This document shows positions 1-64,000 of a DNA stretch of 64,000 nucleotides, piece by piece. The position numbers and the translations under genes are program-made. This stretch comes from Stegostoma tigrinum (lineage: Eukaryota). The notes beneath the pieces were generated by a model. The model ran no database searches and was not told where the DNA came from. It saw nothing but the letters and a program-made list of their open reading frames with translations. The DNA is taken from assembly GCF_030684315.1 (NCBI RefSeq), contig NC_081391.1, forward strand, positions 20,544,629 to 20,608,628, written 5' to 3'. Within the stretch, counting starts at the first letter, position 1. The number at the start of each line of letters is the position of its first letter.

Positions 1-490
1 CTCCCTGCCTGACAGGTACATACTTATCTAGGACACACAGGAGCTTTTCCTTGAATACGCTCCACATTTCTAATGTGTCCATCCCCTGCAGTTTCCTTCC
101 CCATCCTATGCTCCCTAAATCTTGCCTAATCTCATTGTAATTGCCTTTCCCCCAGCTATAACCCTTGCCCAGTGGTATGCACCTATCCCTTTCCATCACT
201 CAAGTAAACATAACAGAATTGTGATCACTATCACCAAAGTGCTCACACACTTCCAAATCTAACACCCGGCCGGGCTCATTACCCAGCACCAAATCTAATA
301 TGGCTTTGCCCCTTGTTGGCCTATCTACATACTGTGTCAGGAAGCCCTCCTGTGCACACTGGACAAAAACTGACCCATCTATAGTACTCGAACTATAGTG
401 TTCCCAGTCAATATTTGGAAAGTTGAAGTCCCCCAATGACAACTACCCTGTCTCTCTCACTCCTATTGAGAATTATCTTTGCTATCCTTG
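1..490 (-). mobile_element. CR1-clade LINE fragment (ORF2 AP-endonuclease region)
   Basis: ORF 200..442(-) has GDFNFPNIDW, FLTQYVDRPTRGKAILDLVL and GDSDH motifs typical of the CR1 endonuclease. Confidence 0.9.
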
Positions 491-789
491 TTTGTTATGT
501 CACAGTCCTTTGACTATCTGGCTTGGAGGAGTGTTTTTTTTGGGGCGGGGGGGGGGGGGAAGTGCGCCTACAGATGTCACCCCAAGTGAAAGAGGGTGAC
601 AATATTGTAGCCTTTCCATGTTTCCTCATTGTAAGGGTCCCAAAACTTGATTATTAATTAAGGAGCACAAATTTGACACAACTACAAACTATTAGAATAC
701 CAGCTCATCACCAGTTCTTAATACCTCTCAGTTGGACTAAGGGACAGTATGGAAACTAACCATGTGATCTGATGCATCCATAATGACCT

Positions 790-1330
790 GATATGGAAAG
801 CTTATCTCATCCCCCTTGTCAACATTTGACTAAAATCGCTCTAAACCCCTTTCTTTTCACATACCCAATCAGGTGCCTTAAGTGTCACATTGGTACTAGC
901 CTCCACTAGCTCATTCCATACATGAGGCATTGCAGGAGAGTTACCCCTCTGATCATTTCTCCCGCCTCCCTTCAATCTTGCCCCCTCACCTTAAAACTAA
1001 ACCCTTTAGTTACCTAACTCTAGGGAAAGGGGACTCTACTATTCACTCTGTCCATACCCCTCATGAACTAAAATCTAAAGAGTCTCCCCACCAGTCTCCT
1101 TGCTCATCTTTTTCTTGGACCTGGAGCTCTCAAAGCTTCTTATAGCAGAGAGACCAATTGAAAGCTGTGTTCCTTTCCTAAAGTGGCCTCACCAGTGTCC
1201 TACTTAGCTATAGGATGGCATCCCAACTCCTACCTTCCATGCACTGACCAATGAAGGGAAGCACCTCAAATGCCTTCTTCCCCACCCTGTCCACACCTTT
1301 GCGGAACTATACCTGCGCCCTAGACCTTTG
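790..1330 (-). mobile_element. Degenerate CR1 LINE 3' fragment
   Basis: Resembles the reverse complement of the CR1 RT C-terminal/3' region at 48750-49500; paralogous copies near 5280-5780 and 21290-22080; boundaries approximate. Confidence 0.6.
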
Positions 1331-2153
1331 TTTGGCTCCTGGGGGGGGGGGGGGGGGGGGGAAGCATTGGCAATAACTGACTAGCTAGACAAGCCAATAA
1401 CGTTCAATTTCATCCTGATTTACTATTGGCTTGCCTGTAATGTGTACACTTGGCATGCTGTGTTTTGCCAACCCTTTGGTGGTGGAGGGGTAGTATCCCT
1501 ACCCATTGTCTGGGAGATATGGGTTCAAGCTCCACCTGCTCCAGTGGAGTGTAAGATACTCAACAGGTTTAGAAACACCAAAATTAAAGACTAAAGTTCT
1601 CTAAGCATAACCTTCTCATTAATTCAAAGTCAGAAGTACCTGAATTTGTTGGCCATGCTTAAATTTATTGGGATCTCAAGTTTTCCCCCTAATAAGCCAT
1701 CAGACAAACCTGGGGACTAAAGCCCTCAGCTCAGTCGGTACTTTTGCTGAGAACGATAGGACAAATGAGTCATTCCTGACCCTTCACTGTTCCTCAGTCA
1801 GTGCCAATTCCTACCTTCAAGGGTATTGTGGGTCTACCCACAAGATAGTAGAGTGGCTCAAGGAAGCAACTCACCATGTCAAAGACAACTAGACCCAGGC
1901 AATTGTCTGGGCCAGACAGACAGTGAAACCCACAGCCCAGTGGGGAAAAGTGTTCCCATCAACAGGAACAGAACCAGACAGGATCGAGCTACAGCACAGC
2001 TCAAGGATTAACTCAAAGGGAGGCAACACCCAGTCCAACATTGAGCAGTTTATTTACATTTGGTACCAGGACAATGATCTGTTTCTACAAGACAAGAAGT
2101 CTCTACAGGTCTCCTATTTAAAGGCATTAAGTGTGCTCCTTGTCATAATTTTG

Positions 2154-3083
<930 letters not shown>

Positions 3084-3239
3084 CTTTGAAGCCAATAAAG
3101 TAACCAGTTTGTGAGACGTTGAGGTTTTTATTGAAGTTTGAATGATATAAGCACCAGAATTTCAGGGGTGGGGTGGCTTGGGGATTGGCAAGGGGGGATT
3201 ATTAGGGGGAACATGGGGCTGTGGTCAGTCAAGCTCCCA

Positions 3240-5250
3240 CTGAACCAGGGTTTTTAGTTTAAGCTTTCAGCAGTTGCTGAGGTTTTTGAGCTGGTCGTGG
3301 GAGCTCTTATTCCTCTCTCTGTTACAGCTACAAGCTGGGGGTTCTCCTCCGGCTTTTAGAATTGCATGTGAGACAATCTATTTCACTGAATCTGTCTTTG
3401 CCAAGGGTGTGTTTATGGGATGCCAAAACAATGGAGTAATTCATTAGTAACAGTTCATATATCTACTATTTTGATAAGCGTTTCATTAGGTAAGCAATAC
3501 CGTTCTTTTCATTTTGTCTATGTTGTGACTGTAGTGTAAAAATAATGTGTACTTTGCTGGAAGCCAATAGTTTGACCAATCAAATCTCACCTGGAACAGA
3601 ATGCCTTCCACTTACCTTTAAAATAAGAAAAAAAAAAATACAGCCTTAATGTATTTGGAGAGGATTTGGCCTGTTCCTCAACAAGAGGTACGAGCCAAAT
3701 AGGACTAATTCTTTTTGAGAACCTGGTTAGCACGGATGAATTGTTGCGAAGGTTCTGTTTTTGTGCTGTATCACTCTGTGACTCTGAGTAGTTTGGCCCT
3801 GGAACAGGTGGTGAAATGTGCTCCTTTGGAATTACCTCTGGGCTTGACAGGCCAGATGAGGGAGCCAGTGATTGACATCAGGATCCACCAATCACCATCC
3901 GCGCACATCTCCCCGAGGACAGACACCACCAACAGACACAGTTGACCTGCCCAAAAAGAAAAAGTGTCTGGAGATTGACAGATGTCCTGGTCAAAATGGA
4001 TCTGAGATACAGTGAATCTCCGGTGGTCACAAAGGGCTTTGTCCAAAGTAATGGACATTGCATAGTCATTCAATGGCCCCCAGAGACTTTGATGAATGAC
4101 TGTGGTGCCTGGCTCTGTGAGAATAGGTGGTGTTCCTGGCTTACTCCCTGGTTGTCTGAATAACCCATGTTCTTCTCAAGCCAACATCCAAATAAATACA
4201 CTGGATTTCCTGCAATGTTTAAGTTCTCACTTAATGGTTTATAGGGCATTTTTAAGAGTACAAAATTATGCAGGGGTTTTTCTGCCATATGTTTTTGCAG
4301 AGAACTCCGGAGTGATTACAAATTTCAGAACACGTGGTCATGGAAAGTTAAAGTAATCAAGACACTCTTGCAAGTCATCTCTATTCTGTAGATGTTTTAT
4401 TTTGGTCAGATGAAGTCTAATACCATTCAAGGCTAGGAATAGCTGTTCCAGAGTCAAGCACTGGCAGATGCTACTGGTTTGTAACAATTGTTCTGAACTG
4501 GTTTCCTTTACTGAGCTTTGTTCTTTAGAATGATTTGGTGGACGTACAGATGTCTTTCAGTCTCCTTCCATTTAGATTATTTCTCTGAAGCCATTCTAAA
4601 AACTTTCAACATCCACCCAGAAATTGATCGGTCATTTGCACCGCAAAATGAACTCAAGCCACATCTTCCAAAAAATAATCTAATATCTGATCATCAAAAC
4701 CCTTGTCATTACCAGACATGGTTATTCTTCCTAAACCTGCAGTGCCCAGTGCTAGTTTTGCAGCCTGCCAGTCTTTGTGTTCTTAATTGCCACAACAAAC
4801 AGTCTAGGCCTGAAGCATCAGCTTTTGTGCTCCTGAGATTTGCATTCATCCAGCTTCACACTTCATCATCTTGGATGCTCCAGCATCTGCAGCTCCCAGT
4901 ACCTGATTTTAATAGCCTTAACTCTGACAATGTCTGTTGAGTGCCAAATGTTAATTATGTTTTGTTGCTAGCCTTTTGCTCTTTAAAAGTAGCAGTTTGT
5001 TTTAAAAAAAGACAAAAACTTGGGATTTCCTTTCCAGTTCATTATGTTAGAGCTTTTTGAATAGCTTGTTTTAAGAGCTATTTTTGTGTCTGCAGATGTT
5101 ATTCTTGGGACGTTGAGACTATAGCCTAACAGTTGATGTTTCCCTCAACTCACATTTATAAAATGAGCACAAAAATCTATGCTTGCTTCAACCACAAACA
5201 TGTTGTTAGAATAAACCATCTGATGAGTGGCTAATACCTTACCCCCCCTC
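3240..5250 (-). mobile_element. Degenerate LTR-like segment plus Gypsy-like internal remnant, paralogous to 18910-21270
   Basis: Colinear similarity with 18910-21270, where an RT-like peptide is readable; boundaries approximate. Confidence 0.5.
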
Positions 5251-6523
5251 CTTTAGACTAAAAGGTAAGATGGAAATTAACCCTTTGGCCACACTCATTT
5301 ATAGTTAGTCCCATTAGCTAGCATATTTACCTAGGTCCAGCCGAACCATTCCAATTCTTTGTCCAGACACCTTTCAAACTGGGAAAAGTGTGCCAGCCTT
5401 CGTCATACACCCCACTTTGAAGCTACCCCTCCAGTCCCTTTTACAGCTTTCCCAATCCCCCACCTTACAACTACTGCCCTAGGGTTGAGACCAGAGGGCA
5501 GAGACCTTGACTGTTTACTCTATCCAAGCCCCTCAAGAAAGCAAGTGTTGTCTCTCCACAACCTGACTCTAGAGTCTAGTACCAGTTCAATCAGCCTCAT
5601 AGCTAAAGGTTCAGTAAAGATCAAGCTATTAGAAATTTTCCTTCAGCAAGGAGATCAGCTTAGTCAGGCTACTACATTCACTGGCCTACAGAGCTGTAAG
5701 GTGGTATTACAACTCCTGTTGTCACTGCACTGATCAAAGAAGGCTTAAAAACACCCAATACCTTCTTCCCCACCCTGCCAAAAGGATTTTCGCAAAGGCC
5801 TTGAGTGCAGGTTCAGTGCTCTGCAGGAGCCTACCATTAGCTGAAAAATTCAGCAAACCAGCAAAGTTAAACCACACCAAGAGGTCAGATTTTCCCCTCA
5901 CCTAATTTGTATTTGCATATCCTTGTTGGTGCAGTCTCCCATTCAAGGGGAAGGGATGCTATGAGAACAAGTCCCATCTGTGACAGATACCAAACAGGTT
6001 GATTAAGAGAATCCATTAAAATCAGAACTCTACAGGTACACAAACTTCAGACTAATTCATTTAAAACAGAGGAGCACCTGATTTGGTTCTTCTGCATCAT
6101 TTGCTGGATCTCAGCTTTCAGCTCATTTGGTCCTTTTGCTGACCAGGATAGGTCCTTGAGCCATTCCTGACCCTTCACTGCTCCTAGTTCTGTGCTAATT
6201 CCTACAAGGGTATTGAGTCTACCCACACAAGATTGAGGGTGGCTGAAGGCAGCAGCTCACCATCTCAAAGGAAACAAGGTCCAGGCAGTGAAACCCAAAG
6301 CCCAGTGGGGAAGTGTTCCCATCAGCAAGAGCAACTAAACAGGATCAAGCTACAGCATAGCTCACAGCAAGCATTAACCTAGAAAAGGGAGGCAAGACAG
6401 TCCAATATTGAGCAGTTTATTTACACTTGGTACAGGACAATGAGCTGCTCCTACTAAAAGAAGTCTCTACAGGTCTCCCATTCAGACACATGACAACAAG
6501 CTCACTGCCTGCAGGCAATTCAG

Positions 6524-10894
<4,371 letters not shown>

Positions 10895-10963
10895 CTTCAC
10901 TATTCCTGCTCACAACCAACTAGACAGCTCCAGAACTAAGCCTCTCAGGCACAAGCTCTTGCA

Positions 10964-11040
10964 TTTATACTCCTGGAACATCCTGTTCTCAATCAGAGAA
11001 TGATGTCACCAATGATCATTGACAACCCTTGATAGCCAAT
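10964..11040 (-). promoter_or_regulatory. Core promoter of ferritin copy 2 (TATA box plus inverted CCAAT boxes)
   Basis: TATAAA at 10964-10969, 70 nt upstream of ATG; CCAAT (+ strand) at 11009-11013 and 11036-11040; conserved in copies 3, 4, 7, 9. Confidence 0.8.
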
Positions 11041-11859
11041 CAGGAATCTCCCATCAACCCAGGCACTAATTTTAGATAGGGAATGGTGTATATACAGCCA
11101 GGGCCAAGCAGCGCAGTGGAACAGAAGTAGATCGAGATAATTTGAACCATGCAAACAGGAGGAGGTCATTCAAACCATCAAACCTATTTCACCATTTAGT
11201 TGGATCTTGGATGGCTTTTTTAAATCATAGAATTGTAGAATCACTATCATAGAATCTTGTATCTAAATGCTGTGTAACACACCTATCTTCCATACACACA
11301 TTACTCCCTTCACTTTAACAAATGATCACTAATCTCAGTTTGAAATGTTCAATTGAGTCAACGTTCACTTAAGCTTTTGAGACAACGATGTCTAGATTTA
11401 TGGTATTCTTTATGTGGGAAGTGAAGGAAACCTAAATGCACATCTCTCTATTCAAATACCAGGGTCATTTCTAAATGTGACTCTCAGGACCATGTACAGG
11501 CTCCTGGGGAAAGATTGCCATAGCTTTGCTGTTCAATGTAGATAGTCATGTGCTCTCCTCTACCCTTACCAATTCCAAACCATTTCTGAGGATTTATTCC
11601 ACAGGCTTCACTTTCTCACAGTTATTTTATGGACTCTTGTCTGCAATGGAATTTGTTGTAACTTTCCTCAAGGTGAAACGGATAGAATTTTCTAAAACAG
11701 ATATTCCCAATATATCTCGGGAGATTCAAACTTGAACATAATATTGAACACTATTGCATCTGTGTCTGCCCATCTCTTGATGAAGCGATACACCTCTCAT
11801 CAGTTCCAGAAGAAGTCAGTGATACTGATATTAATACACCTGTTGAAGGATGTTAAATA

Positions 11860-11985
11860 AAAACTGAAAGAACCACGGATGCTGTCAGTCAGACATAAAA
11901 ACAGCAATTTCTGTAAAAGCTCAGTAGGTCTGGTAACGTCTGTGAGGAGAAATCAGAGTTAACGTTTTGTGTCAAATAACACTTC
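11860..11985 (-). mobile_element. Penelope-derived short element, family B, partial
   Basis: Matches the arm of the family-B elements at 37350-37560 and 44581-44710 (GATGCTG...AGAAATCAGAGTTAACGTTTT). Confidence 0.6.
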
Positions 11986-12781
11986 CACAGAACCTCCTCC
12001 CTGCTGTGGGAGGCTCACCAAATGCGAGATGTTAGCTCTGATTTCTCAACTGAGGAATATTGACTTGCACCAAATAGTTTGCAGTCAATCTGTGAGTGAA
12101 AAAGTTGGTGAAATGGAAAATGCATTGATGAGATGCCTTGTCCAGAATCCTACAATTTTAAGTGGACCTGTTCGTTGCTAATGACAAACATCAACAAGTC
12201 TAATGTTCTGTTCCTTTTACAAATGTTCACTTTATTCTGAGAGGTATTTGTGAGACAAGATTTAACATTTGAAATTTGGAGAGTCTTGGAACAGGACTTG
12301 ATCCTTTCTGCTTTTATTCATCCAATACATTGTATGTCCCTTGGACAGTGCGGGTGCAGGTAATAGTTCCCACCATTTGGCATCTCTCATGACAGGCATC
12401 TTAAAGTGGTCAATACTAAGCCAAATAAGTGGGTCGAAACAAAACCTCCTTTCACTAATTTTGTGAACAATAGGATTTTGATTGTAAGCAGTCAGCTGCT
12501 TGACCGTTGACACAAGGCCATGTCTAATGTGGTTACAACTACTGGGCTATTTGTAGCCAACCTGGAGAGGGCTTGCCAGAGCAGAGGGAGGGACACACAT
12601 TCGGGTCAAGAGCTGAAATTGAGGAAATCATGAGTTCAGAGGCAGCAATGGCCATCGGGGAGTTGGTGTTGTTCCAGTTGTACTCTATGTTTTTTTTAAG
12701 CCTCAAAGCAATAGTGATGATGGCCTCCCATTACACACTGCCTATCACTATCACAAACTATCCCCATTTGCAGCTGTTTCA

Positions 12782-12998
12782 GAGATAGTACCCACTGCAG
12801 ATGCTGGAGAATCTGAGATAACAAGGCGTGGAGCTGGATGTACACAGCAGGCCAAGCAGCATCAGAGGAGCAGGAACGCTGATGTTTCTGGCCTAGACCG
12901 TTCTTCAGAAGAAAGGTCTAGGCCTGAAACGTCAGCTTTCCTGCTCCTCTGATGCTGCTTGGCCTGCTGTGTACATCCAGCTCTATACCTTGTTATCA
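12782..12998. mobile_element. Palindromic Penelope-derived short element, family A, hammerhead core degenerate
   Basis: ~90-bp inverted arms centred near 12905 (GCTGATGTTTCTGGCCTAGACC...GGTCTAGGCCTGAAACGTCAGC). Confidence 0.8.
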
Positions 12999-13019
12999 CA
13001 TTTACAACTATTCAGCTTC

Positions 13020-13245
13020 CTAGCCAGATTATCAATTCCTTTATCTATCTAACTAATCTTCTATGTCTTTGGGCTCTATCCTTTTTCCTGCCTTTGACTC
13101 CCTATCATCTACATCTAAACTGACGTTTTCCTTGCCAGCTGTTCTGAGGAAGGGTCACTGGACCTGAAATGCTAACTCTGATTTTTGTTTCTTCATGGGT
13201 GCTATCAGACCAGCTCACCTCTTCCAGCAAGTTCTGTTTTTGTTG
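13020..13245 (+). mobile_element. Penelope-derived element, family B, with hammerhead-like core
   Basis: CTGAGGA(13144-13150)-AGGGTC ACTG GACCT-GAAATGCTA followed by the family-B arm. Confidence 0.65.
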
Positions 13246-13589
13246 AGATGGGGAAGTGTTTGGAAAGTGCCCAAGTAGGAAACAATTGTTGAGAGTCTAT
13301 ATCCAGGGACTCTAATTAATTCCTAAGCAAAAGCATGTCAGCCCACCAGGCACATGGAAAACTTAAGGAAACACTTGGAAAAATCTGGTAGAATTGAAGA
13401 GTGATTGTTTTACATTTGCAGGAGGCAGAAATCTAATGATCTCAACCCCACCTTCCCACTTACTTCTGTCAACCTTTCACTTTTGCCTTGGAAGAATCAA
13501 TCTGAAAAATATTCAATATCATTTTGATGGAGACTTCCAATGCCTCAACCTACTCATGCAAAAAAAAAAAATTGGTTTTCAATTGATGA

Positions 13590-14180
13590 CACCTTCCTCT
13601 AATCTCTCCCTCAAGAGGCAACATCCTCCCCACTACCCATCAAAACCCACTTCACTCTGCAAGGATTGGCAGGTATGAGCTAGTTTTGTTTTACCATCAT
13701 TAAGTCCAACCAATCCCAAATTAGCCTGGTAAACCCCTTTCTGAGCAACTTGTGCAGTATTTGCTTTAGGAAAAGGGGATGAACACTATGCTCCAGCTAT
13801 GGAATCACCAATGCCCTGTATAACTGAAGTCTAACTTGTATTCAATTTCACATTGCAATTGACATCAATACAACAAGTTTGGTCTTAAATGGGTGACACC
13901 TTGCTGTAATCTCTCCCTCAAGAGAGAACATCCTTCCCACTATTAAAAATCCTCAGCCAAGTCCCACTCACTCTCTAGGGGTTGCCAGATACAAGCTAAT
14001 GCTTGATCATCATAAAGCAGACCCAATTCCAGAATAGTCCAGTAAATCTCTTCTGAGCAGCTTATGTTATGCAGTGCTTTCTCTAAGCAAAGGGGGATGA
14101 ACAGCACACTCCAGTTGTGGAACCACTAAAGCTCTGTGAAACTGGAGCATAACTTGTATTCAATCTCACACTGCAAGCAA
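13590..14180. repeat. Diverged direct duplication (~280-300 bp units) of a CR1-derived segment
   Basis: 13595-13860 aligns by eye with 13905-14180 (AATCTCTCC..TCAAGAG..AACATCC...AACTTGTATTCAAT). Confidence 0.7.
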
Positions 14181-14369
14181 CACTTTTTTCCCCCCTGGGA
14201 AGGGGGAAAACTAGGTAATCATCCCCAGTGGCAAGGTCAGGGGATGACTTGCCCTGTGTCTGTTTCAGGAAGCAAGTGTGAGCAGCACTTGATTTTCAGT
14301 TTAAAAAGAAGACAGAGCACTGGACTTTCAGCTCCATGAGTAGAGTCAGTTCTCACATGTCTACTGATA

Positions 14370-14760
14370 GAACAGCATTAAGCTGAAGGAACACAGCAGG
14401 CCAGGCTTCCTCAGAGGAGCAGGAAAGTTGCTGTTTTGGGTGAGGACTCTTCAGAAATGCGAGGGGGGGGGGGGTCCAAAATAAATGGAGAGTGGAGGGA
14501 TGGGTCTGGGGGAAAGGAAGGTGGGATGGTGATGGATGGGTGCCAGTAGGGATGGGTCAGTAATGTGCAGATAGGTGGGAGAAGAGATGAACAGGTTGTG
14601 TCAGGAGAGAGCGAGAGCGAACGAACGACTTTGAACTTGAGACCACTGGGCTGTAGACTCCCAGAGGTGCTGCTCTTCCAGTCGGCATTGATGTGACACT
14701 GGAGGCAGCCCAGGAGAGACATGTCACCCAGGAATTGGGGTGGTTAGAATGGTTTTGACT
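14370..14760 (-). mobile_element. Penelope-like (Neptune-type) 3' fragment: GIY-YIG endonuclease C-terminus joined to a family-A terminal repeat
   Basis: Minus-strand peptide pieces DMSLLG, EEQHL, GSLQPSGL match the PLE endonuclease end, followed by a pyrimidine-rich tract and a degenerate CTGAAGA...AAAAC core. Confidence 0.7.
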
Positions 14761-15075
14761 TCAAGGTGTTGTTTGTTGTGACCAGAACACAAAAGTGCTC
14801 AAAAAGAACAAGTCTAAGCCTCCACTTGGTCTCACCTGATAAAAGAGAGACACACACAGGATCACATTTAGGGATCAGTGAGGAATGCCAACAATATATT
14901 AAGGCTTTCACAGAATCAGTTCATGCCACTAGCAATCTTTGCTCTGGATCAGTTGTCAGTTATTGAGTTATTCAACACCAAGTCCATTTCAGATATTTAT
15001 TTCTATATCCAGTCAGAAATCAGAACAGGTTTACATTTCAACCTCAAGTAGAGCACTGAAGTATTCCGCAGCTCA

Positions 15076-17997
<2,922 letters not shown>

Positions 17998-18070
17998 CTT
18001 CACTATTCCTGCTCACTACTGCCTAAACAACACCAGAACAGAGTCACTCACTTTCCCCCAAACTCTTGTA

Positions 18071-18226
18071 TTTATACTCATGGGACCATCCTGTTCACAA
18101 CCAGAGAACGGCATCACCAATCATCACTGACAATTGCTGACAGCCAATCAGGAATATCCTATTAATCCAGCGTCCAATGAAAAAGGAGAGGGTGTTATGG
18201 GGATGGGGCTGAGACCCAGAGCCAAT
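18071..18226 (-). promoter_or_regulatory. Promoter of ferritin copy 3: TATA box plus four inverted CCAAT boxes
   Basis: TATAAA 18071-18076; CCAAT at 18117, 18144, 18174, 18222. Confidence 0.82.
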
Positions 18227-18909
18227 CAGAGATTTGGAATACAGAGAATTTTGGGAAATTGGACTTGAAGATGCAAGTGCTTTAGGAGTGAAAGGCCCTC
18301 AATGCAGGCCAATCCAGCTAGTCATTTATAAATGGATACATGGTATGGCAGTGTCCATACCAGTGGACCTGAAGGTCCTGTGGTCAGGTCCTGCTGTCTC
18401 CTGAACAGGTTGCTCAGACAGTATCTATTCTGGGACAGGAATGAAGTGATTAAAAAATGTTTCCTTCAGTGAAACACTTTTCCACAGTTAGCCCAAAGCT
18501 GGTTCTTTTTGCCTCAACTGTTTCATTGATACCCCAAGTGTTTACAGCTAGCTTCATTTTAGAAGCGTTAAAAGGGACCTAAGGGGCAGTTTTTCACACA
18601 GGGTGGTGCGTGTATGGAATGAACTGCAGAGGAAGTGGTGGAGGCTGGTACAATTATAATGTTTAAAAGGTATTTGGATAGGGACATGAACAAGAAGGGC
18701 TTAGAGGATGTGATGATGCAATGGCTTTCGGAGGTGCGTTTTGATGTTAATTTGAACGAAGAGATGTTGAGACAGAGGTACAGAGCATTCCACTCCAAGC
18801 CAATGAAGTAAAGAGCTTGTGGGTATGCTCAGATTGAGGCAACATAAATTGCAGGGGGATGTTTTCAAGGGTATTGGCGGGAGGGGAATGGTAAGGGAGA
18901 AGTGAAGCA

Positions 18910-21270
18910 GTGGTTAGTCAAGCTCCCACAGTTGCTGAGGTTTTGAAACTGGCCGTGGGAGCTCTTATTCCTCTCTCTGTTACTGCTCCAAGCTGGGAGT
19001 TCTCCTCCGGCCGCTGGAATCGCCTGTGAGAAAATCTATTTCACTGAATCTAATTAATTAATTAGTAGTCATTAATATATCTGTTACTTCGTTAAGCATT
19101 TCATTCGGTAAGCCATGCCGTTCTTTTCACGTTGTCTGCATTTCAACTGCACTGTAAAAATAAAGTGTGTTTTACTTCGTCAGTAGTTTGACCAATTAAA
19201 TTTCATCTGGAACACAATTCCTTACACTTACATTTAAAATAAGAAAAGGTTACATTCTTAACTTATTTGGAGGGGATTTGGTTTGATCGTCAACAAGAGA
19301 TATGAACCAAATGCAGGTCAAAGGGACTGGTTCAGTTTGGGATACCTGGTTAGCATGGACGAGTTGGACCAAAGGGCCTATTTCTGTGCTGTATGATTCT
19401 GTGACTCGAAGCAGTTTGGTGCTGGAATAGGTGATGAGGTGTGTTGCTTCGGATTTTAGTTTGGGTTGGATGGTCCAGATGGTGGAGCCTGTGATTGGCA
19501 TCAGGAACCACCAACCACCATCCACGCACAGCCCTCTCGGGACAGACACCACAAATCGACACAGTTGACCTGCCCAAACAGAAATTATCTGGAGATTGGC
19601 GGATGTCCTGGTCAAAATGGACCTGAGATACAGGGAATGCCCAGTGGTCACAAAGGGCTTTGTCCCAACTAATGGACATTATGTGGTCATTCAATGGTAA
19701 CCAGAGACTTTGATGAATGAATGTGGTGACTGGCTCTGTGGGAATAGGTGGCGTTCCCTGGTTGTCTGTGTAACACAAACCACAGGTACCCATGTTCTTC
19801 TCAAGTCAACACCCAAATAAATACACTGCAGGAAATCTATAATACAGTGTTGAAGTGCACTCGCCAATTACTGGAATGTTTTTGAGAGATTGAAATTATG
19901 CAGGGGACCTTCCTGCCATATGTTTTTGTGGAGAACGGCTGAGTGGTTGCAAACTTCAGAGCATGTGGGCAGAGAAAGTTGAAGAAATTGAGACACCTTT
20001 GCAAGTCACTTCTATGTTGTACAAGCATCTTTTGTATATCATTTATTTTGGTGGGCTGAAATCCAATACCGGCTGATGAGTAGGTTCGACCGAATAAATT
20101 GATTTGGCTCAAACATATTTGATCTTTTGTCCTGTTGAAAACAAGACCACGTTTCCTTGCTATCATCATGAGTTGAAGAAGTTTTGTCTTTTGCTTCAGT
20201 GTAATTCTTCTGAGAACGGTATCTACAAGACACAGATATCTGACAGGTTCTCACTGATCCTTTCGTTTTGTTGTTGGATTATATCCTGGCTGATGTTCCA
20301 AGCTTCTTTGGCATGGTTTCCTTCTTAACCCTTCTCCCTGTGGTGCTGTGTTACAATTTGGGCTCCTCTGAGCTATTGGACTTTTGGATTTCTAGACTTC
20401 CAACAGGTTTGAACCCAAACTGCTTACGTAGAACACAACTTGGATGTTTCTTGAAAGGATGAACAGTGCTTTGGTGGGTGAGACGAGACAGATCTGATTC
20501 AAGGTTTGGAATAGTTGTTCCATAGACAAGCACTGGCAGATGCTGCTGGCTTGTGACAATTGTTATGAACTTGTTTCCTTTATCCAGCTGTGCATTATTG
20601 ATACATTCTTCAGGTTTGTCCAGAAGGGACCTTTACAAGCATTTGATGGATGTACAGATAATACCAAGTTCATAACCTTTCCACATAGATTGGCTTCAGT
20701 AAAATCACTTTTCAAACCTTCCCTTCAACATCTACCTGTGAACTGATCAATCAGCTCCCCTCACCATATGACATGAACTCAAGCGGTGTCTCCCAAAATT
20801 GGTCATCTGAAATTCATTGCCATTGTCCTCATGAGCAAAGCCAGAGGCTGTTATTCTTCAGGACCCTCGATCCCAATGCTAGAACAAGTTTTGCAGCCTG
20901 CCCTTCATTGTCTGTTATCTGCTGATTCAGACAAAAGTGTTCTTAAGACCTGAAGCTTACAGAATATCAGCGGTGTGCAAATCCATCATGATTTTGCTTG
21001 TCCTCCTTTTGGTCTTTAAGCAGCGATGTACAATGCTTTCCCAGGACTTGTATTTGTGTCTCTCCTGTTTTGTTAGTTTGGCTGTCACAGCCCTTTGTAC
21101 AAGCGATTTTTTTTTTGGACTGCTGATTGCAGCCAGAGGGAAAATACAACATATGTTGTGAAGTAAAGTTCAGGGAAAATGGGATTTTTAATTCAGAAAA
21201 AGCTGTTTGTCTCAACCACCAAATTGTTAGGATAAACCTCCTGATGAGCTGATAATACCTCTCAGCTGGT
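18910..21270 (-). mobile_element. Degenerate Gypsy-like LTR retrotransposon remnant with LTR-like segment (~18910-19295)
   Basis: ORF 19837..20169(-) GLVFNRTK...INLFGRTYSSAGI...KINDIQKM...DLQRCLNFFNFL resembles the Ty3/Gypsy RT C-terminal region; heavily disrupted. Confidence 0.6.
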
Positions 21271-21426
21271 ACAAGTCAGTTTGGAAGCTGCCCCTTTGGT
21301 CTAATTCACCTAGTTCCATTTGCACTGTCCCTCTAAATCCTTTCCTTTAAACGGCACCTGCATGGGTCTGTGAAGAGCTGTACCAGTCTCCTCCACCTTT
21401 TCTAGCAGTTCATTCCATACACACTA

Positions 21427-21638
21427 TGTGTGGAGCTGGATGAACACAGCAGGTCAAGCAGCATCTCAGGAGCACAAAAGCTGATGTTTCGGGCCTAGAC
21501 CCTTCATCAGAGCTCTGATGAAGGGTCTAGACCCAAAACGTCAGCTTTTGTGCTCCTGAGATGCTGCGTGGCCTGCTGTGTTCATCCAGCTCCACAATTT
21601 ATCTTGGATTCTCCAGCATCTGCAGTTCCCATTATCAC
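21427..21638. mobile_element. Palindromic family-A element with back-to-back hammerhead cores
   Basis: ...GGGCCTAGACCCTTCATCAG AGCT CTGATGAAGGGTCTAGACCCAAAACGTCAGC...; ~85-bp inverted arms centred at 21512/21513. Confidence 0.88.
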
Positions 21639-22652
21639 TGTGTGGAAGTTGCCCCTCAGGCCCCTTTTAAAAAAAAATCTCTGCACTCCTACCTGAAACC
21701 TACACCCTCTTGTTTCCTTAATCCTAGGGAAAGGAACAGTGACCTTGACTATTCCTCTCACTTTGTGAATCATGAGAGGCATGGATAAAGGCTCCCCAAG
21801 CCTTTAACTCACCAGAGAGGCTTGCTCCAGCTTCCTTGTAAATGTTCAGGAAGATTTACATTTCAATATATCTTTCCTTTTGGAGTTGGGGGGGGGGGGG
21901 GGGGTGGAAAGAGAGAAGGAGCGAGAGCACGAGAGAGCCCAGTGTTGACTGTAATAGTCGCGCAGTGGAATTGCAACTGTCCTACACCAAGGGCACCAAC
22001 TCCTATACTCCATGCACTGACCCAAGGCAGCAAGCACCCCAAATGCCATCTTTCTCACCTTGTCCACAAACTCCAAGGAACATTGGCAAATGAAGACTCA
22101 GGGTGCAGGTGAAAGGGTCTGGCAGTGCCTCCTGCTAACTGATAATGTTGACAAACCAGTTAAGGTTTGAAATCTCACCCTGATTTACAATTGGGTCTCA
22201 CCTAATAGGCACAATTATTTGAATGGCCCTTGGTGGTGCAGTGGTAGCAACCCTACCCCTTGAGTGGGAGAATGGGGAGTTCAACTCCCGAAATGTGAAT
22301 GACAAGCTTGACTCCCAGAAAAACCTTGAGAGGTTATTCAAACTCAAGTGCCTGGGGTTTGGTTAGACTTCCACTACTGGAATCTCAGCTTTCCCCAGTG
22401 TGCCTCAGCTCTGTTGGCTTGTAACCCCTCGCATAGTTTATTCTACTGAGCAAAATGATAGGTCCGCAAGCCATTCCTTCCTTCAATGAAGCGTGTCAAC
22501 CTACAAAAGATGGTGGAGTAGCTCAAGGAAACTGGCCACCCCTCTCGAAGAGGACAAGGTGCAGGCACTTGTCCGGGCAGTGAAACCTACAGCTCGGACT
22601 AGTAGTGAAAGAGTTCCTATCAGGATGAACAGAACCAAACAGGATCAAGCTA

Positions 22653-22859
22653 TGAGCTAGTAGGAACAGCAGATGCTGGAGAATCTGCGATAACAAGGTG
22701 TGGAGCTGGATGAACACATCAGGCCAAGCAGCAGAGGAGCAGGAAGACTGACATTTCAGGCAGAGGCCCTCAGAGTCAAGCCCAAAACTTCAGCCTTCCT
22801 GCTCCTTTAATGCTGTTTGGCCCACTGTGTTCATCCAACTCCACATCTTGTTATCTCAA
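22653..22859. mobile_element. Palindromic family-A element with 10-bp target-site duplication
   Basis: GATCAAGCTA at 22643-22652 and 22860-22869; paralogous flanks at ~6343 and ~30564 show the empty site. Confidence 0.85.
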
Positions 22860-23041
22860 GATCAAGCTACAGCACAGCTCACAGCAAGAATTAACCCAGA
22901 AAGGGAGGCAAGACATGGTCCATTATAGCACAGTTTATTTACACTTTGTACAGAGCAATGAGCTGCTCCTACAAAAAAGGAGCAGTCTCTACAGGTCTCC
23001 CATTCAGACACATGACAACAAGCTCACACCCTGCAGTCAGT

Positions 23042-25680
<2,639 letters not shown>

Positions 25681-26228
25681 CTTCACTATCACCAAGACAA
25701 CTCTAAAACCAAGCCTCACTACCACAACCTCTTGTACTCTTCCTCCAAGGCCCAAACAGGGCGTAGCATTATTAATAATGATTGACAATCCCTGACATCC
25801 AATCAGGAATCTCCTATCAATCCAGTTACCAATTAATAGGGAAAGGGGGCTGTTGGGATGGGCTAAAACCCAGAGCCAATCAGAAATTTGGAATACAGGG
25901 AGGTTTGGGAAATAAGGCTTGCTGATGCAATTGGTTTTGGAGTGACAAATCCTCAACATACCCCACACGAGCTGTTATTGAAAAGCGCCAGTATCCCTAT
26001 CTCTGGATCAACAAACTCTGAGTTCAGGTGCCAGTGTCCCTCATAAAATAGCTACAATGGCGCAGGAATGGAGTGATGAAAAGCCATTACCTTTGGTGAA
26101 ACACTTTTCCATCATCTGACAAAATTTGTTTCTTTTTGTCGCTGTGACTGTTTCTCCGATATCCCAAGTGTTTGCATCTGGTTTCATTCTCGAAGGGGTT
26201 CAGTCCTGGATTAGGTGATGATAACGCA

Positions 26229-26313
26229 ATGTGGAGCTGGATGAACACAGCAGGCCAGGCAGCATTTAAGGAGAAGGAAAGCTGACGTTTCAGGTCAGGA
26301 CCCTTCTTCAGAA
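26229..26313 (-). mobile_element. Family-A short element with intact hammerhead core
   Basis: Minus strand CTGAAGA-AGGGTC CT GACCT-GAAAC GTC at 26284-26311. Confidence 0.8.
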
Positions 26314-27124
26314 ATTCAGGTGATGAGATGTGATTGGATTAAACTCTGGCTCAGATGGGGAGGGGGCTTTGATTGGTATTGGGAACCACCAATCACCATC
26401 CAGACATGACCCTCTTCGGACAAACTCCACCAATGGGCACAGTTGACCCGCCCAAACAGAAAATGTATCTGGAGATTGGCACATGTCCTGGCCAAAGTGG
26501 AGATGCAGTGGGTGTCCAGTGATACAAAGGACTTTGCGCAAACATTATGAGTTATCTGCTGATGCATACAGTAAGACTGATTCTTTCTTCAAATAACTGG
26601 AGCTCTAACAGAATGTCAGTTGTGTGCCAAACCAATTTTGCTTTTTATTTTTGTGGTCTTTAAATGGTATTGTATAATGATTTTCTATATTTTTTGGCCT
26701 CTCCCCTCTTTAGGTAGTTGTATGTCACTGCCCTTTTAAGTATTGCAGCCCTGTAGGATTGGGCTTTTTTTGTCACAGAGGGTATCCAGGCCCAAAAAGG
26801 AGTGAATATATTGTAACGGTTCCGGTTGTAAAATTTCATAAAGAACACTATCACACAGACACAGCGTTTGGTTCAACCACAAATTTGCTTGATAGAATAA
26901 GCCTCCTGGTGCCCTGACACAACGCCTCTCAGCTGGTCTAAATGATACAACACCTGTCCAATTTAAATCTCACCCTGATTTAACACTGACACTCACCCAA
27001 AACGGGCACCAGGCAGCATGATGTATTTAAATAAAACCAAAATTCCACTTGCAAAACCTTACGTTTCTGACTGAATTGTACTCAATTCATTTAGTCATTA
27101 TCCTTGAATTACTTTAATTTCCTT

Positions 27125-27940
27125 CCACCATAGGGTCAGAATTGAGGATGTTTGCTGACGATTGCACAATGTTCAGCACGATTCGCCACTCCTCCGATAC
27201 TGAAGGATTCCGGAGTCAAATGTAACAAGATCTGTACAATATTCTGGCTTTGGATGAGAAATGTCAAGTAACAATCGCGCCTTCCCTTGACCCTTTTATG
27301 GCCTTACTGTTGCTGACAGTATCCTGGGGGTTACCATTAATCACAGCTCAAATGGATGAGCCACATAAATAGTGTCCACAAGAGTAGATTAAAGGCTAGG
27401 AATGCTGCAGTGAGAAATGCATCTCTGGTCTCCTCAAAGCCTATCCATCATTGACAAGGCACAAGTCAGCAGTGTGATGGAATACTCCCCACTTGCCTGG
27501 ATGGGTGCAGCCCCAACAACACTCAAGAAGCTTGACACCATCCAGGACAAAGCAGCCCCCGCTTGACTGGCACCACATCTACAATCATCCATTTCCTCCA
27601 CCACCGATGCTCAGTAGCAGCAGCATCTATAAGATGCATTGCAGGAATTCACCAAAGATCCTCAGACAGCACCTTCCAAACCCACAAACACTTCCATGTA
27701 AATGACAAAGGCAGCAGAACTATGACACACCGCACCCTCCATATTTCCCTTCAAGCCACTCACCATTCTGACTTGGAAATGTATCGCCGTTCCTTCACTG
27801 TCGCCAGGTGAAAATCTTGGAACACCCTCCCTAAGGGCATTGTGGGTAAACCTACAGCACATGGACTGCAACAGGTCAAGAAGGCAGCTCACCCCCACCT
27901 TCCCAACGGGCAATAAATGTTGACCCCACCAGAAATGCCC
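27125..27940 (+). mobile_element. CR1/L2-group LINE 3' fragment (RT domain)
   Basis: ATGTTTGCTGACGATTGCACAATG = MFADDCTM (RT catalytic motif) near 27149; related 3' ends at ~36100-36420, 44150-44420(-), 54850-55130. Confidence 0.75.
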
Positions 27941-30900
27941 ATGGCCTCTGAGAGAAAAACAATTGTGAAAAGCCCTCAGCCCTAATACCCCTATGGCAAA
28001 TGGCATACAACTCTACACTCAGTTTCCAGTGAGAACGAGGTGCCCACAAAGCAGCTTGACTGATTCGGACTCTCCCACTACTGCAGACCCCTCCCAGACT
28101 GTGATCACTCCAATTTGGCTGGAACACTGACACAATCTCCAAAATCCCCAACAGCACGGCTCCATCCTCTGTTGAATGCAGGCCTGAGTCAGGCCGACCA
28201 ATCCTTTCCCACTTTCCATCTGTAATGCCAGTTCTTTCTCTTATGATAATCCTTAATGAAATAACATCAGTGCATTTACTGAGGCCATTCTGCTGAATGG
28301 TCAGTGCTTAACAGCCTCTTTGATCTGGACAGACCAGCTCAGTGATGTTATTTCTCACCATCCAGTGCTATGAATGGCAGTCGTCTGGCATCGCATGGTT
28401 CTTCAATGACCCACTCCTTTCTCCAGTTAGATGCCATGATGGTGGTTATCCTGTGCCATTGTTCTGATCATATCCCAACTTCCAACCCTGTTACCATCAT
28501 CAGTTCTGTTCTGATATTGAAATATCTGAATTTAACACCTTGAACATCACATGCATACGCTTGACGTTTATTCACTGTACTCATATCCATGAGGTTTGGT
28601 ATTTATTCCCAATTTATTGCATGAAGTTCAGTCGGAGGGAAATCTGATCTCACAACAGCATGGGGGTTTTTGTTTTCAACTGTTCTGCCGATTTGGAAGG
28701 AGAAAATGAAAAACAGCTGACTTCCGGACATAGAACATTTTTTTAATCAAAATAGAAACCGAGTGTTTTAATTTTTAAAATACATTTTCTTCAATGAGTT
28801 CTTTGAGTTGTCCTTTAAGGGCCATTTAAAATTCTATTTCTTGGAATGTAGATCGGCAGCCTCTCATTTCGACTCTCACTGTACTTCAGTTTGTGTATCT
28901 ACACTGGTTTGCAGGCTAACGGCATTCTCTGTGTCAATGTTTGTGGGATGCTCCCATGATTCAATTTGTAGTTTACACAATGAACACATTTAGTCTGGTA
29001 TGCGTGCCTTAATGTAACTGTCTATTTCACACAACAGACTGACTAAACCGTCTCTGTTAGAGAGAAAGCAGTAAAAAGCAGATACTTTTATGCTGGAAAA
29101 TCACACAGTGTGATATCATGCAGCTATTTCACAAGTACAGGACTGTCTGGAAACTGCTGAATGCAACAGGAACAATTGATAGAGCTTTTTCACAGGATTA
29201 TTTGAATTTGGTGGCAGCACCTGTCAGGAGAAGCAATAGTGACAAGGCTGGTGATGAATAAACTAGAGCTGGCAAGTAATGCAGTCTCATTTCTGAATTT
29301 TGACACAACAGCAGGTTGTGCCTGAAACCTTCGCCAGGAGATGCAAAGGAATTAACTGTCGATAAATGAATTTTATTACACCTACTGCATTTCTCAAAAT
29401 TCCTGAAACCTCTGAAGACACTGGATAATTACAGCTGCAACGTCAACTTTCAAATCTATGCGTAGGGGGCTATTGCAACAAATGGAGATTGAACATCAGC
29501 TGGAAAAATTGATCCACAATTGGGTGTAAAAACTAATTCACATCAATACAAATTGATGGAGCATTTGCTGCTGTTTTGTCAAAAAGGTTTGAGACCAATT
29601 TTGTTCAGACACAGAATGGTGGAAGTTGACTTTGATATCAGGTTTTAAGCTGTTGTATGTTTATAACCAATTCACCTGGTATCAAGTGATTGAGGCAGAG
29701 TTTGCCAGATACATGTCACCCTGTAATATTGGGAACTAGCTCGAAGAGGATGTGGGTTAAATAAATTTGATAGACTGGAATCATTGCACACTGGATATTT
29801 CTTTGCCTTGGTAACCAGTGGCAACAATGGCTCAGCTTCTGATCTAGCCAAAATTAGTATTGTTCAAGTGAGGCAACTCGTGGTATGCTGACTGCTGTGT
29901 TGCTGGGCTCACTGAAATGTTGGCTGCATTCGACATCAACCATAAGATAGAGCTGTCAATCCTGTGATCTAGTACTAGTCACCTACTGTGATTCTTGTTC
30001 CAGAATTGTAAGAGGACATGGCAGAGATATGGGGGCAATCCCTTGTACTCTGCAGACTGACAACCAAGCAGTTGCTGCTCAGCAAAAACTAAATCTCAAG
30101 TGTTTTGGTATTTGACCAAAAGTCTCATTAAGTTTAATTTCAGTTGATAGGGCCTTCTCTGAAGCTTGCATTGTCTGAAGGAATGGATTCTAACTAGGAT
30201 TTGTTATGTTACCCTGATACCGCATTCACTCCCTGCACTGAAAATTTAGCGCCAGGCTGTACTGTGCTATGCACTGCAGAAACTCACCAAGGCTCCTCAG
30301 CGCCTTCCAAAACTGAGGCCACTTCCATCGAGAAGCAAGGCAGGCAACAGATATAAGAGGACAGCACCACCTGCAAGTTCCTTCCAAGCCATTTGCCAAC
30401 CTGCCTTGGAAGTACAGTTCCTTGGTGAAAATGTATCAAATCCTTCAAGAGTATGGCCCCAATTGTTGAAAGCAGCAGCTCACCTTGAGGACACTGGTCC
30501 ACACAGTGAAACCCACAGCCCAGTGGGGAAAGTGTTCCCATCAGCAGGAACAGAACTAAAACAGGATCAAGCTACAGCACAGCTCTCAGCAACGATTAAC
30601 CCAGAAAGAGAGTCCATTATTGACCAGTCTATTTACACTTGGTGCAGGGCAATGAGCTGCTTCTACAAAAGGATAAGTCTCTACAGGTCTCCCATTCAGA
30701 CACATGACAACAAACTCACTCCCTGCAGGCAGTTCAGTCACTCTCCCCCAGGGTGAGCCTGTCAAACAGGTACTTTCCCATGCCATTGTCAGGGGCTCCC
30801 AGTCTCTTCAGGTTGGTGATGTGATCTCCCAGCTTCTTGATCATCTTCACTTGCTCATCCAGGTAGTGCCTCTCCAGGAAGTCACACAGCTGGAGAAAGG

Positions 30901-31089
30901 AAAAATGAATTGAAGACGTGGTTTCTCTTGGAAGGGTTCATTCCTCTTGAATGAGGGGAAGCGAAAACAGCTGATATAATTCTAGTGTAGCGAAATTACC
31001 ATACAGACCCCAAATCCAGAGATGTCACGATCCTGGATCAGATGTACAGCATAAGCAGACACTTCAGTGTAAATTATCCACAAATAGAT

Positions 31090-33110
31090 TAGTTTAATCT
31101 AATCCCATTTACCACAATTTGGCCCATATCCCTCAACCGCTTCCCCCCCGCTCCCCGCCCCATTCATATACCCATCCAGATGCCTTTTAAGTGTTGTCAT
31201 TATATAAGCCATCGCTTCCCAACACTCATTCCAGACACAACCTTGTGTGGAGAGGTATCCCTTAGATCTCTTAAATCTTTGCCTCACCTTAAACTAATGC
31301 CCTTTAGTTTTGGACTCCGCCCTGGGGAATGTTCTGACTATTTCTGTAAACATGCCCCTCAAGGTTCCCGCATCCCCACCTCAGCTCCTGACACTCCAGG
31401 GCAATGCTCCAGCCTACTCAGCCTCTCCCTGCTGTGGCACCACCCTTAAAACCTTTTGAACCTTTTCAAGTTTCAGAATATCCTTATTAGCTGGGGATGG
31501 GAATCACGTGTTGTATTCCAAAGTGGAATAACCACTTGTGTGCAGCCACACCATGACTTCACCTACTATACTCAAGGAGCTGACCAATAAAGCCAAGCGT
31601 TCCAAGTCCTGATCTGTATTTCCAAAATCCAGCACCTCACATTTATCTAAATTAAATGCCATCTCCCACGCCAGCCCATTGAGCTATCTGATGGAGATCC
31701 AATTGCTCTAGGTGCCCTTCTTCACTGTCCAATACACCTCCATTTTGAGGATATCTGCAGACTTACTAACCATACCTCACATCTGAATGATACAGGACGA
31801 AAAGCAGCAGGCCCAGCATCAAAGATAACGGGAACTGCAGATGCTGGAGAATCCAAGATAACAAAGTGTGGAGCTGGATGAACACAGCAGGCCAAGCAGC
31901 ATCTCTGCAGTACAAAAGCTGATGTTTCGGGCCTGGACCCTTCATCAGAGCATCAATCCTTGTGACACTATTGGTCACAGGTTTCCAGTCTGAAAAGAAC
32001 CGCCCACCACTACCTTTTGTCTACCTGAGCCAGTTCAGTATTCAAATGACTAATTCTCCCTGTATTCCATATGATGCAGCCTTGCTTACCAGTCTAGCAA
32101 GAGGGATTTTGTTCAATGACTTACTGAAGTCCATTTGGATCACACCCACTTCTCTGCCTTCAATCCTCTTCATTATTTCTTCAAATGAAGTTAGAGACAA
32201 TTTCCCATACAAAGCTGTGTTGACTATTCCTAATCAGTCCTTGCCTTGGCAAAGGACTTAAAATCCTTTCCCTCAAACTTGCCCAACACCAAATGTCAGA
32301 CTCATTGGTCTATAGTTCTCTAACCTTTCCTTACCACATTAACCTCCTATCTTTAGATAGGAAATTTGATAGCAAATGATACAACTATCTCAGCAAGGGG
32401 CCCAGCAATCACTCCAGATTTCTACGGTACAGCTACTTAGGTCCGAAGGATTTGTCCACCTATGTGTTTTAAGATGTCCAGCACCACCTCTGATGCTGAG
32501 CTCTTTCAAGATATCACTATTTTCCATGTTCTACATCTTCCACAAGCTTCTCCACATTAAATATTGTGGAAAAACACTTGTTTAGTATCTCCACAGCTCT
32601 TGGGACTCCACACATAGGGACACTTTTCTCCTCAAGCTTTTTGTAGAGTCCTTTGGATTTGCTTTAACCCTATTTGCCAAAGCTTTCATGTCCCCTTTTT
32701 GCTGTCCTGATTTCCTTCTTTAGAACATAAAGGCAGTAAGAGTATACTTAGGCTGATGCCCATGCCTGATGGATGTTTCCTTTCATTAAACCTCAATTTT
32801 TCTTGTCATCGAGCATTCCTACACCTATCAGCCTTGCCTTCCAACCTAACAGGAACAGTGTCTCTGGGCAATTCTCATTTTTGAGAGCTTCCCATTTTTC
32901 TAGCCATCCTTTACCTGCAAAGGTCTGTCCCAGTAAGCTTTTGGAAGTTCTTGCCTAGTACCTTCTAAATTGGAAGGTGGCCAATTTTGACTTTTTTTAA
33001 AGGTAACTGGTTTCTGCTTTTCCATCACTATTTTGCAAAAAACAAATTTATGGTTCCTGGCTCTAATAATATGCTCCCCCACTGACACTGCAGCCACCTA
33101 CCCTGGCTTA
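31090..33110 (-). mobile_element. Long degenerate CR1 LINE in intron 3 of copy 5
   Basis: Reverse-complement similarity to CR1 ORF2 (ORF 31099..31287 GCVWNE...LKRHLDGYMN); explains the 2.5-kb intron. Confidence 0.7.
31823..31948 (-). mobile_element. Family-A short element (126 bp) with 8-bp TSD, nested in CR1
   Basis: AGCATCAA at 31815-31822 and 31949-31956; minus strand starts exactly at CTGATGAAGGGTCCAGGCCCGAAACATC. Confidence 0.85.
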
Positions 33111-33119
33111 TTGTATCAG

Positions 33120-33246
33120 TGATAATGGGAACTGCAGATGCTGGAGAATCCAAGATAATAAAATGTGAGGCTGGATGAACACAGCAGGCCCAGCAGCATC
33201 TCAGGAGAACAAAAGCTGACGTTTCGGGCCTAGACCCTTCATCAGA
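33120..33246 (-). mobile_element. Family-A short element with intact hammerhead core
   Basis: Minus strand CTGATGA-AGGGTC TA GGCCC-GAAAC GTC at 33218-33245. Confidence 0.85.
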
Positions 33247-34194
33247 CCGTGCCTTATTGCCCTTGTTAAGGTCCAGTCGGCCAAAAGCCCTCAAGAGCCT
33301 GGTTATCAGATCACAAGCAAGATGTTTACTCAAAAATAGTACTGAATAGCCTCAGGTGCTACAGCCCAATTTGTCCAAAAGCCCACATCAGGAACTCACA
33401 CGAGGGTCTGTGTTGCCAGAGGTGAGTTTGTGCAGATCCAGCAGACTCTGGTTCACATCCTTCTCCATCTGCAGAGCTCTCTGCATTGCCTCCAGACCAT
33501 TGCCCCACTCACCCTGCCCTGGCTTCTGGAGGGAGGGAAGAGACAGATGTGTCACTATATCAAAAATGAGCGAAAGATAATTGGAAAGTTGTGCATTATA
33601 GCATTACTGCATTACCTCAGGGGTACTTATGTTTCAAATCCATGTCTAGCTCAGGTGGTTGTAATGTAGGAGGATAGACCAATCTTGATGTCCTGCAGGA
33701 GGACGCTGCCTTCACATTCATTCTGGAATGCCATCAGTTTCTCAGAGTGTTCCCATTCCACGTATTCCTTGAAGAACTCAGCAAAATGACACAGAGCCAC
33801 ATCATCCCGGTCAAAGTAAGACGACTACAAAAGAATTCAAACTGCATGAATATTGTACCGATACAGTTAAAGCCAGCCGACTGAAGATACAAGCTTATTT
33901 ACTTCACCAAACTGCTGGAGCAGTTATCTTCAGCAATAATACCCAAAACTGAAATTGAAGCCAAATTACATATCGTTGAGCTTCATAACTAGAAACTTAG
34001 AATGAATTTTGGGCTTGTTGTTTAGAAGCTAGATAACCACCAGTACCCCTATTGGTGAACTCCACAAACCAGACCAGCTTGTACCCCTTCCTGAAGGGGA
34101 GTTAACTACTAACTACATTTAATTTTAGATGTAGAATAACTAAAATTACTGTAACCAGTTTAAGGCTGTAATTAGGCTCTTTCTAAATTCCTAG

Positions 34195-34472
34195 CCTGTG
34201 GAAACAGGCCATTCAGCTTAACAAGTCCATCACACCTCTCCACACAGCATCCCACCCAGACTCATTCCACTACCGTATCCCTGTATTTCCAATGGCTAAT
34301 CCAGCTAACCTACGCTATGGGCTATTTAGCATGGCCAACCCAACCAACCTACATATCTTTGGATTGTGGGACGAAACCCATAGAGACACAAAACTCCATT
34401 CAGCCATCCAAAGCTGAGATCAAGCCCAGGCCCCTGGTACTGTGAGGCAGCAGTGCTCACTACTGAGCCACT
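34195..34472 (-). mobile_element. HE1-like tRNA-derived SINE
   Basis: Reverse complement of GTGGCTCAGTAGTGAGCACTGCTGCCTCACAG... head and shared body. Confidence 0.75.
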
Positions 34473-35124
34473 AAAGCCTTGGAACAGATAGCAAACAAGG
34501 ACTAAAACAGGAAACAACATTAAGGGCAAAATTTAATATAGTTCTCAGACAGAGAAAGACCTAGCCTGCTAATAAAGTTAGTGGAGAGCAGGAAGTTATT
34601 GACATCATGGCAACATCACTGTGGACAGTAGAAATTCCAAAGTTAAATAGAGACCTTAATCCTAATCTCTCGATATCCGGCAGTCAGCTGAATCAACCTA
34701 AACTGTGGTTTAATTGCTTGGATTAGTGATTCAATAGATTGGACTAAAGATTGTTCAGATGAGTGCACAACCCTTCGAGGCAGCTGAGGGATGCAAACAG
34801 AAGAAAGGAATCTGCAATATCTTTTTTTAATTTGGTGCAATTTCTGATTCTGAGCCGCCCTCTGACATGGTCTGGTAGGGCACACAACTGGATCAAGTTG
34901 CTACACAAAACTCAGATGGGAACAAAACTGGGCAGACCACCCAGCGTTGAACTAAGCATTAAAATTGGTGAGAGGGCTCACACAGCCCGGCTGCATCCTG
35001 CTTATTAATGTCTGGGGAGTAGCACCAACAATTGGCTTGTGGGAGCTGTCCCACAGATTGGACAAACAACAGTCTGAAATAGCCAATCTCATGTCTTTCA
35101 GCCAATAATCCTGACTCTTTCATC

Positions 35125-35465
35125 CCAGTGCTTAACACTGCTGCCTTGCACGCCAGGGACCCGGCTTCAATTCTATCCTCTGTCTGTGTGGAGTTTGAAC
35201 ATTCTCCCTGTGCCCGCACGGGTTTCCTCTGGGTGCTCCGGTTTCCTCCCACAGTCCAAAGATGAGCAGGCTAGGGTGAATCGCCCATGCTAAATTGCCC
35301 ATTGTATCCAGGGATGTGTAGGCTAGGTGGATTGGCCATGGGAAACATGGTGTTGCAGCGATAAGATAGGGAGATGGGTCTGGGCGGGATGTTCCTTGGC
35401 GGGTCAGCATGGAGCCAATGGGCCGAATGGCCTGTTTCCACACTGTATGTATTCTATGATTCTAC
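35125..35465 (+). mobile_element. HE1-like tRNA-derived SINE
   Basis: tRNA-like head with B box (GCTTCAATTC), body CTGTGTGGAGTTTG...GGCCTGTTTCCACACTGT, CR1-type tail ATTCTATGATTCTA. Confidence 0.85.
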
Positions 35466-36429
35466 CTCTAGCTCTGGCTATGTCCTGTATAATCACCAGG
35501 CCAAACTTAACAGAGGGAGCAGCACAATGATACACAGTTAGGATGGAGCGAGACTGAGACTTAACATGAGCTCTGGACCCCATGCAGCCCAATGGCATTG
35601 CATCAAACTTGTGCAAGGAAATCTCCTATCAACTTCCACGTATAGCAGGTGAATCCACCAGGATGAACACCACTCGTGAAAAATGCTGAGCGCAGTAAAG
35701 GAACAGAATGCACTCTTGATGGAGACCATCAATGTCCAACATTAAAAGTACTTCAATAGCATGAGCGTTGGCCTAGTCCTGAAGTTTTATCTGCCAGACA
35801 GGGTTTCAGTAGATGCTGCAGGAGTCAACACAAGACAGAAATTTCTTCATCAACAATGTACCCAACAGAAATTCAGCTCTCTGCAACAGACTTGGCAAGA
35901 GTGACTGTGCTTGCAGAGGAAAAGTCTTGTCTTCACATTAAGGATACCCTTTATCATGTGTTTGGTATTCACATCATGCTGAATCGGGTATGTTGAGAAA
36001 AGATCTTGCAGCTCAAAAGTTGGCCTCACGAAGGCTTGCTTGGCATCCCCGCTCCCCCCCCCCACCCCCAATGTGAATATTCACTCCTTTGGCTACACAG
36101 TAGCGGCAGTGGGTCCCATTTACAAGATGCACTGCACCAACTTGTCAAGGCTCTACTGACAACATCTTCCAAATCCACAACTTCAACATCATTGAAGGAC
36201 AGGGTATACTTTGGGACACCGCCACCTACAAGTTCCTCTCCAGATCACTTACTAGCCTGACTTAAAAATATATTGCTGTTCTAGCATTGTCACCAGGTCA
36301 AAATCCTGTAACCCCACCCCCAACAGTATTGTGGCTGTACTACAGCAGTTCAAGAAGATAGCACACCTCCAATATCTCAAGTGTAATTTAGGATGGCCCA
36401 GCCAGAGATGCTCCCATCCTGTGAATTAG

Positions 36430-37345
36430 AATGTAAGTACATAAGGCCTAGGAGCAGAAGTACACCGGTCAGCCCCTTGGGCCTACTCCATCATTTAATT
36501 TGACCATAGCTGATATCATCTTAGCCTCAACTCCACATTCCTGCCTTGTCTCTCTATTACCCCTTTTAATTTGTAATTGATGAAAAATATACCTATCTGC
36601 TTATTACAATTTAATTGATGTCCCAGCATCCACCACACTCTCTGGTAGAGTGTTCCACAGATTCTTGACCCTTTGAGAGAAGTAATTCCTCCTTGCCTCT
36701 GTTTTATATTTGCTGCCCCTTGCCCTAAAACTGTGACCTCTCAGTCTAGATTGCCCAATGTGAGGAAACATCATTTCTGTGTCCCCTATGTCAATGCCCT
36801 TTCGCGTTTTGTGCATCTCAATTAGATCTCTCTCATCCTTCCAACCTGTGGAGAGTGTTGGCCAAAACTGTCAATCTCACTGCCTCAGACAAACTCCTCA
36901 TTTATGGAATCAATCTAATGAACCTCCTCTGAACTTGGTTCAATATAACTACATTTTTCCACAAGTAAGGGGACCAAAATTGTGCACAATACTCCAAGTG
37001 TGGTCTCACAAATCCTTCGTACTGTTGCAACATCATTTCCCCACTTTTATATTTTTCTTCCTTTAGCAACAAATGCCCAAATTCCATTTCCCTTCCTTAT
37101 TAGCTGCTGGACCAACAAAGAAGTTTACTGTGATGCATGCACGAGGATACCCAGATTCCTCTGCACCAAAGCTCTCTCAAATTTTTCTCTATTTAGATCA
37201 TAAGTTGCCTTCGGTTATTCTGACCAACATGGAAAACCTCAAACTCATCTGTGTTAAAATTCGTTTGCCAAACTTTGGCCCATTCTCCTCACCTATCTCT
37301 ATCTATTTGTAAATGTCTTATTTGTTCAGTACAACTTACTTTCCC
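36430..37345 (-). mobile_element. CR1 LINE 3' fragment (RT C-terminus)
   Basis: ORFs 36902..37087(-) VRPHLEYCAQFWSP and 36604..36816(-) RGHSFR...FSQRVKNLWNTLP. Confidence 0.9.
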
Positions 37346-37349
37346 ACCT

Positions 37350-37558
37350 TAAACTGAAAAAAAACTGCGGAGTCTGTAAATCAGACACAAAAACGGAAGT
37401 TGCTGAAAGAGCTCAGTAGCTCAGGCAGCATCTGTGAAGAGAAGTCAACGTTAATGTTTCAGGTTGAACTGTTTCAGGTTGAAACGTTAACTCTCGTTTC
37501 TCTTCGCAGATGCTGCCAGACCTGCTGAGTTCTTCCAGCAACTTCTGTTTCTGTTATT
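37350..37558. mobile_element. Palindromic family-B Penelope-derived element
   Basis: Inverted arms (GAAGTTGCTG..AGCTCAG..GGCAGCATCTG / CAGATGCTGCC..CTGAGT..CAGCAACTTC); GAAACGTTAAC at 37481. Confidence 0.75.
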
Positions 37559-38911
37559 TTCCCACCTATTTAGTGTTGATAAGAAGCCAGTATTGGGTGT
37601 TAGCCTTGGTGATGTCACTGAACGGATTAATACTGAGGAGCGCCACAAGGACCACCTACTACGATGGTGTCATGTGGACTTGTTGGCAGAACAGTTTAGA
37701 ATCTTGAAGGAAGGAGAGCTGACATCCTGCCTTTCTCAAAGCCTTGGTAACAATGTCCATCATATCAGTGTAACCGGTAACTCATTGCTAACATGCAAAT
37801 AAAGTGTACCTTGTTTACCACAAGAGACTCTTCTGGTTAGATCAGGAGGCGGTTTCCCTCGCCCATCGAAACTAAACAGGCTCTGTAGTTTCCTATACTT
37901 AAAGGGGAAGGCAGCAACAGCCTTTGTCACGAACAGTAGCTCATGCAGGGCGGCGAGCTGGCTCTGTCCATGCCTCTGACTCTCTTAGGATGATTCAATA
38001 ACATTGACATGAACAAAAGCCTTATGTGGCTCTTCTAAAGTCTAGGTCAAAGGGTTTTATCTGGACATCAGTTGGGATTTTTTTTTATATTAACTCTTTC
38101 AAGGTGGGCTGACATCACTGGGTAGTCAGCCATCAGTCGTGGTGGAGCTGGAGTCACATGTAGTCCAGACCAGGTAAGGGCAGCAGATTTCCTTCCTTAA
38201 AGGACTTTAGTGAACCAGATGGGTTTTTATGGCAATCTGCAATGGTCATACCCTGGCAATCAGGCTATGTTTGTCACTCCAGACTTCTACTGAATTCAGA
38301 CATCATCATCTGCGTTGGTGACATTAGAACCCCTGCTCCCAGTAACATGACAGAATCACAGAAGTGTCATGGGGCAGAAAGAGACTGTTTGGCCCGTCCT
38401 GCTTGCACCAGCTTACTAAGTTAACATCACCTGGTGCCACTCCCCTGTTTTAACCCCCACGCCCATGCATGTTATTTTCATCCCAGTCATTGTCCAAAGA
38501 CTCCTTGAATTAGACCGGCATTCTGGATTAATTGGCCCAGTGACATGAACACCGTGACAAGTCTCGCTATGTTCAAGCTTCAATCAGATTCCATTTTGTA
38601 AACCATTAAGTGCCGAGTTTTTAATGGGTCATGAGCAGTAGAATTCTAACAAATTAGGAAATTAAAGCAGCAGTAAAGAACTATCAAACGATGATTTCCT
38701 TCCCTTTTGCCAGCCTGCAGTCTAGTCTCAACTGTGTAGATTGATTGCAGGAATCCCAAGTGTTCCATGCATTGTGTGGCCCATGATCAGGGACACTTGG
38801 GCACAGCTAAAGCCACAGAAGGGACCCAGGCAGCTGAGATAACTGGTCCCCAAAATTTTGCTGTGCCTGGACCAGGAGTTGGCCAAGACTAGAAGTTGAA
38901 ATATGAAGAAG

Positions 38912-39203
38912 TCATAGAATCCCTACAGTGTGGAAACAGGCCCTTCAACCCAACAAGTCCACACCAACCCTCCCACCTATAATCCACCCAATCTACACAT
39001 CCCTGAGCTCGGGCAATTTAGCATGACCAGTCCACCTAAAGCGCACAGCTTTGGACTGTGGGAGGAAACCAGAGCACCCAGTGGAAACCCACGCAGACCC
39101 TGGGAGAACGAGCAGACTCCACACAGACAGTCACCCGAGGCTGGAATTGAACCTGGGTCCCCTGCGCTGTGAGGCAGCAGGGCTAACCACTGAGCCACTG
39201 TGC
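38912..39203 (-). mobile_element. HE1-like tRNA-derived SINE
   Basis: Minus strand GCACAGTGGCTCAGTGGTTAGC (A box)...GGTTCAATTCC (B box)...GGATTCTATGA tail. Confidence 0.9.
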
Positions 39204-40944
39204 GTCCTGCAGCTTTTCTCTGTTTCAAGTGGCCAACAGCAGAGTGGGGCTGTAGTGAAATGTCCCTTTTCTAGGCCATGACTAATATGGGTTGATCCAG
39301 TCAACTAAAAGGATGACAATGTGAGGACAAATTGCCATTAATACAAAAAGGGTACTTTCCTTGCTGAGGCTGGATCATACTATTGATGCAAGACTCTCCA
39401 AATCCTTGGGATACACAGTTGGTATAAAGTTTACCAGCAAATGCTGCATGCAGCTTCTCTCCAGGACCACACAGGCAACTGTAAAGTTGTGGAAGAGAAG
39501 CAGGCAGTCAGAGTGACACCCAGTTCCCCCAACATGCCACCTGAACTCCACGGACCGGCCTGCACCCTCCTGCTCCAACAGCATGTGCCGACACATCCTG
39601 CCAAAATAACATATTGCTTATTTAACCAAAACATCCTTTGGCTGAGCCATACATTTCTCCCTCAAAGCTCCACATCCTGTGCCAATACATTTGGTGGCAC
39701 TGTGGAAATGCAGTAAGTCCTTACTGATATCTGTAATGACATGGTATGTAATGGCATACCCTGGAGCAGGTGGGACTTGAACCCTCTAACTCAAAGGTGG
39801 GGACATTACTCGTACAGAATAAGAGCCCCAGTACAGGCATTTCTAAGCAACCTGCTCAAGTGTGATAAGGCACACCTCTGGAAGAGATGGGGCTGGAAGC
39901 CAGGCCTCTGGGCTCAGAGGTAGAGACCCTACCACAAGCGCCCCAGTGCATCTTTATATTTAGTTTTTGGAAAGTTTACAGTTTATAAAACACATGGTCA
40001 AATATTTCGGACTTTCCTGTGATAATCATCCAATCAGAATCTATCACCAAAATGTTCCCTGGTCCAAAATATCCATTGCATCTTGTAATTGGTGACTTTT
40101 GATGAGAACAGTGCTCCGATTGGTTATTGGGAGTGATCAATTACCAGCTGAACTAGGAGCCTTGCTATTAAAGGTGGTGCTAGCCATATTAGGCTAAATA
40201 TACAAGCTGAGAGTTAGGATACTGTGTGAGTTTCTTCTGTTAGAAATGGCCTCCTAAGTGTGTCAGAGCTACCACCAGGACTGTGAGGATGCTGTTAACA
40301 AGCAGATCAACCTGGAGCTCCATTCCTCTTATGTTTACCTCTCCATGGTGAGGCTTGTGGTCCTGTGACTGTATTCTGGTAAAGTTGGGAGTTTCCTTGC
40401 TCCACTGAGGTGGTTTTAAATTTATCTTAGTTGTGGGCTTGTTGGTGAGATCTTAAACAGTGAATGCCTTCTGATGTGTGACAATGATGTTTGAGTTATT
40501 AGCCTCCTATTTGTAGTTGGTGTCTTTTATAAACTGATGTTTGAAATGAAACTAAATCTGCCTGAAGTGATGACTGAAGGTAAACCTAGATAAATCTTCC
40601 TTGCTGAGACCAGGCTGTCACCAAAGGATAAATCTCCAGTGAAAAGCACTCTTCACTAATCTCCATTTGTCTTTGAATCCTGTTTGAAAATGAATACTTC
40701 TATCTGTGTCAGTGGAGGTGAATTTGCAGCCTGTTCTTAACAAAACAGGATATACTGATAGGGGCAAGTCAAGGGATTAATGCAGACTGACAGAATTCCT
40801 TTTGCTGCAGAAGTGCCTATGCTGGCTCTACTAGATAACACCAATACCCTGCCTTCATGTGCTATCCAAATCATTCAATGGACCAACTGAGCCTACCTCC
40901 TCTGCCATATTCTGCAGGCTCTATTCCACTTTCTAATTATAATC

Positions 40945-41347
40945 AGTATCCCCATAGTGTGGAAACAGGCTCTCCAGCCCAACAAATCCACACTGAACCT
41001 TGGAGCAGTCTTGCTATGACCCATCTCACCTATACCTCCCTGACCACTACGGGGCAACTTAGCATAGCCAATCCACCTAACCTACATGTCTTTGGGTTGT
41101 AGGAGGAAACCTACACACAAGGACAATCGTGAAAACTCCTCAGTTGCCTGAGGGTGGAATTGAGCCTGGATCCCTAGTGTTGAGACAGCAGTGCTCTCTG
41201 ATGAAGGGTCTAGGCCCGAAACGTCAGCTTTTGTGCTCCTGAGATGCTGCTTGGCCTGCGTGTTCATCCAGCCTGACATTTTATCATCTTGGAATTCTCC
41301 AGCATCTGCAGTTCCCATTATCTCTAGTGCTATCCACTGTGCTGCCC
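40945..41347 (-). mobile_element. HE1-like SINE interrupted by a family-A element
   Basis: SINE body 40945-41195 resumes at 41326-41347. Confidence 0.75.
41196..41325 (+). ncRNA. Family-A short element (130 bp) carrying a minimal type I hammerhead ribozyme core
   Basis: CTGATGA(41198-41204) AGGGTC TA GGCCC GAAAC GTC(41225); TSD AGTGCT at 41190-41195 and 41326-41331. Confidence 0.75.
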
Positions 41348-42335
41348 ATTTTCAGATTACTTGCTGTTTTGTTTCCATTTCTCTCTCTCTCCTTGCAACC
41401 TTTGCTACTTTCTTGTGGGTTGGACACTCTCTTATATTAGAATGAAATGTAACTATTCCTGAAAGCATTTGTCCCTGCAACTTTTGATCACTGACAAACC
41501 TTGTGAATTCCTTTAGTGGAAGGTGATCACTTTCAGTAACTTAGGAGCTACATCAGTGTATGTCAAACAAAGCACAGACTCTGAAATAATGGTCTTAAAC
41601 CTAGTAGCATCTGTGCAGAGAGTTCACTAGAACTTTGTTTAGGTCCTCCAGCTTTCCATTGTATATTGAGGCTCAGGTGTAACTAGAATTCTATTCCTTT
41701 CTATCTACTTGCAGTTATCTATCTTTGACCGGGATGATGTTGCCCTGTGTCACTTTGAGTTCTTGAAGGAGCAGTCCCATGAGGAAAAGAACATGCTGAG
41801 AAACTGATGGCATTCCAGAATAAACGTGGAGGCCGAGTCCTCCTGCAGGACATCAAGGTTAAATTTGCTTCAGATATATTCAAAAAATTCTGAATTGGGT
41901 TTAATGTAGCAATTGTATTATGATTGCTTGTTTGTGTAAATATGCAGTTTCTTTTATTCTTTCAATTGAGAGAAATACCTGCCCCTTTGCACCCCCCTCC
42001 AGAAGCCAGAGCAGGATGAGTGGGGCAATGCAGAGAGCTCTGCAGATGGAGAAGGATGTGAACCAGACTCTGCTGGATCTGCACAAACTGGCCTCTGACC
42101 ACACTGACCCTCATGTGAGTACTTGGATGAGGGACTACTATCCTTGATCTCTCAACTCTTGCTTGTGATTCTTTTTGGTTTTGGGTGAAGGACTTGGGAT
42201 CAATGCACACTTTGGCACAAAAACCTTCAATAACTACCAGTTGATGATCCATTCTTCAAAGGGACCTCCTTTCCAGAACTTGAAACTTTGATTCTTTTGT
42301 TGGTCACTACTTAGTCATCCATCTCTGCTTTCTAG

Positions 42336-42488
<153 letters not shown>

Positions 42489-44580
42489 TGAACTGACTGC
42501 AGGGAGCAAGTTTAGTGTTATGTACTTGTATCAGTGAGACCTTGTGGTGCTGGGTGATCTGGCTTTAGTGAAATGCTCAATGACTGTCTGAATAAATTGA
42601 TCAGTTTAGACTGGAGTCAGTCCTGTCTTTTCATGGTTGTTTTTGGTTTTTCTCACTCCAAGACAAGACAGTGCTCTAATTAGAGCCAGTGTGATTGTTC
42701 TATCATGGAGCTCACAACACTTCTGCCAACAATTTTTTTATTTGCCAATCAGTTGCATTTCTAGTACACTCTTCTTTCTTGGAGAATTTGTCTGGCAAAC
42801 CTGATGATGAATTTGATTCTATTCTTACTGAATAGAAACTGCTCTACCTTTTTACCAGCACTTGCAATATTTGGCTGGCTTCCACTACAAACAAGACTAG
42901 CTCCTCGAATATTCCAGGGCAAGGGATGAGTTTCTCAGGCATGGCCTCAATAGTGAGGTTTTTAGGTCTTCCTGACGATGCTACTTGCCAACTGAGTGAA
43001 CTGTTCGAGAGTAGCACGAATCACTGCTTTCACAGCTGAGCCACTGCCCTGAACAAGCAATGGTCCCCTTTTGGGAGGGGATGAAGTAGGTTTTATCTCT
43101 TTTGAGAAAGGGCAGGAATTGGCTGGGGCAAGCTTTGTCCTTACACTTAGTGGAGTATAGATCTGTGGGATGTTCAGAATGATATCAATGAAAGGCAAAC
43201 TCACTTTTACTAGGTCACGCCTACAGACTACCTCAGTAGTGACGAAGTGATACAACATGCAATCACATGGTTTTTTTTCCTGGAGGACTAGTCCTTGCTC
43301 AGAAGTGCCCAAAAGAAACAACAGATTCAAGGAACTAGGACTAAGACCTTCCATCTGATCCAAAGGGACCAGCATCTTGAGTCTCGCGTGTCAATTGCCA
43401 TTATCACTCAACATAATGACTCGAATGTCCTATTTTTCTGCTTGTCATAGAATACTCTGTACAGATTTTTTTTATTCAAACTTAGCATTTTTGCACTTAC
43501 CTCTCATTTCTAACCTGTGTTGCATTATAATCTCTTCTTGTAGAAGCTTTGATTTTAAAAGAGAACCTCTGGTCAACTGAAGAATTTGTGGTCAAATTGG
43601 ATCCTTTGAAAGTCCAAATTCATTTCCTTTGGTACAAAGGATGGACAGATAAAGAAGTGGAATGACTTGATCGTCCCTTGATTGTTTTGCCCCCCCTCTG
43701 CCTGGAGCCATTATGAATTTGGGAACCTCATCCAAGGTCTGGTCCTCCCAATCATCTGATCTAGGACTGAACCAGTTTTGAACTGACAGTAGACATTAAC
43801 ACCTGGGATCTCACAGAAACTGTCACCCAAGGTTTAAAAAAAATGAGGGGGAGAAGAGAAATTGTTAGGAGCCATGAGAATAACCTGGAAATCACTCTCT
43901 GAAAGATGGTGATACTAATTTTTAAAAAAAATTGGATTTACTCAAAAAAAGCAAAGACATTTGCAATGCCATCAGGAGAGAGCAGGGGAATGTAAGGAGT
44001 TACATAGTTCGCAAAAAGCCAGCACAGGCACAGCGTGAAATGGCCTCCCTTTGTGTTCTACGATCAATGGTGAGCCACAGACTTAGAGCATCAACATTCT
44101 CATCTCTTCTTGGTATGTAGCTAACCCAGAATATGTATTGCCCATCTATAATTATCCTTAAGATTGTGGTGCTGAGCTCCAGCCTTCAGCCATTGCAGTC
44201 CATGTGCTAACCAACAATGTCCTCAGGGAGGGAGTTCCCGGATTCTGACCCAATGACACTTCAGGAACAGTGACATATTTCCAAGTCAGGATGGTGAATG
44301 GCTTGGAGAGAGACTTGCAGGGGCTGGTGTTCCCATGTATCTGCTGCACTTGTCCTTATAAGGGATACAGGCCTTGGATTTGGAAGGTGCTGTTGAAATG
44401 GCCTGGGAGAGTTACTCCTGCGCAACTTGGTAGATGGCACCCAATCACTGGATGGTGGGAGGCAATGTGGATGGGATGTGAATAAAATGGTTGGCTTTGC
44501 CATGAATTTTGTCAACATTGTTGAGTGCTGTTAGCTGCTGTAACTAGTCAGGTAAGTGGAGTGTATTCCATTAGTCTCTC

Positions 44581-44710
44581 CTGAGGAAGGGTGACCGGAC
44601 CCAAAATGTTAACTCTGATTTTTCTTCACAGATGATGCTAGACCTGCTGAGCCTTTCCAGCAACTTCTGTTTTTATTCCTGATTTACAGCATCTGCAGCT
44701 CTTTCAGATT
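44581..44710 (+). mobile_element. Family-B short element with hammerhead-like core
   Basis: CTGAGGAAGGGTGACCGGACCCAAAATGTTAACTCTG followed by the family-B arm. Confidence 0.7.
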
Positions 44711-45581
44711 TTATACATTATTCTGTTTATTGCCTTGTGGATAGCAAACAGGCATCGGTATCAGGAGGTGAGTCATATACGACAGAATTCCTAACCTCTG
44801 AGCTCTCCAGCCACAGTGTTGAAAAGGTTGGTACAGTTCAGTTTCTGGTGAAGCCAGTTTCATTCTTGCATGATATGGGCATTGCCAGGCATTTATGATA
44901 TGAATATGAATTGCCATTTATCAGACCAAGCCTGGATGTCATTTAGATCTTGCTCCACATAAACATGAGCTGCTGTACTATTTGAGACATGAACGTTGTG
45001 TAATCATCGGGGAACTTCCCCTCTTCTGAATGAATGATGGAAGGAAAGTCATTGATGGAGCAGCCAAAGATGATTCATTATTTCAGATTCGAGTATTCCT
45101 CTGCCATGTTGAAATTTGATCAGAAAAGGACTCATTGAACAAGCAACATTAATGGCAGAAAAGGATCATCTGCTCCATTGCGTCTGTCCCCAAACCTGCT
45201 GTAACCAATGGGAGACAGACCTATGGGTGACACTGGGTTCAGTCATGGTCACTCGCTCTCATTCTCACCTTTTTCATTTCTGTCCAGTGGCTGGTTTGTA
45301 AATTCAACTTGAATTCAAGACTGTTTCAATCCTTTCAGTGTTGTATTGGCTCACAGCTCCTCATGAGTAACAAATGTGACCAGAAAAGCTGCTTCAGCAA
45401 AAATAACAAGTTATCTCAAAATTCAAAGGTGTGGTTCCACAGGGTTAAATGGGGAGTCACTTGAAGATTCTGAAGGTCAGACTGAGTGACATCATCAAGC
45501 CTAATTTTCCAAATTTACTGATAATCCAAATCTCTGGCTCTGCATTTCAGCCCCTCCCCGACAACGCTGTTTCCTTTATTC

Positions 45582-45688
45582 ATTGGTGCCTGGATTGGTG
45601 AGGGATTCCTGGTGGTGATCCCTGATAGCCGATCAACGTTGGTGATACCCTTCCCTGTTTGAGTGCAGGATGCTCCCAGGAGTATAAA
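45582..45688 (+). promoter_or_regulatory. Promoter of ferritin copy 7
   Basis: ATTGG at 45582 and 45594; TATAAA 45683-45688; homologous to the promoters of copies 2 and 3. Confidence 0.72.
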
Positions 45689-46847
45689 TATAACAACCTG
45701 CAGGTGAGAGGCTCAGTTCTAGAGTTGTCTCCAGGTGATAGGGAGCAGGAATAGTGAGGATGGCCTCCCAAGTGCATCAGAACTATGCTAAGGAGTGTGA
45801 GGCTGCTGTTAACGAGGAGATCAACGTGGAGCTCTGTTCCTCCATTGTGCACCTCTCCATGGTGAGCTGTCTTCCTGTGACTCTCCTCAACTTTTTTCTC
45901 CAATTGAATAAAATAACTATTATACTTGTTTAGACTGTTGGAGTCTGTGAGGGGAAAAATTTAAACAGTGAATTACTCCTAGTGATTGTAGAGTGACTCA
46001 GTTGCTATTTGTCATATCTCCTCTATTCAGTGTAAAAAAAAAAAAAAAAAAAAAACCAAAGTAACAATCATTACAAAGGCTGTACTTGTGGTAATGTCCT
46101 TCCTATTGGGCCTTCGAGCCGAGGTCCAACTTCTACCTGCTCCAGATCTTAGAATAGGAACTTTTAGTTTGTTTCTGAGCACGTGTCTGAATGCTTTACT
46201 TTCGAATAGTCGGGGAAAGGAGTTCTCGATGGGATGACTGATCAACACAAGGTGGTTATGTTCTTTGATTTTTTGCTACTTTTGAAATACTAAAACTTCC
46301 TTTAGAATTGTTTATCTTGCACATTAGCCTATTGTGGGTTCAGCATATTAGAATTTTGACAGATGGCTGAGTTTTTCTTTTCTCCACCTGTAGTAGAAGG
46401 CATTTGTCCAGTGGTCTAGTTTGATTTGTTGCAGTCCATCTGAGATGAAACTTTACTATTTCCAAAGACTCGGTGAACAGTGTCTCACTTTTGATACAAA
46501 ATGAAGTCTAGGCACTCCTGTCAGCTTTTTGTTTAGAGGAACAAGTGAGTTCAAAGTTATAAAACTAGCTGCTATTTTTCTTCCGCAGTCCTTTCACTTT
46601 GACAGGGATGATGTTGCCCTCCGTCACTTTGCTGAGTTCTTCAAGAAGCATTCCCAGGAGAAGCGGGAACAAGCTGAGAAACTGATGGCATAACAGAATA
46701 AATGTGAAGGCTGAGTCCTCCTGCAGGACATCCAGGTTGGGTTTAGTGGAATGACTTGCCTCCTGCCTGGATTACCTTTAGTTTTTCATAAATTTGTTTG
46801 AAATGAATTTTAAAACAGCAGTGTGGAGGTGATGGCCTAGCAGTATT

Positions 46848-49525
46848 CATAAATCGAAGAATGAGCAGCGGACGAAGTGACGAGGACCAGAGGCGCAGCC
46901 GGGAAGGAAAGCAGTGACCGTATATATCAGCAAGGCAGCTAAACCCGAGACTCTACAACTGTAGTGTCACCCACCTGCCCTCCTCCTCTAACCTAGTTAA
47001 TAAGGTAAGGTTCATGCTAAACTTTCTCTATTGAATATAAGCTTGCTATTAATTTTATAGCAACTTGAACTGAGCTTTCTACTTTAGTATTGAGTGGGTG
47101 ATCAGATAAGTGGGATATGGATGCTAGGGCAGTTGCTTGCTCCTCCTGCAGAATGTGGCAGGTGGGAGACTTGGCACACGTCTCCGCTGGCTACATCTGA
47201 GGGAAGCACACCCAACTCCAACTCCTTAAACTGTGTTAGGGAAATGGAGCTGGAGCTGGATGAACTACTGATCATTCAGAAGGCAGAGGGGGTAATTGAG
47301 AGGAGTTACCGGGAGTTGGTCACTCCTAAGGCTCAGGACAAGGATAGATGGGTGACAGTTAGGGGGAGGAAAGGAGACAGACAGACACTGCAGAGATCCC
47401 CTGTGGGCATTCCCCTCAGCAATAAGTATACCGTTTTGGATACTGCTGGGGGGATGACCTACCAGAGGAAAGCCATAGTAGTCAGTTCTCTGGCACTGAG
47501 CCTGACGCTGTGGCAAAGAAAGGAAGGGGGAAGAGTAGAAAAGTACTCATGGTAGGGGAATTGACAGGAGATTTTGTGGTCAGGATCGGGATTCCCGGAA
47601 GGTATGTTGCCTCCCTGGTGCCAGGGTCCGGGACGTCTCTGATCGGGTGTATAAGGTTCTAAAAGGGGGGGGGGGGGGGGGGGGGGGGGGGGAGGGCGAA
47701 CAGCCAGAAATCATGTTACATATTGGTCCTAATGATATAGCCAGAAATAGGATTGAGGATATAAAAAGTAATTTCAGGGAGTTAGGATGGAAGCTGCAGA
47801 GCAGGACGAACAGAGTAGTGTTCTCTAGTTTACCACCGGTGCCACGAGATAGCGAGGTGAGGATCGGGGAGCGGGCGCAGCTTAACACGTGGCTGCGCAG
47901 CTGGTGTAGGAGGGAGGGCTTCAGATATGTAGATAATTGGGATGCCTTCTGGGGAAGGTGGCACCTGTACAAGAAGGATGGGTTGCATCTGAACTGAAGG
48001 GGACCAATGTCCTGCGTGGAAGGTTTGCTCAAGTAGTTCGAGAGGGTTTAAACTAGTATGGCAGGGGGGGTGGGAACCTGAGCTGTATACCAGAGGTGAG
48101 CGTTGATGCAGGTGAGGCAGTAGCAAGAGGTAGACCAGCTAGTGGGAAGGATTTTCCTGGGAAGGAACCAAGGGATCGGTTAAAGTGTGTTTGCTTTAAT
48201 GCAAGGAGTATCAGGAATAAAAGTGATGAACTTAGAGCATGGATCAGTACCTGGTGCTATGATGTTGTGGCCAGAACAGAGACATGGGTTTCTCATGGGC
48301 AGGAATGGTTGCTGGATGTTCCAGGGTTTAGAACATTTAAAAAGAATAGGGAGGGGGAAAAAGAGGGGGTGTAGCACTACTAATCAGAGAGGGTATCACA
48401 GCTACAGAAGCTTCCTTTGTCGAGGAAGATCTGCCTACTGAGTCAGTATGGGTGGAAATTAGGAACAGCAAGGGAGTAGTCACCTCGTTAGGGGTTTACT
48501 ACAGGCCCCCCAATAGCAGCAGGGAGATTGAAGAAAGCATAGGTCGGCAGATTTTGGAAAAGTGCGGACGTAGTAGGGTTGTTGTAATGGGTGACTTTAA
48601 ATTTCCTAATATTGATTGGAACCTCCTTCGAGCAGAAGATTTGAATGGAGCTGTTTTTGTAAGGTGTGTTCAGGAGGGTTTCCTAACTCAGTACGTTGAC
48701 AGGCCAACGAGGGGAGAGGCCATTCTAGAGATGGGCTGAGAGGTGGCAGATGGAGTTCAACCTGGATAAATGCGAGGTGATGCATTTTGGAAGGTTGAAT
48801 TTGAAAGCTGAGTACAGGATTAAGGATAGGATTCTTGGCAGTGTGGAGGAACAGAGGGATCTTGGTGTGCAGATACATAGATCCCTTAAAATGGCCACCC
48901 AAGTGGACAGGGTTGTTAAGAAAGCATATGGTGTTTTGGCTTTCATTAGCAGGGGGATTGAGTTTGAGTCGTGTGATCTTGTTGCAGCTCTATAAAACTT
49001 TGGTTAGACCGCACTTGGAATACTGCGTCCAGTTCTGGTCGCCCTATTATAGGAAAGATGTGGATGCTTTGGAGAGGGTTCAGAGGAGGTTTACCAGGAT
49101 GCTGCCTGGACTGGAGGGCTTATCTTATGAAGAGAGGTTGACTGAGCTCAGACTTTTTTCATTGGAGAAAAGGAGGAGGAGAAGGGACCTAATTGAGGTA
49201 TACAAGATATTGAGAGGCATAGATAGAGTTGATAGCCAGAGACTATTTCCCAGGGCAGAAAAGGCTAACATGAGGGGTCATAGTTTTAAGCTGGTTGGAG
49301 GAAAGTATAGAGGGGATGTCAGAGGCGGGTTCTTTACACAGGTGAGAGCATGGAATGCGTTGCCAGCAGCAGTTGTGGAAGCAAGGTCATTGGGGACATT
49401 TAAGAGACTCCTGGACATGCATATGGTCACAGAAATTTGAGGGTGCATACATGAGGATCAATGGTCGGCACAACATTGTGGGCTGAAGGGCCTGTTCTGT
49501 GCTGTACTGTTCTATGTTCTATGTC
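46848..49525 (+). mobile_element. CR1 LINE with 5' UTR, ORF1 (zinc finger plus SGNH esterase) and internally deleted ORF2
   Basis: ORF1 starts MDARAVACSSCRMW at 47117, with HIGPND and DGLHLN esterase motifs. EN motifs FNARSI, YYRPPN, MGDF..PNIDW, RPTRGEAIL are fused at ~48728 to the RT C-terminus (FNLDKCEVMHFG, VRPHLEYCVQFWSP). (GTTCTAT)n tail. Confidence 0.95.
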
Positions 49526-49642
49526 CTATTATTGTACTATGAATCCAGAAACCCAGATAACAGCTGAGGGACTGGGGTTTGAATTCCACCATGGCAGATG
49601 GTGGAATTTGAATGCAATAACTTCGGCAAAGAAGCCTAATGA

Positions 49643-49953
49643 TGGGTGGCTCAGTGGTTAGCACAGCTGCTTCACAGTACCAAGGGCCCAGGTTCAATTC
49701 CACTCACAGATGACTGTGTGCAAATGCCACACAGACATTCTCTCCCTATGTTTGTGTGAGTTTGCTGTGGTTTCCTCCCACAATTGCAAAGATGTGTGGC
49801 TTCGGTGGATTGGCCAGGCTATATTGTCCTATAGTTTCTAGGGAGTGTAGATTAGGTTGGTTCTAGGGGATAGGCCTGGGTGGGATGCTCTGAGGGTCAG
49901 TATACACTTGTTGGGCTGAAGGGCCTGTCTCCACACTGTAGGGGTTCTATGAT
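49643..49953 (+). mobile_element. HE1-like tRNA-derived SINE
   Basis: GTGGCTCAGTGGTTAGCAC...GGTTCAATTCC...GTTCTATGA. Confidence 0.85.
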
Positions 49954-51696
49954 GACTGTGCATTTGCTGCCAATTGTTTGGGAGGGGGGAACCAAATGGG
50001 TCACGAATGCCCTTTTTAGTGAAATAAGCTACTATCCTTACCAGGTCTAAACTACATCTGACTCCAGACATGCAGCAATGTGGTTGATTCTGAACTGCCC
50101 TCTGGGCAATTGAGAATGGGCAATGAATGCTGACTAGCCAGTGATGCCCTCATCCTGTGAGTGAATTTTAAACAACAACTCTACCTTGTGACCTTTGTTC
50201 ACTGTAAACATTAAAGATAATTCAGTGTTTCTCTCTCTCTGTTGAGACTGTGGTGCTTGTTCTTTCTCCTGTCCTCCCTCCAGAAGCCAGAGCAGGATGA
50301 GTGGGGCAGTGGTCTGGAGGCAATGCAGAGAGCTCTGCAGATGGAGAAGGATGTGAAACAGAGTCTGCTGGGTCTGCACAAACTCTCCTCTGAACTCATG
50401 GGCCCTCATGTGAGTTTCTCCTCTTTAAGAAGTTTTCTTTCCCTTTCATGCTTGCAATCCAGGAAAGCACTATCAGGAATTACAGGAGAAATTCTTTCCA
50501 AAGCTTGGAAGCAAATGATCTTCCTGTGCACTCGAGCAGAAAAGATTTTTCTCAACAGCCATCTGCACACTGTTAAAACTATAACAGTATCACCTGAGCG
50601 TACCTCTCCATCAGTGTGGCTGGGTGATGGTCACATCTGAAATGGAAGATTACTTTCAAATAGCTTTTTGATTCTGTAGAATAATTTTGACTTTGTTTCT
50701 CCTGCTGTGTGACTTCCTGGAGAGGCACTACTTGGATGAGCAAGTGAAGACGATCAAGAAACTGGGAGATCACATCTCCAACCTGGAGACACTGGAACCC
50801 CCTGCGAAGGGCATGAGAGTACTTGTTTGACAAGCTCACCCTGAATTGAGTGGGCTCAATAAACTGTTTGTACAAGGTGACTTCATTCGAGTGAAAGAAT
50901 TTGGTTTGTGCCCTGAACAGAACTAAAATAGTATTCATGATCAAACTGAGTACTTCATGTAATTTCACATCATTTGGCTCTTGAATGTTCTGGCTGTTTT
51001 GCATCTGGTTCTGTTTAGTCCTTAAGCTTTTGGTCTCATCCTAAAGCAATAACAACCCATGTAGCTAGCTGATATTTGAAGTAATTCTTGTTGTGGAATT
51101 TCCATGGCTGCTTAAGCTTTTTGATTTGGAAGCAATGCTCGTTCCCCTGATGGTTTTGTCTTGTGCTGAGTGGACTGATTTTTAAGAACAACCTCTGGTC
51201 CACAAATCAATCAACAGTCTACATGTTAAACACCTAACTGGTGCTCTGTCCCTGGCAATGATTGAATCTCTAAAATTTAAAAGAACAATGGACCCTGAAA
51301 ATACGGACAAAATCAAATTCCTTGGATTGGCTCAACAGGTACAGCAGTGCTTTGGAGAAATCCGTTCTCAATGGTCCCCAGCTGAAATATGGACTGATTT
51401 ATCTCTACAAATGCTGCTTGACCTGGTTTTATTTCTAGCAAAGGGTCTTAGTTTAATCATTAACATCTACTGACTGCAGTCGGTTCGAGTTCCCCCAACA
51501 GGAATAAAAATGATCACAATTGCACAATACACTGTTGTGACTGCTTTTGGGTGATTGTTAGCTCATTGTTTCCAAGGTAGGGAATTCAGTTTCTCTGCTG
51601 GCAGACTTTCTTGCTGCACTATCAAGCCTGCTGTTTTCCTTTTCAGCCCATTTTTTAAAAGAATAAAGAGGCAAAAAGTAGGTGAGTGACTGTTCT

Positions 51697-51815
51697 GAGT
51701 TAACAAGGTGTAGAGCTGGATGAATACAGCAGGCAGAGACACATCTTCATTTTCTGAAGAAGGGTCTAGGCCCGAAATGCCAGCCTTCCAGCTGTGTTCA
51801 TCCTTTTGTTATCAA
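51697..51815. mobile_element. Internally deleted palindromic family-A element with 10-bp TSD
   Basis: TGACTGTTCT on both sides; core CTGAAGAAGGGTCTAGGCCCGAAATGCC. Confidence 0.75.
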
Positions 51816-53069
51816 TGACTGTTCTACCAGCTTCAGAATGCTCCACTTAGCACTTCCAACAGCTTGAATTGGATGAAAGGTGGGGCAGCTAAGAGCTGAT
51901 GTGTGACACTCACATTTCCCAAGTAAGACTTCTTGCTCAAGGGAGAATTAGAAATTAAATAAGCGATGAGTTACATATGAATAAAATTTTAAAGCCGACT
52001 GCACTTTTAAAGTTGCAGAGCTGGGTCAAACGTTCTATTCAAATTTCCCTGTGTCCAAACTGTCTGAAATAGTGGAGTTGTTTGAAGAGATGTGACCAAA
52101 CTGACTGATATAGCTCATAATCCAGACTTGGTTCTGAGCCATAGGACAATAGGACTTTGTTTTATTAAGCACCACACCAGAAGGGCATTTCCAGTTGCAT
52201 ATCAGCAGTTCCATGCAGAATTCTTTTTTAATAGTGTGTGGTAGGGGAGAACAGACAATATTATCTTTGAGGACAGATGCCTCCTTGATGGGGATTGTCA
52301 GGAGATCAGTGAGGGAATAGAAATAATGACCTTATCCATGCATTTGGGGTGTGGAGGAGAAAGAGTTGCCAGACAAAATCAGGAACTACTCCAGAATCTT
52401 GACAGCCTCCAGCTCACAGCAGAGCTTGATTGGCAAAACAGCCACGAACATTATCTCTTCCACCACTGAGTATAAGAGGATGCTACTGTGGTAGGAAGTT
52501 GGGGCAGTTAATTGGAGGCAACACGCTGGATTGTGGAGGGGACAATATTCATGATGGTGGGGCAACTCAACATATGAGTGGGGTGGGGGGGTGGAGACTG
52601 TAGTCATTGGAAGACATAGGTTACTGTGAGAAGGAAATCATCAATATTCACAACCGTCCTGCCTTTGATGGGTGGGGGAGTGCGTATTGTTACTGAGCAA
52701 GATGGTTGGCGTGACTGAGCTATAAGGCAGGGGCTCAGTGGTCAATATTGATAGATAAAGCTCATTCAAAGAGGTGTGTGGGCATCTTTAGAAGCTCAGT
52801 GCTGATGGCACAACAGGGTTGCAAGGATCATGGAGGTTCAGCTTGGAGGTACCCGTGACTATGTCTCGTGTCACGGGCAACCTATATTACTTGCCATACT
52901 TGTGTGACTCATAGATATATGCTGCAAATGAAAAATGGCTGAGACAACACCCAAAGTAGGTGGAGTAACTTTTGTTTTTTGTCTGAGCATGAGAGCCCAA
53001 ATTGTAATTGTTAATTCAAGGCTCCTCAGGGTCTATTGCTTTAATCTGGTGCTAGCAGTGTACAGATAG

Positions 53070-54120
53070 AGGTTGTCGTCATCGTCATCAGCAATTACTC
53101 ACTAACGAGCATGATTGTCCATCTAGGAATTTCCATGTCGTTGGTGATGTGTTCTTTGGGTCCTTGCACGGTTGATGAGCCTGACCCTAGAGCCACATCT
53201 CCAACCACATTTGGTGGGTGTTTCTGGGAGATGGAAATGGTCCTTGACCTTGAGATCACTGGCATTCCTTTTTCATACTTCCTCTTGCTGACAGGTGTTC
53301 TCAAAGAATTATTTCCCTTCATATTGGAGGTTCCTGCGGGTCAGTTTCTTCTGAGTGAGGGTTTCCCAGGTATTCCTTCAGGTGCATGACTTCGGCAAGA
53401 CATTCTCTAACGTGGAAATGCTGTTGCACATCAGCACACAGGTGTTCCTGGACAGAGCATAGATCCGTTTTTAGTGGCAATAAAACCCAGATGACTGGGG
53501 ATCTCCGTATTCTGCGGCCTTCATCCTTCTTCACGGCTGTCGATGCGTCACAAACATCTTTTGTCTGAATCGCTACTGCGGGCTTGTTTTGGACTGCTTT
53601 TGTCTGGTTCCTCCCCTCTGACCTTACTTTCATGGGTGACCCTTCCAGGAGTATGTAAACACATGCAGTGTCACGAGCAGTCTTAACCATGTCACTGGTC
53701 AATGAAGATTGAAGACAGTCATCTCTGTATAACAGAGATAATCACAGGTGACCTTAAAAAGTGGCATCTGTGGCATCATAAAGATATTCCAAGATCTGAT
53801 ATGTTGCATAAGGGCAGACAACTGAGCACCCATCATCTTGAACTGTAAACATTCACCAGCATGCTTTTCTATGCTATATTGTCTTTTTGGGGTAACGTAG
53901 GGTGTGAGGACAAGGTATCAGCAATCACACTGCACCTATAACCTCCTACTTTATTCGCATAATATGACTTGTACTGTATGCATTGAAAAAGTCCCACTAT
54001 CATAGGTCCTTGTGGAGGTATCGCCTGATTTTAGCATTCCTTTTTGAAGTCCTTCGTGTCCTGATGTAAGGATGCCAATGCTGAGCGTCATTTGAGAGTG
54101 ACCGAAATGCTGTTAGCCCA
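53070..54120 (-). mobile_element. RTE-clade LINE 3' fragment, degenerate
   Basis: Minus strand encodes WETL...FFE...CGWRCGSRVRLINRARTQRTH, resembling the RTE C-terminal C2H2-like motif, then a (GATGAC)-type tail; 5' boundary uncertain. Confidence 0.6.
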
Positions 54121-54360
54121 CTTTGCTAAGGACCCGTTCTGTTTCTTATATTCTCCACATAAGTTAGTTGGAATTGTGGCCGATGTGTCCAGCCATAACA
54201 GGGGTTATTGTTGTGTTTGTTGTGGGGCAACAACGATGCGGAGAACCTGAGAACAACAGATTGGTGAACGAGCCCAGGATCAACAGCTACTTCGAGTGAT
54301 CTGCTGAGCAGCTCCACATGAAGCCACCATAGTAGAACGTCCCTGAGCATTTACAAGAAC

Positions 54361-55440
54361 GTCCCTCTGTGTAGAAGTTTTAGGGATGGCTGTAATTGAT
54401 ATTTTAAAGAGGATTTATGGATTTGACAGGGTAAATAGAGAGAACCTGTTTTTTCTCAAAGGTCATCTAGGAGTTTTCCATCTTTGAAGCTGTTTCCTCC
54501 AGATTAATATGTTTTGAACAGGGTAGCACGGTGGCTCAGGGGTTAGCACTCACCTCACAGCGCCAAAGGCCCCGGGTTCGATTCCAGCCTCGGGTGACTG
54601 TCTGTGTGGAGTGTGCACATTCTACCCATGTCTGCGTGGGTTTCCTCCCACATTCCAAAGATGTGCAGGTTAGGTGGATTGGCCATGCTAAATTGCCCAT
54701 AGTGCCCAGGGATGTTCAGGTTAAGTGAGTTAGACGTGGGAAATGGGTCTGGGTGGGATGCTCTTCAAAGGGGCGGTGTAGACGTGTTGGGCCGAATAGC
54801 CTGTTTCCACACTGTGGAGATTCTATGATTCTATGATGCTCACGGACTGCACTGTCTACCATCGGCCAAATGCTGCAGAAATTCACCAAAGCTCCTTTTG
54901 CCAAGACCTTCCAAAACCCCAATTAATTTGCAAAGAACAAGAGCAGCAGCTACATGGGAACACCACCCCCTGTGAGTTCTACTTCAAGACACTCACCATC
55001 CTGACTTGGAAACATAGCCCCATTCCTCCAGTGTTGATGGGTCACAATCCTGGAATTCCCTCCCTAACAGCACTGGGGATCTGCCGACACCCCAGAGGCA
55101 ACAGCAAGTCAAGAAGGCAAGCCACCACATCCTCTAATGTTAGGCCTGATCTCAGAGCAGTTCAAACATCTCTGGATGGAAGTTCATTTGTGAAATTGTC
55201 AAGTTCCAGTCCAGCCATATCTGGAGTGCACAGTTCTGGCAGATTAGACCCAAATATGGTTATGCACAGAATTTCTGGACTGAAACTAGATACAGAACTG
55301 GTTAAATGATGACAACAGTTTGTCCAAGTCCCTCTGTGTAGAAGGTTAAGGGATGGCTGTAATTAATATTTTTAAGAGGATCTATGGATTCGACAGGGTA
55401 GACAGAGAGAACCTGTTCCTTCTCAAAGGTCATCTAGGAC
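54361..55440 (+). repeat. Direct duplication of a ~110-bp CR1-derived segment (54361-54472 and 55329-55439)
   Basis: GTCCCTCTGTGTAGAAG...TCTCAAAGGTCATCTAGGA occurs twice. Confidence 0.75.
54521..54836 (+). mobile_element. HE1-like tRNA-derived SINE, full length
   Basis: GCACGGTGGCTCAGGGGTTAGCAC (A box), GGTTCGATTCC (B box), tail ATTCTATGATTCTATGA. Confidence 0.92.
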
Positions 55441-56124
55441 TGAGTGTGGAAAAGGATTATAATCTTCACATTAGAATTGAATCATTCAGGATAATGTTTT
55501 TCTCTCTGAAAAATAAAGATCCAATTAACTTAAAATTGGGAACCACTAACTAAAACAAAGCCTGCTGGATAGGCTTTGCAGGTCTGGCAGGATTTGTGGG
55601 AGAAAGCAGGTTGTTTTTTGGCCCAATGACCTTTTCCTGAGTGTCTTTTATTAGATACTAACTGATGCAACACATTCTTCCACTTGAAATGTGAATGATC
55701 TAGAAACAAATCAGTCATGGTTTGGTGTAATCAGGTAAGTAATATGGGGAGCTGGCTGAGATATCTTGGCACCCTGGTCAAGATGCACAGTCCCTCCATT
55801 CAGTAGGACCATGACCTGACTGGCTTCCAGCCCTAAGTGTTTCTAACCATGAGTGCAGGGTTGTCTAATGGCTGTATCCACCTGTGAATGTCATAGTCCA
55901 CCATATCTCACTCATTGCAATGTCTCTTCCCTGACACCAGTCAGAGGCTGCAGCTGTGTTTATTGCCTCTATTTTGAGGGGTGAACATGTCTGGTTTTGG
56001 ACTATCATCAATGTGACAACTTTTCTCTCTTGGTCCATCTATCAACATCCTGTTGTTGAAAGCAAAAACAAAGTGATTGGTTAAAGTGAGCCATTGAGAC
56101 TGACATTTGCTTCCAACTTTGCAG

Positions 56125-57320
56125 TTTTCTTACTTTGACCGGGATGATGTTGCCCTGCGTCACTTTGCTGTGTTCTTCAAGGAGCAGTACCATGAGGAGC
56201 GGGAACATGCTGAGAAACTAATGGCATTCCAGAACAAACGCGGTGGCCAAGTCCTCCTGCAGGACATCAAGGTTGGATTCTTGATCTTCAAGTTGGCAGG
56301 TCTGTGAGCTGACTAGTACACCTCTATCTGTTGAGCTTTAGGACTGAGTAAATGCTCTGAATGGTAGGTTACTCACTGAAACAAAATATGGCTTCATTTT
56401 GAAGGAAATGCCTTTTTTCTTGTGTTCCAAGAGCAGTAGGCAACTGAGATGATCCAGAATACTGGATGGTGAGGAAGTGTAAACAATCAGGCCACAGAAG
56501 GTAAGACTAGATTTCTAGGAGAAGAAAGCAGCAGCTTTCAGCCTTGCCTTATCTAGATGTTTCTAATGTTGTGATCAGAACAATTCCAAGGCATAGAATA
56601 GCAAAGCAAGGAATTACTTCCATTGGTACCTATTCTCCCACTGTAGGATATGCTTAAACTTGCTCTTTCAGAACCATGTGAAATCTAGAGGTTGTTTGAT
56701 GCCAAAGTAAAGTTGGTCTGAAGTACCTCCCTACAATGATGACAGACAACTAACTGATCAGATGTAGACTAATGATCCAACTGCCTACTGAGCTGTGCTT
56801 TGTTCCTGCTTCCCTCCCTCCAGAAGCCAGAGCAGGATGAGTGGGGCAATGGTCTGGAGGCAATGCAGAGAGCTCTGCAGATGGAGAAGGATGTGAACCA
56901 GAGTCTGCTGGATCTGCACAAACTCGCCTCTGGCCACACAGACCCTCATGTGAGTTTCTTTCACTTCTAAATGGAGGAAAAAGTTCTAGTGTACTCACTA
57001 GAACATCCAGTTACCTTCTCACAGCCCCCTGCAGGCTGTTAAAACAGCCTTTCAAAGGCATTACCCTGAGTGCACCTCCACATGGTGGTGATGGTCACAT
57101 CTGTTGTGGGAGATCACTTTCAGACATCTCTTTTTGATCCTTTTGGATACTTTTTTCCTTCCAGCTGTGTGACTTCGTGGAGAGGCACTACCTGGATGAG
57201 CAAGTGAAGATGATCAAGAAGCTGGGAGATCACATCACCAACCTGAAGAGACTGGGAGCCCCTGACAATGGCATGGGAGAGTACCTGTTTGACACTCTCT
57301 CACTAGGGGAGAGCGACTGA
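56125..57320 (+). CDS. Ferritin copy 8: intact exons 2-4, exon 1 not found (partial gene or pseudogene)
   Basis: Exons 56125-56271, 56824-56949, 57165-57320, GT-AG, open frame, ends [15 protein letters not shown] 57421-57426. No exon-1 homolog seen between 50.9 and 56.1 kb. Confidence 0.78.
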
Positions 57321-57469
57321 ACTGACTGCAGGGAATGGGTACTTATTGTGTTATTCAGTCAAATGGCTCATGTCTCTCGTGGTGACCTTGGCTTTATTGT
57401 GAAAAGGGCTTTTTGAACTGAATAAAATGCTCACTACCTGTAGTCTGTATGCTTTCTCTTGGAATAGTA

Positions 57470-57720
57470 CCATCAATGGGATGGAGAAACTGAGTTGGTG
57501 GCTGGAAGGGGAGGAGGTGGTGATGGGTGGAAACTGTGAAATTGGGGAAGTCCATGTTCTGAATCCTCCATGCAGTAGCGTGCCCAGACAGAAGATAAGG
57601 TTGTTCTTCAAATGTGTAATGGAGGAGGCCAAGTTTGGGTTGGAGTTTAAATGGGCAGTGACGGGGAGGTTAGGCTGGTTGTTACAGACCAGGTGAAGAT
57701 CCTCAATGAAACAAAAGGCC
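57470..57720 (-). mobile_element. Penelope-like (Neptune-type) GIY-YIG endonuclease C-terminal fragment
   Basis: ORF 57351..57722(-) contains LPVTAHLN and LIFCLGTL..GG motifs. Confidence 0.65.
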
Positions 57721-60474
57721 AATCTTTGCTCTGTATTACCAGCTTAAACTGGTGTTTTTCACCTCAATTAGGAATTATCACTTCAGTGGAGGTTTGTGTA
57801 CTATTAATTTAATACCATTTCATTTTTATGAAAATCAAGGTTAGCCTATTAACCAGCGATCCAGCACTTAAAACATAGTCTAACCTAACTTTAATAGACA
57901 TGAGTGCCTCACCCAAATTTGTCAATTATCCCAAAGGACTACCCCTAAATGCAAGAAACTGGTTTCTCTCCCACCTTGCAGCTGAGGAAAGCACTGACTT
58001 CCAACATGTGATGCTGGACACTTTGGAGATGAATAGTTTTCTTCTTTCAAGTTCAAGAAAAACAATTCTGTTCAAAGAAACTGTCTGATTTCTTGACTAA
58101 TTCCTGTGTCACAATTTTAGCTGTGCATTTCCTTTCCTTCCTACCCACCCCTGATCTGTTACAGCCAGTTCCTTGGCAAATGTCCGTTAGCCATCAATAT
58201 TCCAGGCAGGATATCGTTAGCTGGTTACAACCCTAGATGAGAAGTGATTTAATGGGAGCCAGTTTCAGTTCACCTGTCAGTGGAACAGCATTATCCATTG
58301 ATACCTTTCCTTGAACAAATACTTTTGAAAAGTGTGAAAGGAGACATTAATCAGGCTTTCAACTTGAAAGGAAAGTGTAAGAGTTGTCAAGCAGCATATT
58401 AAGTAAATAACACATTCAGATGGTAAACAGAAAGTGACTATGAAAATGACAGCATAGAATTAGGCCCCTACACTTTAGCTCTGCCACTCAATCATGTTTC
58501 TCAATCCCCATTTTCCTGCCTGTTCCCTGTGATCCTTGGTCCCTTTCTAACTGGATACCTGTTGATCTGTCTTAAAACTCAATTGGGCCTCTACAGCCCT
58601 ATTTGGCAACAATTTCCACCAACTAACGACCCTCTGGCTGGAGAAATTCCACAAGGTTTTATAAATCAGTCTGAAGTTCTGTGACAAATGTGTGAAATGG
58701 CCACTGTGTTGGAATTTATCGGTAATGTTGACATTTGTGAAGCAGTTAATATGAAGAACCTGAGCTTTGTGCAGTTGTTGAAAAGAAAACCACACAAACA
58801 TCTTTCAATGTGACTTTAGCTTCCAACTCAGTGTGATTGCTTCCTTCTTTACCTGCAGCATAGGGGTGTCTAATGGCTGCTCTGAGGTTGTGACACGCGC
58901 ACACCTTTTCTTTCAATCTTGGAAGCTTAAAACACAGTTTGGAACATAATCCACAGGTGATGGTTTTCTATTGAGGGGGATATTCAGCCTTCCACTGTTA
59001 CTGCAGCCAAAACGGTTCACTATCTAACTTGTTTCAAATTGCATCTCTTCTTTTGAGGAGCAGCTTTTCAGGTGTGACATTCCATGTTTCCTCTCAGGGC
59101 TTTGCTAGTTGCTCATTTCAAACCCATAGTCATCTGTTGGCCAAATGTCCTCTTTTCAAAGGCTCAAATTCTCATTAAAAGCTCAATCTATCTGTAAGTA
59201 GTCATGGGTTTTGATCCATTGAAATGAAAGAAGCAATTTGGATATTTTTCCTTTACAGACATGTTCCAAAAGCTCTCAATCTCTCCAAACCAGCAGCTCC
59301 TCCATTAACATGCCAGTTTGAATTTGGGTGCAGTGTCAAACATATTGTATTTTGGTACCTGGGTACCAACTGCTTGCATTTTCCATGAGCAGTTTCTCTC
59401 CTTGATGTTAGTCACAGGGTTGTATAGAAGTCTGTGGTGGATGATGAGTTACACAAAAGCTCACCATATCTTAGTGCTTTATTACGTTGTAGTAACTCGT
59501 ATTCATTGGCAGTCCCTCAGGGTTGAGAATACCTTGCTTTCCTCCAGGGCTGGGGGTTCTGTGGTGGCTGAATGGACCAATCCTGGAGGTGCAGACTCTA
59601 CCCCATGTGTCAGTTGGTGGTCGTGGGGGTGGGGTCGGTGTTTGAGGAGGCAGGTGGGTGAGACCCTCTGGATCCTGTGCTCGGACCATAATCAGTGATA
59701 CTCAAAGATGTTGCTGTCTTTGTGGATGTTTCTTCTCTAGTTTGTGCATTTCAAGGGCAAGTAATTCCGTTGCATAAGTGGGAATTTCACATTTATTTAG
59801 AGAGGCTTTCAGAGTGTTGCTCTGCCCTCCTCATGATCACTTACCCATGCAGACCAATTTTTAAAAGTTCTTTCACAGGATGTGGGCATCTTCGGCAGGC
59901 CAGCATTTATTGCCCCTCTCTAATTGCTCAGGGGGCCATTGAAAGTCCACCACATTGCTATGGGTCTGTAGTCACATGTAGGGCAGAGCAGGTAAGGCAG
60001 GGGGCTTCCTTCCCTAAAGCACATCAATTACCTAATGGATTTCTAAGGACAATCGCTAGTGGTTTCACAGTCGTCAGTAGATTTGTAATTCCAGGTTTTT
60101 TTGTATTGCATTCAAATCCCACCATCTGCTGTGTTGGGATTTGAACCAACTTGCTCCAATCACCAAATAGCCAATGCTTCATCCAAAGGCTGTGCTATAC
60201 ATCAGAAAGAGTGTAATTCCATGTTCACTCATAGATTAACCCTTTCATGTACGTTATCTTTTGCAACAATATCAAGTAGGAATCTTCCATTTCCAAATCC
60301 TTCTGGATTTCCATTGGCCTCCATCACACCACTAACGATTTAAAGTTTAAATGGTGACAGTTTAAATTTGCCCATTTTAACTCGAGAGGATTCTGAAGGG
60401 ATGGGGGAATCCAGATTGAACAGCGGTTACAAAAAGTGTTTGGGGATATAACAAAAAGAAACAAGTGCAGGTAC

Positions 60475-60693
60475 TGAGATAGTAGGAGCTGCAGATGCTG
60501 GAGAATCTGAGATAACAGGGTATAGACCTGGAGGAACACAGCTGTCCAAGCAGCATCAGAGGAGCAGGAAGGCTGAGGCTTCGGGCCTAGACCCTCCTTT
60601 CTGAAGAAGGGTCTAGGCCCAAAACGTCAGCCTTCCTGCTCCTCTGATACTGCTTGGGCTGCTGTGTTCATCTAGGTCTACATCTTGTTATCT
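60475..60693. mobile_element. Palindromic family-A element with 13-bp TSD
   Basis: CAAGTGCAGGTAC at 60462-60474 and 60694-60706; core CTGAAGAAGGGTCTAGGCCCAAAACGTC at 60601. Confidence 0.88.
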
Positions 60694-60999
60694 CAAGTGC
60701 AGGTACAGTTACAACATTTTAAAAGACATTTGAACTGCTACATGAATAGGAAAGGTTTGCAGGAATATGGGTCAAATGTAAGTAAATGGGTCTAGTTTAG
60801 TTTTGGAAATCTGGCCAGCATGGACAAGTTGGGCAGAAGGGTCAGATTCTGTGCTGGATGACACCATGACTCAAATGGTAGGGCCATTGGGAAAGAATCT
60901 GTGAATTGAGACAAATTGGCCAGTTCTTTAAAAAAAACAGTAACAGGTAGGGTAGGCTGAATAGCCTCTTTCTGTGACAATGAATACATGACAAGCTGC

Positions 61000-61522
61000 C
61001 TGCAGTTTTGGTCTCATTGGTCATTCAGTGGCATGGAGGGGGTGCAGAGGAGGTTCACTAGGTTGATTCCAAAATTGAGCAGATTACTTTATGAGGAGTT
61101 TTTGAGTAGACTGGGACAATACACATTGGAATTTAGAAGAATGACGCAGGGACTTGTAGAAACACGTGAAATTGTGAAAGGAACAGATAAGACAGAAGTA
61201 TGGAGGCTGGTTACACTGGCTGGTGAAACTAGATCTGTGGGGCGTAGCCTGAAATTAAAGGTGAGCAGATTTAGGACTGAGCTGAGGAGGGACTTCTTCA
61301 CCCAAAGGGTTGTGAGTCTGTGGAATTCCCTGCCCAGTGAAGCAGTTGAAGCTACCTTGTTTAATGTTTTTAAGGCAAAGATAGACAGGTTTTTGAACAG
61401 GAAAGGAACTAAGGGTGATGATAATTGGGTGGGTAAGTGGAGCTGAGTCCATGAAATTATTGGCCGTGAATGGCTTAATGGGCTAGATGGCCTAATCCTG
61501 CTCCTCTTTCTTATACTCTTCT
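61000..61522 (+). mobile_element. CR1 LINE 3' fragment
   Basis: ORF 60988..61446 QFWS...VQRRFTRLIP...FFTQRVVSLWNSLP. Confidence 0.9.
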
Positions 61523-61987
61523 GATGAGCCAAAGTGTTGAAGTAGCTCTAAATTGATTTCAGTCAGATTCAAATTTTCCTTGGCCACATTTCCAGTCGAC
61601 CAGAAAAGGTCCCATCGAACAAGCAACATCAACAGGCACGAAGAGACCAGCTGTTCCCAAACTCACTGCAACCACCGGGAGACGAGTCGGTGAGTGACAC
61701 TGAATTTATTCATGTTCACTCCCTCTCATTCCCACATTCCCATTTCTCCGTCCATTAGCTGCTTTGCAGATTCCCTTAAGGCAGCTCAGATTGTTCAGAG
61801 CAGTGTATCTGTTTGGCACCATGAACTTCTTCCTCAGCAAATATGAGGAATTGTCATTAAATCCAAAGTTAAGGTTCCAGAGTGTTATCAGGTGAGGCTA
61901 CTTCAGACTTGCAAAGCATCATTGAACCTGAAAGCAGTGTGATCAACGAGATGAATTTCCCAAACAGCCTTGTAACCCAGATCTCTG

Positions 61988-62132
61988 ATTGGCTCTGAAT
62001 CTCAGCTCCTCCTCCACATCCCCATCTCCTTTGTTCATTGGTGCCTGGGTGGATGGGCTATCCCTGATTGGCTGCCAGTATAATTGGTGACACCATTCCC
62101 TGGTCGAATGCAAGATATCTCAGCAGTACAAA
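61988..62132 (+). promoter_or_regulatory. Promoter of ferritin copy 9: four ATTGG boxes, variant TATA (TACAAA)
   Basis: ATTGG at 61988, 62037, 62067, 62083; TACAAA 62127-62132 at the TATA-equivalent position. Confidence 0.72.
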
Positions 62133-62201
62133 TGCCAGAGGTTGTGGGTGTGAGGTTTAATTTGAGATTAGTCTAGGTTATAGTGAGTTGGAATAGTGAG
62201 G

Positions 62202-63641
62202 ATGTCCTCCCAAGTGTGTCAGAACTACCACAAGGACTGTGAGGATGCTGTTAACAAGCAGATCAACCTGGAGCTCTATTCCTCCTATGTTTACCTCTCC
62301 ATGGTGAGCCTGGTGCTGCATTCTGAAATTTATTTGGGCTGTGTTCTGTTACACTTCAATTGATGCCATTTTGTTAGGAATTGGGAGCTGGTTGTTAGTT
62401 GTGTCGTTCATGCTTTTAGTGAGGAATGATGTTGAAGTAACTGTTGGTTACTGCACCTGACCTGCATTAAGACCTGATGTACAAAGCCCTTAACTGGGCT
62501 CTTGTCTACTCCTGAGCTAGGAAGCCTGGGTTCAAGTTCTGCCTGTTCCTCAAAAACAATACTTTCCGATCCACTCGTTTGGGAGTTTTATCTGGCCCTA
62601 ATTCAACTAAGGTCATATAACATAGTGGCAACCAAGTTGAAATTCCTAGACAAACCCATTTAGTCAACAAGTAACTGGTGAAATGTTGGGGATTCCCATG
62701 GGCTTGTTAAATCTGTTTGAAAGTTGCTCCTTTTATGTCTATTTACATAGAATGTGCTTCACTTCCCCCAAAGAGCTTTAATGCACCAAGCTGCTTTCTA
62801 AATCCCCCAAACCCAGTGAGATCCTGTGCCTGAGCTGTTCAGCAGCCTCTTGCACTGACTTTAAAGTTCCTGGCCACATTTTAATGGTTGAGCAAAGTAT
62901 TAAATCTGCAGGCTAATGGGCAGATGGTCCTCATCTTATAATAGTTTCAGTTATCTGAATACACAGATTTAAGCTGCTATCTTGACCTGAATGAGATTCA
63001 GAAATTGTAGAAGTGAAATTGAACCATCCCTATCTTTTGGCTGCTTTTTGTCTATATACCTGGAGGAAGTTTCAGATTTCTTTCTGTTTTCTGGTTCTTA
63101 TTGATTTTAAAGAACAGTCTCTAACAAGCAAAAAAAATCCAAATCTAATTATTAAATAAACATGCTGTCATTGGTTTTTCTCCTTTCCAATAGTTCTCTC
63201 ATTTTGACCGGGATGATGTTGCCCTGCGTAACTTTGCTGAGTTCTTCAAGGAGCAGTCCCATGAGGAACGGGAACACGCTGAGAAACTGATGGCATTCCA
63301 GAATAAACGTGGAGGTCGTGTCCTCCTGCAGGACATCAAGGTTGGTGTATCCTCCTACATTGTAATGACCTGAACTAGATATGGATTTGAAGCTTGAATT
63401 CTGCTGGGGTAATGTTAAATGGCCCACACTATTCCTAGATACCTTTTTTCAATCTCATTGCTTTGCACTCCCCCTTCATTTTTCACTGAAACATCTGTCT
63501 CTTCCCTCCCTCCAGAAGCCAGAGCAGGATGAGTGGGGCAATGGTTTGGAGGCAGTGCAGAGAGCTCTGCAGATGGAGAAGGATGTGAACCAGAGTCTGC
63601 TGGATCTGCACAAACTCTCCTCTGATTGCGTGGACCCTCAT
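62202..63641 (+). CDS. Ferritin copy 9, exons 1-3 intact; exon 4 presumably beyond the window
   Basis: Exons 62202-62303 ([15 protein letters not shown]...), 63194-63340, 63516-63641; GT-AG; open frame. Confidence 0.92.
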
Positions 63642-63669
63642 GTGAGTCAAAAATGCTTAGCTGTGGTCT

Positions 63670-64000
63670 GAAGTCAGACAGACAGCACAGAAATGGACCC
63701 TTCAGTACATGCTGCATGTAAGCCCAAACTAAGCTAGTCCCACCTGCCTGTACCTGGCCCACTTCACTACCAACTGCCCCTATTCATTGTAGTTTTACAA
63801 TGTATAAAACGACTTGGTTGCTGTTCCTTCCACATGCAAACCACTCATCAAAAAGATGCTTATGTCCTTTATTTCTGGCTCCTTAAATTGCCACCTAATC
63901 CTAGAGAAAAGACACTTGCCATTTAACCCTATCTATACTCATGATCTTGTGACCCCTCAACCACCTATGCTCCAGTTGGAAAAACGTTCCAGCCTTTCTT
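63670..64000 (-). mobile_element. CR1 3' end fragment in intron 3 of copy 9
   Basis: Similar to the other minus-strand CR1 3' fragments in the window. Confidence 0.55.

Follow-up and report, generated by a model that had tools for sequence, protein, structure and literature searches.

Minimal hammerhead ribozymes in the terminal repeats (pLTRs) of Penelope-like elements have been published (PMC4209133), and both the motif and the element class discussed here are already known. The available parts of that paper cite hammerheads from fishes, in elements of the Neptune, Poseidon and Xena types (Cervera and de la Pena 2014, PMC4209133); its text parts and supplement files that were searched hold no shark entry, and a remaining file may list shark families. 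According to the sections at hand, the role of the hammerhead in Penelope-like elements has been called unclear (PMC8557442), and the ribozyme of the Anolis Poseidon element PAc is dispensable in vitro, and no RNA was seen to end at its cut (Frangieh et al. 2024, PMC11167929). Neptune elements are described as biased towards insertion in microsatellites, and a C-x2-5-C-x2-C linker between RT and EN is common to Neptune and Nematis (PMC8557442). As for transcription, the parts seen of the respective reports give a TATA and an initiator in the pLTR of a rotifer element (PMC3846280) and an internal TATA-less promoter in Drosophila Penelope (PMC2377424). The contribution of the present analysis is a map of copy ends at base level rather than the motif. 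The literature search listings, with subscription papers, Repbase and Dfam outside their scope, held neither a cap-G nor a cut-site footprint for such elements.

The window, which is the whole stretch of 64,000 nucleotides analysed from Stegostoma tigrinum, contains the repeat at all 11 positions that a preliminary description had claimed for it. Five of the 11 loci are head-to-head inverted pairs, which gives 16 arms in total, many of them on the minus strand. Positions in the unit are counted so that C3, the first C in the hammerhead core, is 0; this puts the predicted cut between +27 and +28. A strict minimal-hammerhead descriptor (core boxes, 4-bp stem II, palindromic stem III, NUH) matched 3 of the 16 window arms, at 41198(+), 33245(-) and 26311(-), and none in 200 dinucleotide shuffles; these are exactly the three cores previously described as intact. 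The first belongs to a young stub with tail at 41194..41325 on the plus strand (core 41198-41225, predicted cut after 41225), which begins at -4 after a G that may belong to the target. The second is in a young stub with tail at 33113..33246 on the minus strand (core 33218-33245), and the third in a tailless stub at 26217..26312, also on the minus strand (core 26284-26311), with a target duplication of 9 bp.

The other solo copies are damaged. A minus-strand stub with tail at 31815..31950 has a mutated stem III CpG and a target duplication of 8 bp, and a plus-strand pLTR stub with tail at 4802..4907 starts at +10, so that the 5' half of the core is absent, while its 3' half is mutated. An old minus-strand copy with a broken core lies at 14366..14520, and a weak GIY-YIG remnant is seen near it on the same strand (14588-14902). 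Among the inverted pairs, the young one at 21413..21640 has both arms beginning at -2, the short arm (minus strand) with a mutated stem III CpG and the long arm with tail (plus strand) with a mutated G12. Two pairs are of older subfamilies: both hammerheads are broken in the pair at 12775..13000, which consists of a long arm with tail on the minus strand (12775-12910) and a short arm on the plus strand (12904-13000), and the cores are likewise broken at 60476..60695, where the long arm is on the minus and the short arm on the plus strand and the target duplication is 13 bp. The arms of the pair at 22654..22874, on both strands, begin at +7, have lost their cores and are flanked by a candidate target duplication of 7 bp. 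Finally, 51694..51857 is a degraded pair on both strands, in whose plus arm the cleavage triplet is mutated and an internal stretch is deleted. The unit had been said to begin at the core, which is not general: when the 41196 copy is compared with the genome, 24 of its 30 best matches (that window copy being one of the 30) extend upstream into a retroelement body, and the copy at 14366 likewise runs about 51 nt upstream of its core into the element's pyrimidine-rich 3' UTR.

The abundance of the family was assessed in 138 stretches of 10 kb at regular coordinates, that is, 1.38 Mb of the 3.2-Gb genome, with arms detected through the part downstream of the hammerhead and kept if at least 80% identical over at least 35 nt. 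This sample holds 245 arms in 192 insertions, or one insertion per 7.2 kb, which extrapolates to about 4.5e5 family A insertions in the genome and bears out the very high copy number proposed earlier. The 3' ends are bimodal, with modes of about +93 and +129. A long arm is joined to a short one in 51 of 53 inverted pairs and to a second long arm in none; this is the Penelope tail. Among 237 arms with a readable 5' end, 84 reach at least 13 nt upstream into the element body, 91 (38%) start at -8..+8, 18 at +9..+27, 25 at +28..+38 and 19 later; the peak at -8..+8 is present in both sample halves (p<1e-26 each). Candidate target duplications of 6-18 bp flank 44 of 61 young short or paired insertions, although those of 6-7 bp may be chance.

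Upstream of copies of the 41196 type lies a pyrimidine-rich UTR, and longer copies reach an ORF with YIDD and GIY-YIG motifs. One locus elsewhere in the genome, L068, is an intact copy, in the order inverted 5'-truncated copy, pLTR, 1,100-aa ORF and second pLTR; its direct hammerheads are 3,693 bp apart and its direct repeats 99.3% identical. A second locus, L069, has the same layout with a broken reading frame, and the other four loci compared are truncated or interrupted. In the L068 ORF, Pfam finds RVT_1 at 585-726 (E=3e-5) and GIY-YIG at 960-999 (E=0.004), both below the curated cut-off, and the motifs DKG, YIDD, a C-x4-C-x2-C linker (residue 923), GIY-YIG and H..H are recognizable. A protein search in which 7,986 candidates were scored found these domains in 1,253 homologs, and a PDB sequence search with this ORF gave no match. 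The best named protein homolog, 79% identical, comes from the bamboo shark, which agrees with the shark-like host suggested beforehand.

These features are those of an EN+ Penelope-like element: a single ORF with RT followed by a C-terminal GIY-YIG domain (with weak Pfam scores), partial-tandem pLTRs plus an inverted 5'-truncated copy in L068 and L069, and a tail at one end only. Membership in the Penelope-like class is virtually certain. The window unit is the terminal repeat (pLTR) of an autonomous young Penelope-like element with an RT and GIY-YIG ORF, and the family is recently active and very abundant. The available description of the Neptune clade (PMC8557442) shares with it the order of RT and C-terminal GIY-YIG, the Zn-finger-like linker, the partial-tandem pLTRs, the inverted 5' copy and a 30-40 bp tail on one end. 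Since a C-x4-C-x2-C linker is present, the affiliation should be with Neptune or Nematis (PMC8557442), and the element appears to be Neptune-type, a clade name taken from the linker and the vertebrate host and not from an RT tree. Related elements, mostly at 85-95% identity, also occur in four contig sets whose RNA origin is a guess; such contigs show neither RNA ends nor strand nor circles, and they were left out of the evidence.

The preliminary description had read the repeat as a separate, non-autonomous retrozyme, and a short unit propagating itself as a retrozyme or SINE-like element, with its own source copies and mobilized in trans, has to be weighed against a pLTR of the autonomous element. 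Short arms do predominate in the sample (153 of 237 start at -8 or later), minor haplotypes lean short (6 short to 1 long and 13 to 3), and the many promoter-bearing 3' pLTRs might yield short transcripts in trans. In addition, a tandem array with nine hammerheads was found at L037 in the genome, with nine 349-bp units made of the pLTR and the start of the ORF and including a 102-bp spacer. This array fits the form of non-LTR retrozymes, for one chondrichthyan of which a mean of 363 bp is given (bioRxiv 10.64898/2026.07.22.740005); it is the one array found, in a count to be read with the fact that a DNA search of the same genome with its 102-bp spacer missed L037 itself (a false negative). 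What can be seen of the non-LTR retrozyme reports (PMC7229834; bioRxiv 10.64898/2026.07.22.740005) shares with the present family pLTR-derived units and type I hammerheads, yet the hammerhead there is canonical whereas that of the window is minimal, and, unlike those retrozymes, the window holds stubs of 95-135 bp, either single or inverted, with no tandem array among the 11 loci. Moreover, the common haplotypes occur in long and short copies alike (23 to 22, 5 to 11 and 7 to 4), 39 short solo copies share no 5' flank, and the stubs are without a TATA-like word. Circles running from cleavage to cleavage would also predict copies permuted at +28, but most copies start at the 5' edge of the core. 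A self-propagating short unit is thus quite unlikely, and the separate retrozyme is not supported as stated: the unit is a pLTR of the autonomous element, and its common haplotypes occur in short and long copies.

The identification of the ribozyme as a Penelope-like minimal type I hammerhead holds: core boxes, an NUH triplet and a palindromic stem III are all present. The metazoan hammerheads in the accessible parts of PMC4209133 share with it the core boxes, an unpaired base before stem II, a G10.1-C11.1 pair, a loopless palindromic stem III, the location in the pLTR, and an occurrence mostly as dispersed single copies together with close opposite-strand pairs. An Rfam search of the window returned no hammerhead family even at E<=10, and most of its 22 sub-threshold hits come from miRNA models that match the inverted pairs. 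The variants of stem II described earlier are found, but a stem of 5 bp with a 2-nt loop, as first drawn, is not feasible; in predicted folds stem II has 4 bp and a 4-nt loop after one unpaired A. Stem I, already suspected to be weak, has 4 bp in family B, 3 bp in family D and 2 bp in young family A, and its two inner pairs covary; for comparison, the sections seen of PMC4209133 give a helix I of 4-5 bp in schistosome families, and stem II is 4 bp here. A 6-bp stem I at palindromic junctions was considered and rejected, because each such pair collapses into a single long hairpin (-156 to -173 kcal/mol).

In 14 copies chosen from families A, B and D, three of the four stem II pairs have substitutions in both partners; these copies had been pre-filtered for stem II pairing, and their relatedness was uncontrolled. 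The majority core of every subfamily and of families A, B and D varies only at N7 and position 17, in majority sequences built from matches pre-filtered for a near-intact core. Core constancy and two-sided changes in stems I and II, although from pre-filtered copies, lend support to selection on source elements. Young inserted copies show no excess conservation of the core, which diverges by 2.1% against 2.2% for the median downstream site, and they have CpG losses at G12 and stem III. Neutral decay is what is expected of dead copies and is not informative on function. An intact core with stems II and III was found in 49 of 245 sampled arms, and 3 of 16 in the window is an ordinary share. The family A monomer is predicted to prefer an inactive hairpin ending at +29 (-11.4 vs -3.6 kcal/mol), whereas the predicted fold of family B has stem I closed and is without the inactive hairpin.

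The pile-up of 5' ends near the core may be read from what lies upstream of it. In long copies a TATA-like word precedes -4 by about 30 nt (by 29-31 nt in 42 of 73 young matches). Older subfamilies and the sister family B carry theirs at -26..-34 and have an initiator-like A at -4. A capped start at -4 would predict an extra G after RT run-off, and the parts seen of PMC3287187 provide the precedent of such a cap-derived G in L1 and SVA. Genome-wide, the base preceding -4 is G in 4,969 cases and A in 795. Of the 3,913 matches that lack A at -6, the first 100 were counted by hand: 42 that carry the element's own base there were set aside as palindrome-type or probable point mutants, and 45 of the remaining 58 have G (p=1.5e-15). 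Twenty G loci that were fetched contain 22 G junctions, of which 16 are templated by neither parent nor partner, three are variant long copies and three are templated by the inverted partner. Position +28 serves as a control because no cap is expected there, and 28 of 100 junctions among the +28 matches listed carry G (hand count); a G also precedes 12 of 55 internal truncations.

These numbers bear on a different account of the pile-up, in which -4 is a drop-off or template-switch hotspot of RT at the pyrimidine tract and the G stems from G-rich partners or from target preference. Inverted partners are indeed G-rich upstream and explain the three templated junctions out of 22, young copies begin at C and not at a purine, and pooled solos of all subfamilies show no G excess before the start (8/25, p=0.41), although the young copies in that pool that start exactly at -4 did carry G. 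The older subfamily has a weak G excess only (24 of the first 100 matches listed, and 11/23 after filtering, p=0.03), and in two window copies the preceding G may be target-derived. On the other hand, the spacing of the TATA-like word is fixed across families with differing upstream sequence, a G stands at element-to-element junctions where neither piece templates it, and neither +28 nor the 55 internal truncations have a G excess, which makes a drop-off hotspot improbable. A 3' splice site at -4 was also considered and rejected for family A, which has no AG there.

It is therefore the capped start that we regard as very probable, a reading drawn from copy ends: Pol II would start at -4, the hammerhead would take up the transcript's first 32 nt, and the extra G before -4 would be the copied mRNA cap. 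RT would then start at one of two internal sites and run off the capped 5' end of the RNA, and the copies of about 95 and about 130 bp would be likely dead-end cDNAs of such run-off. Stubs, which are without the TATA-like word, are likely not source elements. The explanation as a whole, in which the repeat is the pLTR of a young Penelope-like element and its short copies are likely dead-end run-off cDNAs, is held with good confidence. Two internal RT start sites bounding the tail are shared with PAc, judging from the available parts of that report (PMC11167929), but the PAc ORF starts inside the hammerhead, whereas here the ATG lies 166 nt after C3. In contrast to the precursor release and circularization proposed in the parts seen of PMC4209133, the copy ends would put the ribozyme at a capped RNA start. 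Some 4.5e5 insertions together with an intact, recently active copy allow predictions at base level, namely a start at -4, a cut after +27 and RT starts near +93 and +129.

Whether the hammerhead cuts is a separate matter, on which the copies that begin further downstream bear. Junction counts are 71 at +22, 78 at +26, 654 at +28, 200 at +30 and 467 at +36, as counted with five mismatching flank letters and flank filters that differ between positions; a common flank filter applied by hand still gives about 92 junctions at +28 against 12 at +26. About one-third of the +28 junctions listed resemble microhomology at the 4-nt palindrome or internal deletions, in the author's reading. The cluster of ends at +28..+38 was significant in the first sample (17/34, p=3e-4) and was not replicated in the second (8/28, p=0.26). 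The peak coincides with the predicted cut, but RT stalling or microhomology could also account for it. The copy 5' ends likely record the RNA start and, less certainly, an in vivo ribozyme cut.

The hammerhead of family A might be a relic that does not cut; the +28 peak would then arise where the base of the inactive hairpin stalls RT, and from palindrome microhomology. That hairpin is the minimum-energy fold, ends at +29 and could stall RT without any cut; stem I of young family A has only its 2 bp, the junction plateau reaches +36, and the second sample of the +28..+38 cluster was not significant. Furthermore, Anolis hammerhead mutants insert normally in vitro and no reads end at the cut, as far as the available parts of PMC11167929 go. 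Against this, the count is maximal at +28 and three times that at +30, while RT stalled at the base of the hairpin would be expected to leave most ends at +30 or later, and the core is constant in every subfamily majority sequence except at N7 and position 17. A relic is a serious contender to which we give somewhat less than even credence.

We lean slightly towards active cutting, in which the hammerhead would cleave a minor share of the transcripts after +27, probably in dimeric form or aided by protein. The cut would release a 32-nt capped piece, and the uncapped remainder would also be copied, which would give the junction peak at +28. Likening this to PAc, the ribozyme may be protein-assisted and uncut RNA the main template (PMC11167929, from the parts seen); RNA-seq of PAc is reported there without ends at the cut, whereas the peak found here at that place consists of genomic junctions. 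More tentatively, the Penelope hammerhead could be a self-decapping switch, in which cutting takes off the cap and splits a capped, translatable pool of RNA from an uncapped one. If this were true, thousands of stubs in the genome would be fossils of the two RNA ends, those at -4 with a cap-G and those at +28 capless; they would provide base-resolution evidence of in vivo cutting by a Penelope minimal hammerhead and would point to a function unlike the proposed release of monomers from tandem precursors.

Finally, copies had been placed inside ferritin introns, where they might cut pre-mRNA. The host genes are taken to be ferritin-like from their translated exons and from known motifs rather than from a family search. 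The placement applies to 3 of the 11 loci, which lie between mapped ferritin-like exons, and not to the remaining ones. The copies at 31815..31950 and 33113..33246 are in sense orientation in the same intron 3 of one ferritin-like gene, for which no exon 1 was found, and that at 41194..41325 is in sense orientation in intron 1 of a ferritin-like gene with a stop codon in exon 1. Regulation of ferritin pre-mRNA by self-cleavage of intact intronic copies would gain from the fact that all three intronic copies are sense and two have intact cores, but three of three in sense has a chance probability of 1/8, and intact cores are as unremarkable in the window (3/16) as in random arms (49/245). Neutral decay of the copies, the inactive hairpin predicted for the monomer, the exon 1 stop in one gene and the exon 1 not found for the other leave pre-mRNA cutting unsupported and such regulation extremely unlikely; nothing points to an effect on the host. 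The tailless stub at 26217..26312 precedes a ferritin-like exon 1 by about 0.5 kb.

A tandem array elsewhere in the same genome (locus L037, positions 3259-6257, corresponding to about 67,986,958-67,989,956 of contig G000:C6) consists of nine units of 349 bp in mixed orientation, six running one way and three the opposite way. Each unit contains the pLTR, that is, the family A terminal repeat, and the first 102 nt beyond it, which lead up to the ORF and into its beginning; an intact hammerhead is present in all nine. The units are about 99% identical to one another, and the array looks like a newly formed one of retrozyme type.

In the young subfamily of family A, the inferred start at -4 (counted from C3 of the hammerhead core as 0) is a C followed by pyrimidines, similar to the TCT/5'-TOP class of starts, whereas in older subfamilies it is an initiator-like A. 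Short fillers, one of them similar to the cleavage-site region, occur at junctions joining element pieces, and several short direct tandems begin again at -4, preceded by an extra G; these cases come from oriented positions 4125-4134 of the full-length copy L068 and from loci L213, L218 and L229. Together, the fillers and the restarts after an extra G suggest serial template jumps. In the N-terminal part of the element protein (about residues 240-310 of the L068 ORF) lies a peptide repeat enriched in the residues A, D, G, T and P, and the number of repeats varies between element copies.

The window also holds hammerhead-bearing stubs of a sister family, B, at 13144(+), 44581(+), about 55596(-), about 11990(-), 17639/17687 and 37434/37507. 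Their hammerhead has a GUU triplet and a 4-bp stem I, and long family B copies outside the window have a canonical TATA and initiator. Hammerhead family D, and the rarer family E, are unrelated (L080, L094, L112, L146, L200, L203 and other loci): their stem II is longer and the region upstream is laid out differently. They are possibly Poseidon-type, with an ATG inside the core, and no such copy was found in the window.

In the window, ferritin-like genes form a tandem cluster (2084-63651) of about nine copies, of which the first five lie on the minus strand and the following four on the plus strand. Some copies appear broken: there is a stop codon in exon 1 at about 40255 and a frameshift near 41780 in exon 2, and for three copies exon 1 was not found.

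Follow-up and report, generated by a model that had tools for sequence, protein, structure and literature searches.

At low iron, IRPs bind an iron-responsive element (IRE) within an mRNA's 5' region, and initiation is blocked. Vertebrate cytosolic ferritins are normally IRE-bearing, as a first, sequence-only reading of the locus described here had stated, and fish agree with this rule: in the accessible part of PMC4117605, an IRE is present in each of the five salmon ferritins of H and M type, and fish ferritin transcription is linked to inflammation. IREs are already present in sponge ferritins and absent from most atypical invertebrate ferritins, as far as the available text of PMC8395497 goes. 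Snail yolk ferritin is without an IRE in the portion available of PMC10799875; in Biomphalaria and Lymnaea this protein is tied to egg provisioning and exists beside an ordinary soma ferritin. Among mammalian paralogues, the accessible text of PMC7760355 places FTMT outside IRE/IRP control and describes mouse Fthl17 as a germ-line cluster of six genes. Additionally, according to the available part of PMC1488847, zebrafish follicles are rich in ferritin mRNA, and the eggs of amphibians and snails contain ferritin.

The closest described system is that of the Greenland shark. The available part of a preprint (10.1101/2024.09.09.611499) reports 179 FTH1 and 155 FTL copies, about 80% of which lie in three clusters syntenic with the white shark. 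More than 85% of the copies are full length, synteny has been conserved for about 250 My, expression is tissue-specific, and that of the largest cluster is described as ovary-specific. In the accessible main text the word 'iron' occurs 0 times, and nothing was found there on IREs or promoters; a second preprint (10.1101/2025.02.19.638963) gave 0 matches for ferritin, FTH or iron. The Greenland shark clusters are, like the locus examined in this paper, tandem multi-copy ferritin arrays, and they almost certainly represent the same family. A later Greenland shark paper reportedly describes an expansion of FTH1b. Array expansion and ovary expression are thus known, and the IRE-less short-leader promoter and the separate clade identity reported below were not found in print; our literature search, whose coverage most subscription journals fall outside, turned up no publication describing shark ferritins that have lost the IRE.

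Nine ferritin copies in the window

The window, meaning the whole 64,000-nt (64-kb) stretch of Stegostoma tigrinum DNA that was analysed, contains 9 ferritin copies according to six-frame and blast searches, 5 on the minus strand and 4 on the plus strand. The first exon is present in 6 of the 9 copies, and a complete intact reading frame in 3 (copies 2, 3 and 4), for which exon models give canonical splice sites and proteins of 175, 173 and 176 aa. Copy 2 (6524..10894, minus strand) is intact, with exons at 10894-10793, 7854-7708, 7565-7440 and 6676-6524 and an AATAAA signal 103 nt past the stop. Copy 3 (15076..18076, minus strand) is likewise intact, with its TATA box at 18076 and exons at 17997-17896, 16446-16300, 16148-16023 and 15222-15076. 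The frame of copy 4 (23042..25680, minus strand) is intact and its TATA box is lost, so that just 2 of the 3 complete intact copies retain the box; its protein is identical over 176/176 residues to P0250 (XP_059496459.1, Stegostoma tigrinum).

The remaining copies are incomplete or damaged to different degrees. In copy 1 (2154..3083, minus strand), the promoter and exon 1 are absent, the start of exon 2 is damaged, and exon 3 carries a frameshift. The DNA just upstream of its exon 2 (3261-4390) matches 18920-20021, which lies 0.9-2 kb upstream of the copy 3 ATG, at 74% over 1164 nt; this match indicates that the promoter and exon 1 of copy 1 were lost by deletion. Copy 5 (30734..33824, minus strand) has a shortened exon 2 with a lost donor. 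Copy 6 (40195..42491, plus strand) is a pseudogene with TAAATATA at -51, a stop at codon 4, and frameshifts in exons 2 and 3. Copy 7 (45683..50830, plus strand) retains the TATA box and exon 1 (45760-45861); exon 2 contains two stops, and exon 4 is frameshifted and has lost its acceptor. Copy 8 (56125..57320, plus strand) has intact exons 2-4. Copy 9 (62127..63641, plus strand) has intact exons 1-3 (62202-62303, 63194-63340, 63516-63641), its exon 4 falling outside the window. Neither blastn nor tblastn found an exon 1 belonging to copies 1, 5 or 8 in the window. Copy 7 keeps its TATA box and exon 1 (45683-45861) and copy 8 its exons 2-4 (56125-57320), both on the plus strand; a read-through transcript splicing the former to the latter is possible.

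The closest relatives of exon 4 are carpet-shark ferritins, at 96-98%. In run X1, exon-bearing bins reached summed contig depths of about 950-1650 versus 20-35 in unique bins, which fits many copies and is not an estimate of copy number. Public sequencing of one sample comprises 4 runs, whose contigs also cover introns. In each of the 4, one contig covers 10884-11966, differing in 2-16 letters; the junction between the copy 2 promoter and ATG, being spanned by one contig in every run, is therefore not an assembly artefact.

Apart from ferritin, the window carries a high-copy repeat of about 220 nt with a long internal inverted repeat (12782-13000, 21429-21636, 22653-22860, 60475-60697). It has very high contig depth, gives spurious Rfam miRNA matches (12850-12965, 22718-22826, 60544-60660), and is probably a SINE- or MITE-like element. 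Eight non-ferritin open reading frames showed no Pfam match. Two plus-strand reading frames (48928-49440, 60988-61446), likewise unmatched in Pfam, resemble the C-terminal part of reverse transcriptases encoded by CR1/L2 LINEs.

A compact promoter and a short predicted leader

In copy 2, the stretch from TATA to ATG occupies 10895..10969 on the minus strand. The TATA box lies at 10969-10963, TATAAAT opening with the T at 10969, and the ATG begins with the A at 10894, so that 10895-10969 is exactly 75 nt. The sequence-only reading had quoted this stretch, which is present letter for letter, and had put 70-75 nt between TATA and ATG in copies 2, 3, 7 and 9. The layout holds, with offsets of the box from the ATG of -75 in copy 2, -79 in copy 3, -77 in copy 7 and -75 in copy 9; the distance from the end of the heptamer to the ATG is 68-72 nt. 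The wording needs correction in that the box of copy 9 reads TACAAAT and copy 7 is a broken gene. If transcription starts about 30 nt past TATA, an assumed textbook spacing, the predicted leaders are 45-49 nt long, within the 40-50 nt proposed earlier, and contain no upstream ATG.

Alignment of the six upstream regions shows one homologous promoter of about 300 nt, in which several inverted CCAAT boxes precede TATA. In copy 2 the proximal promoter (10970..11130, minus strand) has ATTGG at -146 and -119, and homologous sequence is found in copies 3, 4, 7 and 9. ATTGG or CCAAT was counted 21 times in -280..-81 versus 3.6 expected, the counts coming from 6 homologous copies and not being independent; the excess of promoter motifs is beyond chance. 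Identity among five copies rises toward the ATG through 0.46, 0.47, 0.53, 0.56 and 0.62, compared with 0.44 for random sequence: it is 0.46-0.47 at -600..-281, 0.56 at -180..-81 and 0.62 at -80..-1. In copy 4 (25681-25780, minus strand), CCAAT boxes are present, TATA is mutated and the leader is shortened, and this copy may be silent or start elsewhere.

Copies 2, 7 and 9 have no acceptor-like AG in their leaders, the pyrimidine fraction there being at most 0.59 versus 0.65-0.94 in 24 true acceptors. An AG at -25 in copy 3 (0.71) and one at -2 in copy 6 (0.65) fall inside the range of true acceptors. Comparison of five leaders revealed no shared structure (0 of 12 predicted pairs with two-sided change, -1.7 kcal/mol), and the copy 2 leader is able to pair with the start of its own coding region at -16.6 kcal/mol. 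The cytoplasmic polyadenylation element is absent from all 4 of the 3' UTRs checked. Zebrafish zona pellucida genes offer a parallel for CCAAT-driven oocyte promoters; a literature search for such promoters in fish found no paper.

Search for iron-responsive elements

At the gathering score, the Rfam search gave 0 matches in the whole 64-kb window. With the threshold relaxed to E<=10, none of the 22 matches in the window was an IRE, nor was any of the 4 matches obtained when 10700-12000 was searched separately. Both strands of the 64 kb were also scanned for hairpins with a C bulge, a 5-pair stem and the loop. Only 5 weak matches appeared, at 13657, 36931, 56665, 1999 (minus) and 34703 (plus); they have at most 4/5 upper pairs, and none is inside a leader. 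A CAGAGG hexamer is present at -66 of copy 9; it falls before the start predicted for transcription, and no IRE stem accompanies it.

For positive controls, 11 loci were fetched from metagenome contigs, and the 9 with long ferritin matches were used. Rfam recovered IRE_I in 2 of these 9 ferritin loci and the hairpin scan recovered an IRE in 3, which indicates that Rfam alone misses some IREs. The difference is due to L008:1395-1432, a clear IRE with 5/5 upper pairs before a ferritin gene, which was missed at the Rfam gathering threshold. A covariance model was built from the 3 control IREs, 2 of them identical. It gave 6 matches in the window, the best of 19.1 bits at 19168-19203 (plus); this match is antisense to the upstream DNA of copy 3, has no CAGUGH loop and was rejected, so that the model contributed nothing credible. 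Scores near 19 bits are weak for this model, as a partial match in control locus L001 reached 18.1.

The absence of an IRE stated in the sequence-only reading is borne out, for the 6 first exons present here, by Rfam, the hairpin scan and the covariance model with their controls. No IRE was found near any of the 9 copies, and since all 64 kb are without one, any upstream exon bearing an IRE would have to sit outside the window.

The same layout in a basking-shark gene model

In the basking-shark gene model P0064, which starts upstream of the promoter, the promoter itself is translated. Its N-terminal extension contains YKYKSLG, seven residues that translation of the copy 3 TATA region also gives, and its normal start lies 23 codons (about 69 nt) after the first Y of the translated TATA. 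No back-translation of this stretch yields an IRE core with more than 3/5 pairs. As a control, a translated IRE was found in 20 of 28 N-terminal extensions of at least 40 aa among the FTH1-type proteins first listed as matches. N-terminal extensions were found in 14 of 341 proteins, and TATA is reached in P0064 alone. The 19-residue extension of sawfish P0078 could encode an IRE-like core with 4/5 pairs and is for this reason uninformative. This one gene model suggests that the short IRE-less leader is older than the split between carpet and mackerel sharks. Moreover, near-identical full-length ferritin arrays are present in many shark orders, and H-like and L-like ferritins are found together on one chromosome in relatives.

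Protein features

The ferritin domain PF00210 was recognized in P0250, the protein identical to copy 4, at 134 bits versus a cut-off of 24.5. For the ligands, we take the ferroxidase and 3-fold-channel positions from frog and human numbering. E24, Y31, E59, H62 and E104 are kept in 4 of the 4 copies checked, and D128, E131 and Q138 in the 3 complete copies. Residue 141 is Met in copies 2, 3 and 4, Ser in frog H, Asp in frog M and Ile in the shark L-like protein P0095; P0201 has Asp at this position. Catalytic activity is not assured because residue 141 is Met, and Met141 may tune the kinetics of iron oxidation. P0007, which is 94% identical to copy 2, aligns over 1-175 with a frog M chain, its best PDB match. 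Read from sequence, the array proteins are 173-176 aa long and, with P0007 colinear with the frog M chain starting at residue 1, they contain neither a leader nor an insertion. By their sequence, the array genes are cytosolic ferritins of the ferroxidase type (H-like).

Several known ferritins share part of these features. Like snail yolk ferritin, the shark array has no 5' IRE; in the available part of the source (PMC10799875), however, the snail protein carries both a signal peptide and an insertion of 42 aa, whereas the shark proteins have neither by sequence and their genes are tandem-amplified. The array resembles teleost and amphibian ferritin M/H' in its 4 exons, its 176-aa length and its best PDB matches, which are frog M-type chains, but the salmon genes have IREs, while the shark array forms its own clade with Met141 and no IRE. 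Mammalian FTMT and FTHL17 are likewise vertebrate ferritin paralogues with restricted expression; according to the accessible text of PMC7760355, however, FTMT is an intronless mitochondrial retrogene without TATA or CCAAT and FTHL17 is without ferroxidase activity, whereas introns, TATA/CCAAT and ferroxidase ligands are all present in the shark genes.

Two further observations concern public protein records. Shark gene models of 264-304 aa in one ferritin cluster of several species (P0009, P0314, P0316, P0318-P0319, P0321-P0322, P0324, P0326-P0327) could be annotation fusions of adjacent copies or real 1.5-unit ferritins. Three vertebrate-type ferritins (P0359, P0315, P0461) are labelled bacterial, likely as a result of contamination.

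Family tree and conventional ferritin genes

Two trees of 61 and 45 rows were constructed from hand-picked matches, with broken copies 1, 5, 6 and 7 and teleost M excluded. The window copies fall in a clade made up of elasmobranchs only, with support of 98/98 and 95/97 in the two trees, the deep branches being weakly settled. Its members come from Chiloscyllium, Stegostoma, Cetorhinus, Mustelus, Heptranchias and Pristiophorus. The clade stands apart from FTH1, from tetrapod M-type chains, from the shark L-like clade, and from a clade with about one gene per shark species. The FTH1 clade (97/95) contains the fth1a genes of Callorhinchus, skate and sawshark and no window copy. The fth1a of Stegostoma itself (P0454) is on another contig of 64 Mb, and a single H/M-type gene (P0466) and L-like genes are located on the array's own contig of 26.9 Mb. 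A single shark gene distinct from the array is a candidate M orthologue. Because a separate fth1a and a single H/M-type gene have been kept, the array appears to be a specialised side branch and not a shark-wide loss of IRP control over ferritin. The Greenland shark preprint labels its copies FTH1 and FTL, whereas in the present trees the H-like proteins of the array branch apart from the FTH1 clade; array members may be misnamed when called FTH1 duplicates.

Selection and probable gene conversion

In all 6 pairs compared, dN/dS was moderately low (0.31-0.52, from 14-26 changes per pair), and dS at silent sites was 0.06-0.12. Across 7 copies, damaged ones among them, identity at third positions of exon 4 is 95%; the corresponding figures are 66% for intron 2 and 56% for random sequence. 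Since exons are far more alike than introns, even in broken copies, exon-biased gene conversion is indicated, and dN/dS is weakened accordingly as proof of function. Decay is also evident, with 5 of the 9 copies broken or without exon 1 and a sixth without TATA.

Discussion

The preferred reading, to which we give a probability of roughly 0.6, is that of an IRE-less array driven by transcription and gene dosage, which has lost IRP control and most likely serves as an iron store for eggs. An old elasmobranch tandem array with a compact CCAAT-plus-TATA promoter would produce mRNA with an IRE-less leader of about 45-50 nt. As such a leader has no IRE, IRP1/2 would be unable to shut off translation of the array at low free iron, and output would be set by tissue-specific transcription together with gene number. 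With protein output following promoter activity and gene dose, apoferritin could be made before iron arrives. The tissue would most likely be the ovary, either oocyte or follicle, and expression of this kind is presumed for Stegostoma. There the array subunits, probably together with L-like subunits of the same cluster, may build up a large reserve of iron for the yolk-rich egg and the embryo. Storage that responds to iron in the ordinary way would presumably fall to fth1a and the single H/M-type gene, both separate from the array, in which IREs are presumed. Because IREs are known across a range that runs from sponge ferritins to the H and M chains of fish, the simplest account of why the array has none is a derived loss. 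Some findings weigh against the preferred reading: just 3 of the 9 copies are complete and intact, 2 of them with a TATA box; dN/dS is only moderately low; no cytoplasmic polyadenylation element was seen in the 3' UTRs checked; residue 141 is Met; AGs in the range of true acceptors occur in copies 3 and 6; the sawfish extension could allow an IRE-like core; and shark ovary samples include epigonal tissue.

Several claims of the sequence-only reading have to be narrowed in this light. It had let the whole amplified family escape IRP control; the data cover six 5' ends of H-like copies in this window and one informative gene model elsewhere, and the family has well over 100 genes in at least one shark. 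It had also named both oocyte or yolk loading and immune iron withholding as purposes. The former fits the ovary expression given for the Greenland shark in the accessible preprint text, whereas the latter has no direct support. That the array would act independently of cellular iron does not follow, as transcription or turnover could still respond to iron.

The data also bear on other explanations. The array could be the product of birth and death with little special function, in which chance removed the IRE once, in one duplicate, the exons are held similar by conversion, and the majority of copies are weak or dead. The many damaged copies and the difference between exon 4 third positions (95%) and intron 2 (66%), by which exon conservation may reflect conversion more than selection, are in its favour. 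Nevertheless, we consider it unlikely, given the near-identical full-length arrays in many shark orders, the conserved TATA region in the basking shark, and the full-length proportion above 85%, the synteny over about 250 My and the tissue-specific expression described in the available part of the Greenland shark preprint. It is quite improbable that immune tissue, such as the epigonal organ or leukocytes, is where the array acts, in withholding iron or in defence against oxidation, with the ovary signal arising from the surrounding epigonal tissue. The shark ovary is indeed enclosed by the lymphomyeloid epigonal organ and ovary assemblies contain immune transcripts, as stated in the accessible text of PMC5568229, and the inflammation-linked transcription of fish ferritin (PMC4117605, available part) points in the same direction. 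The preprint, however, describes the expression as ovary-specific in its accessible text, and the available part of PMC1488847 records abundant ferritin mRNA in the oocytes of fish as well as ferritin in the eggs of amphibians and snails.

Retention of IRP control would require either a distant start that splices in an IRE-bearing non-coding exon or a non-canonical leader hairpin that binds IRP. The weak acceptor-like AGs of copies 3 and 6, the pairing of the copy 2 leader with its coding start, and the one clear control IRE missed by Rfam could be cited for this idea. It is nonetheless very unlikely, as no IRE-grade hairpin exists on either strand of all 64 kb, CCAAT and TATA are conserved at fixed spacing, and the leaders have no shared structure.

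The preferred reading of an IRE-less, dosage-driven array can be extended to a more specific proposal, which we hold tentatively and at somewhat below even odds. Sharks and rays may possess a vertebrate 'yolk ferritin' convergent with that of snails: an array of great age, with some hundred or more genes that contain introns, which has discarded the IRE, adopted a CCAAT/TATA oocyte promoter with a short leader, is kept uniform by exon-biased conversion in the manner of histone arrays, and encodes a separate subunit class with Met141. Oocytes would in this way bank iron for months of embryonic blood formation at low labile iron.

The expansion of shark ferritins has been reported and left unexplained, and loss of the IRE would give it a concrete logic. 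With IRPs in control, a higher copy number would bring little more protein before iron had already risen; without them, dosage and the tissue promoter would set the store. To judge from sequence, vertebrates may have in this array a natural example of a cytosolic ferritin that contains introns and lies beyond the control of IRPs. It also advises caution against treating array copies as FTH1 duplicates in arguments on longevity or ferroptosis, and it bears on how iron may be supplied to the very large yolky eggs of these animals.
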